Shown here: piece by piece, positions 1-64,000 of the stretch
How positions within the stretch are numbered: the stretch's first letter is position 1
How the letters are laid out: every line of letters starts with the position of its first letter
Source: an uncultured Actinomycetota bacterium
Lineage (GTDB): Bacteria; Actinomycetota; Actinomycetes; JAHEKZ01
NCBI GenBank assembly: GCA_963829525.1
Contig: CAWHIJ010000003.1
Coordinates: 1,056,001-1,120,000 of the forward strand
Length of the DNA stretch: 64,000 nt
Reading direction: 5' to 3'
The notes under the pieces: generated by a model
Database searches by the model: none
Told to the model about the DNA's origin: nothing
Seen by the model: the letters and a program-made list of their open reading frames with translations, nothing else
Made by a program: the position numbers and the translations under genes

Positions 1-4
1 GGAG

Positions 5-1894
5 ATGTCCTCACGCGTTCCCTCAACCGAGACGTCGGCGCGATGGCGAGAGAACGGGTACGAGTACTTCACGCGTGAACCCGAGGGACAGGAGCACCCG
101 CAGCTGTGCCGGGTGGACGGCGGTGGCAACGAGTCGATCGTCCTGGACCACAACGCACTGGTCGAGCCGGGTCACTACGTCGAGGTAGGGGTTCGATCTG
201 TGAGCCCCAACGGCAAGTACCTCGCGTACTCCGTTGACGAGACTGGGGACGAGGTCTACGAACTGCGGTTCCGGGACGTCGCCACGGGCAAGGACCTGCC
301 CGACACGGTTGCGCATACCTACTATGGCGGCGCCTGGTCTGCCAACAGCGAGACCTTCTTCTACGTCGTCCACGACGAGGTCTACCGCCCATACCAAGTG
401 TGGCGCCACAGTCTCGGCACTCCCTCGGCCGAGGATGTTCTCGTCTACGAAGACCTCGACACCCAGTACGACGTAGTGGTCTGGGCTGATCGGGCCGGCG
501 AGCTGATCGTGATCTCCACCTTCAACCGAAACACCTCTGAAGTCTGGCTCGTCGACGCGCATCGCCCTGACGAACCGGCGTGGGTGGTGGCGCCTCGTCG
601 CAGGGGAGTCGAGTACACGGTGGCGCACCTGCCTGGTGAAGGGCGCGGTGAGCTGTTGATCGTCACCAATGATGGCGCTCAAGAGTTTCGGCTCATGGTT
701 GGTTCGGCAGCAAGCTCGTCGCCGGACGGGTGGACCGAGGTTGTCCCGGGAAGTGCAGACACGCGCCTGCACGAGGTGAATGTGTTTGCCCGACATGTGG
801 TTCTCTCCTCGGTGACCAATGGGCGGCAGCTTCTGCATGTCGTGCCCCGCAAGGACGTGGTGTCTGGTCAGCCGGCGACGCTCGCGGACGTTCTCACCAT
901 CGAAGCGGGGATACCTGGCGGTCTCTTGACGCTCTGGCACAACGAGGAACCGGATGTAGACGCAATCCTGATCGAGGTGCAGTCGTACACCGAGCCTGGG
1001 CAGTGGCTGCGGATCGATCTCGACTCGGGACAGCGAACCGTGGTTCGACGCCGCGAGCTCCCCAACTACGACATCGACAACTACGTGACCGAGGTGCGGT
1101 GGGTCACTGCTCGCGACGGTGAGCGGATACCGGTCAAGCTGGCTCGCCACAAGAGCACACCGCTCGACGGGTCCGCTCCCACGCTGCTCTACGCCTACGG
1201 CGCCTATGAGAGCTCTTTCTGGCCCGGCTTCGACGGATCACTTGCCAGCCTTCTCGACCGCGGTGTCGTCTTCGCGCACGCCATGATTCGCGGGGGTGGC
1301 GACATGGGCCGCCGTTGGTATCTCGATGGCTGCATGTTGAACAAGCGCAACACGTTCACCGACTTCATAGACGCGGCCGACGCACTCGCAACCGAAGGTG
1401 TCATCGACGGTTCGCGGATCGTTTCCCGCGGACTCTCTGCCGGCGGCCTGCTGCAGGGTGCTGTCTACAGCATGCGCCCTGATCGCTGGCGGGCCGTTGT
1501 CGCCGAGGTCCCGTTCGTCGACGCGATCAGCTCGATGCTCGACCACAACGTCCCGCTCACTGCGAACGAGGTCGACGAGTGGGGTGACCCACGGATCAAG
1601 GAGCAGTTCGACTACATGCTGTCGTATTCCCCCTATGAGAACGTTCCAGCTGGGAGGCGCCCTGAGCTGCTGGCAACTGGCGCGCTGAACGACCCGCGCG
1701 TCATGGTTCACGAACCAGCCAAGTGGGTGGCGCGGATTCGAGAGACAGCGCAGCCGGGCGACGCGCGGACGCTCTTCCGGGCTGAGCTTGGCGAGGGTGG
1801 ACACCACGGTCCTGCTGGGCGCTACGCCCACCTGGCCTACGAAGCCGAGGTGGCCGCATTCATCCTCGCCGCCGTAGACAAAGTGACCAGTTGA
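5..1894 (+). CDS. ptrB: S9A family peptidase (oligopeptidase B), probably 5'-partial at the window edge
   Basis: Beta-propeller N-terminal region; LLYAYGAYE, IRGGG, catalytic GLSAGGLL, NDPRV and GGH motifs. Confidence 0.9.
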   Translation: MSSRVPSTETSARWRENGYEYFTREPEGQEHPQLCRVDGGGNESIVLDHNALVEPGHYVEVGVRSVSPNGKYLAYSVDETGDEVYELRFRDVATGKDLPDTVAHTYYGGAWSANSETFFYVVHDEVYRPYQVWRHSLGTPSAEDVLVYEDLDTQYDVVVWADRAGELIVISTFNRNTSEVWLVDAHRPDEPAWVVAPRRRGVEYTVAHLPGEGRGELLIVTNDGAQEFRLMVGSAASSSPDGWTEVVPGSADTRLHEVNVFARHVVLSSVTNGRQLLHVVPRKDVVSGQPATLADVLTIEAGIPGGLLTLWHNEEPDVDAILIEVQSYTEPGQWLRIDLDSGQRTVVRRRELPNYDIDNYVTEVRWVTARDGERIPVKLARHKSTPLDGSAPTLLYAYGAYESSFWPGFDGSLASLLDRGVVFAHAMIRGGGDMGRRWYLDGCMLNKRNTFTDFIDAADALATEGVIDGSRIVSRGLSAGGLLQGAVYSMRPDRWRAVVAEVPFVDAISSMLDHNVPLTANEVDEWGDPRIKEQFDYMLSYSPYENVPAGRRPELLATGALNDPRVMVHEPAKWVARIRETAQPGDARTLFRAELGEGGHHGPAGRYAHLAYEAEVAAFILAAVDKVTS

Positions 1895-1982
1895 GGGACT
1901 CTCGCGGCCCAGTCGCTGAGCAGGCTGCGTGTCACGTCCCGCAACTGTTGTGTCGGGGGTCACTCGACCGCACCCTGAACCC

Positions 1983-2873
1983 ATGTTCGAAGAGGGACAG
2001 CTCTACGCACCGGTCACCCGTAAGGGTGACGAGGTCACCGTGCACTTGGCTTCTGACCATCCGGGGGTGGCCGACCCTGAGTACCGCGAGCGCCGCAACG
2101 CGATCGCAGCCGCCGCGCTGGACTGGCATCTCGGCGACCCGCTGCCACTGATCGAGTACACCGAGGACGAGCACCGTGTATGGCAGATCGTCTGCCGTGA
2201 GCTGCACGCCAAGCATGAGCGCCTTGCGCCGCGCGAGGTGGTCCATGCCGGTGAGCAGCTGAGGTTGCCCGTTGACCACATCCCACAGCTGGACGAGGTC
2301 AACACACTGCTCGCACCGCACACCGGTTTTCGGTACCAACCTGCAGCGGGTCTCGTGCCGTTGGCCGAGTTCTACGGCTCGCTGGCCGACGGCGCCTTCT
2401 GGTCGACGCAGTACATCCGTCATGCCTCGCTCCCGCTGTACACGCCAGAGCCTGACATCATTCATGAGGTGATCGGCCACGCCACGACGCTGGCCAGCCC
2501 CAGGTTGGCTGCCATCTACCGCGCGGCTGGTGGGGCGGCGAGACGCTGCCTGACACCGGAGGCGCTCGAGTTCGTCAGCAAGGTGTTCTGGTTCTCACTG
2601 GAGTTCGGGGTGCTGCGTGAGAGCGGTGCGCCGAAGGCCTACGGCGCAGGGCTTCTCTCCAGCTACGGAGAGATCGAGGAGTTCGTCAACGCCGACCTTC
2701 GTCCGCTGGACATCCGAGCGATGGGCACTGTGACCTACGACATCACCCACTATCAGCCGGTGCTGTTCTGTGGCGACTCTCTCGAGCATGTCGAGGACGT
2801 CATCGGCGGATTCTTCGAAAGCGTCGACGATGCCCTGGTCGACGAGCTCACGGCGGTCGTTCCGGCCCCTTGA
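1983..2873 (+). CDS. phhA: Phenylalanine 4-monooxygenase (biopterin-dependent aromatic amino acid hydroxylase)
   Basis: TQYIRH, YTPEPDIIHEVIGH, FWFSLEFG, KAYGAGLLSSYGE, YDITHYQP; ATG 1983 chosen over GTG 1929. Confidence 0.92.
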   Translation: MFEEGQLYAPVTRKGDEVTVHLASDHPGVADPEYRERRNAIAAAALDWHLGDPLPLIEYTEDEHRVWQIVCRELHAKHERLAPREVVHAGEQLRLPVDHIPQLDEVNTLLAPHTGFRYQPAAGLVPLAEFYGSLADGAFWSTQYIRHASLPLYTPEPDIIHEVIGHATTLASPRLAAIYRAAGGAARRCLTPEALEFVSKVFWFSLEFGVLRESGAPKAYGAGLLSSYGEIEEFVNADLRPLDIRAMGTVTYDITHYQPVLFCGDSLEHVEDVIGGFFESVDDALVDELTAVVPAP

Positions 2874-2943
2874 TCAGCAAGCGAGTGATGGCACAGGCCA
2901 GCCCATAAGGCAAAGATGACGGAAGGCCCTCCCACGCGGGAGG

Positions 2944-4779
2944 ATGGAAAGCGTGAATGCCTCGCCTCCAGAATCGTTTGCCGATCTCGGTCTCCATCCC
3001 AAGCTGCTCGCCGCGCTGACTGCGCTCGGCTACGAGGAGCCGACGCCGATCCAGCGAGAGGCGATCCCACTCCTGATGGACGGCCGCGACGTTCTCGGTC
3101 AGGCTGCTACCGGAACGGGCAAGACCGCTGCTTTCGCGCTGCCGATTCTCCACCAGCTGCCCGAGGGTCGTCGCGGCGACCGCCCCTCAGCGCTCGTGCT
3201 CGTACCGACGCGCGAGCTCTGCGTCCAGGTCTCCGAAGCGCTGCACCGGTACGGCAAGGGCCGTGACGCCAGGGTGCTGCCGATCTACGGTGGTCAGCCC
3301 ATCTATCGGCAGCTGCGTGAGCTGAAGAACGGTGTTGACGTCGTTGTCGCAACGCCCGGGCGCGCACTCGATCACATTCAGCGTGGCACGCTCAACCTCG
3401 ACTCGGTTGCCACTGTTGTCCTCGACGAGGCCGACGAGATGCTCGACATGGGCTTCGCCGACGACCTCGAGGGGATCCTGTCGGCGGCGCCGAAGCCACG
3501 CCAGACGGTGCTCTTCTCGGCCACGATGCCGTCTCGCATCTCCAAGATCGCCCGCACCTACCTGTCCGACCCGGTTCGGGTCGAGATCGAGCGCGAACAG
3601 GTCGCCGCTGGTGAGAGCCCCAAGGTGCAGCAGTCGGCGTACATCGTCCCGCGCTCGCACAAGCCAGCGGCGCTCGGTCGCATCCTCGATGTCGAGTCAC
3701 CCACAGCTGCGATCGTCTTCTGTCGCACGCGCGCCGAGGTCGAGTTCCTCGCCGAGTCACTGAACGGTCGCGGCTATCGCGCTGAGGCGCTGCACGGTGG
3801 CATGGACCAGAAGCAGCGAGACCGCGTGATGAGCCGGCTGCGCTCGGAGAAGGCTGACCTCATCGTCGCGACCGACGTTGCAGCGCGTGGCCTTGACATC
3901 GAGCAGCTCACGCACGTCGTCAACTATGACGTTCCGTCAGCGCCCGAGTCGTACGTGCACCGCATCGGCCGCATTGGACGCGGAGGGCGAGAAGGCGTTG
4001 CGATCACGCTGGCCGAACCGCGCGAGCACCGCCAGCTGAAGACGATCGAACGGGTCACGAAGAACAAGATCGCCGTCCAGAAGGTGCCGACCGTCGCCGA
4101 CCTGCATGCCCGCAGGCTTGAGGCCACCAGGGCTGCCCTCGAAGACATCCTGATCTCAGGCGACCTCGGCCATGTCGGCGTGGTCGTTGAGTCACTCACC
4201 GACGAGTACGACGTCATCGAGGTGGCCATGGCTGCCGTCAAGCTGGCACACGAGGCGGTGGCTGGGCCGGCAGATGATGACGAGATCCCAGAAGCTGCCG
4301 CATCAAGCGAAGCGGACTCCGGACGAGGCAAGCACAAAGGCAAAGGCAAAGGTGCAGGTAACGCTAGAGGCAAAGGCGCGTCGAGCGCGCGCGGAGACCA
4401 CAAGGACCGACCACGGCCGTCGACCGGCGGGACGGCCCGGGTCTACGTCGGAGCTGGCCGTACCGGGGGCGTTCGACCGCAGGATCTCGTCGGTGCCATC
4501 GCAGGTGAGACGCGGCTGACCGGCCGCGACATCGGCGCCATCGAGATCACCGATCGTTTCTCGCTCGTCGAGGTGCCGTCAGACTCGGTCGACGAGGTCG
4601 TCGGCGCCCTGCGCGCTACACGGATCAAGGGTCAGAAGGTGCAGGTCCGCCCCGACCGCGACGCGCCGTCATCGTCTCGGCCGCCGGCGCGATCGTCGGC
4701 TAAGCCGGGCAAGTCGTCCCCCCGCCCGCCGGCCAAGAGCTCCGGCAAGGCAGCGCCCCGGCCGCGTGGCGGCCGCTAA
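2944..4779 (+). CDS. deaD: DEAD-box RNA helicase (DeaD/CsdA type with DbpA RNA-binding domain)
   Basis: Q motif, ATGTGKT, PTREL, DEAD, SAT, ARGLD, HRIGRIGR; C-terminal RPQDLVGAI...FSLVEV and basic tail. Confidence 0.93.
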   Translation: MESVNASPPESFADLGLHPKLLAALTALGYEEPTPIQREAIPLLMDGRDVLGQAATGTGKTAAFALPILHQLPEGRRGDRPSALVLVPTRELCVQVSEALHRYGKGRDARVLPIYGGQPIYRQLRELKNGVDVVVATPGRALDHIQRGTLNLDSVATVVLDEADEMLDMGFADDLEGILSAAPKPRQTVLFSATMPSRISKIARTYLSDPVRVEIEREQVAAGESPKVQQSAYIVPRSHKPAALGRILDVESPTAAIVFCRTRAEVEFLAESLNGRGYRAEALHGGMDQKQRDRVMSRLRSEKADLIVATDVAARGLDIEQLTHVVNYDVPSAPESYVHRIGRIGRGGREGVAITLAEPREHRQLKTIERVTKNKIAVQKVPTVADLHARRLEATRAALEDILISGDLGHVGVVVESLTDEYDVIEVAMAAVKLAHEAVAGPADDDEIPEAAASSEADSGRGKHKGKGKGAGNARGKGASSARGDHKDRPRPSTGGTARVYVGAGRTGGVRPQDLVGAIAGETRLTGRDIGAIEITDRFSLVEVPSDSVDEVVGALRATRIKGQKVQVRPDRDAPSSSRPPARSSAKPGKSSPRPPAKSSGKAAPRPRGGR

Positions 4780-4844
4780 GGGGGGTACGGCAGACTCCAG
4801 GGTGCGCCGGGAGAGGGCGTAGCACCGACTGCATCGGAGGGGTC

Positions 4845-6308
4845 ATGTCTGACAGCCACCGCATCTCGCTTCCAGCGGACGGGATCACCGCGGTCCCGGT
4901 CGCCGGAGAGGCGGTAATCGGCACGAAGTCGTCGCAGGTGTCGTCGCCCTTTGACGGTGCCCGCCTCGGCGATGTGCCGCTGCTCGGCAATGCCGAGGTG
5001 GATCGGGCTGTTGCTGCCGCGAAGTCGGCGCTGCACGACCAGCCCCTGGCGCCATGGCAGCGTGCCGAGATCCTCGAGCGGGCCGCGACCTTGCTGCGCG
5101 AGCGGCAAGAGGAGTTCGCCCAGATCGTCTCGCACGAGGCGGCCAAGCCGATCAAGACCGCCCGCGTCGAGGCAGACCGGGCGGCGGGAACATTCGCCTT
5201 CGCCGCCGTCGAGGCGCGCAAGCTGGCCGGTGAGGTCATTCCGATCGCCGCCGCCCCTGGGGGTGACACCAAGGTTGCCTACACGATGCGCGTACCGATC
5301 GGCGTCGTCGGCGCCATCAGCCCGTTCAACTTCCCGCTCAACTTGGTGGCCCACAAGCTCGCGCCGGCCATCGCTGCCGGCTGCCCAGTGGTCCTCAAGC
5401 CCGCGGGACAGACGCCGTTCAGCGCGATCGCCCTCGCCTGGCTGCTGATCGAGGAGTGCGGCCTCCCGGCGTCGTACCTCTCGGTCGTCACCGGCCCGGG
5501 GTCGGTCGTCGGCAACTCCATCGTCGACCACCCTGACATCGCACTTATCACGTTCACCGGATCGCCTGAGGTCGGTTGGGGAATCAAGTCACGGGCACCG
5601 CGTAAGCACGTCGGGCTCGAGCTCGGCAACAACGCTCCGGTGATCATCGCCGAAGACGGCGACTGGAAGAAGGCCGCTGACAAGATCAAGATTGCCGGCT
5701 TCTCACACGCTGGGCAGTCGTGCATCTCGACGCAACGCATTTTGGTGCACCAGTCGGTGGCTGACGAGTTCACCGAGTACCTCGGCTCGATGGTTGCCTC
5801 ACTGGTCGTCGGTGACCCGGCGAGCGACGAAACCGATGTCTCGGCGCTCATCTCGCACAACGAGCGCGACCGCGTCAAAGGCTGGGTCGACGAGGCTGTG
5901 GCGCAAGGCGGTCGCATCGTGGTCGGCGGCGACATCGATGCCAACGGCGTCCTCGCCCCCACCGTGATCGCCAACGCCAAGCCCGAGATGCAGGTCTGTA
6001 TCAATGAGGTCTTCGGACCTGTCGTTGCCATTCAGGCGATCGACTCAGTCGATGAGGGTTTGAAGATCGCCAACGACACGGCGTACGGCCTGCAGGCGGC
6101 GATCTTCACCCATGACATCTCCACGGCGTTCGAAGCCGTTCGCACGCTCGACTTCGGTGGCGTCCTCGTCAACGAGGTGCCGACGTGGCGCGCTGACCAG
6201 ATGCCCTACGGCGGAATCCGCGACTCGGGCAACACCCGAGAAGGCCCGGCCTATTCGGTCCAGGAGATGACCGAGACTCGCCTTGTCATCATCGAGACCT
6301 CCCGCTAA
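4845..6308 (+). CDS. Aldehyde dehydrogenase family protein
   Basis: ISPFNFP, FTGS, LELGNN, GQSCIS, EVFGP, PYGG motifs. Confidence 0.92.
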   Translation: MSDSHRISLPADGITAVPVAGEAVIGTKSSQVSSPFDGARLGDVPLLGNAEVDRAVAAAKSALHDQPLAPWQRAEILERAATLLRERQEEFAQIVSHEAAKPIKTARVEADRAAGTFAFAAVEARKLAGEVIPIAAAPGGDTKVAYTMRVPIGVVGAISPFNFPLNLVAHKLAPAIAAGCPVVLKPAGQTPFSAIALAWLLIEECGLPASYLSVVTGPGSVVGNSIVDHPDIALITFTGSPEVGWGIKSRAPRKHVGLELGNNAPVIIAEDGDWKKAADKIKIAGFSHAGQSCISTQRILVHQSVADEFTEYLGSMVASLVVGDPASDETDVSALISHNERDRVKGWVDEAVAQGGRIVVGGDIDANGVLAPTVIANAKPEMQVCINEVFGPVVAIQAIDSVDEGLKIANDTAYGLQAAIFTHDISTAFEAVRTLDFGGVLVNEVPTWRADQMPYGGIRDSGNTREGPAYSVQEMTETRLVIIETSR

Positions 6309-6384
6309 CCCAAGAACGACGCATTCACCCGCACTGGTGCAACAACCGCCGCAGCCATGCTGGGGATAACTGGTGGCGGGGAGT

Positions 6385-7290
6385 TCAGTCGGGCTCGATG
6401 CCTAGCCTGCGGTAGGCCAGGTCAACGGCGCGCGAGCGTGGCCCGAGCACGGCCTGCAGCGATCGAAGCGTCGTCGCGCAGACGGCCCTGTCAACCTTCG
6501 TGATCGCTGATGGCCTGGTGCTGGTGCCGAGGGCTTCGTGCGCCCAGTCGGGCAGCAGGTCCGTTGATGCGCGGACGAGGATCTCGTAAGGGCCCCAGGC
6601 GCCGACCGGAAGGGCGCGGCCGGGAAAACGCAGGAAGCGCGCGACGGCATGAGCCTCCGGTCCGCCGCCGACCTCGTCCCGGAACGAGTCGAAAGCCTCG
6701 GCCAGCTCGCTGACGGTCGTCGGCGGGTTGGCCACTCCCAGTGGCCGCGCGAGCTGGGCCATCTCCGCCACGTACTGGTCGGCGTCCACCGTTCCGCGTC
6801 CGTAGCGCTGGTAGGCCACGAGCATCGAGTCGGTGAGTCCGATGTGCACCCAAAGCAGCAGGCGGGGATCTTGCGCCGAGTAGGGGCGTCCATCGGGTGC
6901 GGTGCCCGAGACTCGCTCGTGGACGCCGCGCACCATGGCCGCGGTCTGCTCGGCCTGCGTGGTGGAGCCGAAGGTGGACGTCGTCACGTAGAGGTTGGTG
7001 CGTTGCAGACGGCCGAGCGGGTCGGTGCGGTAGGTGGAGTGCTGTTCGACGCCGGCGAGAGCCAGTGGATGGCAGGCCTGCAGCAGGAGCGCCCGCGGGC
7101 CGCCGACAAGGGTTGCCAGCGAGCCATTCACCTGCCAGGCGGCGCTGTCTGGGCCGAACCATCCGGCGTCCCCCGGGGCTCCGATCGCCTTGACCCATGG
7201 AGGTTCGCCGTCGGGGTCACCGGACAAGATGACGCGAAACGTGCGTCGGACGACGTCGCCTGCTGGCGCCAGAAGGGGCAGACTGCTCAT
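6385..7290 (-). CDS. Oxygenase MpaB-like / DUF2236 family protein
   Basis: GWFGPDS..W, RALLLQACHP...GVEQHS, PYSAQDPRLLLWVH; start MSSLPLL. Confidence 0.85.
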   Translation of the reverse strand: MSSLPLLAPAGDVVRRTFRVILSGDPDGEPPWVKAIGAPGDAGWFGPDSAAWQVNGSLATLVGGPRALLLQACHPLALAGVEQHSTYRTDPLGRLQRTNLYVTTSTFGSTTQAEQTAAMVRGVHERVSGTAPDGRPYSAQDPRLLLWVHIGLTDSMLVAYQRYGRGTVDADQYVAEMAQLARPLGVANPPTTVSELAEAFDSFRDEVGGGPEAHAVARFLRFPGRALPVGAWGPYEILVRASTDLLPDWAHEALGTSTRPSAITKVDRAVCATTLRSLQAVLGPRSRAVDLAYRRLGIEPD

Positions 7291-7338
7291 CAGACAAGGA
7301 TGCCGATCTCTTGGCGATGCTGCAGGTCGAGGAGCGCG

Positions 7339-7803
7339 ATGCACCCGAGCAATGTTCGAGTCCAGGAGGCGCTGGACGCTGCCGGCGTCACCGCCGACGT
7401 CCGCCGCCTGCCGGAGTCAACGCACACAGCGGCGGCCGCTGCCGAGGTACTCGGGTGCGAGATCGGAGCCATCGCCAACAGCTTGGTCTTCATGGCTGAC
7501 GATTCCCCCATCTTGGTGATGGCCAGTGGTGCCGCGAAGGTCGACACCGAGCTGCTGGCCGAGACCATCAGTGTGACCCAGGTGCGTAGGGCTACGGCTG
7601 AGGAGGTGCGCAGTGCGACCGGATTCCCGATCGGGGGAGTGGCGCCGGTCGGCCACCCGGCGCCGCTGTCGACCTGGATCGACGTCGATCTCGAGCGCTT
7701 CCCCGAGATCTGGGCGGCCGGTGGGACGCCGGACAGCATCGTCGGCCTGACGTACATGGGTCTGATAACAGCAACCGGTGGTACCCCCACCAGGGTGCGT
7801 TAA
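7339..7803 (+). CDS. YbaK/EbsC family protein (aminoacyl-tRNA deacylase fold)
   Basis: IANSLVF, VRSATGFPIGGVAPVGH, WAAGG. Confidence 0.88.
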   Translation: MHPSNVRVQEALDAAGVTADVRRLPESTHTAAAAAEVLGCEIGAIANSLVFMADDSPILVMASGAAKVDTELLAETISVTQVRRATAEEVRSATGFPIGGVAPVGHPAPLSTWIDVDLERFPEIWAAGGTPDSIVGLTYMGLITATGGTPTRVR

Positions 7804-7807
7804 CGGC

Positions 7808-8068
7808 GTGCCACGACTGATCCACATCAACGGACCACCTGCCATCGGCAAGTCCACGATCGCCGAGCTCTACACCGCGGACCACCCGGGGACGCTTCTG
7901 CTGGACATCGACCGAGTGCGCATGTTGGTGGGCGGCTGGCAGCAGGACTTCGTCGGGATCGGTGAGGTGGGTCGCCAGCAGGGAGCGGGCCATCGTCGTG
8001 CAGAGCGCGCGGGGAACTCGGAGGGGACGTACCGGGAGGTACTTGCGACGTTGACCGACCATCGGTGA
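7808..8068 (+). pseudogene. Truncated AAA/nucleotide-kinase-like P-loop protein
   Basis: LIHINGPPAIGKSTIA Walker A and LLLDID, then similarity is lost and the frame stops at about 86 aa. Confidence 0.6.
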
Positions 8069-8076
8069 CGGCATGC

Positions 8077-8135
8077 TGGTGGATTTCCTGCGTTTTCAGG
8101 CCCCATTTCGCAGTGAAACCGCAGGTAATCCGCCA
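8077..8135. repeat. Imperfect inverted repeat (REP-like hairpin or possible bidirectional terminator)
   Basis: GGTGGATTTCCTGCGTTTTCA ... TGAAACCGCAGGTAATCCGCC, 18 of 21 positions complementary, between convergent genes. Confidence 0.6.
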
Positions 8136-8220
8136 TTTCGGCGGCGTCCACCTGATAGTGAGCGACCCGCCTGCGCTAGCGGCCGCAGGGGGTCCTCCTG
8201 CACTCGGTGGGCTGGGGCGG

Positions 8221-9090
8221 CTAGCTGCGGATCGCTGCCAGGACGTCTACGCCGACCTTGAGGAACTTCTTCCAGTCGCGCGGCTCGGGCGGGTAGAAGA
8301 TGAACTCGTTGAACCCCAGCGGCGCGAACTTCTCGACGAGGGCTGGAACCGCCCCGGGATCGCTCCAGGCGTCGAACGCCTCGTCGAGGGCAAGCAGTGA
8401 CCGCGTCAACGTCGCGGGGTCGCGTCCGATCTCGGCCAGGTAGTCGTCGAGCATGGCGGTGCGTTCGCTGATCTGGCGACGGAACTCGTCGACGTCGGTG
8501 ATGTCGATCCAGGCGTTCCAGGTGTCAGCCACCCGTGCGGCCATCTTGGTGATCCGCGGCCCGTTACCGGCCAGGGCAATAGGTAGCCGTGGTCGCTGGA
8601 CGCAGCCAGGAGCCATGGCAGCGTTCTCGTACTGCGTGAATGTCCCCGTGAAGTCGCTGGTGTCCTGACGGAGCAGTCGGTCGATCACGGCCGTGCCCTC
8701 TTCGAGCCGGTCGACCCGCTCCTTGGCGGGCATCTCGTACGTCGAACGCCCCACCATGAGTTGGTCATCGACCTGACCGCAGCCCAGGCCGAGGATGAAG
8801 CGCCCGTTGCTGAGCTGGTCGACGGTCATGGCGAAGCGCGCGATGTGAACCGGGTCACGCCAGGCCAGGTTGGTGACCATCATCCCGAGCTCTAGGTTGT
8901 CGGTCTCGGTCGCGAGAGCCCCCAGCGTGATCCAGGGATCCAGCAGCGGTGCGCTGCGCTGACGCCAGTCGCCCAGGGTGTCGCCGATCCAGGCGGTGTC
9001 GAACTCTGTGTCCTCCATGCGGAGAGCAAGGTCCTGGCCGTGCTCAGGGTCGCGGGGGAGGACATAGACACCGAAGGAGAGATCTGGCAT
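8221..9090 (-). CDS. LLM class flavin-dependent oxidoreductase
   Basis: LDPWITLGALA, TVDQLSNGRFILGLG, PIALAGNGPR; start MPDLSFG. Confidence 0.88.
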   Translation of the reverse strand: MPDLSFGVYVLPRDPEHGQDLALRMEDTEFDTAWIGDTLGDWRQRSAPLLDPWITLGALATETDNLELGMMVTNLAWRDPVHIARFAMTVDQLSNGRFILGLGCGQVDDQLMVGRSTYEMPAKERVDRLEEGTAVIDRLLRQDTSDFTGTFTQYENAAMAPGCVQRPRLPIALAGNGPRITKMAARVADTWNAWIDITDVDEFRRQISERTAMLDDYLAEIGRDPATLTRSLLALDEAFDAWSDPGAVPALVEKFAPLGFNEFIFYPPEPRDWKKFLKVGVDVLAAIRS

Positions 9091-9133
9091 GCCCGTGATC
9101 GTGCCACAGTCACACTCGTGCAGACTGGTCCCC

Positions 9134-10090
9134 ATGCGTCTTCGAAGCTCCGCTGTTGCGGCTGTCGTCATGTTCGCCATCCTCTGGGGCGCAGCTGGCG
9201 CCACGACGGTGCAGGCCACCGGACCTGACTCTGCGGCGAGGCCCGACCCCAAGGTGTCTCGCCTGGTCGCGGTCGGCGACATCGCGTGCGACCCCAACAG
9301 CCCCAACATCGGCGCCTCTGGGCTATGCCAGCACGCGCGAGTCGGAGCGCTGGTCAAGAAGATGGTTCGCCGAGGTGCGGACAACTTCGTCACCCTGGGT
9401 GATGCGCAGTACGAGAACGGCAGTTACAGCGCCTTCATGGCCGAGTTCGACCCGGCCTTCCGCGCAGTGCGTTCGGTGACGAGGGCCGTCGCCGGTAACC
9501 ATGAGTACAAGACCAAGGACGCGAGCGGACACTTCCGGTACTGGGGCAAGCGGGCCGGCACCAGGAAGCACCCGTGGCGCACCTTCACCCCCGTCGCAGG
9601 ATGGCGAGTCGTTCTCCTCGATTCCAACTGCGAGTACGTCGGTGGCTGTGGACCCAAGTCGCGGCAGGGCAAATGGTTGCGTCACCTGCTCGCCAACAAC
9701 ACTCGCCGCTGCACCGTGGCCATGTGGCACCACCCACTGCAGACGTCCGGTGAGTACGCCGGCAGCGCGGACAGCCAGTCGCGGGCGCTCCCGCTCTGGA
9801 AGATGGTCAACGCAGGTGGCGTCGACCTCGTCCTCAATGGTCACGACCACATCTACGAGCGGTTCGCCAAGCGCAGTGACGTCCAAGAGTTCGTCGTCGG
9901 AACCGGTGGAAAGAGTCACTACGACATCACGACAAAGGCCCCCGGCAGCAAGAAGCGCATCAACGATCGCTACGGCGTCCTGCGTCTCGACCTCGCGAGC
10001 AATGGCACCTACCGCCATGCCTTCGTCACCACGTCCGGGAACGTCGTCGACAGCGGCCAGGCCAGATGCACCAACCGGCAGTCCCGCTGA
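9134..10090 (+). CDS. Secreted calcineurin-like metallophosphoesterase
   Basis: Signal peptide; GDIA, LGDAQY, GNHEY, WHHP, NGHDHIYER. Confidence 0.88.
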   Translation: MRLRSSAVAAVVMFAILWGAAGATTVQATGPDSAARPDPKVSRLVAVGDIACDPNSPNIGASGLCQHARVGALVKKMVRRGADNFVTLGDAQYENGSYSAFMAEFDPAFRAVRSVTRAVAGNHEYKTKDASGHFRYWGKRAGTRKHPWRTFTPVAGWRVVLLDSNCEYVGGCGPKSRQGKWLRHLLANNTRRCTVAMWHHPLQTSGEYAGSADSQSRALPLWKMVNAGGVDLVLNGHDHIYERFAKRSDVQEFVVGTGGKSHYDITTKAPGSKKRINDRYGVLRLDLASNGTYRHAFVTTSGNVVDSGQARCTNRQSR

Positions 10091-10097
10091 CCCCAGG

Positions 10098-10301
10098 TCA
10101 GTTCGCGACAGCGCGCATCGCGCGGTGCGGGCACGCCTTGGCGGCTCGTTTGGCCTGCCGAACGAGGGATGCGTCCGCTGCGGGATCGATGACGGGGAAA
10201 CCCCAACGATCGAGCGTCACCAGGTCAGGGGCAACGAGCGCGCAGATCCCGACGCCGTCACATTTGGCCGCATCGAGCTGCAGGGCTGCTTTCTTCATCA
10301 C
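10098..10301 (-). CDS. Ferredoxin
   Basis: CDGVGIC...CP pattern, DRWGFP. Confidence 0.85.
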   Translation of the reverse strand: MMKKAALQLDAAKCDGVGICALVAPDLVTLDRWGFPVIDPAADASLVRQAKRAAKACPHRAMRAVAN

Positions 10302-11498
10302 GCTGCCTCCTGACCGGGAACGAGGATGTCGTGCCGGCGCGTGCAGCGCCGGTTGCGGCGGTGCGCCGGCAGTTCGTCGGCGAACACGTCCAGCGCCGAG
10401 CCGAGCATCCGGATGGCGCCGTCGGGGTGGTGGCAGGCACCGCGTCCAGCCACCTCGGCAGAGATGCGTTCGAGCCGCGCGACGTCGCTGCGACGCGCGT
10501 GCCCGGAGGCGACCCGCTGCATGACCTCAGCGAGCGAGTCGAGCCCGAAGAGGCACGGGCCACACTGACGGGCGCTGGAATCGGCGGCGTACTGGACGAT
10601 TTGTGCGCTGACCGCGATCCCACAGCTGGACCGAGGGAGCACGATCACGATCCCGGCGTTGGCCAGCGTCTCCAGCGCACGAATGGGTTGGTCGGCGACG
10701 TCCTCCCAGCGATACCAAGTCCCGCCATATCCGCCGAGCAGCACGGCGGAGGTGTTACCACCACCGAGACGCTCGACGAGCGACGCGAGGATCTCGCTTG
10801 GGTCGCAATCTACGACCATGCGTCCGGACGACGTTGTCACGGTCAGCAACCGGCTCTGGGTCGGGTCGAACCCCGTCGCCAGCAGGCCTACCCGCGCCAA
10901 GGTCTCGATGTTGTGGACCAGAGTTGGCCGACCGTCGACGCCGCTGATCGCGGCGGGAACGGGCATCGCGTGGGGGAGTGCAGGCCCACCCGAGAGGGCG
11001 CGGATGATCGCCGTCGACTCTCCGCTGAGGTAGCGCGCGGGGCCCTCGACGATGCGGAGCGGAACATCGGTGACGCCAGCTGCGCGACGCTCAACCATTG
11101 CACGCTCGATGGAGACTCGACTGTGCTGTGCGCCCTTGTGCAGCCAGAGCACCGCCTCGGTGCTGCCAGTTGCTCGCACAGTGGCCTTGAGGCCGTCGAG
11201 CACCAGGTGTGGTCGCAACTGCAGTAGCGCGGCGTCTTTGCCGCTGGCCGGCTCGCTCTCTGCGCCGTTGGCCACGACGATGCCTCGGCCCCCGGCGTCG
11301 ATGGCTGCCTGCCACTTGCGGGCGACGGGGAAGAATGCCCCGCCGTAGCCACGGAGTTCGACGTCGGCGGCACGCTGGAGCAGATCCTGAACCTCCAACT
11401 GGCCGGGACGCCGAGCGCGGTGTTCGGTCAGCGACTCAGCCGACGTCGAGAGCCACTCGGCCAGAGCCGACCGGAACGGGGGAGTCGAAGATGGTCAT
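10298..11498 (-). CDS. NuoF-like flavoprotein (FMN-binding plus 4Fe-4S domain); likely one frameshift near 11460
   Basis: LRGYGGAFFP, NGAESEPASGKD, YLSGE, SARQCGPCLFG, GACHHPDG; ATG 11498 overlaps the upstream TGA but is out of frame with ORF 10298-11398. Confidence 0.85.
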
Positions 11499-12244
11499 GA
11501 CCGCGCGCCTCCGTGGGAAGACCGAATGGGATCGGTGGTGTAGCGGCTGATTGCCGTGGCGATCACCAGGAAGCCAGATCCCACGTAGAAGAAGGTCAGA
11601 GCTGCAGAGTCAGTGCCAGCGAGGACGCCATGCGCCCACACCGCGGCATAGATGGCGAGGGTGGTGTGATGCAGCGGCCACCAGATCCGGCCGATTCGTC
11701 CGGCGAAGCGCGCGGTGATCCCGGCGACCAGACCGGCGTAAAGGCCGAGCCAACCAAGGGTCACAGGAAGGGGCCGGTACTCGGCGCCCAAGGGAAGAAG
11801 GGCACCCTTCCAGCCGACGCCCGCATAGCTGTCGAGGGCAAGCACAACCACGTGCAGAACGATGAACATTGCGGTGAACGACGCGAGGGCGACGTGGATG
11901 CGCAGCATGGTGGCGCGGGGCAACGACCGCAACGCGGTGCCGCGCGGATGCGCCAGCATGAGACCCAGCAGCACGAGCCCGGTCAGCAGGACGAGTGACG
12001 CGATGCCCGAGACACGCGCGAGCAACCACTTCGGCGCCGCGTCCTGGCTCACCTGAATGGCCACCCACCCGATGGTCCATCCCGCGATCATTGAGCTCAC
12101 CGTCACGATGAGCGCTGACAGCCAGGGATGCCAGGCGGATGTCTGATCTGCCGCAACCACGCGTGAGCGGGTAGTCATGGGTACCGGCGCCGCCTTCGGG
12201 ACTGGAACGGGTGCGTGCTTGGGGATCTGTGCGACGTCAGGCAT
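11495..12244 (-). CDS. Ferric reductase-like transmembrane (cytochrome b-like) protein
   Basis: ARVSGIAS, conserved His in RIHVAL, VLHVVVL, WWPLHH, WAHG; multiple transmembrane segments. Confidence 0.82.
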   Translation of the reverse strand: MPDVAQIPKHAPVPVPKAAPVPMTTRSRVVAADQTSAWHPWLSALIVTVSSMIAGWTIGWVAIQVSQDAAPKWLLARVSGIASLVLLTGLVLLGLMLAHPRGTALRSLPRATMLRIHVALASFTAMFIVLHVVVLALDSYAGVGWKGALLPLGAEYRPLPVTLGWLGLYAGLVAGITARFAGRIGRIWWPLHHTTLAIYAAVWAHGVLAGTDSAALTFFYVGSGFLVIATAISRYTTDPIRSSHGGARS

Positions 12245-13202
12245 GGTTGCTGCGCTCCCAGATGAGGTATGGGTCGAGTGCCGGACTGTGAGCTGTTTCA
12301 CCGGAGTCGGTGACCCAGTAGGCGGCAAGCTGGTGCTGCCCGCACAGCGCATCGATCTGGTCGCGACCGGCGATGAGCAGTGCCTTGCTCCAGGTTTCCG
12401 CTGTGACGGTGGAGTCTGCGATGACGGTCACTGACTGCAGGCCGCCGGCAGCCGGGCCCCCGGTTCGTGGGTCGATGAGGTGGTGACGCTCTTGGCCGCC
12501 TTGAATCCACCGCCGCCGGCCGGTCGAGGACGTCGCGCAGCTTCCGGCGTGGAGCTGTAGGACGGACAGGGTCCGGGTCGGGTCGCGCGGCCCTTCGACG
12601 GCAACCGTCCAGCCGTCACCGTCGGGACCGTCGCCGGCAACTGCGAGATCGCCACCAGCGTTCACCAGGAATGCGGGGAGCTCGGACGCGAGCATGGCCG
12701 CGGCCGCATCGACGGTCCAGCCCTTTCCGATTCCGCCTAGGTCGATCGGAGTATCGCCGAGGGTGATGACGCGTTCGGTGGAGCTGATGGTCGGCTGCCA
12801 CCTGCCACGGAGTGGGACCTCCGTACCGGGCCGAGGTGCGACGGCTTCGGCTGTTGCGACCTCCGCAAAAGTGCGGTCATATCCCACGGCCAACAGGCGG
12901 TCGAGGATGCGGGGGTCGAAGAGGCCACCCGTAGCCCGGTACGCCTCGTGTGCGGCCCCAACGATCGCCACACACTCCGGTGCCACCTCATGTGCTGTTG
13001 CCGGATCGGCGTTGGCTCGCATGAGATCGCTGCGCTCGTCGAACCTCGTGCAGGAGCGCTCCACCCGTCCGAACAGGGTCTCCACCCGCCCGAGCAGGGT
13101 GGTGGTGTCGCTGCCATCTGGCAGCGACACCACCACAACAGTGCCCATGGCGGCGAAGGTGTGTTTGGTCCAGGACGCCTGGAGGGCCTTGACCGTCATC
13201 AC
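12237..13202 (-). CDS. apbE: FAD:protein FMN transferase
   Basis: FAAMGT, TGGLFDP, IDLGGIGKG, VNAGGDL, ATSS, HHLIDPRTG. Confidence 0.93.
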   Translation of the reverse strand: MMTVKALQASWTKHTFAAMGTVVVVSLPDGSDTTTLLGRVETLFGRVERSCTRFDERSDLMRANADPATAHEVAPECVAIVGAAHEAYRATGGLFDPRILDRLLAVGYDRTFAEVATAEAVAPRPGTEVPLRGRWQPTISSTERVITLGDTPIDLGGIGKGWTVDAAAAMLASELPAFLVNAGGDLAVAGDGPDGDGWTVAVEGPRDPTRTLSVLQLHAGSCATSSTGRRRWIQGGQERHHLIDPRTGGPAAGGLQSVTVIADSTVTAETWSKALLIAGRDQIDALCGQHQLAAYWVTDSGETAHSPALDPYLIWERSNHA

Positions 13203-13677
13203 GAACCGCTAGTGCTCGTGTTCGAAGCCGGCGGGTTCTTGGCGGGGGCCGGCGCAGGGGCAGGCGCGCTCCCCGACGATGAGCCACCCGAGCTGCTAGA
13301 GCCGCTGGAGCTGCTCGAGCTCCGGAGCTGGTCCAGCCGCTCGAACTGGACGAGCTGCTGTAGCCCGAACTGCTCGAAGTCGGCGAAGACGACAGCACTA
13401 CGACCCGCTTCTCACGGACCGACTCGAGATGGCTGCGAGCCTGGTGCACCGCCTGCTGGAGATGGTGGATCTGGGCACGCTCCCGGCCGATCGCCTTCCT
13501 GAGCGCGTGCAGCGTGGGGTCTTTGCTCAGCGTCTTCGCCGCGTGGGACGCCTGAGTAGTCGGCGGCGGCGGGGTAGCGGCCGCTGGGGTGTTCGTGGTG
13601 GCCCATGCCGTGGTGGCGACCACAGCGAGCGCAGCCACGGGTGCGGTCAGTGCCAGGGGTGAAATGCGCTTAGTCAT
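13199..13677 (-). CDS. Secreted Ser/Pro-rich small protein ending PPASNTSTSGS (frameshift in the Ser-rich tract)
   Basis: Signal peptide MTKRISPLAL...; coiled-coil; an alternative frame gives APAPAKNPPASNTSTSGS* with TGA overlapping the apbE start. Confidence 0.65.
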
Positions 13678-14161
13678 CGTGGCTCTCGCTCTCTGACTCG
13701 TTGTCGTCGCTGGATGACTGGTTGTCATCGCCGGCGTCTTCGGACTCGTTCTCGTAGGCGTCGTCATCGCCCTGATAAGCGGCGCCACTGTCGTCACTTT
13801 GGCTCGCCGCCGGTGCGGGGGCCGGGGCTGGTGCTGGGGCCGGAGCTGGAGCCGGGGCTGGGGCCGGGGCGTCGTTCACTGCGCTGCGCGCGATGACGAT
13901 GCTCTGATCCACCTGCTGCGATTTGCCGCGGATGCTCTCGAGCAGCTTGCGCAGCTTGTTCGACCGGGAGTCGAGTTGGGAAAGCTGACGGGTAAGTGCC
14001 CGAATGGCGGCGGGGTCGGTGGTGACCTCGGTGGAGGCCGCTGGTGCGGCTGCCTCAGCGTCGGTCGCGGATCCTCCGACACTGGCGAGGGCGAACCCGG
14101 CTCCAGCGAGGGTGACCGATGCAACGGCGAGGATCGTGGTGATTCGGCGAGTGGGGCTCAT
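13670..14161 (-). CDS. Secreted hypothetical protein with coiled coil, (AP)n linker and acidic tail
   Basis: Signal peptide MSPTRRITTIL...; RBS AAAGGAG; stop overlaps the next start. Confidence 0.7.
   Translation of the reverse strand: MSPTRRITTILAVASVTLAGAGFALASVGGSATDAEAAAPAASTEVTTDPAAIRALTRQLSQLDSRSNKLRKLLESIRGKSQQVDQSIVIARSAVNDAPAPAPAPAPAPAPAPAPAPAASQSDDSGAAYQGDDDAYENESEDAGDDNQSSSDDNESESESHDD
13808..13871 (-). repeat. 6-bp tandem repeat encoding an (Ala-Pro)n linker of about 10 units
   Basis: GCCCCG/GCCCCA/GCTCCA/GCACCA units. Confidence 0.8.
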
Positions 14162-14283
14162 TGCTGCTCCTTTGATGGGGACAGATCCACCATCGCCCAC
14201 TTGGCGCCCCCCGCTTAGGTCATTAACCTCGCCTTAGGGTCAGCCACAGACAGGCACAACAGTGACCCCTTCAGGGAGGGGCC

Positions 14284-14478
14284 ATGGCACGTAAACCAGG
14301 GGCTCCTCGGTGGTTCGAGGACATCCCGTGGCGGGTGAATTACCGCGTCCGCTGGTTAGGTTTGGTCTTCTTCGGACCAGCTCAGCTCGACGATGACGCC
14401 GACCCGCTGCAACGTCTCAAGCGGGAGCGCCAGCGCCGGTTTGCCGTCCGGGCCGCTCGAAAGCGGCTTTCGGACTAA
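14284..14478 (+). CDS. Small hypothetical protein (64 aa)
   Basis: GGGAGG RBS plus ATG; plausible composition, FFGPAQL core. Confidence 0.55.
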   Translation: MARKPGAPRWFEDIPWRVNYRVRWLGLVFFGPAQLDDDADPLQRLKRERQRRFAVRAARKRLSD

Positions 14479-14500
14479 GGGGGCTCTGCAGAACAATCAG

Positions 14501-14577
14501 TGGGGTGAGTGACGGGACTCGAACCCGCGACATCCGCGACCACAACGCGGCGCTCTACCAGCTGAGCTACACCCACC
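14501..14577 (-). tRNA. tRNA-His(GTG)
   Basis: Cloverleaf G-GTGGGTG..AGCTCAGCTGGTAGAGC..CCGCG-TT-GTG-GT-CGCGG..GGTTCGAGTCC..CACTCAC-C-CCA with G-1. Confidence 0.96.
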
Positions 14578-14634
14578 ACGGCCGTAATAGCCGAAGCAGA
14601 GTCTAGCGGCGCCAGGGATCGGCTTCGAATCGGC

Positions 14635-15264
14635 TCAGGCTGAAGGGGAGGCGGGAGTCGACTCGGAGACCCCGGAAAGTGTGGCGGCGATCGCCTTCGC
14701 AGTGGCGGAATCAGGCCCGGGCGGCGGGACGAAGACGGCAGCGCGGTAGTAGGCGAGCTCGTTGATCGACTCGGATATGTCGGCAAGCGCCCGGTGCCCT
14801 CCCTGCTTGGCAGGGGCCTGGAAGTAGGCGCGGGGATACCAACGCCGGGAAAGCTCTTTGACCGACGAGACGTCGATCATCCGGTAGTGCAGGAAGTTGT
14901 CGAGCGTCGTCATGTCGCGGGCGATGAAGTTGCGGTCGGTCGCGATCGAGTTGCCGGCCATCGGGGCCTTGCGGGGCTCGGTGACGTACTGGTGGATGTA
15001 GTCGAGGGCCTGTTGCTCGGCCTCGGCCAGCGTAATGCCGGCCGCGAGCTCGTCGAGGAGTGCGGATTTGGTGTGCATGTTCCGGACGAAGTCATCCATC
15101 TGTTCAAGCGCGGCATCCGGCGGCTTGATGACGACGTCGACGCCATCGCCGAGCACGTTCAGCTCGTCATCGGTGACGAGAACCGCCAGTTCGATCAGGG
15201 CATCGTGGACGAGGCTGAGCCCGGTCATCTCGCAGTCGACCCAGACCATGTGTGTTGCGCTCAT
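14635..15264 (-). CDS. orn: Oligoribonuclease
   Basis: [36 protein letters not shown]. Confidence 0.95.
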
Positions 15265-15300
15265 GGGAACGAAGGTTAGCGGGCCGCTACGACAGCGGGC

Positions 15301-16275
15301 CTATCCCTCGATGATGACGTCCTCGACGGGTCGCCGCGGTGTTGCGGGTGCGGCCGGCGCGTAACCGATTCGGAAGAGCATCTGCGGGAAGCCGATGGGC
15401 TGGTCGGGGTCGCGCACCAGCCAGCGAAGAGCGGGAGCCTCGAGCGGCTGGTTGGCGTAGGTGGCGACCAGGCCCTCAACGGTGGCGACCAGCAGCACCC
15501 GTTGCAGGGCTTGACCGGCGGCGACCCAGCATGCGCGGTCGTCGTGGGCGGTCGTCAGGACGGCGAGGGTCGGGTCATTCTCGAAGACGGCGAACCCTCG
15601 GCCAGAGATCACACGTCCGGGAGTCAGATCACGGTGCGGCGTGGACGGGCTCTGGGGGATCGGGCCGAGCGCGTCTGTGGGCACGCCGTCCGGACGGGTG
15701 TCGTCCACGCCCGTCCACTTCTTGGCCTCGGCCATAACCTCTGGGTCGGTCGTGGCGTCGGCGTCATGAATCAGGTCGACGAGCCTGCGTCGCTCAGCTG
15801 CTTCGGTGACCGGGTAGAAGATTGCGCCCTCTTGACTCGCAGCCACAGCGAGCGCTTCAAGCACCGCTGAGGGGACTGGACGGTCCTCGTAGGGGTTTCG
15901 GTTGGTGTGCCGGTGCGGAATGGCGGCAAAGAGCTCGTCCACCATGCCGGTGGAAGACGCCTGACCGTGCAGGTCGATTGTTGCGACGTGCAGGGGGTCG
16001 TCCTCGTTCGGGAAGATCGTGGTCGTACTGGTGTGTCCGAAGTGCTCCGCGGCCAGTCGCAAGTTGAGTAACGCGGCACCACACGACATGAGCAATGCTC
16101 GGCCGTCCGGATCTTGCGCCTGTAGCTGTCTGCTGGCGTCTCCGTAAAGGTGGATGACATCGTCGTCGATCCGGAAGAGCCAGGGCTGAGTGTTGTGCAC
16201 CGACGGCGCAGCAACCGCCGCGGCGATCAGCTGTCGCAGCAAAGCCTGAGTCAGGGTCGACGTCGAGGAGATCAT
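15301..16275 (-). CDS. Acg family FMN-binding nitroreductase-like protein
   Basis: AAPSVHNTQPW, DPDGRALLMSCGAALLNL, RHTNR, AGQALQRVLL, PQMLFRIG, TPRRP. Confidence 0.9.
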   Translation of the reverse strand: MISSTSTLTQALLRQLIAAAVAAPSVHNTQPWLFRIDDDVIHLYGDASRQLQAQDPDGRALLMSCGAALLNLRLAAEHFGHTSTTTIFPNEDDPLHVATIDLHGQASSTGMVDELFAAIPHRHTNRNPYEDRPVPSAVLEALAVAASQEGAIFYPVTEAAERRRLVDLIHDADATTDPEVMAEAKKWTGVDDTRPDGVPTDALGPIPQSPSTPHRDLTPGRVISGRGFAVFENDPTLAVLTTAHDDRACWVAAGQALQRVLLVATVEGLVATYANQPLEAPALRWLVRDPDQPIGFPQMLFRIGYAPAAPATPRRPVEDVIIEG

Positions 16276-17171
16276 GACGTCCCAGTCCCCGGTCGCACCA
16301 CCAGCACGGGGCACTGCGCGTGGTGCAGGAGCGATCTGCTCGTAGAGCCCAGCAGCATGCTGGTGAAACCACCGTGGCCGCGGGATCCCACGACGACCAG
16401 CGCAGCTCCGCGCGATGCATCCGCCAGAACCTTGGCCGGACGCCCCTGGCGCAACCGCTGCTCCACCTGCACGTCCGGGTACCTCTCGCCAAGACCAGCC
16501 ACGGTCTCTGCCATCGCCCGCAACTCGTCGGTGTGCGCCTCTTCAAGAAGCAGGGTGTCTGCCATCACGACACCAGCGGTGTCATAGGACGGGGCGTTCC
16601 AGACGTGCAGGAGGGTGAGCCCGGTGTGGCGCAGCGAAGCCTCTTCGAAGGCCAGGTGTGTGGCGTCCACCGATAGCTCGGAGCCATCGATACCCACCAC
16701 GACGCGACCGGCTTCGAGCCCTGGCTCATCGGCTTGGTGCGAGGGGACGACGGCAACTGGGCACGAAGCGTGGGTGACGACCTGTTGGGTGACCGATCCG
16801 AGGATGAACTCGGTGACCCGGTCCAGGCCGGAGCTGCCGACGACGACGAGAGTGGCATTCTCGGCCGCCTCGAGCAGCCCTGCCGCGGGTACGCCGGGGT
16901 AGAGCAACCCGTTGACGGTCACGTCAGGAGCCGTTGCTTGGAGTCGCGTGACTGCGTCATCGAGAACAGCCTGTGCGGCATCCCGAATACGATCGTCGGA
17001 GAGTCCAACCGGGGTCGGTCCGAGGCCCACTGGAGGCAGTGGGATCGACCAGCTGTGCACCACGTCGAGAGGCACATGGCGGCGAGCGGCGACATCCAGA
17101 GCCCAAGCAGCAGCGGTGAACGCCTGTTCTGAGCCATCGACACCAACGGCAACGGCAGGACGGTTCGACAT
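16272..17171 (-). CDS. Universal stress protein (tandem UspA domains)
   Basis: Two VVG(V/I)DGS domains; VVGSRGHGGFTSMLLGS, CPVLVV. Confidence 0.93.
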   Translation of the reverse strand: MSNRPAVAVGVDGSEQAFTAAAWALDVAARRHVPLDVVHSWSIPLPPVGLGPTPVGLSDDRIRDAAQAVLDDAVTRLQATAPDVTVNGLLYPGVPAAGLLEAAENATLVVVGSSGLDRVTEFILGSVTQQVVTHASCPVAVVPSHQADEPGLEAGRVVVGIDGSELSVDATHLAFEEASLRHTGLTLLHVWNAPSYDTAGVVMADTLLLEEAHTDELRAMAETVAGLGERYPDVQVEQRLRQGRPAKVLADASRGAALVVVGSRGHGGFTSMLLGSTSRSLLHHAQCPVLVVRPGTGTS

Positions 17172-17223
17172 GGCATTCCTCCTAGGGGGACGCCTTCAGG
17201 ATCACCGGCGCCGGTGGCTGGAG

Positions 17224-17243
17224 GCAGGGACGTTAGTCCCGAG
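17224..17243. promoter_or_regulatory. DosR/DevR-like operator upstream of usp-acg
   Basis: GGGAC-GTTA-GTCCC palindrome about 55 bp upstream of the USP start. Confidence 0.65.
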
Positions 17244-17308
17244 TAGGACCGGCGAAGGTCACCGAAAGCCCCGTCCGGCAGTTGCCGATGTCCTGAGACA
17301 TCACAGGG

Positions 17309-17381
17309 CGCCCCCGGCACGATTCGAACGTGCGGCCAACTGCTTAGAAGGCAGCTGCTCTATCCACTGAGCTACGGGGGC
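17309..17381 (-). tRNA. tRNA-Arg(TCT)
   Basis: GCCCCCG-TA-GCTC-AGTGGATA-GAGC-A-GCTGC-CT-TCT-AA-GCAGT-TGGCC-GCACG-TTCGAAT-CGTGC-CGGGGGC-G; no encoded CCA. Confidence 0.95.
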
Positions 17382-17555
17382 GGGACGTGCGGAATTCCTT
17401 GTGGGAAACCTGCTGGACCCTGCCGCGATCTGGTCGGATCGGGGCGGATCAAGTCTAGGGGGCGGACTTCGGCGCTGGTTTGGCCGCAGATGGGGTGTCA
17501 GGGAGCGATTTCGTGGCTCTGAGCCGGTAGTGTGGGCGCGGTTGAGTCCAGGTGT
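17373..17555. repeat. tRNA-facing element end, copy 1
   Basis: TACGGGGGC-GGGACGTGCGGAATTCCTTGTGGGAAAC...GGATCGGGGCGGATCAAGTCTAGGGGGC; homologous to 22523-22705, 24682-24737 and 51792-51920. Confidence 0.9.
17452..17457 (-). promoter_or_regulatory. Candidate -10 hexamer (TAGACT) driving tRNA-Arg from within the element end
   Basis: TANNNT conserved in other end copies (TACACT 22603-22608, TAGACT 51870-51875); no clear -35. Confidence 0.5.
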
Positions 17556-17579
17556 GGCGATCGGTGTGAGTGCGGGGGG

Positions 17580-18017
17580 TCAGGCAGCCACTTGTGGCGG
17601 TGACTGTTGTCGGTCGATGGCGCGCTGCCAGGTGTGGCGGGCCCAGGCGTTCTGGGCGAGGGCGGCCATCAGCACGATGACGGTCTGGTTGTGGAGACCC
17701 CAGGCGGGGAGTCGCCGGTTGTAGAAGGCGCGCTCGAACTGAGCGTTGAGTGACTCGGTGTCGGCCCGCATGCCGTAGACGCGGGAGTAGTCGGGGTCGG
17801 TCGGGGGTAGGACGCGCAGGTAGTCGCTGCGATTGAACTTGTGCGCCTCGTCCGTTTGCGTGGGGGTGAGCGGCTCCCACCAGTCGTGGATGTCGTCGGT
17901 GGTTCGGCAGGTCAGGGTGTGCCGGGCGTAGAACGCCCACGTCCCATCGGTCTTGCGGTCTCGTTTGGTCTGGTGGCGGGTGACTTCGACGAAGTCGAGG
18001 CTTCCGTCGAACTGCGG
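17580..18017 (-). pseudogene. C-terminal remnant of a DDE transposase (IS4/IS5-superfamily-like)
   Basis: Open frame of about 145 codons without its N-terminal part: ...YSRVYGMRADTESLNAQFE...AALAQNA; Y(2)R(3)E signature. Confidence 0.7.
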
Positions 18018-18163
18018 TCACGCGGCAGTAAGTGCATGACGGGGCGATCTCTAGTGCTGAAACTTTGATGCGAGGTTGGATGGCTCGAGAGGCCGCACCA
18101 ATTCGGGTTGACCTCCACCCTTCGAGGCCTTCTTCTGCGTATATGAGCGGAGGAAGGAGCCTG

Positions 18164-18700
18164 ATGAGCTCGGAGGCGTGGGCGGAGCTGCGGGATTTCG
18201 TTGCCGCGCGAGGCCTGGCGCTATCTCGGACGGCGTTCTTGTTGACTGGTAGTGAGGCTGCGGCCGAGGACTTGGTTCAGGACACGTATGTGGATGTGGT
18301 GCGGCGGTGGCGTCGGATCGATCATTCCAATCCTGAGCTGTATGTGCGTCGGATCATGTACAGCCGGTTTGTGGATGGATTGCGTCGTCGCCGCCTTCGG
18401 GACTGGGCATTCACCACTGGTGATGTTGAGAGGTTGCCGTCAGCATCGTCACCGGGTCCTGAGGCTGGCGTGGTGGATCGGTTGACGTTTGAGAGGGCAC
18501 TGCAACTGTTGACGCCGCGGCAGCGCGCGGTGTTGGTATTGCGTTTCTACGACGACCTGTCGGAGGCGCAGACGGCGGAAGCGATGAAGGTCAGCCGCAA
18601 CACGGTCAAGAGCCAGACGCGGCTGGCGCTCCGTCGACTGTGTGAGTTGGCGCCGGATCTGGTGCCGTCGGTGTCGGATCTGTCTGAGGGGGTGGGCTGA
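18164..18700 (+). CDS. ECF RNA polymerase sigma factor (SigE-family)
   Basis: AFLLTG..AAEDLVQD; LTPRQRAVLVLRFYDDLSEAQTAEAM..S.NTVKSQ; AGGAAGGAG RBS. Confidence 0.9.
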   Translation: MSSEAWAELRDFVAARGLALSRTAFLLTGSEAAAEDLVQDTYVDVVRRWRRIDHSNPELYVRRIMYSRFVDGLRRRRLRDWAFTTGDVERLPSASSPGPEAGVVDRLTFERALQLLTPRQRAVLVLRFYDDLSEAQTAEAMKVSRNTVKSQTRLALRRLCELAPDLVPSVSDLSEGVG

Positions 18701-18701
18701 C

Positions 18702-19411
18702 ATGAACACCCCGTTGCGGGACCGTTTCCAGCAGACCGCGATGAAGGTCCACGAGTTGGGCGACATCGACCGGGCGATCACCGTTGGCGTGGGACAGCAG
18801 GAACCGTACTGTCGCCATCACGACCGCGATCGCAGTAGCTGCGGTCGTCCTACTCGCCGCAGTGATCGTGAGCAGCCCGCTGAAAGGTGCCACCCCCGAA
18901 CCACTCCAACCACCCACCCCGACGCCAGTGTTTGGCTCAGACGTCAACGGCTGGCCGAGCACCGGGCACAACGCGCCAGGTTTCTACTCGCTCGACAACA
19001 AGATGTGCGGATCGATATCCAGGGGTGGCTACTGCAATGTCGGGTGGATGCACAACGGATATGGGTCCGGTGACGTCCAGATTTGGATGGAGGTACGTCC
19101 TGAGGATGGGGGCATCGCGGACGTTGACCCGGGGAGTGGATACCTCGAGAGGCGGCACCCGCGTGGTCGTCGCCGGGTACGAGGGGGTCCACCAAAGAAT
19201 CGCTGACGGACACGAAAGATGGATCGTCGTCATCGATGGACGCACGATCGCCATCGATCTCAAGGCAAAGCCCCGTACCAGCCGGGCGGACCTGGCCGAG
19301 GCCCACACCATCATCGACTCGATTCGCACGGCACCAACAGACAACGTCCTTAACGACCTCGGATACAAGCTCGTCTTCACCCTCACCAACAACGACTGGG
19401 ACTCAGGCTGA
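18702..19411 (+). CDS. Single-TM protein, putative anti-sigma factor (two frameshifts)
   Basis: Starts immediately after the sigma stop; TM AITTAIAVAAVVLLAAVIV; pieces in three frames. Confidence 0.5.
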
Positions 19412-20169
19412 TGTTGATACAAATAGTGAAGTTCGCCCTTCTTTGCACCGGCGTCGTGCTTGCCGGTGGGTGCTCATCCACCGCACAGGACAGCAACGCC
19501 AATGCAGCGGCGACGACGCCAACCGAGGTGCGCGCATCTGCGAGACCGAGGACAGCTTGCCCGACGGCGTGTTGCCCTTGCCACAGCCCAGCGGCGGCGA
19601 CGACTTCGCCGTCCTACCCGCGGGCCGCTACCAGGTCCCGATCAGCGACACTCTGGCCTACCAGATCGACCTGCCGCAGGGCACTTACGCGTACGACGGT
19701 AAGTACCTCGCCTTCGATCAGGCACGACCGCAACGAATCGCCGGCATCCTGTACGTGGATGAGGCAGGCGACGGGACGGGCGTCTCTCGCGAACCCTGCA
19801 CAAAGCAGGATGAAATCGTGCCGGCGGGGAAGACCTTGGCGGCTCGTCACCGCGATCACCAACCAGCCGATTCTCGATGTGAGCGAGCCCGTGACAGCCG
19901 AGCTCGGCGGAGCGCGGGGGCTCTACCTAGAGGTTCGGATCCCCAAAGACTACAACGCATCCCGCTGCGGTGATGGCGAGATTGGGCTGGTCGGACGTTC
20001 GGGAATGATCCGAAACGCGCTCCCCGGCTACGTCGGTACGTGGTGGGTCCTCAATGTCGACGGGGAACGGATTCTGGTCCAGCCGTACTGCCCCGGACCG
20101 TGCCCCGACAACTCGACCGAGCACCTTAACGAAGTGGCCGAAACGATCACCTTCACGAAGCTCGGTTGA
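19411..20169 (+). CDS. Hypothetical lipoprotein (frameshifted internally)
   Basis: Lipobox-like VLAGGC; middle part in another frame (LPAGRYQVP...). Confidence 0.55.
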   Translation: MLIQIVKFALLCTGVVLAGGCSSTAQDSNANAAATTPTEVRASARPRTACPTACCPCHSPAAATTSPSYPRAATRSRSATLWPTRSTCRRALTRTTVSTSPSIRHDRNESPASCTWMRQATGRASLANPAQSRMKSCRRGRPWRLVTAITNQPILDVSEPVTAELGGARGLYLEVRIPKDYNASRCGDGEIGLVGRSGMIRNALPGYVGTWWVLNVDGERILVQPYCPGPCPDNSTEHLNEVAETITFTKLG

Positions 20170-20320
20170 CGGTTCCGCCAACAAACGCCAGGAGACAGGG
20201 ACTCGGCGGAAGGCACTTCGAGGAGACGGCACATCGGCAAGGGCCTCCCGAGCCACAGGTGGCCTCGACCACGCCGCGGCGTCAGCACGTCATCAACCTA
20301 ACCCCCTTGCCGCATCATGG

Positions 20321-20410
20321 GTGGGGGGCGTCGAGCCAGGTGCCGGTGGGGGTCGGGGGGGGGGGGGGGGCAGATACTTGTGGCGGTACCTGTTGTCGGT
20401 CGATGGCCCC
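20321..20410. repeat. Degenerate copy of the transposase 3' end and element-end flank, with a poly-G tract
   Basis: ACTTGTGGCGGT..CTGTTGTCGGTCGATGGC matches about 17590-17620; GAG.CCAGGTG matches about 17545. Confidence 0.65.
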
Positions 20411-20560
20411 ACGGCCAGGTCTGACGGATCGAGAGAGTTGGCCGGGTCACAGGTGAACAAGACCATACGGTTGGCATAGCCCCACCGGACGGCACTTCGG
20501 GCGCATCGGTAACAGGGCGGCCTTCTGTCCCTTCTGACAAACAGTCCCTTGGCGGTGTGG

Positions 20561-21130
20561 TCAGCCGGTATGTGCGGACAGGCGCTTGCGCATGGTGACG
20601 AGTGGCACCGCGGTGCCACCCGCTGAGTCCTCCAGGTCCGCGATGGCCGTGAATCCCGCTGCCTCGTAGAGCGGTCGTCCCGCCAATGTGGACACCAACT
20701 CAAGCGTCCGGAATCCCTCCGCCGCTGCGTGGTCCTCGCAGGTCCGAAGCACGAGTCTCCCGACGCCGCGACGCACGTAACTCGGGTGGGTGTACATGGC
20801 GCGGACTCGGGCCGGGTCGGTTGCTGGGTCAAGGAGTGCGGAGTTGCGGCCGCCGGAGTGATCGCCGCCGTACATCGTGGCCCGTCTGCTCCACCCACCA
20901 CAGCCTGCGACGATGCCGCCGACCTCGACGAGGTAGTAGGTGCCGTCGGCAATGAGCTGTCGATCGATTCCCATGATGGCGTGACTCGAGGCGATCTGCG
21001 CGTCGTCGAGGAATCCCCGCTGGAGCACGTCGATGGCCAACTCGACCAACGGCGCCAGGCGGGACATGTCGTCGATGCGGGCCGGTCGGATCGTCAGGTC
21101 GTCCTCGGGAAGACGGTCAGTCTTGTTCAT
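20561..21130 (-). CDS. GNAT family N-acetyltransferase
   Basis: GCGGWS, ARVRAMYTHPSYVRRGVGR, TLAGRPLY. Confidence 0.88.
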   Translation of the reverse strand: MNKTDRLPEDDLTIRPARIDDMSRLAPLVELAIDVLQRGFLDDAQIASSHAIMGIDRQLIADGTYYLVEVGGIVAGCGGWSRRATMYGGDHSGGRNSALLDPATDPARVRAMYTHPSYVRRGVGRLVLRTCEDHAAAEGFRTLELVSTLAGRPLYEAAGFTAIADLEDSAGGTAVPLVTMRKRLSAHTG

Positions 21131-22113
21131 TTCGGTGGTCCCCACAGGTCCGTGCTCAGGTACTTCATCCCCGAGTCGGCCAGAACAATCGCCACGGTTT
21201 CCCCGGCCCCAGGTCCGATCAGCCACTGCTCTGCGGCGGCGAGACATGCGCCGGCTGAGAATCCGGCCAGGATGCCCTCGTATCGCGCAAGCCGTCGCGC
21301 GGCTTCCATCGCTTCGTCGTCGTTGACCGTGAGGTAGCCGTCGACAAGGTGCTCCTCGAGCAGCGGTAGGTCCGTCATTGCGTAGCCACCGCCCTGGATG
21401 CGGTGTGATGGATCGGACGGAGGTTGACCCGCCAATACGGGCGCACCGGCCGGTTCAACTACCAGACAGGTGATCGCCTGCCTCTGCTCCTTCAGAAACC
21501 GTGCCACGCCGGCAAAGGTGCCGCCAGTGCCCACGAAGTCGCAGAACATGTCGACAGCGCCGCCGCTCTGCGCCCAGATCTCGGCCGCCGTGCGGTCGTG
21601 GTGAGCGGACGCGTTACCCGACAGATGGAACTGGTCAGCGCGAAAGGCGGCCCGCTCTGTGGCGGTGCGCGCCGCAACTTGTTCGACGAGAGCAAGGTCC
21701 TCGCCCGTCACATGACCGTCAAGCGATCCGTCGCCCTGGTCGACCAAGATCACCTCGGCACCCAGTGCGCGCATCATCTGCTCCCGTTCGCGTGAGTTTC
21801 CGGCCGACATCACCGCGACGAACGGATAGCCCTTCACCGCGCAGACCACGGCCAGTCCCGTGCCCGTGTTTCCGCTCGTGAGTTCGACCACGGTCTGCCC
21901 CGGTTGCAGCCTGCCGGATGTCTCAGCGTCTTCGATCATCCGCAGAGCGATTCGGTCCTTCTTCGACCCACCCGGGTTGAGGTATTCCAACTTCGCCAGG
22001 ATGCGACCGTTCAAGCCGCGACCGATCCGGACCAACTCGACCAGCGGTGTGTTACCGATGCTGGTGAGGACGGAAGGATCGACGCCACGACCCATGGGGC
22101 CTTCAACGGTCAC
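21127..22113 (-). CDS. Cysteine synthase family PLP-dependent enzyme
   Basis: IGNTPLV, KLEYLNPGGSKKDR, TSGNTG, VGTGGT, IQGGG, ADSGMKYLST. Confidence 0.9.
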   Translation of the reverse strand: MTVEGPMGRGVDPSVLTSIGNTPLVELVRIGRGLNGRILAKLEYLNPGGSKKDRIALRMIEDAETSGRLQPGQTVVELTSGNTGTGLAVVCAVKGYPFVAVMSAGNSREREQMMRALGAEVILVDQGDGSLDGHVTGEDLALVEQVAARTATERAAFRADQFHLSGNASAHHDRTAAEIWAQSGGAVDMFCDFVGTGGTFAGVARFLKEQRQAITCLVVEPAGAPVLAGQPPSDPSHRIQGGGYAMTDLPLLEEHLVDGYLTVNDDEAMEAARRLARYEGILAGFSAGACLAAAEQWLIGPGAGETVAIVLADSGMKYLSTDLWGPPK

Positions 22114-22399
22114 CGCTCTAATGTACGGCCCTGCTGCCCGGGCCCCCCTGGGTTTCTAGCGCTGGCAGACCACGCGTGCCGCTGGGTATAGCTCGGTGTC
22201 GAGGGGGAACGCCCTTATGCGCCACTCGCGATCACACGTCCCAGTCCTCGAGGCGTCCGGTGATGTCTGTGTCGTTCACTTCCCGCGAGGGCGTGGCGTT
22301 CGAACCCCATGCGGGCCACCGGCTCGTCGCCGCGGCCATAGGTCCACATTTTTCCTGGCTGAGAGGCCTGCTCGCAGGGTACTGGACGCGTCGAGGGGA

Positions 22400-22705
22400 A
22401 TCCGATCGGACAGCGCTTGTGCTTCCGGATCCGGTTAGATCCACTTCCAAAGCTCCCTCGCGCCCTAGGGAACTCACTGGTCAAGTGGTTCGCCTGGGGT
22501 TTCACGCACGTCCTACGGGGGCTACGGGGGCAGGACGTGCGGCAATTCCTTGTGGGAAACCCCTTGGAGCCTGCCGCGACCTGGTCAGATCGGGGCGGAT
22601 CAAGTGTAGGGGGCTGGATTCTGAGGTGCTTTGGCCCCAAGGCGAGTGTCAGCGGGTCGTTTCTCGACCCCCGGATCCGCGAGCGGGCGCGGCTGAGCCA
22701 GGTGC
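22400..22705. repeat. Junction 2: distal end of element 1, doubled core, tRNA-facing end of element 2
   Basis: CGCACGTCC(22505-22513) TACGGGGGC TACGGGGGC A GGACGTGCG(22533-22541). Confidence 0.9.
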
Positions 22706-22806
22706 CTTGGCGGCCCGCCTTTGGCTTCGATCCGATGTCGAGTTGTGGAAGCGGAGCCGCGTGATTGGCTGAACTCTTCCGGCGTGCGATCATCAGCCGG
22801 CCGCCA

Positions 22807-23555
22807 TCATGACGTCGGCGAGTGAGTCGACGCAAGCAGCTGGTCAGCCAGGTGGACGGCGATCTTCCGCTGGGCACGTGATGGTCGGACGACGCGGTCG
22901 CCGCTCGACACGATGAAACACCCGTGGCTCCCATCGTGCGGGACGATCGCCACCTCGACGCTGGTGGGTAGTCCGTCTCGGTCGACATCGACGACGTGGC
23001 TGTCAAGCCGTACCTGACCGTCGGACCCCAGCGCCGGCACCCGGGGATCCGTCGGAGCCTTCGACGCATAGCGACACGAGGAGACTCCGAGAACGAGTGC
23101 AATGCGGCTGGCGATCGCCGATGAGACCGTGGTGTCTCCCGCTGCGTTCTTCGCCAGAGTTGCGGTCTCGAGCACCCCGTCGAGGTATCCGGCCTCACGG
23201 CTTGCTCGCGCAGCCTGTCGTCGTCCCCACAGGGCGAGCTCGGTTGCGGCTGCCCCGATGACGACGAGCAGCACAGCCGCCTCGACCTCGTCCGGGTTGT
23301 CGATGGTCAAGGTCTGGTATGGCTGCGTGAGAAAGAAGTCGAACCAGATGCCCGCGCCTAGGGCGGCGACGAGCCCGGCAACGCGGTCGCCCGCCGCCGC
23401 GACGGCGAGCACGATGACGACTAGACGAGAACCGCCGTGGATGAGCTGATTGACTCGCGGGCCAGAGCCAGAAGAGCGGCGACCCCGAGTGGTGCTGCGA
23501 GGGCGAACCAGATCAGTCGCGTCCGCGGGATGGTGGCCGATGTTTCGGTGAGCAT
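22807..23555 (-). CDS. DUF4118 (KdpD TM-like) domain protein, frameshift near 23425
   Basis: GLVAAL...WFDFFLTQPYQTLTI; N-terminal TM in another frame. Confidence 0.75.
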
Positions 23556-23690
23556 GGGACCCTCCAAGCCGTGTCCGTATTCCGGACATCCCCAGTGTGA
23601 CGCGTTCATCACCCGGCGGCGCAATTCTTGACGTCATCCTTACGGGCGCGTCTCCACGGCGAACCCTCGAGCCGACAAGAGACTGGCCGC

Positions 23691-24648
23691 ATGCTGCGCA
23701 TGCAGGTGTTCGTCCCCACAGAGCTGACCGACGAGGTCACCGCAGTCTTCACAAACGAGCCGGCCGTCAGTGGACTGGCCGTGATGCGCGGGGCTGCAGT
23801 GCGTCCCGCCGGTGACGTGGTGCTGGCCGAGGTCGCCCGGGAGGCGGCGAACGGCGTGATCGACATGCTCCACGACCTCGGAGTGCACCGACGCGGCTCG
23901 CTCCACTCGAGCAGGTCAACGCCTGGATCTCGCGTGAGGGCCGGAGGCGGAGACCAGCGCACCCGGAAGCAGCGCGGACGCCGTCGCGCGGGCCGACGTG
24001 ACTCATCGCGCGTACGCGGACGCCGAGCTGAACTGGACCTATCTCGGCTTCATGACTCTCGCCACGCTGATCGCGGGAATCGCGATCGTGCTCGACTCGC
24101 AGGTCCTCGTCATCGGTGCGATGGTCCTCGGTCCCGAGTTCGGTCCGATCGCCGCGCTGGGGGTCGCTCTGGTTCGTCGCCGTTACCACCTGTTGCAGCT
24201 GTCGACTCGAACACTGCTGATCGGCTTCGCAGTCGCAATCGCTTTGACGACGCTTGCCTCGTTGCTGGGACGCTGGCTGGGATGGATCGAGCCCTGGCAG
24301 GTCAGCGGGGCTCGACCGCTCACCGCCTTCATCTACAGCCCGGACAAATGGTCATTCATCGTCGCGATCGTCGCTGCCGCCGCCGGTGTGCTGTCGTTGA
24401 CCTCCGAGCGAGTGGGGGGCCTCTCGGGAGTCTTCATCTCCGTGACCACGGTGCCCGCTGCAGGCAACATCGCTCTCGGCCTGGCGTTCGGCCAGTGGAA
24501 CGAGGTGCGCGGCAGTGCCGCGATGCTGGCCATCAACCTCACCGGCATGGCGCTAGCCGGTTGGGCCACGCTTGCCCTCCAGCAGGCGGTCTGGCACGGG
24601 GTGGTGTCGAGGCGTCGACGTCGAAGGCCTGCCGCGGGCACCGACTGA
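23691..24648 (+). CDS. DUF389 domain membrane protein, frameshift near 23910-23940
   Basis: VAREAANGVI; IGAMVLGPEFGPIAAL; GVFISVTTVPAAGN. Confidence 0.8.
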
Positions 24649-24672
24649 TCGTTCTCATTCGCCCACGGAACA

Positions 24673-24737
24673 CGCACGTCCAACGGGGGCGGGACGTGCG
24701 GAATTCCTTTGTGGGAAAACCGTTGGACCCTGCCGCC
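24673..24737. repeat. Junction 3: inverted ends around a single core
   Basis: CGCACGTCC AACGGGGGC G GGACGTGCG GAATTCCTTTGTGGGAAAAC..GGACCCTGCCGC. Confidence 0.9.
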
Positions 24738-24799
24738 CGGAAGCACCGTGGGCGACTGGTCGGATCAATGTCGTTCAACTCCAGGGGCCGGGCCCTTCG

Positions 24800-25859
24800 C
24801 CTGGGATCGGCAGATGCTCCGGAGTTCCGCAAGCCCACGATCGAGCAGCTCGCGACGGTGATCAAGCCGATCTGGGAGGAGCTCGTCGGTGGCGGGGTAC
24901 GCCCACGACCGGCTGATGGAGATCTGGGCCGAGCACCGCCCGGACGTGATCGTCTCCGACAACGTGGTGGGCTTCGCGGCGGTGCCCCTGGCCGGTGTGC
25001 CGTGGGTTCGGATGGTCTCGGCGAACCCACTGGAGATGGAAGCCCCCGACCTGCCACCGCCGTTCTCGGGTCTGCCCACAGACGACCCACGCGGATGGGC
25101 GGAGTTCACGGCGGAGTACCGCCGACTGCACGACCCGTCGATCGCGGAGCTCAGCGAGCTTCAACGTGTCGGTGGGCGCCGACCCTTTGCCCGAGGGCCA
25201 CTTCCAGTACAACTCGCCGTACGCCAACCTGTACCTGTTCCCGGAGGTGATGGACTACCCGCGGCCGACCCGCTCGACTCCACGTGGACACCGCCTCGAC
25301 ACCACGGTTCGCACCGGCGAGGAGCCCTTCGACGTCGACTCGGTGCTGCCGGGTGACGGCAAGGTGGTCTACCTGTCGATGGGGAGCCTGGGCTGCAACG
25401 ATCTCGGAGCTGATGCAGCGACTCATCGACGCGCTCGACCAGACCCCCCACCGGGTGATCGTGAGCATGGGCCCGCTCGAGGACCAGATGGAGCTCGGGG
25501 AGCGGATGTGGGGCGGGAGTTCCTGCCGCAGCCGTCGATCCTGCCGCAGTGCGACCTGCTGATCACCCACGGCGGCAACAACACGGTGACCGAAGGGTTC
25601 AACTTCGGACTGCCGATGATCGTGCTGCCCGCTGTTCTGGGACCAGTACGACAACGCGCAGCGGGTGCAGGAGCGGGGCTTCGGTCGGCGGCTCGACACG
25701 TACGGGGCCACGCAGGACGAGATCGTCACGGCGGTGGACGAGCTGCTCGCCGACAGCGCCCTCAAAGCCCGGATGACGGAGATCTCCCGCCAGCTGCAGG
25801 CCGCCCCCGCCCAGGAACGGGCGGCAGATGTCGTCGAGCAGCTGGCCGACGGCACGTGA
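24800..25859 (+). pseudogene. GT1/MGT-type glycosyltransferase, 5'-truncated and frameshifted
   Basis: RPDVIVSDNV, VYLSMGSLG, FLPQPSILPQCDLLITHGGNNT, WDQYDNA; no start found after the element end. Confidence 0.75.
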
Positions 25860-25995
25860 CTACCTAAGAGAGTCCGGTGGACGCGTGAGGAGTCGCTAGC
25901 GGTTCTCCTCGTCGATCACATCGAGGACCGGGCAGCCCAGGGCGGCGGTGGAGCACTGCCGGGGAGTGGCATCGCATGCCCCGACAGCGCGACCG

Positions 25996-26457
25996 TCAAT
26001 CCAAGCAGAACTCGTTGCCTTCTGGGTCGGTCATCACGATGTGCCCGGCGCTCATCGGGGGTTCGGGCTCGTAGCGGCGAACCCGCGTCGCCCCCAGCGA
26101 GACGAGTCGGTCGCACTCGACCTCCAACGCCGCCATCCGCTCCTCCCCCTCAAGCTCGGGAGCCGCCCGAACGTCGAGATGCACACGGTTCTTGGCGGCC
26201 TTGTCCTCGGGCACCTGCTGGAAGAACAAGCGTGGTCCATGTCCATCGGGGTCCTCAATCGCCGATCGCGTGTTGCGCTGGTCTTCCGGTACGCCGACCC
26301 TGGCCAGGAACTGATCCCACGCGGCCAGTGGGTCAGTGCCCCCCGGCAGGGAAACGCCGGGCGGACCTGGGTGGACGTAGTCCAAGACATCGCGCCAGAA
26401 CGATGACAGCGCTCGCGGATCGTGGGCATCGAAGGTGACCTGGAGATGACGGCTCAT
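25996..26457 (-). CDS. VOC (glyoxalase-like) family protein
   Basis: QVTFDAHDP..L..FW; PRLFFQQVPEDK..KNRVHLDV; DPEGNEFC. Confidence 0.9.
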   Translation of the reverse strand: MSRHLQVTFDAHDPRALSSFWRDVLDYVHPGPPGVSLPGGTDPLAAWDQFLARVGVPEDQRNTRSAIEDPDGHGPRLFFQQVPEDKAAKNRVHLDVRAAPELEGEERMAALEVECDRLVSLGATRVRRYEPEPPMSAGHIVMTDPEGNEFCLD

Positions 26458-26592
26458 GACAGGGAGGGTGCCAGAACAACCCCTTGGTAATCGAGCGCGT
26501 GTTCCCGATCAGCAAACCTCTCGGGCGGATCGGGGCATAGCTGCCGAGCCCGGCGCAGTAGCCTCCGGACATGCCCAAGTACGGACAGGTCG

Positions 26593-27756
26593 GTGAGGTC
26601 CCCCGCGACCTGGAAGGGCGGGTCGCACGGTGACAGACGGCCAGACGGAGGGGCCCGACGCCAACGGGGCGGATCCTGCATCGGCGCCACGAAGTCCGAC
26701 CGCTCGGTGGCCGCACGGATCCTGTTCAACCGACGCGTGGTCAAGGCCGTTGGGATACTCATCGTTATCGGCCTGATCTACTACTCCTTCTTCGTGGTGC
26801 TCCCCAGCGAGGTCAACTGGTCGGAACTGTGGGCCGACATCCAGGACCTCAGCGCCGGCGAGATTCTGAGCCTGACCGCCGCGGGGCTGCTGACGATGGT
26901 CGCTCTGGGCTGGGCATCCAAAGCGTCGCTGCCAAGGCTGAGCCCTGTACCGGGGTTCGAGTCTTCGGCGACCAGCCAGCTCAGTGCCTTCGCCTTCCCG
27001 CCACCTGCAGACCTCGCCATCCGCTTCGCGATGTACCGGACGTATGGATTCACCGACGAGCAGTCGGCGGTCGCCGTCCTGATCGCCATGGTGGCCCGCT
27101 ACGCGATCGTGGTTCTCATGCCGGTGCTCGGACTGGCGGCAGTGCTCGTCACTGGACAGGGCACCTGGACCGGGTTCTGGTGGTTCCTCGGATTGGGGAT
27201 CACCTTCGTGATTGTGCTGTGGCTGATCATCCGAGTGGTACGCAGCGAGGCGGCTGCGCACGCCACAGGACGATTGGTGCAGCGGTCCGCGAGCTGGGTG
27301 ATCACAAGGTTTCACCACACACCGCCCGACGACCTGGAGAACAGCGTTGTGAAGTTCGGTGCCCGGACCAGGGGCACGATCGACACCAACGGGCGCGCCC
27401 TCGTCGTCTCGAACCTCGCGTGGGGGCTGGCGAACGCGTTGGTCATGGCCTTGGCTCTGCGGTTCTCCGGGCTCGGTCATGAGGCGGTCACCAGCGCCGC
27501 TGTGTTGCTGACCACGGGACTGGTGATGGCGATCAACATGCTGCCGATCCCTGGCAAGGACGCGCTCGCAGTCACCTGGCTCGCCGGTGTCTTGAGCCTG
27601 ACGAGCAGCGCGGACTCGTCCGCGCTGGCAACTGCACTGCTGCTCTACCGCATAGTCACCTGGCTGTTGCCGATGCCGGTTGGCGGGATCACCTTCTTCG
27701 CGTGGCGGTACCGAGTGCGTCGGGACAAGGTGACGACGGTGTCGACAACCTCCTGA
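26593..27756 (+). CDS. Lysylphosphatidylglycerol synthase TM / YbhN-like membrane protein (start uncertain)
   Basis: Many TMs; C-terminal ALLLYRIVTWLLPMPVG. Confidence 0.75.
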   Translation: MRSPATWKGGSHGDRRPDGGARRQRGGSCIGATKSDRSVAARILFNRRVVKAVGILIVIGLIYYSFFVVLPSEVNWSELWADIQDLSAGEILSLTAAGLLTMVALGWASKASLPRLSPVPGFESSATSQLSAFAFPPPADLAIRFAMYRTYGFTDEQSAVAVLIAMVARYAIVVLMPVLGLAAVLVTGQGTWTGFWWFLGLGITFVIVLWLIIRVVRSEAAAHATGRLVQRSASWVITRFHHTPPDDLENSVVKFGARTRGTIDTNGRALVVSNLAWGLANALVMALALRFSGLGHEAVTSAAVLLTTGLVMAINMLPIPGKDALAVTWLAGVLSLTSSADSSALATALLLYRIVTWLLPMPVGGITFFAWRYRVRRDKVTTVSTTS

Positions 27757-27821
27757 CCCCGCGCTTGGATAGGCCGTGGGCGCCAGACGGAACAAGGAAC
27801 AAGGAACATAGGTGAGAGACG

Positions 27822-29846
27822 ATGAGAACACCGATCTACGTCGGAGGGCTCGACGTCTCCGCTCGGGCAGGCGCGCTGCTCGGGGCAGCGAGCACGGGCT
27901 TGTCGTTCCAGCCGAATCTGTTGTCCCGGGGGACCAGGGACCAGGCGATGATCAGCGGCGTTGCCGCGGCGACAGCGTTCGGGTGGGGCACGTCGGCTCA
28001 CTCTTTCTTGCGCTCCACGGCAGATCGGCTGCCGTTCGCGACGCGCTCGTCGACAGGTCGGATCATTTCCGGCCTGGTCGTTGACGCCACCGCCGCGGCG
28101 GTCGGAGCGGCTGCGCTTCGTACGGTTCCGGCACGCGAACACGAGTCGAACCGTCGGGCGCTGGCCCGGCTGGCGGCAACCGGTGCCATGGCCGCAGGCG
28201 CGGCCGGGATCGGTGCCGACCTGCTGGAGTTTCGGCGTGATCGGCCAGGTGGCCGATTGGCCACGTTGCTCACCGCACTGGCCAGCAGCGGTGCCTCCTA
28301 TGCCGCGACCCGTCCGCGACGGACGATGATCGGTTCGGTCACCCCCGGTGAGGGTCGAGGCGCACGAGAACGTGCACCGTGAGGTCTCGCCACCACAAGC
28401 GATCGCCTCGGGGGTGGCCATCACCCTTGTGCTGATCGGCGTTGCCCGAGGCGAGTCGGCTCTCAGCTCGGGTCTTTCCCGGGCCTCGGCGACACGTCCT
28501 CGGCGGATCGCCTCAGGACCACCGGGCGTTGGGCCGTCTGGGAGCTTTTGGCGCGTTGGCCGGACTGGGCTGGCTCGCGGTCACCGCGGCCAACCACAAG
28601 CTGTCAGCAGTCGGCGACGACGTCGAGATCGCGAACCTGCGGGCTCCCGATCTTGCCGAGGTCACTGGTAGCCCGGCGTCGCACATCCCGTGGTCGGACC
28701 AGTCGCGAGAGTCGAGCCGTTGGCTGTCGACTGTCCTGCGCCGCGAATCGATCTGCGCGGTCATGGGTGAGCCGGCCAACAGCCCATCCGCGTCTACGCC
28801 CCGCTGTCCAGCGCGGACACCGAGGAGCAACGCGCCGAACTGCTGCTGGCCGAGATCGACCGCACCGGGGCGCTGGACCACCCGTGTTCGCGCTGTTCTC
28901 CCCCACCGGATCGGGCTACGTGAACTACGTGGCCACCGACACGTTCGAGTACTTGGCGCGCGGCGACTGCGCGTCGGTCGGCATCCAGTACTCGGTGCTG
29001 CCCTCGGCGTTGTCCCTCAACAAGGTCGGAATGGGAACCCCGCCGACGAAGATGGTCGTCAACGGCATCATCGAGCGACTCCTGCAGCGCCCAGTGGACA
29101 AGCGCCCGCGGTTCGTCATGTTCGGCGAGAGTCTCGGGTCGCAGGTGAGCCAGGAGATGTTCCGCGGGCAAGGCATCACGGGTCCGGCCGGGATCGGGCT
29201 GGAGGCTGCGGTCTGGATCGGCACGCCCAACGCCACCGAATGGCGCGATGAGATCTGGGGCGACCGCTCGGTCTCGCAGGTGCCGTCCATCGGCCCGGGC
29301 GGCGCATTCCTGCCGCGGGCTGTGCGCGACTGGCACGGGCTGTCAGCCGAACAGTCCGCGCAGGTCAAGTACCTGCTGCTGCAGAACGGCGACGACCCGA
29401 TCCCGAAGTTCGGCCCGTCACTGTTGTGGCGCCAGCCGGCGTGGCTCGGTCCCGACGCCACGCGTCCCCCCGGTTCCCCACGCGGCACGGACTGGCGGCC
29501 GGTGGTCACCTTCTTCGCCACGTTCCTGGACATGCAGAACGCGCTGAGCCCGACGCCGGGGTCCTTCGACGAAGGTGGGCACGACTACCACCGCGAGATC
29601 CCGGAGGCCATCCGCACGGTGTTCGCGCTCGAGACCAGCGACGAGCAGTTCGCACGAGTGCAGCAGGCCCTGCGCCGTCGTGAGCTGATGTGGGAGACCG
29701 ATCGCCTGTGGCGAGCCGCCCAAACTACGTCGACACCCGAGCGGGAGGCGGCTGAGGAGGCCGTCATCACCAAGGTCGCGGGATGGACCGGCCGAGAGGT
29801 TGATCGAGCAGCGGTCGAGCAGATCGTGCTCGGCGACACCGACTGA
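27822..29846 (+). CDS. Alpha/beta-hydrolase family protein (Abhydrolase_9-like), several frameshifts
   Basis: SFQPNLL, PTGSGYVN, QYSVLPS, FGESLGS, QNGDDPI, GHDY. Confidence 0.78.
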
Positions 29847-29864
29847 GTGGTACCGGAGGCCGTC

Positions 29865-30547
29865 GTGAGCATTGAAAGCCGACGTGTCCTGTTCGTCTAC
29901 TTCTCGTACACCCAGCAGACTCGTCGTGTCGTAGACGCGATGGCCACGGTGCTCACGGCCCGGGACTACGAAGTGACCAAGGCGGCGCTTGAGTTCTCTG
30001 ACCCGCACTACGGGAAGCGCTTCTGCCAAGTTGCCGATGAGCTGGCCGATCGCCAAGATCGTTCGGGATGCTGCCGGCGCAGGTGCGACGGAAGACCGGC
30101 AACGGTCGGGATCCCGGCCGAAGCAGCCAGTGGCGACTATGACCTGGTGGTGATCGGGTCGCCGACGTGGTGGCTGACGACCTGCATGCCGGTCAGGTCC
30201 TACCTGCACGACCCCGCCGCTGCGAACGTCCTGAACGGCAGGCCCTTCGCCGTCTTCACCACCTCGCGTCGCTACTTACAAGAACAACATCAAGACGATG
30301 CGTGAGCTCGGCGAGAAGCACGGCGGGCGGTTCGTCGGTGACACGCCACTTCGTCTCGGACGGCAACCAGGTGATGTCGATGTGGTCGTGGCTCGTGTTC
30401 ATGCGGCACAACGTCGAGAAGCGCCGCTCGTATGGGGTGCCGCTGCCGAAACCAAACCTCTCAGAGGGCTTCGGCCGTGAGGCAGTCGATTTCATCACCC
30501 GGGTGTCCGCTGAGGCCCTGGCACAGTCGACGCCCGAGGCGAACTGA
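29865..30547 (+). CDS. Flavodoxin-like protein, frameshifted
   Basis: VLFVYFSYTQQT; YDLVVIGSPTWW. Confidence 0.7.
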
Positions 30548-30606
30548 TCGGAACGGGTCGCTCCGACGCGCCGTAGGCTGCGACTCGACATCGATGGAGG
30601 CTACGC

Positions 30607-31480
30607 ATGGCCAAGGCCAGAGCCAACCGCGGGGCCGTCGTCGTCACGGGAACGTCCACCGGGATCGGCGCAGCGACCGCCGCGCACCTGGCCGAGCTCG
30701 GGTTCACCGTCTTAGCCGGTGTGCGGACTCTCACCGACGACGAACCCCCCGGCGAGGCCAGCCAAGGCGTGACGCGCATTCGCCTCGACATCACGGACGA
30801 AGCGTCCGTTGCCACGGCGGTGCGCACGGTGTCTCGAGCCGTCGGTGAGCGGGGCCTGGTCGGCTTGGTGAACAACGCGGGGGTCGTCAAGCCCGCACCG
30901 ATCAGACTTCCAGCCGCTGGCCGACTTCCGAGAACAGCTCGAGGTCAACCTGGTGGGACACGTGTTGGTCATCCAGTCCTTCCTTCCGCTGATCCGGCGC
31001 GGGCACGGTCGCGTTGTCAACGTCGGCTCCATCGGCGGCCGGCTGGTTCTCCCCATCCACGGTGCCTACAGCGTGTCCAAGTTCGGCATGGAAGCGCTGA
31101 CGGATGCCCTACGACTGGAGCTTCGCCAGTGGGACATCCCGGTCAGCCTGGTCGACCCCGGGGCCACCGACACGGCCATCTTCGGAAAGACCCTGGCAGA
31201 GTTCGATCGTCTCGAGACGACGATCAGTGCCGACGGTTACCGTTTGTACGCTGAACAGATCGCGGCGCTGAGAGAGACCGTGGTGAAGACCTCCGAAAAC
31301 ACCGATCCGGCCCAGGTGCTGGCGAAGACAGTTGGTCGCGCGATGACATCGGACCGTCCGAGGACGCGCTATCTGGCCGGAAAGGGCGCCCGCAAGGCGG
31401 CGATCCTGGCAAGAATCGTCTCTGACCACGCCAAGGATCTTGCGATCGCGAAAGACGTCGGGCTCCCGAAACCGGAGTAG
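30607..31480 (+). CDS. SDR family oxidoreductase, frameshift near 30900
   Basis: VTGTSTGIG, LVNNAG, YSVSKFG. Confidence 0.88.
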
Positions 31481-31551
31481 CTCGGTTCCGGGTGCGGCTG
31501 ACGTCCGGCGTCGAACCAATCATGGCCCGCACGGCACTCAGGAACTGACCG

Positions 31552-32966
31552 TCAGAGTCCTGTCTCTGCCTGGGCGCGACCGGTCTTCACAGCTTCCTTG
31601 AGCGCCGCGTAGTCATGCTCGTTCTGGTCGGCGTAGAGCTCAGCGAAGTCGGCGATGGCCTCGTCGAACTTGGTGGAGCCGCCCAGGTACGACGCTATGG
31701 CGAGGCGATCACCGGAGCGCGCATGGGCTCGGGCCAGCGTCCACGCGCAGAGTGCTGAGCGTAGAGATCCATGCCCTTGGGGATCATCCTTTCGATCGGG
31801 AAGGAGAACTTCCAGTCCCGCAACTGTAGGGTATCGAAATCCCGGTCGATTCCATCGGCACCGGTGACTCGATCCCAACCCAGAAAGATGTCACTCGTTG
31901 CTTGCATCAAGTGCTGACCGGCGACCACGCGTTGACCTTCATTGCCATACTTCGTGTCTCCGCAGAAACTTGATAGGACTGAGGGTTGGGCTTCCTTGCC
32001 CTGAAGCAACAGTGGTTCGAGCCTGTCGCCAGCTGTTGGCGGGACGCCCAGGCCCGGGTGCCCACGCTGCCGACTCCGACCACCTTTCGGGCGACCTGCT
32101 TGAGCTCAAACTGCTCAAGGAGATGGCGGCGATCCGTCTGGAGTGTTCTCCTGTAGCGCCGCAGAACATCGTGGAGTCGTTGGCCCAACGCGTCAGCGTC
32201 GACACCGGAGAATACTTGCTCGATGGGAACGATCACCGGAGGTTGACTGATGAATCGAGGTTCGCCATCCACCTCCTCTGTCAGCTTTCGTAGGGCCTGG
32301 CTGCTGTCACGAGTGTGCGCCTTCGCCAGCGCCTTCTCTGCCTCTTTGTAGCTCGCCTTGTTCAATCTCGACTTGATGTCCTTGAGCCGGTCCTCTACGT
32401 CGAGATGGGCGTACCACACCGTCATCACTGATTGTCGCGCAAAGGAACGCATGGCCTCGCGATACTCGGCGACCCCAGCAAGGACGGGAACTTCGCGCTT
32501 ACCCTTGCCAGTGAACCCGTTGTCCTCGGCCGGCAACGGTAATGCTCGTAGCCAATCGCTTGACGTCCCATTCGAAGGGGCCAGGGAGCGTCTCGTCGAA
32601 ATCGTTGACGTCGAAAACCAGGCGCCGCTCCGGTGACGCGAGCGTCCGAATTGGCCAGGTGTGCGTCGCCGCAGAGCTGGACATAGAGGCCCGACGAAGG
32701 GTGTCGCAAGGTCTGCGGCCATTGGCAGCGCCGCGCCACGGTAGAACGTGAAGGGTGAAACCAGCATCCGGCCTCCAGATCGGTACCAGTTCCGGGCCTC
32801 GGGACTGTGCCTGGCCAAGGAGGAGGCCGACCGGGTCTCGTTCATCGTCGGGTTCGAACGAACGGTGACTGTTGAGCGGTGCGCGTTGACGGGCTGCCTT
32901 CCCCTCGGCTGCGCGCTCCTGACTTGAGCGGTCGGTCACGCTTCGCTCAGTGTTTGTCGCGCTCAT
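31552..32966 (-). CDS. DUF2252 domain protein, several frameshifts
   Basis: SPFTFYRGAA, LCGDAHLAN, FDVNDFDETLPGPFEWDVKRL, ARKVVGVGSVGTR, LARAHARSGD. Confidence 0.88.
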
Positions 32967-33114
32967 GGTGCGCCTCCTATTACCGACTTACGGGCACCGG
33001 GACCCCAGTCCCGTACTGCGGGTCGATGTAGGGCAGTCATAGCACAGTGAGGCTCGGGTGAATTCACCAGACGAAAAGTTCGAATCGCTCATGGTAGTTA
33101 AGCGATCACAGGAC

Positions 33115-33139
33115 GACATCCCCCCGTTAGGGGGATGTC
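33115..33139. promoter_or_regulatory. Palindromic operator in the divergent DUF2252/DUF6325 promoter region
   Basis: GACATCCCCC-CGTTA-GGGGGATGTC, a perfect 10-bp inverted repeat; variant of TCACCC-N5-GGGTGA. Confidence 0.6.
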
Positions 33140-33250
33140 TACCGCCGTTCTCTAGCGGGAGAGTGTGAGGTCGCCGCCTCGGAAAAGTGAGGACTGGGTC
33201 TCGATGGCTTTGAACGCAGGTTGTCTGGACTGGAGAATAGAGAGGTCACT

Positions 33251-33697
33251 ATGACCAACGAAGTAGATGAGCTGGGTCCAGTCGACTGGATCGTTGTTGA
33301 GTTCCCGGAAGCAAGTTCAATGGCGAGATCGCGACGGCGCTGGTTGACCTGGTCGATCGCGGCATCATCCGCGTCTAGACCTCGTCCTGCTCCGCAAGGA
33401 TGCCCACGGGACCATCGAGGGATTCGAGCTCAGTGATCTCGATGACAGTGAGATCGGGCAGCTTCGATCTTACGAGGCGGAGCTCGCCTTCTCCTCAGTG
33501 AGGACGATGTTGAGGCGATCGCGCAAGCCGTGGACCCCGGCACTGCCGCTGCGGTACTCGTCTCGAGAACACCTGGGCGGCGCCATTCGCGTCAGCCGTC
33601 CGCGATCCGGCGGGTGTTGTTAGCGAGTGGTCGGATTCCCGTGCAAGCCCTGTTGGCCGCGATCGAGGCGGACGCCGAAGAGAACGAGGAGAACTAA
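33251..33697 (+). CDS. DUF6325-like protein, frameshifted
   Basis: ELGPVDWIVVEFP; ENTWAAPFASAVR; SGRIP. Confidence 0.75.
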
Positions 33698-33698
33698 C

Positions 33699-33845
33699 AT
33701 GCCGCTCGCTAGGAGAAGGACACGTCGAACTGGGTTGTGGGACCCGCTCCGGTGGCTCGCACGACGACCACCGTAACGACTCTGCTGTGTGGCGCACGGA
33801 GTCAACCGTCGTTCTGACCGGCGGGATGATCGGCGCTGAGCGATC
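33699..33845 (+). CDS. Small Arg-rich hypothetical protein, frameshifted
   Basis: ATG after GAGGAG; pieces GPAPVART..AVAHGVNRRSDRRDDRR. Confidence 0.35.
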
Positions 33846-33883
33846 GCTCACCGTAGGGGGACTACGAGAGAGAGCAGGAAGTC

Positions 33884-34266
33884 ATGTCGCGAGAAGTGAG
33901 TGAGAGAGGTACCGGTGGCGCTCGTGGCAGCGCTCTACATGATCATCGCGGGTTCCTTTGGTTTCCTCCAGGGCATCGCCCTGATCGCCAAGGGAACCTT
34001 CTATGTGCAGCCCCAGAACACTGGGTCAACACCAGCGCATCCACTTGGGGTTGGTGGCTGCTGATCGTCGGACTGATCGTTATTGCCGCCGGCTTCGGGG
34101 TTCTCTCGGGCGCAGCCTGGGCGCGTTGGCTCGGCATCACTTCGTAAGCATCAGGCGCTGACCAACTTTGTGTTCATCCCGGTGCAGCCGTTCTGGGCGA
34201 TCACGTTGATCGCCTTGGAGTTGGGTGATTCACTGACTCTTCGTCCACCGGCGTATCGCAGAATGA
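33884..34266 (+). CDS. DUF7144-like 4-TM membrane protein, frameshifted
   Basis: TWGWWLLIVG, WARWLGI, NFVFIPVQPFWA. Confidence 0.7.
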
Positions 34267-34403
34267 ACCATGCACTGCTTGCGGCAGCAGACAAGTGTCG
34301 CTGCCGGAAGCAATAACCATCGTGTCGGTAGCCCCGCGTGTCCCTGGTGCGGCGGGACGCAGCGTGCATGGCTAGGGGCTCATCAGCCGATCGAGGAGCG
34401 GAC

Positions 34404-36807
34404 ATGAACGGACCAGATCGAAGCAAGCTCCCGATCCGTCGCCCCGCCTTCAGCGGCGACCGCCCGGACGTTGGATGGGTGCGAGCCGGACTGGGCGCAG
34501 ATCGGTCACGTTCACCCGCCGGATGGCGCGCCGAACGTCCTGGTCGTGCTGATCGACGACGCCGGGTTCGGCAACCCGAGCACGTTCGGCGGCCCGATCG
34601 AGACGCCGAACTACACGCGGATCGCGGAGGGGGGGCTGCGGTACAACCGCTTCCACGTGACGGCGCTGTGCTCGCCGACGCGGGCGGCGCTGCTGACCGG
34701 GCGCAACAGCCACGCCGTCGGCTTCGGGTCGGTCGGCGAGTTCTCGACCGGGTTCCCCGGCTACACGGCGTTCGTGCCGCGACGACTGCGCCCCGTTCCC
34801 GAGGATCCTGCGCGACAACGGCTACAGCACCGCGGCGTTCGGCAAGTGGCACCTGACGCCGGACGGTCAGCAGGGCCCGTCCGGCCCGTTCAACCGCTGG
34901 CCCGTCGGCTGGGGCTTCGACTACTTCTACGGGTTCCTCGGCGGCGGCTCGGGCCAGTGGGATCCGTGCCTGACGGAGAACCAGAAGATCATCGGGACGC
35001 CCGACGAGTTCTACGACGGGGAGGACCCGTACTACCTGCCTGACGACATGGCGGACAAGACGATCGAGTGGCTGCACGCGTCCGGGCGCAGGACGCCGAC
35101 AAGCCGTTCTTCGCCTACTTCTCGACCGGCTGCAGCCACGCGCCGCACCACGTCGCCGAGGAGTGGGCGGCGAAGTACAAGGGCAAGTTCGACCAGGGCT
35201 GGGACAAGCTGCGCGAGGAGGACGTTCGCGCGGCAGAAGGCGCTCGGCGTGATCCCGGCCGACGCCGAGCTGACCGAGCGCGACGACGCGTTCCCCGCGT
35301 GGGACGACGTCCCGGACAAGCTCAAGGCGTACTACGCGCGGCAGATGGAGGTCTACGCCGGCTACTCCGAGAACGCCGACCACAACGTCGGCCGCGTGAT
35401 CGACGCGATCGACGAGCTCGGCGAGCTGGACAACACGCTCGTGATCTGGATCTGGGGTGACAACGGCGCCAGCATGGAGGGCACGATCACCGGCTCGTTC
35501 AACGAGCTGACGATGCAGAACGGCATCCCGCTGACCGACGAGATGCAGCTGCAGCTCGCCGAGCGCTACGGCGGCGTCGAGGCGTGGGGCAACCAGATGA
35601 TGGCCCCGCACTACTCGGCCGCGTGGGCGTGGGCGGGCAACACGCCGTTCAAGTGGGGCAAGCAGGTCGGCTCGCACCTCGGCGGCACCCGCAACCCGAT
35701 GGTCGTCCACTGGCCCGAGCGGATCAGCGAGGACGGCGCGCTGCGGGCGCACTTCACCCACGTGACCGACATCGGCCCGACGATCCTCGACATCGCCGGC
35801 ATCCCGATGCCGACGCACGTCGACGGGATCGAGCAGGAGCCGATGCACGGCGTGACGTTCGCCGACTCGCTGACCGACGCGCGGCGCCCGAGCGCCACAC
35901 CCAGCAGTACTTCGAGACGATCGGCAACCGCGCGATGTACAAGGACGGCTGGTGGCTGGCGATGCGGACCGAGCGGATCCCGTGGGTCCTCACGCCGGAC
36001 GCGCTGAAGCCCTATGCCCCGGCGTGTGGGACCCGGACGAGGACCCGGTCGAGCTGTACTACCTGCCCGACGACTTCACGCAGGCCCACGACCTGGCCGC
36101 CGAGCATCCCGAGAAGGTGCAGGAGCTCAAGGACCTGTTCTGGGCAGGAGGCCGAGAAGTACAAGGTGCTGCCGCTGCTGGCGCCGCTCGCCGGCGTTCT
36201 TCGGCATGTGCCGCCGCTGCCCGCGGGACGAAGCACGAGTTCCGCGGCGACGTGCAGAACGTCCTCTCGGGGATGATCCCGCGGATCTACAACCACTCGT
36301 ACTCGATCAGCGCCGACCTCGTGATCCCAGCGGGCGGCGCCGAGGGCGTGATCGTCGCCGAGGCCGACCACCTGGGCGGGTTCTCGCTGTTCGTCGACGA
36401 CGGCAAGCTGACCCACACGTACTCGATGATGGGCGTGTTCGTCTTCCGCCAGCAGGGCCGAGGAGCCACTGCCCGAGGGCGAGGTGAACGTGCGGATGGA
36501 GTTCGCCGCCGACGCCGCCAAGCCGGCCACCGGCGGCGAGGTCACGCTGTTCATCGACGACGAGCCCGTCGGCAGCGGCCGGATGGACCACACCGTCCCG
36601 ATCCGGTTCTCCGGCTACGCCGGCATGGACATCGGCCGCGACAACGGCGGCGTCGTCGACTGAGCTACGAGGACCGCAAGCCGTTCGCGTTCACCGGCAC
36701 GATCAAGAAGGTCGTGTTCGACGTCGAGCCGCACCTCGCTCGGACGACGAGCACGAGCTCCACACCGCCGTCCACACGGGGCACACCGCCCACGCACTCT
36801 CCGCTGA
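34404..36807 (+). CDS. Arylsulfatase (formylglycine type), many frameshifts
   Basis: [53 protein letters not shown]. Confidence 0.88.
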
Positions 36808-36832
36808 CGGCTCAGCACAGGAAGGTCACACG

Positions 36833-37348
36833 ATGACGCTCGACGACGAGACGACCGACGTCCTGATCGGCGGCTACCTGTCGAAGGACGCCGCCGAGGA
36901 GGACTACAACGCCGTGCTCGGCTGCGGCGGCGCCTGCACGGCGCGGTCGTCGTCAGCAAGGACCTCGAAGGCAACCTCGACGGTCGAGCAGACCGACCAC
37001 ATGGTCGCCGAGGGCGCCGCGGGCCTCGGCGCGGTCGGCTTCGCCGTCGGCCTGTTCGCGCCGCCGCTGCTCGCCGCGACCGCGGTCGGCGCCGTGATCG
37101 GCGCCGGAGCCGGCAAGCTGCTGCACCACAAGACGACCGAGAAGCTCGGAGAGCAGGCCGGCGAGACGATCCCGATCGGCGGCGCCGGGCTGATCGTGGC
37201 CTACCCGCGCTCAGCGCCGACAGCGTCGAGCCCGCCGTTACCCGCGCGGTCAGAAGGCCGGTCGGCGAGGCCGAAGGGCACCACGTCAAGGCCCTCAAGG
37301 GCGCGATCGCGGACGCCCAGACAGAAGATGGCCCAGCAGCCGGGATGA
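36833..37348 (+). CDS. DUF1269-like membrane protein, frameshifted
   Basis: GFAVGLFAPPLLAATAVGAVIGAGAGK glycine-zipper region. Confidence 0.65.
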   Translation: MTLDDETTDVLIGGYLSKDAAEEDYNAVLGCGGACTARSSSARTSKATSTVEQTDHMVAEGAAGLGAVGFAVGLFAPPLLAATAVGAVIGAGAGKLLHHKTTEKLGEQAGETIPIGGAGLIVAYPRSAPTASSPPLPARSEGRSARPKGTTSRPSRARSRTPRQKMAQQPG

Positions 37349-37468
37349 AGCGCTACACCGGTGCGAGTGGGATGGGTGACACACACGACCGGGCCGGCGA
37401 GGTCACGTCGAAGCCGGCTCGCTGCCAGGTGTGGCGAGCCCAGGCAGTCCTTACAAGACTCCCGATGG

Positions 37469-37934
37469 TCAGCAGCCTTTCTTGCACCAGTGAACGCGGA
37501 AGTTGTTGATACCACCGATGAAGGGGGCAATGCCCGTGTCCTGCCTTCGCTTAGTCATGATGTCCAGGCGGTACCTAGTGCTTGTGTGGACTTTAGCCCT
37601 AGGGTAAGAGCCGCACACATCTACGGCCCCGCGCAGTCGTACGACTCCATCGTGGTTGGAGTCCACTGCCCTGATCGTCTTCAACGAGTACCAAGCATTC
37701 ACATGCCGATGATGGAGTGGTGTGATGGTCTGGCGTACCACTGCAAGTCCGCGACCAGGGGTCACTCGGACCCTTAGATGCCAGTGGGGCGATTCGCACC
37801 CTTGATATTTACGCGCTGATTGGCGAACGTGAGACGAACTGGTCCGGACGTGGTGGTGTCCGCTGATACTGGTACGGCCACTGTGAGAATGCCCCCAATA
37901 GCAACATCGATAACAGGATCGCAATCTTCCGCAT
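37469..37934 (-). CDS. Hypothetical secreted protein, lower GC, frameshifted
   Basis: Signal-like MRKIAILLSMLLLGAFS joins the ORF ending at 37469. Confidence 0.35.
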
Positions 37935-38093
37935 GATTTCTCCAACGCGTTGAGCCGTAGCACAGGAGGTCAGGCTAACCCCGCTCGCAGGGACAGGGAC
38001 GTCCAATTAGAGGATCGGGCGGATCTGAGTCTGGGGGCCCCACCGTCGTGCAGCAGTCCCCACCTAGCAGATCCTTCAGATACGGTTTGGCGC

Positions 38094-39457
38094 ATGTCAG
38101 AGTCCTTTGAGATTCCCCGCGTTATGACCGACCTACCGGGGCCTCGTAGTCGTGAGCTCATCGATCGCAAGGACCGGGTACTGAACGGAGCGCTGCGCGA
38201 CTGGTCCGGTGTCCCGTTCATCGAAGGCAAACGGCACGAGTACCTCATCGAGGACGTCGATGGGAACACTTTCGCCGACCACGTCAGCGCGTGGGGTGCG
38301 GCGCCTTATGGCGCGCACCGTCGCAGGTTCGAGAGGCGATGAACACGGCGTGGGATCGCTACGGCATGGAGATAACCAACTACGTCCAAACTGAACCGGT
38401 GATTGAGCTAGCCGAACGCCTCATCTCCTTGGCGCCAGGGCAGATCGCTCGAGTCGCCCCAACGGTCACTGGTACGGAGGCAGTCGAGGGAGCTATCAAG
38501 CTCGCCGCGAGGCCACGGGTCGACCGATGATCCTGAGCTTTCGGGGCAGTATCACGGTGAGTCGACCTACTTGGCGGCGGCGAACTCCACAGACACCTCG
38601 GTGCCCACCACCGGCAACGCGGAGTACGTGCCGGGCTTCGTCTTCGCGCCCTACCCAATCGCTTCCGTGCACCCTTCCACCGGGGTGCCGGGCCCTTCGA
38701 CGACACGCTCTACCTCGACTTCATCGAGAACTGGCTGCTGAGACTGCAGGTCGAACCGGCCCAGATAGCTGGCGTGCTGATCGAGCCCGTTGCCGGTGAG
38801 GCGGGGATTCTCGCGCCGTCGGCGGAGTTCTGGAAAGGGCTCACAGCACTTTGTAAGAAGCACGGTTGGCTGCTCATCCTCGACGAGGTGCAGACGTGCC
38901 TCGGCCGCTGTGGCACGGTTTTCGCCGCAGACCTGTGGGGGCTCGAGCCGGACATCCTGCTGCTGGGGAAAGGGCTGACCGCTGGTGGCCAGGCGATCGC
39001 GGCGATCATGGCGACTGACGAAGTGCTCGCCGACGCGCACACCCACCTTGGTGGCACTTATGCCTGGGAGCCAGCTGCTTGTGCGGCCGCACTTGCCGGT
39101 CTTGACCTGCTCGCCAGCGGCGGTGTCCTGGACAACGTCAAGGCGCTCGACGCGGTGGCCAGGGAGGAGTTGATTCCGCTGATCGAGCGCATGGAGCAGG
39201 TCGGCGACGTACGGCCGCTTGGGGCTTGGGTGACCGTCGAGTTCGTCACCGACAAGCAGTCGATTCACCCCGCTTCGGCGTCCAAGACTTCGGTTCACCA
39301 AGCCGCCACGCGACGCGGTGTGCTCGCAATCAGTGAAGACAACAAGCCGCTCTACCGCATGCAGCCGGCGCTGACCATGCCACCTGAGCTGTTTCGCTGG
39401 TCGTGTCGCCAACTCGCCGAAGCGATCGCGGATGTGGCTGCGGAGCCGCAGGGTTAG
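38094..39457 (+). CDS. Class-III PLP aminotransferase (GabT-like), frameshifted
   Basis: LPGPRS, DVDGN, TGTEAVEGAIKLA, IEPVAGE, LILDEVQT.LGR.G, PDILLLGKGL. Confidence 0.88.
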
Positions 39458-39539
39458 ACCAGGGCGATTCACGGATCAAGTCGCCGGGTAGCGCGGGTGG
39501 TTGGACGTTGAGAAGCACCTGCTCGACGCGTATGGCCTG

Positions 39540-40563
39540 TCATCGGATGGACCGGGTCGGGCTCACTCCTGGCAACACGGTACTGGTGCCGTCGACGAAG
39601 GCGATGAACCATCTCTGCTTGGCCCGCTGGGTGTCCTTCAGTGTGAAGCGCACGACCCCTTTGCGGTTGGTCAGCGGCGAACCCACCGACCGCATCACCC
39701 CGGAACCACGGTTGACTCGGAAGACGACAACCTTCGTATTGCGGACTGCGGTGTCGGTGCGAACGAAGACCTGATCGTTGCCGCGTTCGTAGTTGCGCAG
39801 GATCAACCGGCGGATATTGGCTCGCCCGGCGGTCCGGTGAGATGCGCTGGAGATTGTAGTCCATCTGGATCTGCAACGAGGTCACGCACGGCTCGAAGTA
39901 GATGCCATCGGACGCGCACGGCGTTCTTGTTGTGGCGGACCACTGCGGGTGAGGACAGGCTTACGGTCTTCATGCCCGGACAGATGCAGGCGTCCGCCGG
40001 TCTGGTCGGCATTGTGGACGGCGCCTTGCAGGTACGGCCCCGCCAGCCTCAAACTTGAGGATGGGCCAATTGCCGTCCTGACCTGGACGCCCATTGGACT
40101 GCGCCCCGACGATGGGTCCCGGATAGATCCCCCACTTGAACCCGTTCATCAGGCTCTTCTCTGGGGTCTCGACTCCGAAGTAAGCCGGGAACCCGGGGTA
40201 CCCGCTGGTTGGTGCGTAGTGGAAGTTGTAGTCCTGGCAGGAGCCTTGTGGTGCGTAGCGGGTCATGGTCGACGTGACTGCCAAATCACTGGTGGATGAG
40301 TAGAGGTATGCGTCGAACAGCTGCGATGCCGAGCCTTGACGCGGCCGCAGGGTCACGCTGCCGAACAGGTGACTCTCGTCGTAGTGGCCAGGTGTCATGT
40401 CGCTGTCCGACTCCGACGCACTGACGTCGAACGTCAAAGTCAGGGTGCCGGAGAACTCAGGCGGGAGGCTAGTTTGGCGGACATGCGACGTCGATGGTTC
40501 GGCGAACGATTGCGGCGTTGCCACTGGCAGAGCGGCTACGCACAGGAGTACTACACCGGGCAT
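39540..40563 (-). CDS. Hypothetical secreted protein, frameshifted
   Basis: Signal-like N-terminus; successive minus-strand ORFs 39970-40563 and 39540-39806. Confidence 0.4.
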
Positions 40564-40744
40564 CCCAACACGGGCACTCCGTGGGCAAGCATCGCGACCC
40601 CTCGTTAAGCGACTGTAGAGCGGCGGTCACACGTCGGCTACCGGTTCGACCAAATCTGACCTGCCGTGCGGTGGTTCTCTGATTAGGTGCGGGCAGCGTG
40701 GGCAGGAGAATTGCAGCGTCTGGAACGTCTGGCGCCTAGAGAAG

Positions 40745-41747
40745 TTAACCCCTGGTGGAGGCACAAGACCGCAGAACCGGTGTGACGATCCCGCCGCCGC
40801 TCGACACCATTGCGACCGTTCATGAGCGCGACGAGCAGGTCCACAGCTTCTGTCCCCGCGAGCCGAGGTTGAAGGCTCACCGTCGTCACAGGTGGGTCAG
40901 TGTTCTCGTAGGCGGATCTCACTGATGCAGCCGACCAAGAGGTCACCGGGCACCCGACAGGACTGTTCGCGCGCCGCCGCCAAGATGTTGTGTCCGGAAT
41001 CTGTGTAGATTCCAAACAGCGCGTCTGGGGGACTGTCCGATATCGGCAGTCTGTTGGCTGCAGCCCGCTCTGATTGAACGTAGTCATCAGCCAGCGCGAA
41101 CTTCTCGACACACGGTTCTATCTCGGCCCTCTCACACCAGCCGAGGAGTGCATCGAGCACCTGTTCGGGGTAGGCGTCGTCATGGTCTGGCATCAAATAG
41201 CCGACCCGGTGCGCCAGGCGTCACGAAACCGCTGCATCAGCAGCTCGATGGCGACGGTGTGGTCTGTGTCAACCCAAGAATCGAGTCGGCCGGCTTTCAA
41301 CGGCCGCCCGACACTCACCATCGGGATACCCCGCTGCAGCAGGATCTCGCGGACTGGGTCGTTCTCGCGTGGTTCGCTGTCAATAACACCGTCGAGTGGA
41401 GCCGTCATCCACAACCAGGGCGAGATCAAGCTGGGCATCACCTGCAACAGATACCCGCGATCGTTGGCCGCACCGATGGCGGCCAGTACCAGGTCGGCGT
41501 AATACGGGATTTCGGTATAGGCAACTGCACGTTCGCCGAACGTCGTCATCGTGAGGCCAAGGACCCCACTACCCCCGTGATTGAGCGCTCGCAGGGAGTT
41601 CTCGGTTAGTAACTCAAGCGTCTGGCTGCGGCAATCACACGAAGGCGCGTCGGTTCGGAAAGGCGCCCGTGCCGTTGATGACGTTCGAGACCGTTGCCGT
41701 CGACACCCCTGCCTCTGCAGCGACCTGCCTCAAGGTCGGACGGCCAT
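40745..41747 (-). CDS. LacI family transcriptional regulator, several frameshifts
   Basis: PTLRQVAAEAGVSTATVSNVING; WVDTDH; VPGDLLV; PPVTTV. Confidence 0.85.
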
Positions 41748-41857
41748 CGCTCCGTCGAGGCAAATCTCCTCCCACCCCTTGTGGTTAACGCCTTAATCAC
41801 GCACTGTACGCGGCATCGGCAATGGCACGTGCGGTTGCTGCGCGACGAGGAGGGTCA

Positions 41858-43737
41858 ATGTCCAAGGAAATCGGTCGTCGAGGGTTTCTCGCTGGAGTCG
41901 GGGCGGCGGGCCTGCTCACGGCAACCGGACTACCGGCGAGGGCGGGAAACCGCACAACCGGAAGTCGCACAGCCGTTAGAACCCTCATCGTCAACGGCAA
42001 CGTCTTCACCGGGACGAATGGCCCTGCGCCAGCCTCCGCTGTTGCCATCGGTGTCGACGGCTGCATCGTCGGGGTTGGCAGCAATGCCGAGATGCGTCGG
42101 CTTGTCGGATCGAGCACCGAGGTCATCGACGCTGCGGGGGGCACGGTCATGGCTGGGATCCACGACGGCCACATGCACCCACTGCCGGCCGCCGAGCAGT
42201 CGCTCAATCCCTCGCTTGACAACGCAGAGCTCACCGTGCCAGAGCTGCAGGCAGCGTTGCAGGCGATGCTCGATGCGACCAGCGACAAGGAGCCCGGCGG
42301 CTGGCTGCAAGTGACCAACTGGAACCCGGTGGGACTGCTTCGGCCGGGACGGTCGCCAACAAGTCGTTCCTAGACGCGTTGAACACACAACGCCCCATCT
42401 ACCTGCAGGGCTCGGACTTCCACAACTCCTTCGTCAACAGCCGTGCTCTGGAACTGGCCGGCGTTGACAACTCGACGCCAAACCCGGCCGGCGGCGAAAT
42501 CGTCCGCGATGGGACGGGAGACGCCACCGGACTGCTGAAGGACAACGCGCAATGGATGGTGGCCGCGGTGATTCCTCCCCCTTCGGACGAGGAGCTGGCG
42601 GTTGCCTACCAAGAAATGGGGACGTACCTGCTGGCGAACGGCATCACGTCGTTCATGGACGCGGCGTCAAGCCGAGGCTCCTTGCGCGTGTACCGCGATC
42701 TTCTCGGCAACGGAGTCCTCAAGCAGAACGTCATCCCAGCCATCGTCGTCGGCCCCACGCTCGCCAAGTCCCCCATTGATGCCGCCGAGCTGCTAGCGAA
42801 TCTCCGCGCCCGATTCGGCGACGTGCCGGGACTCCACCTGTCCACAGCGAAGGTATTCATGGATGGCGTCATGGAGTTCCCGGCGCAGACGGCCGCTCTG
42901 CTCAAGCCTTACCTCGACGACGATGGCCAACCCACTGACAACTACGGCGACCTATATGTCAGTGACCAGCACTTTGGTCCACTGGTCAGCGAACTCGATC
43001 GGCAGGGCTGGCAGGTACACAGTCACGCGATTGGCGACCGAGCCGTCCGCACGGCCCTCAACGGGTACGAGCAAGCCCTGCGGACCAACGGCCCCAGTGT
43101 GAACCGACACACCATCGCCCACCTCCAGTTGGTCCATCCTGCTGACTACGCACGCTTCGGCAAGCTCGGCGTGCTCGCCTGCATGCAACTTCAGTGGGCG
43201 GTGCGCAACTTCTGGACGCTCGACGCTCTTCGCCCGTACATCGGTGAGAAACGCTTCAACCGCCTCTACCCCGCTCACAGCATGGTCTCGGCTGGCGCTC
43301 GGTTGTCTGGGGGATCGGACTGGCCGGTAGACCCGTTGAGCCCGTTCAACCAGATCGCAACCGCAGTCGATCGAACCACCACCGACAGCACCGATCCCAC
43401 CCCGCTTGACGCCGAAGAGGGAATCTCGCTTCAACACTCGCTCCGAATGCACACCAGGTCGAGCGCATTCCAGATGCACAGCCCGACCACCGGCACCATC
43501 AGTGTCGGAAAACGAGCAGACCTCATCGTTTTGGACCGAGACATCACCAGCGAACCGATCGACGAGATCCGTGGCGCCCTCGTCAACCACACCTTGATTC
43601 AGGGTCAGATGGTTTACGACGCCTCGTCGACGACCGCTCGAAAGGTTCTTCGCAAGATGGGTGCGCTCGGAACGGGCACTAAGAGCGGTCCCTTCGGCCG
43701 CCATTCCTGCTGCGCCCCGAAAGGAGCCGGATCCTGA
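41858..43737 (+). CDS. Tat-exported amidohydrolase 3 (YtcJ-like), frameshift near 42350
   Basis: GRRGFL Tat signal; GIHDGHMH, NSRAL, HAIGDRA, GGSDWPV, GKRADLIVLD. Confidence 0.88.
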
Positions 43738-43929
43738 AGCGGCTGTGAACCCTGGCTAACTCCGGGGCTGCGCTTGCCTATTGAGAGGGACCATACATCC
43801 CGGCGAAGGCGTGGAGCCGTCTGCAGAGTTCAGGGCCATCCCAGGCATCGACCGGCCCGTGAGGCGCCCTTGAGGACTTGAAGAATCCATCATGTGCGAA
43901 GATGCTGTGGTGATCGGACGTGGACGCTG

Positions 43930-44273
43930 ATGGCCAGACCACTGCACCAGGCCAAAGCCGAGTTCTTCCGGACTCTGGGCCACCCTGCGCGGATCCGGGT
44001 CCTTGAGCTCTTGAGCGAGCGAGACCACGCGGTGCACGAGCTGCTCGAGGCAATCGAGATCGAGCCGAGCAACCTCTCCCAGCAGCTGGCCGTCCTGCGC
44101 CGCGCCGGTCTCGTCGATCCAGCGACGGGAGGCGGCGGCGGTCGTCTACGCGGTCGCCGTCTCCCGAGGTCCGCGACCTGCTGCTGGCCGCCCGGGCGAT
44201 CCTCGCTGCAGCTGCTCGCCGACCAGGACCAGCTCAGGCGCAGCTGCGTAGCACCCGGGGGAGCCGGCGATGA
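43930..44273 (+). CDS. ArsR/SmtB regulator (Rv0081-like), frameshifted
   Basis: [25 protein letters not shown]; [13 protein letters not shown]. Confidence 0.88.
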
Positions 44274-44763
44274 GCCTGCGCGGCTGCTCGCCTCATCCGC
44301 GGCCGGGCCGGATCGCCGAGCCCGCGCCCGATGCACCCGACACCGCATGCCGTGACGCCACCGGGCACTGTGCCGGCAGCGTGCAGGTCCGGCACGTCGA
44401 CGCCGGCTCGTGCAACGGCTGCGAGATCGAGGTCGCGGCTGCCTTCGGGCCGGTCTACGACGCCGAGCGCTACGGCGCCCGGCTGGTGGCCTCGCCCCGG
44501 CACGCGGACGCGTGCTGGTCACCGGGGTGGTCACCCAGAACATGCTCGAGCCGCTGCGCCGGACGGTCGAGGCGACGCCCGAGGCCGCGGCGTCGTGGTC
44601 GCGATGGGCGACTGCGCGCGCAACTGCGGCGTGTTCGCCGGCGCGTACGGCGTGGTCGGTGCCGGTCGGCGACGTCGTCGACGTCGACCTCGAGATGCCC
44701 GGGCTGCCCGCCGGAGCCGCGACGCGATCGTCGAGGCGCTGCGCACGGTGACCGGTACGGTGA
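44270..44763 (+). CDS. NuoB/HycG-like Fe-S small subunit (Rv0082-like), frameshifted
   Basis: [36 protein letters not shown]. Confidence 0.85.
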
Positions 44764-46798
44764 CCCGGTCGCGAGGTCGGGCTGCTGGCTCAGCTGCGTG
44801 CTGGCGGTCGCTCGCCGTCGGCTGGTGCCGTTCTGCTCGACGCCGGCGGCGCTGCGCACCGCTGGCGCTGGGCCGTCTCGGCGGCGTCGGCATCGTCGGA
44901 GCCGTGACTGGTGCGCTGGCCTGGTCGGCGGCACGTGGCACGCGTTGCCGCTGCCGACCGCACTCGCCGTTCGCCCCGTTCGCCTTCGCCCCGGGCCGCT
45001 TGGGCGGCTTCTTCATGGTGGTGGTCGGCGCGGTCGGGGCGGTCGCCGTCGGTCTACGCGATCGGCTACGTGCACGGACCGTCGGCCTCGCGCACCGCGT
45101 GGATGGCGTTCGCCGTCTTTCTGCCTGGCGATGCAGTTGGTGCCCGCGGCCGCGGACGCCGTCTCGTTCCTGCTCGTCCTGGGAGGTGATGGCGGTCGCG
45201 CTCGACCGTCCTGCGTGCTCACCGACCACGCCCGCGGCGCGAGGTGCGCTCGGCCACCCTCTGGTACGCCGTCCATGACGCAGCTCAGCTTCCTGCTGCT
45301 GCTGGTCGGCTTCGCGCGTCCTCGCGCCGCGGCGGGCGGCACCGCGTTCGCGGCGATGCGCGGCGTCGACCGCTGCCTCGGCCGGCGCCAGCGTGGCCTT
45401 CGTGCTGCTCGTCGCTCGGGTTCGCCACCAAGGCGGGCATCGTGCCGCTGCACGTCTGGCTGCCCCGGGCGCACCCGGAGGCGCCGAGCCACGTGTCGGC
45501 GCTGATGAGCGCGGCGATGGTCAAGCTCGGCGTCTACGGCGCTGTGCTCGTCGTCGTCCGGCTGCTGCCCGGCGGCCCGCCTGGTGGGGGCTCCTGCTGC
45601 TCGGCGCTCGGCGCGCGTCTCGGCGGTCTTCGGCATCCTGCAGGCCTCGGTCGCCACCGACCTCAAGCGGCTGCTCGCCTACTCCACCACCGAGAACATC
45701 GGCCTGATGTTCATCGCGCTCGGGCGTCGGACTGCTCCTGCGCCCGACGGCGCGGTCGAGCCGGCGTCGCCGACGTCGCCCTCGTCGCCTGCCTGCTGCT
45801 CGTCGTCGGCCACGCCGCGTTCAAGACCGCTCTCTTCCTCGCCGCCGGCTCGGTGCTGCACGCGACCGGTCAGCGGGACCTCGACCGGCTCGGCGGCCTC
45901 GTGCACGCATGCCGTGGACGGCCGCCGCCTTCGGCGTCGCCGCGCTCGGCGCGGCCGGGCTGCCGGTCACCGCCGGCTTCGTCGCCGAGTGGGTGCTGCT
46001 GCAGGCGCTCATCCACGGCGCGGGCAGGCGCACGGATCGCCTCGTCGCCGTCGTGATGCCGGTCGCGGTGGCGCTGGTGGCGCTCACCGCGGGGCTGGCA
46101 CTGATGACTTCGTCAAGGCGTTCGGGATCGCCTTCCTCGCCCGGCCGCGCAGCGCCGAGGCCGCAGGCCGCGCACGAGAGCCGGCCCCGACGATGCGCGT
46201 CGCCATGGTGCACCGCGGCTGCCTGGTCGTCGTGCTCGGGCTCGTCCCCGGCCCGCGTGGCTCGGCTGGCGGCCACTGCGGCGGCGGCCTCGACCGGTGT
46301 CGGGGCCGTCGGGCCTGCGGCGGCATCGACCTCCCGTGCGTCGGCGCGGTGCTCGACCCGGTCGCGCTGGCCCTGCTGGCCGCTCGCGATCGCCGTTCCG
46401 GTGGTCGTCGTCTCGGCGCTGGCCTCGCGACGCCGGCGCCCGCCGCGCGGTCGACCTCGCCTGGGGCTGCGGCGGGGTGCGGGTCAGCCCGCGGATGCAG
46501 TACACCGCGACGTCCTACGCCGAGCCGCTCGTGCGCGTCTTCGACGACGCGCTGCGCCCGGAGCCGCGACGTCGAGGTGACCCACGCTGGCCGAGTCCCG
46601 CTACCTCGTCGAGCGCGATGCAGTTCCGGCAGCAGCGTCGGCGACGTCGTCGAGACGCGCCTCTACCGGCCGGTCATCGCGGGCGCCGACCGGCGTGGGC
46701 GTCGCTCGCCCGCCGGATGCAGAACGGCAGCATCCACCGCTACCTCGGCCTACTCGTTCGTCGCCTGCTGGTCGTGCTCGCTGGTGGTGTCGCTGTGA
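44760..46798 (+). CDS. hyfB: HyfB-like proton-translocating membrane subunit (Rv0083-like), many frameshifts
   Basis: [50 protein letters not shown]. Confidence 0.8.
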
Positions 46799-47760
46799 AC
46801 GTCGAGCGCTCGCCGTCCTCGTCGTCGTCCAGGTGATCGTCATGGTCGTCGTCGCGCCGCTGCTCGTCGGCCTGATGCGCCAGGTGCGCGCCCGGCTGGA
46901 GGGCCGCGTCGGCGCCGGGATCCTGCAGCCGTGGCGCGACCTGCGCAAGCTGCTTGCGCAAGGAGCCGCTCAGGCCGCGGGCACCAGCTGGGTCCACGCC
47001 CTCGGCCCGGTCGTCCTGGTCGCCTCGAGCCTGCTGCTGTGCGCGCTGGTCCCGCTGGTCGGCGACCGTCGCGCTTCGCCGCTGGTGCCCGACGACCTGT
47101 TCGTCGTCGTCTCGGTGCTGCTGGTCGGCACCGTCGCGCTGGCCCTGGTCGGCCTCGACGCCGGCACCGCGTTCGGCGGCATGGGCTCCAGCCGGCACAT
47201 GACGATCGCCGCGCTCGTCGAGCCGACGGTGCTCGTCGCCGTCTACGCGCTGTCGGTGCCGGTCGGGTCGTCGGCGCTCTCGCAGATCGTCGACGGCGCG
47301 CCTCGACGACCCGGCCAGCGTCGCCGCCGCCGGTCAGCCTGCTCGCCGTCGTCGCGCTGGCGATCGCCGTCATCGCCGAGACCGGCCGCCTGCCGGTCGA
47401 CAACCCGCGACCCACCTCGAGCTGACGATGGTCCACGAGGCGATGGTCCTGGAGAGCTCGGGCCGCGACCTCGGCCTGGTCGAGCTGGGCTCGTGGCTGC
47501 GGCTGGCCGTGCTGCTCGGCCTGCGTCGGCAACCTGCTCGTCCCTGGGGGGTCGGCCACGACGTCACCGCCGGTGCCTGCTCGTGCGGCGTCGTCACGCT
47601 CGTCGTCAAGCTCGCCGTGCTGGGCGCCGTTGCTCGCCGCCGTCGAGGTGTTCCTCGCCAAGCTGCGGCTGTTCCGGGTTCCCGAGCTGCTGGCCGGCTC
47701 CTTCGTGCTCGCCTTCCTCGCCGTGACCGCCTCCTACCTGCGTGGCAGGGTAGCCGATGA
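46795..47760 (+). CDS. hycD: HycD/HyfC (NuoH-like) membrane subunit, frameshifted
   Basis: RARLEGRVG..QPWRDLRKL, FGGMGSSR, ETGRLPVDN, MVHEAMVLE. Confidence 0.82.
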
Positions 47761-48423
47761 CCGACGACCGTCTGTCGCCCAGCTCATCGGCATCGCGCCG
47801 GCGTACTCCTGCTCGTCGGCCGTGCTCCTCGTCTGGCGCCGCCACTGGTCGCCGCCGTCGCGGCTGCTCGCGCTGCAGGGCGTCGCCCTCGCCGCGTCTG
47901 GTCGCGGTCATCGGCGATCGACGAGCGCAGCGCCGAGCTCTCGGCGTCGCGGTGCTGCGTGCTGGTGTTCAAGGCCGTCGTGCTGCCGGCGTGCTGGCTC
48001 GCACGCGGCCGCGGGCGCGAGCACGCGCGAGGCAGCGCCGCTGATCAACACCACCGCCGTCGCTCATCGGCGCTGCGCTGCTCACCGTGCTCGCGTACGC
48101 TGGTGAGCCAGCCGCTGGCGGCGCTCGGCGACCGGCCCGACCATCGCGGCGGTTCCCGTCGGCGTCGCGCTGGTGCTGTATCGGCTTCCTGCTGCTGGTC
48201 ACGCCGGCGTCACGCGATCTCGCAGGTCGTCGGATTCCTCGTGCTGGACAACGGCATCGCCGCGTGGCGTTCCTCACCGCCGGAGGCGTCCCGCTCGTCG
48301 TCGAGCTCGGCGTCTCCCTCGACGTGCTGCTCGTCGTCCTGATCCTGTACGTCCTGACGGGCCGGATCCGCAGCGAGTTCGGCGACGCCGACCTCGACGA
48401 CCTGAGCGGAGCTGCGCGACTGA
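47757..48423 (+). CDS. hyfE: HyfE/HycP-like membrane subunit, frameshifted
   Basis: [33 protein letters not shown]. Confidence 0.78.
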
Positions 48424-49878
48424 TGGCCGCCCTCGTGCTGCTTCCCACTGCTGGCCTGCCTCGCTGCTCGCCGTCGGCACGCGCCGCCGTCCGGTCGGCC
48501 GGCGCTCCACGGTTCGCCGGCGTCGCTGCGGCGACTGTCGGTGCTGGCCGTCCGGCGTGGCCCTGGTGCGTCGGCCGTCCTCGGCGGGCCGATCACCGAC
48601 CGCGCTCGGCGGGCTGCTGCGCGTCGACGCCCTGTCCGCCTACATGCTGATCGTCGTCGGGGCGGTCGGGCTGACCGCGACCTGGGGCGGCCTCGCCGAT
48701 CGACGCGGACGCCACCCGCGACGCGCGTCCTACCCGACCCTGATCGCGCTGTTCCTTGGCGGCGATGTCGCTGGCCGTGCTCGCCGACAACCTCGGCGTG
48801 CTGTGGGTCGCCGTCGAGGCGACCACGATCGCCACGGCCTTCCTGGTGGGCCACGCCGCAGCCGAGGTCGCTCGAGGCCGCCTGGAAGTACGTCGTCCTG
48901 GGTTCGGTCGGGGTCGCCATCGCCTTCCTCGGGATCGTGCTGCTCTACGCCGCGACGTTGGCTGCCGGGACCGCCGACCCTGTCCTGGTCGCAGCTCTCG
49001 ACGCCGGCGCCGCCGCTCGACCCGTCGCTGGTACCGTGGCCGGTGCGCTCGCCGTCCTCGGGTTCGCCACCAAGGCCGGGCTGGCCCCGATGCACAGCTG
49101 GCTCCCCGACGCGCACAGCCAGGCGCCCGCGCCGGTCTCCGGCCTGATGTCCGGCGTCCTGTTGTCGGTAGCGTTCTACGCCATCCTGCGGGTGCAGGCG
49201 GTCGTCGACCCGGTCGTCGGGCCAGGGTTGATGCGGGGAATGCTCGTCACCGCCGGCTTGCTCTCGCTCGCGATCGCGGCGCTGCTGATCCTGCGCCAGC
49301 GCGACCTCAAACGGATGCTCGCCTACTCCAGCATGGAGCACATGGGCCTGCTCGCACTGGCGGCAGCCATCGGCAGCACCTTGGCGCTCTCGGCTGCGTT
49401 GCTGCACGTGCTCGGCCACGGGCTGGCCAAGTCGAGCACCTTCGTCATCTCTGGTCGGGTGCTCAGCACCGAGGGCACCACCACGCATCGGCGTCAATGC
49501 GCACGCTGCTGGCTCGCCGGCCGGCCGTCGCCATCCCGTTCCTGGTCGGGATGCTCGCGCTGCTCGGGCTGCCCCCGTTCAGTCTTTTCTTCTCCGAGGT
49601 TGGCATCATCGTCGCCGGCGTCCAGGAGGACATGGCGTGGGCTGTGGCGCCAGCGGTCTTGCTGCTGCTCGTGCTCTTCGCTGCTCTCGGCCGGCACACC
49701 GTCGCCATGCTCTTCGGCGACACCTCCTATGAAGGCGACGACCAACCCGACCGGCGTCCGCACGGGCCTAGGCTTCCGATCCTGCTGGGCACTGGGAACC
49801 ACGGCAGTCATCGGCTTTGCCTCCGGATCGTTCGCGACGCTGCTGACCGAAGCTGCCAATGTGCTCGGGGGTGCCTGA
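48423..49878 (+). CDS. hyfF: HyfF/HycQ-like proton-translocating subunit, frameshifted
   Basis: [44 protein letters not shown]. Confidence 0.82.
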
Positions 49879-51355
49879 TGCGCGAGATCGTCGAGGTCAC
49901 GTCCGACACGTTGGCTGCTGAGGTCACGTCGCGGCTGGCCGACGGGTTCCGTGTCGCAATGGTAAGCGGCTCGCGAGGACGCTGACCGCCTGCGCGTCGT
50001 CTATGTTCTCGTGCGCAGTCGTGACGACCACCGTGTCGAACTAAGCCTTCCGGTCTCCAAACATGATCCGGTGGTTCCGAGCCTGGCCGCCTGTCGACTA
50101 CTCCCTTGGACGGTTCGAGCGTGAGGTGCGCGACCTGTACGGCATCATCCCAGCCGACCACCCGCTGCCCCAACGGCTGGTACGCCACGGCCACTGGCCA
50201 CGCGGCTATTACCCGATGCGCCGCAGCGCCGACCCGACACCGAGCTTCGACCTCGACGTCGGCTCCTTCCCCTTCCTCGAGGTTGCTGGCGACGGCGTGT
50301 ACGAGATCCCGGTCGGTCCGGTGCACGCCGGCCTCATCGAGCCAGGACACTTCCGGTTCTCCGTCGTCGGCGAGACGATTCTGCGGCTGAAGGCGCGACT
50401 GTGGTTCGTCCACCGGGGTATCGAGAAGCTCTTCGAGGGGCGCCGGCCGGGCGACGGAATCGAGTTGGCCGAGCGGGTCAGCGGTGACACCGCTGTCGGT
50501 CACACACTCGCGTACGTCATGGCAGTCGAGGACGCCGCCGGGATCGAGGTCACCGAGCACGACCGGCTGGTTCGCGCTCTGCTGCTGGAGCTCGAGCGGC
50601 TGCACAACCACATCGCGGACCTAGGTGCACTTGCCAACGACGTCGGCTACGGCATCGTCAACGTTCACGCGCAACGAATTCGTGAGCAGTTGTTACGCCT
50701 CAACAAGGTGACCACGGGGCACCGGCTGCTGCGTGGTGGGATCTCTATCGGCGGGGCGCGGGTGCTTGCGCTGCCCGACGTCGGACAGGTCGCTGAGGTG
50801 GCTGCTGCTGCCGCCGAGCTCGCCGCCATCACGTTGGGAAACTCCACGGTTCGCGACCGGTTTGCCGGAACGGCGGTGCTCGTGACCGAGACGGCGAAGA
50901 GTCTTGGCGCCCTCGGCTACGTGGCGAGGGCTTCTGGCATCGACGTCGATGCCCGCAACGACCACCCGTTCGTCGACCTCGGGCCAGGCTTTCAGGTCGT
51001 GCTCGAAAGCGGCGGGGACGTGCTGGCTCGCTACCTCGTCCGTCTGCGCGAGGTAGCGGTGTCGGCGGGGTTGATCGAGAGCCTGAGCACGCGGCTGGCT
51101 GGGAACTGTGGGAGCGGCACCCGTGCTGAGACGACGTCGATCGGCTCGGGCCTTGGGCTCGTCGAGGGGTGGCGGGGAACGATTGCCCACCGCGTCGAGC
51201 TGAACCGGACCGGCGAAGTGGCCCGGCTCAAGATCGTCGACCCGTCCTTCTTCAACTGGCCAGCCCTCCCAGTTGCATTGGCCGACACGATCGTTCCTGA
51301 CTTCCCACTGGTCAACAAGAGCTTCAACCAGTCTTATGCGGGCAACGACCTGTGA
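49878..51355 (+). CDS. hycE: HycE/HyfG-like large subunit lacking the NiFe cysteines (Ehr type), frameshift near 49970-50090
   Basis: PVGPVHAGLIEPGHFRF, HRGIEK, ERVSGD, DPSFFNW, DFPLVNKSFNQSYAGNDL. Confidence 0.88.
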
Positions 51356-51669
51356 CCGGGCGGATTCTCCTTCCGGATCGGGCCATCTCCACTTCCACAG
51401 TGCACCTGCAACCCGGGTAACCCGCAGGTCAGGTGAGGCAGTGGCAGTCTCACGAATGCTCTAAGGGGGCAACAGGGCCGGAAAATCGTTGGAGGACATC
51501 GCTCGGATCGCCGACGTATCAGTGTCGAGGGCCAACGTCGGCTGCGTGACCACAGCTGGTCGTCCAGTAGTCCTACCGACGATGTGGGAAGGAACCCCGT
51601 CGATCACCTGCGCCGAGATAGCTGACCTCATCAACCGCCAAGGGCCGCGCTCAGCGGTCAATTCCGGTC

Positions 51670-51920
51670 AGATCCGGTCGGGCCTTCCGGGCTTCCGGAT
51701 TCGAGTGAATCCACTCCCACGGTGCCTTTCACCCATGGCGACCACGCAGGTCAGCAGTGGTCCGTGGAGTTTTACGCACGTCCTACGGGGGACGGGGGCG
51801 GGACGTGCGGGAATCCTTGTGGGAAACCGGCTGGACCCTGCCGCGAACCGTTCGGATCGGGGCGGGGTAAGTCTAGGGGGCGGCGTTTGACGCCGGTTCG
51901 GCCCTGATGGAGCTGTCAGG
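51670..51920. repeat. Junction 4: distal end of element 3, doubled core, tRNA-facing end of element 4
   Basis: CGCACGTCC(51775-51783) TACGGGGG ACGGGGGC G GGACGTGCG(51801-51809); both flanks homologous to junction 2. Confidence 0.9.
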
Positions 51921-52011
51921 GGGTTCGTTGCTGGCCGCGGAGATGCGTCCGAGGTCGCGACCCCCTACCCTCGGCAAGCTTGGTCAAAACCGCAGGAAGA
52001 GAGACACGAGC

Positions 52012-52815
52012 ATGCGTATCAAACCGTCACCCCTCTCCGCGATCCTCGCGATCCTCGGCTACATGGTGATCGTCTTCACCGTGTGGGGCGCCGTCGGGCT
52101 GAAGTACGACGAGGTCGGCGACACCCTGGAGAACGTCCAGAAGGGCGTGGTCCTCGCCGTCGGCCTTGGCGCCGCCTACCTGGTAGTCGTGACGACGTTC
52201 CTGGGCTGGTGGAAGCCCGCCATCCACGAACCACGCAAGGTCGGCAGCACGTGGATGTGGAGCATCCCCGTACTGCTCCTGATCGGGGCCGTCGTGAATC
52301 TGACAACAACGAAGTGGGGCGAGATCGACGGCGTGGCCAGCTACGCACTATGGCTGGCCATCGGCACCCTCCTCGTGGGCTTCTCCGAGGAGCTCTTGAC
52401 CCGCGGCATCGCGATCGTCGGCGCCCGCGGGGCGATGCACGAGAAATGGGTGTGGGTGTTCTCCGGTGTCATCTTCGGGCTGCTGCACGTGCCCAACGCG
52501 TTCTTCGGGCAGAGCGCGGCCGGCACCGTGCAGCAGGTGGTGTTCGCTTTCGGCATCGGGCTCACGTACTACGTCACTCGCCGCCTCGCCGGCACGCTGA
52601 TCGTCACGATGGGCCTGCACGCAGTCTGGGACTTCTCGGTGTTCATCCAGGAGCACTCAGTGTCCAACCTCGCGGACAAGCCCGTCGCACCGGCTGGCTT
52701 CGTCCTGTACATCGCCATCGCCCTCGGCATCGTCGCCCTGGTCAAGGTCCTCAAGGCCGGCGACGTCGTCGAGCCCGGCGGCGACCAGCTGGCCGCGTTC
52801 GACACGGCTCGGTGA
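52012..52815 (+). CDS. CPBP (CAAX/Abi) family intramembrane metalloprotease
   Basis: EELLTRG, FGLLH, HAVWD. Confidence 0.88.
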   Translation: MRIKPSPLSAILAILGYMVIVFTVWGAVGLKYDEVGDTLENVQKGVVLAVGLGAAYLVVVTTFLGWWKPAIHEPRKVGSTWMWSIPVLLLIGAVVNLTTTKWGEIDGVASYALWLAIGTLLVGFSEELLTRGIAIVGARGAMHEKWVWVFSGVIFGLLHVPNAFFGQSAAGTVQQVVFAFGIGLTYYVTRRLAGTLIVTMGLHAVWDFSVFIQEHSVSNLADKPVAPAGFVLYIAIALGIVALVKVLKAGDVVEPGGDQLAAFDTAR

Positions 52816-52966
52816 GGCCGGACACGCCAAGCATCGCCGGGTAGGTCTCCCCGGAGGTTCCACCGTCCGACGCCCCTCGTCTCAGCATTGCTTACGGGGG
52901 TAGGCGCAGTCGTACGCGCTCGGGTTGGCGCCCGGTCACAGGTCCATGACCATCTCTGTTGACTCT

Positions 52967-54169
52967 CTAGATGAGCAGACTCTCGGCGTAGGGGTAGGGC
53001 GCGAGCACCTCGGTACCCTCGGCTGTCACAAGGATCTCGTTGCCGAACTTGATTCCGACCGAGTGGCCAACCTCGCCCAGGTAGCACTCAACAACGAACG
53101 CCATGTTCTCCTCGATCACCGTTTCGGCGTTGGACTGCTCGTCCTCCGGGTGGCAGACGCTCGGTGATTCCTCCTCCAATCCAACGCTGTGGAGCATGAT
53201 CTCGTATCGCTGAGCGAAGTAGCGCTCGGGGATCTTCGGTGCGGCGGCGGCAAGCTCCCCACACGTGATCCCCGGGCGAACGAGTTCGGTCATCGCGGTG
53301 ACCCAATCGTGGGCGATGCGATAGAGGTCTCGCTGCTCGGTTGTCGGGGTCACATCGCCGCAGACGAACGCCCGCGATACGCAGAAGAAGCAACCTTCGA
53401 TGCCGACAGTGTCGGTGTCGATATAGACAAAGTCGCCGGCCTCGATCACCCGATCCGTCGCCTCCGCGCGCCAGGGGTTTGTATTCGGTCCGGAGCAGAC
53501 GGTGTTGGTCGCAAAGTACTCTGCGCCGCGGGCGAGCATCGCCCCCGCATACACGGCAAACAGCTCCTGCTCGGTAATGCCTGGAATGAGCGCCTTCTCG
53601 AACTCGCCAAGCCCTTCGACAACGAGCTGCCCGTTCAGTCGAAACGCCGCAACTTCCTGGGACGTCTTCACCTGACGCGCCTCCTGGGTGGTGGGTGAGG
53701 AGTCAACCAGCACCAATCCCTGGTCTTGCAGCGCCAATACGGCCGGCATTCCAAGGCGGTCAACACCGATACGCTCGCCCTTCACTCCGAGTTCACGGAG
53801 CGCTGCCACGGCCTCGCGCGCGAACACGCTGGCTTCTGCCGCAGGATCGTCGAAGAATTCCCAGAGATGCATTCGGCGCACGTCCTTGGCGCGAGTTGCC
53901 GAGCGATGCATCGAGTTGCCATGCTCAAACAAGATGGGATCTCCCTCGACCGGGACCACCGCACACCGGGTAAAGGTGCTCATACTCCAGATAGGCATGG
54001 CGGTAGCGCCAGTTGCGTACCGGGCGTTGGGCTCGCTGAACAGCAGGCACGCCTCTAGGTCGCGGGTGCGCATCGATGCTTGTAGGCGCGCCAAACGCTC
54101 TGTTCGCAACAAATCGACATCGATCGAGATGCGGGAGGCGGCGCTGGTTGGTTCGACAGACAGCGTCAT
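52967..54169 (-). CDS. M24 (Xaa-Pro peptidase fold) protein, DddP-like subgroup
   Basis: RLARL, NARYATG, SGPNTNPW, IDTD, MLHSVGL, VVECY. Confidence 0.8.
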   Translation of the reverse strand: MTLSVEPTSAASRISIDVDLLRTERLARLQASMRTRDLEACLLFSEPNARYATGATAMPIWSMSTFTRCAVVPVEGDPILFEHGNSMHRSATRAKDVRRMHLWEFFDDPAAEASVFAREAVAALRELGVKGERIGVDRLGMPAVLALQDQGLVLVDSSPTTQEARQVKTSQEVAAFRLNGQLVVEGLGEFEKALIPGITEQELFAVYAGAMLARGAEYFATNTVCSGPNTNPWRAEATDRVIEAGDFVYIDTDTVGIEGCFFCVSRAFVCGDVTPTTEQRDLYRIAHDWVTAMTELVRPGITCGELAAAAPKIPERYFAQRYEIMLHSVGLEEESPSVCHPEDEQSNAETVIEENMAFVVECYLGEVGHSVGIKFGNEILVTAEGTEVLAPYPYAESLLI

Positions 54170-54179
54170 CGGGTGGCTC

Positions 54180-54530
54180 CTATGGGGGAGTGCGGGCTGC
54201 TGCAGCATGCGGGGTCACGCTCTCCCAGTGCCGCGTTGCGATCAGATCGTCGTTCTCGAACATCTCAACGGTGAGATCGAAGAAGCAGTGAGAAGCGTCA
54301 CTCTTCAGCACCAAATGGGCCTTCGCAAGAGCAGTCACCGCGGGCAAGGTGACCTGCGGAGCGGGAGATCCGGCAGGGTCTTGGCGTGCGCGAGAACCGA
54401 AGGCGTGCTCGACTCGTGCCACCGGACCCACCGGCTTTTGCACCTGCGTTCTTTTCGCGAAAGCCGAGCATGCGGTCGACTTCGACGAGACGGGCCGGAT
54501 CAAGCGCTGAAGGACCCTGGCCGGTCACCG
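54180..54530 (-). pseudogene. C-terminal fragment resembling CocE/NonD hydrolases
   Basis: LKSDASHCFFDLTVEMFEND.LIATRHWES tail, directly upstream of the M24 gene; no N-terminus. Confidence 0.4.
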
Positions 54531-54623
54531 CGTCAAACTTCCGAATGGATGGCAGGCTAGCTACGTGGATTCAGGGCTCGTCGCCGGTATGCCCTGGTGC
54601 GGGCAGCACGGCGGTACCGCGGG

Positions 54624-55677
54624 TCACTCGTCAGGGGGACGCTCGCTCATCGTTGACGCGCCGCGCGCGTCTAGGTGGGGCTCATCGTGTTCGAGGTGGC
54701 GGGTGGGTCGGTCGTGGGAGGGTCCGCGGAGGGGGTCGTTCGCCTCGGGGCTTCCTGTGCTGCGAGTAGGCGGCCGCGGACGCGGGGCTCGAAGGATGTG
54801 CGCAGCTCCGCCGGTGGCCGGACGTCCTGTGCCCACCGCCCGTAGCGGCGCGCCCCCGGGGACGCGCTCAGCCCGTGCAACAGGACGCTGAGCAGGACGG
54901 CGACCGAGATCGCCGCCAGGACTGTGCGGAGGTTCTCATCCCCTTCCAGGGTCTCGATCGCCAACAGCGCGAACACCACGCTGGCCAGGCCACGGGGGCC
55001 GAACCAGCCGATGAACAACCACGTGGGTGGACGAAATCCCGTGCCCACCAGGCTCAGGACCACAGGGCCCATGCGCAGCACGGTCAGGGCCAGCAGAGCG
55101 AACAGCAGCTCACGGGCACCGACCGCCGACCACACCAGGGGAACCGTCGCGAACCCGAAGACCAGCCACACCGCGTATCCCATCGGGTCAGCCAAGGCCT
55201 CGGTGAGCTCAAGTGCCGTGTCTTCGTGCTGGATCCACCGGGCGGTCCCGGCGAAGGCAGTGCCGGCGATGAACGCGGCGACGAACCCGTTGGCGACCAG
55301 CAGCAGTGCGCTGCCGTACGCCAGCAGGGGCAGGGTCAGCACCCCGAGGGCGCGACTGGCGGGCGTGCTCCACCGGGTGCGTCGCGACAGCCCGAGCAGG
55401 ATCCCGCCCAGGGAGCCCCAGACGATCCCCAGCGCAACCCCCAGACCGAGGTCGACCATGGCCGCGCCCAGGGATACGACCGGTTGCAGACCCTCCTGCC
55501 CGGCGAAGGCGGCCAGGGCAGAACAGGACCACTGGGGTGGCCAGGCCGTCGTTCAGGCCACTCTCCACGTTGAGCAGGCGACGCACCCGGATCGGCACCT
55601 GGGGGTTCAGGACGGTCGGCGCCCCCAGCCCGGCGTCGGTGGGGGCCAGCGCGGCGCGAGACAGCTCCGGGCCCTGA
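54624..55677 (-). pseudogene. Cation:proton antiporter (NhaP/CPA1), 5'-truncated and frameshifted
   Basis: LAPTDAGLG, NVESGLNDG, NGFVAAFIAG, IGWFGPRGLASVVF. Confidence 0.8.
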
Positions 55678-57097
55678 ATGCGATCTTTCTCCGCCTTCGA
55701 CGCCGCCGCTCCCGCGGCCACTGTCGCGGCAGGCGAGCGCCTGCTCCTGAGTTCAGAAGCGACCTGGGCGTATCTTCTCCTGCGACCTGGCATGGAATTC
55801 GTCCGACAACGGTCCAACTTCATTTTGGGATGGCAGGCGGCCGCGGCGCAGGGTGCGTCGCTGAGCGAAGGCGCCTCGGCTGGGGCGATCGGACAAGCAG
55901 GGATACCGCCGCTTGGCTCGTGGATGAACCTGTCCGGAGCTGACCTCGCCCGCGACTCGAACCGTGCTACCCAGCAACGACGCCATTTACGGCGCTGCCC
56001 ATCTTGAGCTCGACCTGATGGGGCCGGTCGTGGTATCCATCCCGGAGGCGAAGTCGCCCACCTATTACTCGGTCGCAGTGATGGACGCGCATCTCAACAA
56101 CGTGGCTCACCTCGGGCCGCGTTGGACCGGTCTAGGCGCGTCACAGCATCTGATCGTTCCTCCGGGCTGGACTGGACGTGTGCCGAGCGACCTGCGCCTC
56201 ATCCACGCCCCCACGGTATCGGTGTGTCTGTACAACCGTGTGCTGGTCGGCTTCGAGCCCGATGCCGTCGAACGTGCCCGGCTCTGGCGCGAGGGGATTC
56301 GCCTGACGCCGCTCGCGAAGTGGGGAAGCGTGGATACCACCCCCGACCCCGTGCCGCTTGATGACTTCGTCCACCCTGAGATCAACACACTCACCGATGC
56401 CGTGACCTACCTGCGTATAGGCGCGGCGCACCTGCAGCGCAACCCGTTGGTCGAAGCGGCCGGATGGCTGTCCGCCCTCGTCGAAGATGTGGCGGCCGAA
56501 GCGTCCGAAGGCAGCGTGACCGCCAAGGAGGCGTGCGAGGTCGGCTGCGCAGCGGCTACCACGATCATCGATGCGTTGCTTACGTCCTGGCCACGGGCGA
56601 ACGGCTGGATGCTGCCTCAACCCGACCTCGGGCTGCCGAATCCACGTGTGGCGATGAGCGCGGCCTACCAGCAGTTCCAGATCGGTTCGAACGACATCTC
56701 AGAGTCCGCCTACTGGTTTACCGACTCCGATGCTGACGGTACGCCGCTGGACGCGTCCGGTGGCGACTCGTTCACCCTGCGGTTCGCCCGTGAGCAACTC
56801 CCCGACCACCACGAATCCGGGTACTGGTCGGTGACGATGTACGACGTGAACAGTTTTCTCGTCGACAACTCGCTCAACCGATATGCCACCCGGATCGATC
56901 GTCCGGGATTCGTCCGTGACGGCGATGGTGGCGCGACGATCGTGATGTCGCGCACCCTGCCGGCGGGCGTCGACGAGGCGAACTGGTTACCGGCGCCCTC
57001 AGGGAGATTCCGACTCGGTCTGCGGCTCTACTACCCCGGCAACGCGGTCATCACGGGGGAGTGGGTTCCGCCACCCGTGCTGCGCTTACCGAAGTAG
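55678..57097 (+). CDS. DUF1254/DUF1214 domain protein, frameshift near 55960
   Basis: PSNDAIYG, YYSV, D.DG.PLD, YWSVTMYD, NWLPAP, LRLYYP. Confidence 0.78.
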
Positions 57098-57117
57098 CGG
57101 TTGGACCGAGCGCCGCG

Positions 57118-57134
57118 TCACCCGGCCGGTGTGA
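57118..57134. promoter_or_regulatory. TCACCC-N5-GGGTGA-type operator
   Basis: TCACCC-GGCCG-GTGTGA, intergenic, upstream of 57232. Confidence 0.5.
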
Positions 57135-57231
57135 AAACTGGGGTCAGGATCCTAGCTCTGTCGACTGTGCTCACAGACTGGTTGGAAGCGAGCCGCCCCT
57201 GCTGGCTCGTGCCCAGCCCGAGGAGGCCACC

Positions 57232-58965
57232 ATGGCGGTCGACACCGCCCCCGAGGTGCACGAACCAGCCCCGCCGGAGACCCCGTCGCCGCAACGGTCG
57301 AGGGTCCGTCGCGCGTTCGCACGGCTCAGCCGACCGGGTCTGTTTGTGGGAAGCCTGCTGTTCGCCGCCTCGTTGCAGCCGTCACTTTTGCCGCGAACAC
57401 CGTTGATCCAGGGCGTCGTCTCGGGGATCAGCGTGGCTCTGGGCTACGGGGTAGGCACCGGCATCCACGCCTTGTGGCGCTACCTCCAGATCCCACCGCT
57501 CCGGGGTCGCTGGCGGTCCGGTTTCCGGTGGCTGGCGATCGCGCTGGCGACGGCCGCAGTCACGCTGTCGACCTGGCAGAACGTGGGCTGGCAGAACGAG
57601 CTGCGCGAGCTGTTCGGCATGCCTCCGACGTCGTGGACCGGCTGGCCCACCAGCGTCATCGTGACCCTCGTCGTCGGGGTCCTGTTGCTTCTGATCGCTC
57701 GCGGTCTGCGCTGGCTCTTCCGGTTGGTGATCGGCTGGTTCCGTCATGTGCTGCCGCCACGCCTGGCGACCACCGCGGGCGTGATCAGCGTGGTCGCACT
57801 GTTGTGGCTGGTGGCGTCCGGTCTGCTGGTGCGAGGCTTCTGGGCCGGGGCGAGCGCAGTGTTCGCCCCGGGCAATGACGTCAACAAGCCGGGAATCAGT
57901 GCCCCGCCGACGTCAGGGCTGAGATCGGGCAGCAGCGAGTCTCTGGTCTCGTGGGACAGCCTGGGACGCGAAGGTCGTGCATTTGTCGCGTCCGGCCCGA
58001 CGGTGGATGACCTCGAGAAAGTCTCGCCGGACGTTCCGGCCGACGAGCCGATCCGCGTCTTCGTGGGACTCGAGTCCGCCGACACCGTCGAGGAGCGCGC
58101 GCAGCTGGTGCTCGACGAGCTGAAGCGGACCGACGCATTCGATCGCAAGGTGCTGGTTCTCGCGACGACAACCGGGTCCGGCTTCATCGACCCAGGGTCG
58201 GCCGACAGCTTCGAGTACCTCTGGCACGGTGACACTGCGATCGCCGGCATGCAGTACTCCTACCTGCCCAGCTGGCTCAGCTTGCTGGCCGATCAGCAGA
58301 ACGTTCTTGACGCTTCCCAGGCGACCTTCCAGACCGTGTACTCGTACCTCAGGACCTTGCCCGAGAAAGACCGTCCCAAGGTCTACGTCTACGGACTGTC
58401 GCTCGGCTCCTTCGGCGCTCAGTCGGTGCTCACGTCGATCCAGATGCTGAACGACCCGATCGACGGCGCGCTGCTGGTCGGTCCGCCGTTCCTCAACCCG
58501 TTGCACACCCGACTCACCGCCGAGCGTGACCCTGGGTCGCCCCCGTGGCGTCCGGTCTACCAAGAGGGACAGACCGTGCGCTTCACCGCGCAAGAGCCCG
58601 TGCTCGAGTCACAGCCGTCGGGTCCGTGGGGACCGACACGCATCGGCTACGTGCAGCACGGCTCCGACCCGGTCGTGTGGTTCTCACCTGATCTGCTGCT
58701 CCAGAGCCCGGAATGGCTCGAGGACGGCCAACGCGCGCCGGATGTCTCACCGCAGTTCACGTGGTCGGCCGGAGTGACGATGTGGCAGGTGCTCTTTGAC
58801 CTGACCGCCGCAGGCAGCGTCCCTTGGGGCTACGGGCATCGCTACCCAGCTAGCGAGAACCTGCCGGCGTGGGACGCGGTCTCACAACCGCCTGGCTGGA
58901 CGCAGCAGGAGATCACCGAGCTCGGCCAGCAACTCGACGCCGACCTGAACGAGACCGGCGGTTGA
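57232..58965 (+). CDS. Membrane alpha/beta-hydrolase family protein (Abhydrolase_9-like)
   Basis: SLQPSLLPR, WDSLGREG, TTGSG, QYSYLPSW, YGLSLGS, HGSDPV, GYGHRY; AGGAGG RBS. Confidence 0.88.
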   Translation: MAVDTAPEVHEPAPPETPSPQRSRVRRAFARLSRPGLFVGSLLFAASLQPSLLPRTPLIQGVVSGISVALGYGVGTGIHALWRYLQIPPLRGRWRSGFRWLAIALATAAVTLSTWQNVGWQNELRELFGMPPTSWTGWPTSVIVTLVVGVLLLLIARGLRWLFRLVIGWFRHVLPPRLATTAGVISVVALLWLVASGLLVRGFWAGASAVFAPGNDVNKPGISAPPTSGLRSGSSESLVSWDSLGREGRAFVASGPTVDDLEKVSPDVPADEPIRVFVGLESADTVEERAQLVLDELKRTDAFDRKVLVLATTTGSGFIDPGSADSFEYLWHGDTAIAGMQYSYLPSWLSLLADQQNVLDASQATFQTVYSYLRTLPEKDRPKVYVYGLSLGSFGAQSVLTSIQMLNDPIDGALLVGPPFLNPLHTRLTAERDPGSPPWRPVYQEGQTVRFTAQEPVLESQPSGPWGPTRIGYVQHGSDPVVWFSPDLLLQSPEWLEDGQRAPDVSPQFTWSAGVTMWQVLFDLTAAGSVPWGYGHRYPASENLPAWDAVSQPPGWTQQEITELGQQLDADLNETGG

Positions 58966-59054
58966 ACGCTTCACCCACCTGACGGCGCTGCCGTGCTCAC
59001 CAGGGGTGAGTCGGATCACGGGCTCGAAACGTCGCAGCCGCTCGAGGTCGGATG

Positions 59055-59696
59055 TCACCCGAACACTCCCTTGGCCAGGAGAACGAGGCCCAGGGCCGTG
59101 CAGATGACGCCCATGATCAGTCGGTTGCGGCGGATCAGCCAGACCCGCATGGAGTCCAGGCGTCGCTCGGCACTCTGCCCGCCGAGCAGCGCATAACCCG
59201 CGGCAGCGGTGTAGGGGGCCGTGGCCACCAAGACGAAGACGACACCACTGAGCCAAGGCGTGGAGGTGGCACCCAGAGTCTGGCCGGCAGCCAGCAGGAG
59301 CACCGCGTTCTTCGGGTTGACGAAGGTGGCGCCGAATGCCAAGAAGGCCACGGCCGCAGGCCCCATGCCTGCGACGGTCGAGAGCACGGCCGGCTCTGAC
59401 TCGTCTTGGCGGTTGCGCCAGTTCTTGACGCCGATGACGATCAGCAGCAGACCGAGCACGACGAGGATGACCTGCATGGCGGTGCTGGTGCCGCCACCGT
59501 TGCCGTCGGCCACGTTGCCACCGGCGGCGCCCAGCACCAGCAGGATGGCGGTGAGCAACAGCAGAGAGACGACGAAGGCGATCGTGTTGACCGTTCTGCG
59601 TCGACTGAACAGCACCAGGATGAGCTCGATCAGGGCAGCGGGGCTGAACGCCACACCGATCGCAACCGGTATCAGCGTCACCAGGTTCGCACTCAC
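59055..59696 (-). CDS. GAP (Sap/DUF2910-like) family membrane protein
   Basis: AIGVAFSP, VNPKN, RVWLIRRNRLIM. Confidence 0.8.
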   Translation of the reverse strand: MSANLVTLIPVAIGVAFSPAALIELILVLFSRRRTVNTIAFVVSLLLLTAILLVLGAAGGNVADGNGGGTSTAMQVILVVLGLLLIVIGVKNWRNRQDESEPAVLSTVAGMGPAAVAFLAFGATFVNPKNAVLLLAAGQTLGATSTPWLSGVVFVLVATAPYTAAAGYALLGGQSAERRLDSMRVWLIRRNRLIMGVICTALGLVLLAKGVFG

Positions 59697-59697
59697 C

Positions 59698-61011
59698 TCA
59701 TGTCGCCTTGGTCAGCATCGCGCCGCTCCGCTGGACGCCGGGCGCGGTCCAAGACCCATCCCTGATCGATTCGCGTGGCAGGTAGGTGCGGAAAGTAAGC
59801 CGGAACTGGCCGGCCGGACATGGCAGCCAGTTGGGCAACAGGTGTTCAGGCGGTCGCTCGTTCTGCACGCGGATGGTGATCGCGCCGCGATCGTCTCGGT
59901 ACATCGAGCCGACGTCTCGACTGCTCAGGGCGTATCGATCGATCGGGTTGGCGTAGAGGTGCTGGTCGTCGTCGTAGACGGTAATCGACCAGAAGGCGTC
60001 GACCGGAGGCAGAACCTGGTCGGTGAAGGTGATCCGGTATTCATGACTCCCGTCGAACGGATGGCCGTCGGCGTCGCCCTGGTACCCGACGCCGAGGTAC
60101 TCCTCGGCAGCATTGCCGAGGATGCCGAGCAGTGCGCCGGCTGCCCTGGTGAGGTAGTCGTGGCCGAGGAACTCGCGCGACCCAAAGAGCTCAGCGGACG
60201 ACCGCACGGTCTGAGTCCGTGCCACCACGTCGACCAACCCGTCCGCCATGCCCGCAATGGACTCGTCGCGTGTGGTCGGAGTGTCAAGCATCTGGTCGAC
60301 TCGACCGGTTCCGGCACCGAGACGGCACAGCTCTTCACGGATCTCCGTCTCATCGGCGAGCACCGGCATGTACTGCAGCATCCAGTCCAGCACCTTGAGG
60401 AACTGCAGATCGGCCGGGCCTCGGACGTCACACGGCTCCATGGGCTCCAGCGGCGGTGTCGAGCTAGGTTGCCTGCCACCGGTGTACGTCGACAGTGGCG
60501 TGACGTGCATGCCGCTTTGCAGTGCGATCACCTCGGGCAGGTCCTCGGGACCGAAAAGCTGGGTGCGAATCAAGACCACGGCTAGCTCGGTCGGCACGCG
60601 AAACACCGTCATGCCGTCGGGAACGAGGCCTTGCCACTCCGGCCCAGCGATGAGGTAGTCGCCCCCATGCCGCCCCGTCGTCCGCGGCGACACGTACCCG
60701 ACGATGTAGGTGTAGAGGTCGACGATCTGTGCGGAGACGTAGCGGTCGTCCTCGTGCGCCGGCATCGTGAGCACCATGGGTTCGGCTCGCAGGTCGAGCC
60801 ACGCGTACGAGTACGGCGTGTCGACGTTCATCGCCACGATCGAGAGGTCCGAGGGGTCCGACAGGCGTCGGGAGTGGCCAATCTCGTTGAGCGGTGCCTT
60901 GAACTCCGGCGACGTCGGCTCGAGCGAGAAGTTGCGCAGGATGCGATACAAGTCGACTGTGGGAAGTCCGTAGACGAATGCGTCCCGGGCGACGGTTCGG
61001 ATTGAACTCAC
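59698..61011 (-). CDS. DUF1254/DUF1214 domain protein
   Basis: AFVYGLP, NVDTPYSYAWLDLRAEP, YLIAGP, PPVDAFWSITVY, NWLP. Confidence 0.88.
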   Translation of the reverse strand: MSSIRTVARDAFVYGLPTVDLYRILRNFSLEPTSPEFKAPLNEIGHSRRLSDPSDLSIVAMNVDTPYSYAWLDLRAEPMVLTMPAHEDDRYVSAQIVDLYTYIVGYVSPRTTGRHGGDYLIAGPEWQGLVPDGMTVFRVPTELAVVLIRTQLFGPEDLPEVIALQSGMHVTPLSTYTGGRQPSSTPPLEPMEPCDVRGPADLQFLKVLDWMLQYMPVLADETEIREELCRLGAGTGRVDQMLDTPTTRDESIAGMADGLVDVVARTQTVRSSAELFGSREFLGHDYLTRAAGALLGILGNAAEEYLGVGYQGDADGHPFDGSHEYRITFTDQVLPPVDAFWSITVYDDDQHLYANPIDRYALSSRDVGSMYRDDRGAITIRVQNERPPEHLLPNWLPCPAGQFRLTFRTYLPRESIRDGSWTAPGVQRSGAMLTKAT

Positions 61012-61062
61012 ACCCCGTGTTTACTCGGCCGCCGAGCACACTGGCAGTGGTGAGGCGAACAG

Positions 61063-61079
61063 TCACCCGCCGCGGGTGA
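61063..61079. promoter_or_regulatory. TCACCC-N5-GGGTGA operator
   Basis: TCACCC-GCCGC-GGGTGA, perfect, upstream of the DUF1254 gene. Confidence 0.6.
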
Positions 61080-61084
61080 CCGGG

Positions 61085-63643
61085 TCAGACCAAGTCGGAC
61101 GCCTGTAGCAACCCAAGTTGGCGGGCGCGTCGGATCGCGTGGTCTCGATCGGCGACGTCAAGCTTGGCGTAGAGGCGACGGAGCCGGGTCTTGATCGTGT
61201 TGACCGAGACGGACAGCTGGTCGGCGATCTCTTGGTTCGTTGCTCTGCTCGGCAGCAACTCGACCAGCTGGATCTCCCCGGCACTGAGCGGGCTGGTGGG
61301 CTGGCGGTGACGGTCAGTTATGCCGTCGTCAGTCGACGTGCGCGGAGCGGCGCGCAGCAGTGATCGGAGACCCTCGTGCCCACGGCGTCCGGCAATGTCG
61401 TCGCCCATGACCCGTAGGCGTACCGAGATGTCGGACATGCAGCGCAGCAGTCCACTCTCGCTGGCCTCATCGGCAACGTCGAGCAACAGCTGCTGCGCTG
61501 AAGCGGTCGACCGCAGGGCCAAGGCCTCGGCGCGCAGGACGTCGAGCTCGACCGAGGCCCGTCGGGTCGTCGGGCTGAGCTTGTCGAGCCGGTCCAACCC
61601 CGATCCAGGACGGCGCAGCTGCGCAAGTCGCACCGCGAGCAGGTCTGCTTCCTGCCCGGCCGGAACTCGATCGAGCAGTCGCTCTGCGCGCACGGGATCG
61701 CCGATCGCGATGCGCAGCCGGATCTCGGTAAGCGCCACTTGGCGCCGCAACGGGCTACCAGGCGCCCGTCCGTCGAGCAGCTCGTGGGCGCTGCGTAGCC
61801 AGTCGAGTGCTTGGGCGATGTCGGACCTGGCTGCGGCAAGCCGCGCAAGTCCGACGAGCGCGAAGACGCCCAGCCCCGCGTGCGCCAGCCGTTGTGCCTG
61901 CTCTTGGGCACGGAGGACGTTGTACTCGCACGCCGCAAGGTCGTCGAGATCGAATGCCGCCATTGCCAAGGTGAGGCGACCCGCTGTGCCCTCGGCAGTA
62001 CCGGTGTCGATGCCTTCGCGCTCGGCGAACGTCACCGCCTCGGTCGCGAGCCTGTGGGCGTGACGGACGTCGCCTTCGGTGAGGGCGATCGCAGCCTTGA
62101 GCTGACGCAAGACCAGGTTGGCGAGTAGCGGTGACGGGGCCATGCCAGGCCTCGTTGCGTCCAAGACCGTTCTTGCCTCGACCACCTTGCCCATCCACAG
62201 CAGCGCACGAGCGACCAACAGCGGAGCGAAGTGGGGTCCGTTGCCCTCTTGGTCGTCACCGAACTGGGCCACTGCGGCAGCGGCATGTCGGTGCATGGCC
62301 TCAGGATCTGCCGCTGAACCGGCCACCGCCGCAGCGAGCAGATCCGCCTCTGCGAGCAGCCGGTGATGTCGAGCGGAACTGGCGCCTGCAGCCAGAAGGG
62401 CGTTCAGGCGCGACACAAGCGCATCGGCCTGCGCAGGGCTGCCACTGAGCATCTTCGCCCATCCCTCACGCAGCGTCAGCTCCGCCTCGTCGTCCAGTGC
62501 ATCAGTCGGCATGAGTTGGTACCACTGGAGAACGGCAGCGCCTTGACCCTTCTCGAACCAGGCGTTCTCGACCGAGTTGATCCGGGCGAGGGCGGCATTG
62601 ATCTGGCCGGCCCCGATGAGGTGCCTAATGTGGGCATCGTCATCACTGCGGGAGGCGTACCACTCGGCCGCATACGCATGGCGGGCGCGCTCGTCCGCGG
62701 GGGCCGGAGGACGGCGACGCAGAAACGCTGTGAGCATCGGCAGCCGTTCCCACTCCGCCGTGAGATCTGCGGACTGGACAGGCATGAGGTGTTGGTGGCG
62801 GTCGACGAGTTCGGACAGCACTCGGTCGGACCCGGTGGTTTGCCGCACTACATCGCACAGACCTCCGCTGAGCCGGTCCAGCACGGACGTGTCAACGAGG
62901 AGCCGCCGTTCACTTTCACCCAGGGTGCTCCACCAGTCACCCAGCAGGGCATCGCAGGCAGTCGTCCGCAGCCACATCTCCATCGTCGCGGCACCGCTGA
63001 TCTCCGACTGCACCAGTGCGGTGACGGCGGTGGGCCATCCGCCGATGAGAGCAAGGAGTGAGTCCACCTCGTGCGAGTCGCCGGTGAGGCGGTCGATCCC
63101 AATGGCTTCGGCGACTTCATCGGTGGTCCAGGCGAGTGCACCCTCGTCCAACACTTCAACAGGGCTGTTGCGCAGGTCCTCCCGAAGCGAGCGTTCCCCT
63201 CCGCGCGTGCTGATGGCGAGGCGCCCTTGCGGCGGAAGTGACCGGGCGACGTGCGCAAGAATCGCGAGACCGTCACGACTCGGCACGTCCAGGCAGTCGA
63301 CCACCAGCCAGAAGGGGCCCAGTGCGGCCCGCTCATGCAGAGCCGAGATGACGTCGTCCGGCTCGGCTGCCGTGGCCGGAGGTGGAGTGTCAGAGGGCAG
63401 ACCCCGAGCTGCAGAGAGCAGTCTTCGGGTGAGACGGTCGCTGGAGTCGGAGCGGTCGAGCGTCACCCAGATCGCCGTGGGATCTCCTGCGACCACGTTC
63501 TGCAGCAGCAAGGTCCGCCCGTACCCCGAAGCTGTGGACAAGATGCAGGTGGCCTGCGGTGGAGTTGCCAAGACCAGTTCGTGCAGGCGTGGCGGCGGAC
63601 CGCACAGTGAGGCGTCCGGATGGGTGGAGAAGCTGGTGGCCAC
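61085..63643 (-). CDS. MalT-like large LuxR-family transcriptional regulator
   Basis: Degenerate P-loop ASGYGRT, GWPTA, TSVLDRL..LCD, TPR-like middle, C-terminal LSAGE...TNQEIADQLSVSVNTIKT HTH; start 63643 or 63676. Confidence 0.88.
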   Translation of the reverse strand: MATSFSTHPDASLCGPPPRLHELVLATPPQATCILSTASGYGRTLLLQNVVAGDPTAIWVTLDRSDSSDRLTRRLLSAARGLPSDTPPPATAAEPDDVISALHERAALGPFWLVVDCLDVPSRDGLAILAHVARSLPPQGRLAISTRGGERSLREDLRNSPVEVLDEGALAWTTDEVAEAIGIDRLTGDSHEVDSLLALIGGWPTAVTALVQSEISGAATMEMWLRTTACDALLGDWWSTLGESERRLLVDTSVLDRLSGGLCDVVRQTTGSDRVLSELVDRHQHLMPVQSADLTAEWERLPMLTAFLRRRPPAPADERARHAYAAEWYASRSDDDAHIRHLIGAGQINAALARINSVENAWFEKGQGAAVLQWYQLMPTDALDDEAELTLREGWAKMLSGSPAQADALVSRLNALLAAGASSARHHRLLAEADLLAAAVAGSAADPEAMHRHAAAAVAQFGDDQEGNGPHFAPLLVARALLWMGKVVEARTVLDATRPGMAPSPLLANLVLRQLKAAIALTEGDVRHAHRLATEAVTFAEREGIDTGTAEGTAGRLTLAMAAFDLDDLAACEYNVLRAQEQAQRLAHAGLGVFALVGLARLAAARSDIAQALDWLRSAHELLDGRAPGSPLRRQVALTEIRLRIAIGDPVRAERLLDRVPAGQEADLLAVRLAQLRRPGSGLDRLDKLSPTTRRASVELDVLRAEALALRSTASAQQLLLDVADEASESGLLRCMSDISVRLRVMGDDIAGRRGHEGLRSLLRAAPRTSTDDGITDRHRQPTSPLSAGEIQLVELLPSRATNQEIADQLSVSVNTIKTRLRRLYAKLDVADRDHAIRRARQLGLLQASDLV

Positions 63644-63672
63644 GCCGCCAATGTAGGCGCATGAGCCTGTGG

Positions 63673-63689
63673 TCACCCGTCGAGGGTGA
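63673..63689. promoter_or_regulatory. TCACCC-N5-GGGTGA operator between the divergent LuxR and AI-2E genes
   Basis: TCACCC-GTCGA-GGGTGA, perfect. Confidence 0.6.
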
Positions 63690-63741
63690 AGAGCCGGATG
63701 ACGACCCCTGGGCCCTACGCCAGCCTGGCACCGTCGTCTCC

Positions 63742-64000
63742 GTGAGTGATGTGGACTCTTTTCAGACGAGGGACGTCGAGCAGGCCCCGCCGTGGGTCAT
63801 GCCGGTCATCAGAGCCACCATCTGGCGAGTGATCTGGGTCGGCCTGGGGATGGCCGTATTGGTGCTGTCGTTGCTAAAGGCGCGCGGGCTGGTCGGCGCG
63901 ATCATTATCGCGATCTTCTTCAGCGTCGCGATGGACCCGGCCGTGACACACCTCAACGTCAGGCGTGGATGGCGCCGCGGTGTCGCGACCACGGTGATCG
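63742..64000 (+). CDS. AI-2E family transporter, 3'-partial
   Basis: Hand translation: ...IIIAIFFSVAMDPAVTHL.VRRGWRRGVAT. Confidence 0.7.
   Translation, partial: MSDVDSFQTRDVEQAPPWVMPVIRATIWRVIWVGLGMAVLVLSLLKARGLVGAIIIAIFFSVAMDPAVTHLNVRRGWRRGVATTVI

Follow-up and report, generated by a model that had tools for sequence, protein, structure and literature searches.

The tandem array upstream of the tRNA-Arg(TCT) gene in the window (the whole 64,000-nucleotide stretch of DNA analyzed) is probably a stack formed by members of a site-specific family of cut-and-paste DNA transposons, which insert before nucleotide 1 of particular tRNAs and duplicate nucleotides 1–8. The family is previously unannotated. 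Its system had not been recognized as a described one in the original prediction either, in agreement with the lack of a Pfam or NCBIfam family, and no description of such a tRNA 5'-end transposon family was found in the literature searched. The same prediction had proposed repeated insertion of a site-specific transposon family at the tRNA 5' end, with the tRNA left intact. This proposal is supported by the DDE-type gene at the left end, the register of the element tip, an 8-bp duplication around a complete element (L186) and the empty sites of relatives. The accompanying image of an integron-like stack of cassettes holds for the stack; the likeness to an integron is only pictorial. The site has neither an adjacent integrase nor an attC, and an integron reading was rejected.

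The target gene is intact and occupies positions 17309–17381 on the minus strand (Rfam, 71.6 bits), with nucleotide 1 at 17381; the ARAGORN call (17306–17382) has one base more on the 5' side. As predicted, the repeat (GGGACGTGCG) begins right behind nucleotide 1, at 17382. Upstream of the gene there are four conserved left ends in the window (five counting beyond it) and three junctions composed of a right end, a core and a left end. These read CGCACGTCC T ACGGGGGC T ACGGGGGC A GGACGTGCG (22505–22541), CGCACGTCC A ACGGGGGC G GGACGTGCG (24673–24700) and CGCACGTCC T ACGGGGG ACGGGGGC G GGACGTGCG (51775–51809), exactly as first described, and the core ACGGGGGC is indeed the reverse complement of tRNA nucleotides 1–8. 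The core is single at the second junction and doubled at the other two, with one copy short at the third.

The cassettes delimited in this way, previously estimated at about 5.1, 2.2, 27 and over 12 kb, were mapped as 5.1, 2.15, 27.1 and about 20 kb from the junction sequences, with cargo assigned by Pfam; end patterns and nhmmer were also used for E1, and nhmmer for E2. Cassette E1 (17382–22513) carries, among others, genes for an ECF-type sigma factor, a GNAT acetyltransferase and a PLP-dependent enzyme, and this cargo was not found as a cassette among 19 related genomes. Its left end (17382–17511, plus strand; nhmmer E = 7e-34, alignment of 33 left ends) combines the tip G+GGACGTGCG, a pair of TTCC..CAC repeats and a hairpin with a TAGACT box that, on the tRNA strand, precedes the tRNA by 71 nt. 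The left end yielded no promoter of the E. coli type. A transposase gene remnant (17583–18011, minus strand) covers residues 325–467 of 467 (tblastn, 94% identity to P0004), is oriented towards the tRNA and could also be aligned with copies at a second locus. Judging from an internal fragment that resembles the 3' end of the transposase gene (20321–20427, query positions 2222–2328 of the segment 18100–22480), E1 may represent two fused cassettes. Its right end (22390–22513, plus strand; nhmmer E = 4e-23) is conserved over ~120 bp, terminates in ...GGGGTTTCACGCACGTCC and is followed by the doubled core, TACGGGGGC twice (22514–22531; tRNA nucleotides 1–9 on the other strand). Similar double and triple cores are also present in loci L113 and L016.

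Cassette E2 (22532–24681) codes for a DUF4118 protein and a DUF389 protein, contains no transposase remnant and is separated from E3 by the single core A+ACGGGGGC (24682–24690). E3 (24691–51783) is probably several cassettes fused. Truncated cargo genes are numerous in it, and the cargo includes fragments of glycosyltransferase, Abhydrolase_9, DUF2252 and sulfatase genes, an amidohydrolase gene and antiporter/hydrogenase-like genes. The first ~1.1 kb of E3 are 92% identical to the start of E5, the segment at 33.2–35.3 kb adjoins a left end in metagenome locus L135, and an additional right-end-like stretch (51361–51454, plus strand; nhmmer E = 5e-13) lies within E3, separate from the right end proper (51670–51783, plus strand; nhmmer E = 5e-17). 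The next core is doubled with two bases missing, TACGGGGG+ACGGGGGC (51784–51799). Cassette E4 starts at 51800 and runs past the end of the window (64000) to window-equivalent ~71808; its cargo includes a CAAX protease, an M24 peptidase, DUF1254/DUF1214, Abhydrolase_9, a LuxR-type regulator and DUF2252. Rightwards, the stack continues with a fifth left end (E5) just beyond the window, at window-equivalent 71809; the right end and core that should precede it are missing. E5 and F2 have a common 1.6-kb stretch at 82% identity.

The 9-mer end alone is not significant: allowing at most one mismatch, 60.8 matches would be expected in the window and 43 were found. An exact copy at 53877 is unrelated. 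The element ends are, in fact, conserved over about 100–130 bp. A 28-nt left-end pattern occurs seven times in the 2.96-Mb genome, all seven at two tRNA-Arg genes, and nhmmer profiles of the ends detected seven left ends (E ≤ 2e-16), four terminal right ends and nothing further convincing in the whole genome. The second stack, of at least two elements, is located at tRNA-Arg(CCT) (C3:2732133), 1.66 Mb from the first, and its core, ACGAGGGC, belongs to tRNA-Arg(CCT) itself. The end consensus is therefore matched in the assembly only at these two genes, each with its own tRNA core. The identical junction type recurs beside both tRNA-Arg genes in related genomes and metagenome contigs. The distribution is patchy, with the family present in 14 of 20 genomes of the order and in 21 of 401 genomes of the phylum (two of the 21 unpublished).

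The left ends are adjoined by a protein, P0001, and its remnants, which read towards the tRNA; full-length relatives have ~470 residues. Since this protein matches no Pfam family and has no sequence match to any solved structure, its DDE assignment rests on the predicted fold; no NCBIfam family matches above the cut-off either. When the AF2 model (pLDDT 85.5) was compared with PDB using Foldseek, Tn5 transposase provided the best two matches (E = 5e-7, probability 1.0), the next one having an E-value of 0.075. Within 21 sequences D146 is nearly invariant and both D248 and E410 are invariant; in the model these residues map to strand 1, the region after strand 4 and a helix, respectively. Below-threshold NCBIfam matches to IS1182, IS1380 and IS5 models occur at matching positions, and DDE_Tnp_1 is found in 5 of 30 Atlas neighbour clusters. 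Going by its modeled structure, the protein is a Tn5-like DDE transposase. There is no intact copy in this genome, and the sole full-length copy within the order has two stops; the remnants are truncated to different extents.

Intact elements elsewhere have a second gene, coding for a protein with the tyrosine-recombinase fold that lacks the catalytic residues. Of the 28 loci in which the transposase match starts at residue 1–5 and at least 300 bp of upstream sequence are available, 27 have this gene immediately upstream of the transposase gene (the exception is L078); this genome has no such gene. The partner protein aligns with the genome's own Xer (hhalign, 95.7% probability), and its best Foldseek matches are XerA, lambda Int, XerD and Cre. 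It might be argued that this protein is the real enzyme: circular elements would integrate at the tRNA 5' end through site-specific recombination with a site of their own (right arm, 8–10 bp core, left arm), leaving the Tn5-like protein in the role of accessory or passenger. The fold and the near-constant presence of the gene would fit, as would the junction, whose 10-bp spacer flanked by 9-bp inverted repeats resembles a simple tyrosine-recombinase core site, and a weak Phage_integrase match of one member (E = 0.009, below the cut-off). Nevertheless, we consider this unlikely. A comparison of 15 partner sequences with Xer revealed no conservation at the positions of the TGARISE arginine, of either histidine or of the tyrosine region (H/T/Q, R, E, L, L/F/I), and the second arginine is retained in most of the sequences, not in all. 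Moreover, single cores should result from precise recombination, but some cores are doubled or tripled, with 0–2 bases added or missing; the tRNA-side target arm is unlike the element arm (4/10 positions), and the residues of the DDE triad show little or no variation. YopR, MrpR and SroF of SPbeta-like phages, found at ranks 27, 46 and 49 among the structural matches of the partner, have the tyrosine-recombinase fold and bind DNA without recombining it, thus providing a precedent for the role proposed for the partner below. These proteins are phage repressors and, to our knowledge, are not transposon components, whereas the partner is part of a transposon.

The insertion register is constant. 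As anticipated, end matches elsewhere abut tRNA 5' ends: in all 35 metagenome and MAG loci having a tRNA, the left tip directly precedes nucleotide 1, the targets being Arg(CCT), Arg(TCT), Lys(TTT), Phe(GAA), Ala(TGC), Val(TAC) and Thr(TGT). In the phylum-wide sample, 15 of 22 published loci have a same-strand tRNA within 174–804 bp downstream, and the available flank of the other seven contains none. L086 and L092 have no tRNA despite more than 5 kb of downstream sequence. The complete element in L186 (14848–19818, 4,971 bp) has imperfect terminal inverted repeats and GGGCCTCT on both sides, an exact 8-bp duplication corresponding to nucleotides 1–8 of tRNA-Lys. A TAGACT box was left behind upstream of this element, the native promoter being displaced by exactly one element plus 8 bp. 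A right end with a duplicated core was identified only in this element, the one intact case outside the clade, and in one short element in G002 (2.24 kb, both ends present, flanking cores differing by one base), and not in L004–L007 or L074, where flanks are short or lack it. Comparison with relatives revealed empty sites: tRNA-Arg(TCT) of two sister genera has no elements and is preceded by unrelated DNA.

A less probable reading still is that the 'left end' is a tRNA promoter-leader module and that the stack arose by duplication and homologous recombination, without transposition of cassettes. The TAGACT box is indeed conserved and sits at the expected place of a tRNA promoter, and the similarities of E5 to the start of E3 and to F2 are real duplications. 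However, the native upstream region differs in the sister genera, one tip precedes seven different tRNA species across lineages, right ends, inverted with respect to the left tip, are conserved over ~120 bp, a transposase gene accompanies the ends, and the displacement in L186 amounts to precisely one element and its duplication. That the junctions are assembly artefacts of a repeat is hardly conceivable: the assembly has three contigs and contains repeats of 100–640 bp, yet equal junction types occur across many independent assemblies, and contigs of a public run that may be the source sample span both the tRNA/left-end border and the E1/E2 junction (22446–22742, no mismatches). In public runs, which offered only short contigs with joints linking paralogous left ends, no transposition event, circle or excision was seen.

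Among known systems, the family resembles IS4/Tn5-type elements (IS50/Tn5) in the predicted fold of the transposase, which matches Tn5 transposase over the whole length, in the D, D, E triad, whose second D is separated from the E by a beta-rich insertion, and in having terminal inverted repeats and duplicating 8 (possibly 9) bp. A Y-x2-R-x3-E stretch is reminiscent of the IS4 signature. The differences are the absence of Pfam DDE_Tnp_1 or above-cut-off NCBIfam IS-family matches, strict site specificity at tRNA nucleotide 1, the second, recombinase-fold protein and cargo of up to tens of kilobases. Genomic islands and prophages that integrate into tRNAs depend on an active tyrosine integrase, and it is the 3' part of the tRNA that they duplicate. 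They share with the present family the landing site, the preserved tRNA and tandem stacks of cargo islands; in contrast, only 5' nucleotides 1–8 are duplicated here, the recombinase-like protein lacks catalytic residues and the promoter must come from the element. Mobile insertion cassettes or transporter IS, such as MIC231 of Bacillus cereus, have IS-type ends around passenger genes, as do E2, E3 and E4, which likewise have no transposase. Unlike them, the cassettes here appear to have decayed from autonomous cargo carriers, given the graded transposase remnants, and movement in trans is putative.

Tn7-like transposons insert site-specifically beside an essential conserved gene without damaging it, using a separate target-selector protein (attTn7 or tRNA-adjacent sites), and duplicate 5 bp. 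The present family also leaves the neighboring conserved gene undamaged, and a separate protein may choose the target. However, the transposase is Tn5-like rather than TnsA/TnsB/TnsC, the partner has a tyrosine-recombinase fold, insertion occurs at the 5' end, inside the first bases of the gene, and not downstream, and the duplication is 8 bp. As in Tn7-like transposons (PMC11014353), elements and cargo accumulate at one site. Dada elements of fish (PMC8869645) are DNA transposons, too, and insert sequence-specifically into genes for small RNAs, namely tRNAs and snRNAs. Compared by description only, these eukaryotic elements have multicopy targets, whereas the tRNA targeted here is single-copy and stays functional.

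A complete element, read along the tRNA strand, comprises the right end, optional cargo, the recombinase-fold gene, the Tn5-like DDE gene and a left end of ~200 bp, followed by the tRNA. If the array is indeed a stack of transposon copies, the DDE protein would perform cutting and joining, and the recombinase-like protein would act as a DNA-binding partner, possibly selecting the target. The left end may supply a promoter (a TAGACT or TAAAAT box ~70 nt upstream) and a leader in place of the displaced tRNA promoter. Each insertion would restore an intact tRNA 5' end, so that newcomers could insert at the same spot and shift older copies outward; such regeneration of the target would explain the stack. 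Doubled and tripled cores, including that at 22514–22531, may be footprints of element excision and rejoining of the flanks, and older copies would lose genes through deletion, leaving cassettes of ends and cargo. Since the transposase remnants are truncated to different extents, the cassettes in this genome appear to be transposon copies that formerly had their own genes and are now decayed or non-autonomous. With neither an intact transposase nor the partner gene encoded in the genome, presumably no copy can move by itself, and the stack would therefore now be inert unless these proteins are supplied in trans.

The stack lies upstream of the tRNA-Arg(TCT) gene (window 17309-17381, minus strand, as delimited by Rfam; ARAGORN puts one more base at the 5' side) in G000, the genome under study, which comprises 2.96 Mb at roughly 65% G+C in 3 contigs. 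The window corresponds to G000:C3:1056001-1120000. GGGACGTGCG starts at 17382, immediately after nucleotide (nt) 1 of this tRNA. According to the original prediction, three further junctions bring inverted tips together around a core that is the reverse complement of tRNA nt 1-8; when the window sequence was read again, all three junction sequences agreed exactly. By itself, the 9-mer tip is unremarkable: with at most one mismatch it matches the window 43 times versus 60.8 expected, and an exact copy at 53877 is unrelated to the stack. Conservation extends far past the tip, as the first 45-640 bp of the elements align to one another. In the window, both the left (tRNA-proximal) and the right (tRNA-distal) ends are conserved over 100-130 bp, with tips inverted over 9-10 bp around the tRNA-derived core.

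Across the whole genome, a 28-nt left-end pattern occurs 7 times. Searches with nhmmer profiles of the left and right ends, built from G000 and related genomes, gave 7 left ends (E <= 2e-16), 4 terminal right ends and two weak matches. The suspected association of the end consensus with tRNA 5' ends held throughout the assembly, since all 7 left ends are at either tRNA-Arg(TCT) or tRNA-Arg(CCT). Five are upstream of tRNA-Arg(TCT), at 17382, 22532, 24691, 51800 and 71809 (the last outside the window). The other two are upstream of tRNA-Arg(CCT) (C3:2732133), where the core, ACGAGGGC, corresponds to that tRNA's own nt 1-8. The cassettes at the first locus measure 5.1 kb (E1), 2.15 kb (E2), 27.1 kb (E3) and about 20 kb (E4), the far side of E4 having neither right end nor core; E5 ends at a truncated right-end remnant (window-equivalent 75203-75220, near 75.2 kb). 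E3 includes an extra internal right-end-like stretch, matched by the profile at 51361-51454. The core may be present more than once. It is exactly doubled at 22514-22531 (TACGGGGGC twice), and one copy is short by two bases at 51784-51799; locus L113 has a double core of 8 + 9 bases and genome G019 a triple core with one or two extra bases. At the Rfam gathering threshold, the window contains two tRNAs only, with no known RNA in the left end. Sequence is also duplicated, both inside a stack and from one stack to the other: over 1,077 bp, the start of E3 (24816-25888) is 92% identical to the start of E5 (window-equivalent 72279-73351), and an amine-oxidase region of E5 matches one of the second stack at 82% identity (L001 9471-11085 versus L002/L003).

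E1 and both elements at the second locus have 640 bp in common. From about 200 bp inward, this common stretch is the 3' part of a gene reading towards the tRNA. The longest product in G000 (P0001, 279 aa) has no Pfam match, and its only NCBIfam matches, far below threshold, are to models of the IS1182 and IS1380 transposases, in their C-terminal part. Relatives of full length have about 470 aa, are unnamed and lack precomputed Pfam domains. For five full-length and 10 distant members Pfam returned no relevant match, and NCBIfam models of IS families gave only E values of 0.004-0.16, far below the cut-offs. A profile of the family matched no solved structure by sequence at E <= 10. An AlphaFold2 model derived from 21 sequences (mean pLDDT 85.5) was compared with the PDB using Foldseek; Tn5 transposase took ranks 1 and 2 (E 5e-7, probability 1.0), followed by a rank-3 match with an E value of 0.075. 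Within the 21 sequences D248 and E410 (of 467 residues) never vary, and conservation of D146 is at least 90%. The model places D146 in the first long strand, D248 just after the fourth strand and E410 in a late helix, with a beta-rich insertion between D248 and E410, which corresponds to the Tn5 layout. Neighbours in the Atlas are unnamed clusters, 5 out of 30 of which carry DDE_Tnp_1 in about half of their members. Judged by its predicted structure, the left-end protein is a DDE transposase of the IS4/Tn5 kind that lies outside the current curated libraries. When 1.84 billion representatives were searched with a profile, 1,399 clusters (at 50% identity) reached E <= 0.001, and 243 of these E <= 1e-30.

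None of the three transposase copies in G000 is intact (residues 163-467, 269-467 and 326-461 of 467), and E2, E3 and E4 have one or both ends without any transposase remnant. Order-wide, matches are present in 14 of 20 genomes. Nearly all are fragments with varying starts that reach the C-terminus; the sole full-length copy, in G002, has two stops. This pattern indicates retention of the left-end side and a loss of variable extent on the inner side. In a phylum-wide sample the transposase is present in 21 of 401 genomes (about 5%), a count that includes the unpublished G107 and G139, which enter no other result.

The position relative to the tRNA is constant, and the identity of the tRNA varies by clade. 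In 4/4 loci from other orders, a same-strand tRNA-Arg(CCT) follows about 200 bp after the end of the transposase gene, with CCGCACGTCCC directly before nt 1. All 35 tRNA-bearing loci have the tRNA downstream, in the same orientation, with the conserved tip immediately next to its first base. Cores are GCCCCCGT, GCCCTCGT, GCCCCAGT or GCCTCTAT at tRNA-Arg(CCT) and GGGCCTCT or GGGCCCCT at tRNA-Lys(TTT), while distant members target tRNA-Val(TAC), tRNA-Thr(TGT) and tRNA-Ala(TGC). Among the 22 published loci of the phylum sample, a tRNA (Ala, Lys, Phe or Arg) follows on the same strand at a distance of 174-804 bp in 15, and 7 have none within the available flank. Loci L086 and L092 have no tRNA despite more than 5 kb of downstream sequence. 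As a side observation, a left end at about 12343 in locus L055 (G002:C3) abuts a decayed tRNA-like sequence, with an intact tRNA-Arg(CCT) 3.3 kb away (8929-9003); the target here may have been displaced or duplicated.

Complete elements reveal what an insertion leaves behind. Before tRNA-Lys(TTT) of genome G082 there is a 4,971-bp element (locus L186) with three unknown ORFs, a recombinase-like gene and the transposase gene. Its ends are imperfect inverted repeats, and nt 1-8 of the tRNA (GGGCCTCT) flank both sides as an exact 8-bp duplication. Left behind upstream are a TAGACT box and 13 further bases, similar to the native promoters of empty sites. G002 has a 2.24-kb element at tRNA-Arg(TCT) with both ends and a near-full-length transposase gene, the outer core being one base off that of its tRNA. 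Relatives with an empty site, a comparison proposed along with the original prediction, do exist: in G004 and G001, from two sister genera, tRNA-Arg(TCT) is preceded by unrelated DNA with its own TACACT box. Extension of the G000 contig to the right was expected to reach a final right end followed by the native flank. It did not, the remnant that ends E5 being all that was found. By synteny, the native upstream neighbours in G004 and G001 correspond to about 134 kb and 155 kb in window terms. Therefore, the island may be about 117 kb long, with junctions visible only in the first roughly 58 kb. Motif and inverted-repeat searches found no right end in loci L004-L007, whose flanks are short. In public sequencing runs searched for excised or circular forms (the best run contained 0.28 of the sampled words), the joints present in short Logan contigs run between paralogous left ends.

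We propose that the transposase would cut at the inverted tips and join the element to a staggered cut across tRNA nt 1-8. Repair of the stagger would then double the eight bases, so that one copy makes the tRNA whole again and the other remains beside the native promoter, now displaced. We infer the cutting, joining and repair steps from the fold and the duplication. Each insertion would remake an intact target at which newcomers could arrive, explaining both the stack and the best preservation of the tRNA-nearest copy at the tRNA-Arg(TCT) locus. Doubled and tripled cores would result from rejoining of the flanks after excision of an element; as possible excision footprints, they bear on cut-and-paste through a hairpin intermediate.

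The main competing explanation takes the enzyme to be a second protein, the partner, encoded directly upstream of the transposase gene, which would integrate circles by site-specific recombination. Its gene is present in 27 of 28 informative loci, L078 being the exception (84 MAG and metagenome loci were considered, and those with a transposase match from residue 1-5 and at least 300 bp upstream were counted as informative). The ORF ahead of the transposase gene in L004 is 321 aa long and matches Phage_int_SAM_1. The pair is also found, as distant copies of 30% identity, on a Streptomyces plasmid (L072) and on the Mycobacterium kansasii plasmid pMK12478 (L073). There the transposase relatives are annotated as hypothetical and overlap an upstream gene annotated as 'site-specific integrase' or hypothetical; neither copy has a tRNA within 3 kb. 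The alignment of 15 partners matches the Xer of G000 itself in hhalign (95.7% probability, E 1e-8, 268 columns). The AlphaFold2 model (pLDDT 89.8) has 65 PDB matches at E <= 0.001, led by XerA and lambda Int and including XerD, IntI, Cre and the Tn1549 integrase. Both analyses assign the partner the two-domain fold of Xer, Cre and lambda Int. Its residues were compared with the Xer catalytic set, R, K, H, R, H/W and the nucleophile Y. Throughout the 15 sequences, the arginine position of Xer TGARISE reads H, T, Q or F, the first histidine is R or another residue, the second is E, the third histidine position is L, I or C, and the tyrosine region has L, F or I; the second catalytic-type arginine is retained in most, not all, of them. 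As far as sequence can tell, the partner does not have the catalytic residues of a tyrosine recombinase. Moreover, precise site-specific recombination would leave one core, whereas doubled and tripled cores occur. These multiple cores are the main argument for DDE chemistry over recombination by the partner.

Structural matches of the partner also include YopR, MrpR and SroF, which are recombinase-fold DNA-binding regulators. The partner would most simply be a DNA-binding subunit, either for the element ends or for the tRNA gene. Co-folding of transposase and partner, run on alignments made for this analysis, gave a weak signal that we count neither for nor against binding: it scored 0.35 versus 0.03 for the best control. 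Of 80 solved complexes 58 reach this mark (at 0.60 or under, 7 of the 80), as do 2 of 110 mismatched pairs. Between runs, at least 88% of the contacts agree, and the pLDDT of the partner is at least 83. G000 itself has no homologue of the partner (best E 0.29). One family member, P0095 (898 aa), has about 460 extra N-terminal residues with no Pfam match; it may be a fusion with the partner.

How the target is chosen can be narrowed to some extent. TAGCTCA at nt 8-14 is common to nearly all targets (TAGCCCA in L166). In G000 this box is present in 19 of 46 tRNAs, only two of which are occupied. Over its first 30 bases, tRNA-Arg(CCG) has a single difference from the occupied tRNA-Arg(CCT) and yet is empty in 5/5 genomes examined (G000 and four relatives). 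Therefore, target choice either needs more than the first 30 bases or is partly historical. The inactivated recombinase could perhaps serve as a protein selector that reads TAGCTCA together with clade-specific bases, a suggestion we make with somewhat less than even confidence. Less likely is that the insertion point is set by RNA, with the mature tRNA, or a tRNA hybridised to the gene that encodes it, as a natural guide; we consider this quite improbable. That transposase and partner use such a guide, with the cut at the 5' end of the RNA-DNA hybrid, seems to us a long shot. An RNA guide would explain why insertions fall exactly at nt 1 in seven tRNA species that differ in their first eight bases, and also why tRNA-Arg(CCG) is empty despite its near-identical first 30 nt.

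At about 70 nt from the tRNA, on its upstream side, the left end has a conserved CCCCTAGACT or CCCCTAAAAT box, and a short hairpin comes next. An inserted element cuts the tRNA off from its promoter; the left end would therefore have to drive the tRNA, and we infer that it acts as the promoter. The TAGACT box was judged by eye against an actinobacterial -10 pattern; no E. coli-type promoter or terminator was detected in 17250-17650. The hairpin, also seen by eye, keeps a constant place about 40-60 nt upstream of the tRNA (e.g. 17432-17456) and has clade-specific stems (CGATC..GATCG, GCCC-GNRA-GGGC or GTCGC..GCGAC), with a two-sided change in one second-locus copy. With RNAalifold, 33 aligned left ends yielded no consensus structure beyond a weak stem of 6 pairs, formed by invariant bases.

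The cargo of both stacks in G000, as sampled by Pfam on ORFs near the ends and across the cassettes, consists of ordinary proteins: a sigma factor, a GNAT acetyltransferase, a PLP-dependent enzyme, a LuxR-type regulator, DUF4118, DUF389 and DUF2252 proteins, a glycosyltransferase, hydrolases, an amine oxidase, antiporter and hydrogenase-like subunits, a CAAX protease, an M24 peptidase and a 1,137-aa protein with cadherin/RTX repeats. Several look truncated, since the Pfam model is only partly covered. E1 cargo gave weak paralogue matches only, not a cassette, in 19 related genomes. In metagenomes, the 33.2-35.3 kb segment of E3 recurs at 84% identity directly behind a left end (L135), and the 75.3-75.7 kb segment at 94% identity directly behind a transposase remnant (L099). 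Some further observations concern individual segments. Window 44000-49000, inside E3, stands out by its composition, with 74-75% G+C over 5 kb (about 65% elsewhere in the window) and a strongly negative AT skew; it codes for Proton_antipo_M and Complex1/NiFe-hydrogenase-like proteins. At 920-1200 of L099, in the place expected for the left end, an OrfA-like frame, by eye of IS3 type, comes right after the transposase remnant, so that this left end looks disrupted by a secondary insertion. Cargo beside the left end of L108 (2158-4504) is 82% identical to G000:C3:430254-432583, far from both stacks, and may be captured host DNA or a paralogue.

Locus L074, from the clade of G000, has an apparently intact gene pair. 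At least 8.4 kb of cargo genes (oxidoreductase, hydrolase, dehydrogenase, acetyltransferase, peptidase) lie upstream of it with no right end between; the nhmmer right-end profile, run over these 8.4 kb, found none. Therefore, the cargo of autonomous elements probably sits between the right end and the two-gene module. Deletions of both genes to varying depth would give cassettes such as those in G000, and deletions that also take a junction would fuse neighbouring cassettes. Such fusion fits the internal transposase fragment of E1, the extra right end of E3 and the lost junctions after E4 and E5.

Among the closest known systems are IS4/Tn5 transposases: their fold (here predicted), D-D-E triad, terminal inverted repeats and fixed-length duplication are all found here, whereas neither Pfam DDE_Tnp_1 nor the NCBIfam models of IS families, the curated sequence models for them, give a match above cut-off. 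Mobile insertion cassettes and transporter IS resemble E2, E3 and E4 in being gene-less copies, with IS ends around passenger genes and no transposase; these cassettes could possibly have been moved in trans, the indirect evidence being the homologous cargo in other cassette settings in L135 and L099. Tn7 is a site-specific DDE transposon with a separate selector, and the present system would work in a similar way. However, Pfam found no TnsA-, TnsB- or TnsC-type families in 58 ORFs from the two G000 stacks and intact elements, and Tn7-like elements duplicate 5 bp rather than 8 bp. Islands linked to tRNA genes through a tyrosine integrase are stacked in a similar way, but the duplication here is of nt 1-8 at the 5' end and not of the 3' part, and Pfam on ORFs near all ends found no recombinase in or beside either stack. 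The tyrosine recombinases of G000 (PF00589: two Xer-like, one beside tRNA-Pro, one broken) and its single resolvase (PF00239) are all away from the stacks. The one beside tRNA-Pro(CGG) (498133-498207) is a 410-aa integrase (G000:C3:497373-497930), and this site looks like a classical tRNA-linked island. The description of the stack as integron-like can be no more than a picture: no intI lies beside the site, the gene beyond tRNA-Arg(TCT) encoding a universal stress protein, and there are no attC-type ends. Xer/dif-type modules were rejected because the arms are unlike a dif site and the element has its own enzyme, and IS110/bridge-RNA elements because no such gene is present and the ends are inverted. 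The system is thus a member neither of Tn7, nor of the tRNA islands, mobile insertion cassettes or integrons, and the sequence models of IS families do not cover it. The initial impression that it is not a described system is borne out at the level of abstracts, among which our literature search found no bacterial DDE transposon aimed at tRNA 5' ends. The nearest functional parallel found there is the eukaryotic Dada family (PMC8869645).

If this interpretation is true, it adds a sizeable transposase family that has no model in the Pfam or NCBIfam libraries searched. It would also add a mode of coexistence with the host that we did not find described in bacteria, in which an element lands inside the first bases of a single-copy tRNA gene, rebuilds the gene through the duplication and supplies a new promoter. 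Target choice would be solved in a new way, by combining a Tn5-like enzyme with a tyrosine recombinase that has lost its activity, and compact two-protein insertion of cargo at one defined harmless site would be of interest for genome engineering. Finally, hypervariable islands upstream of tRNA genes would gain a mechanical explanation.
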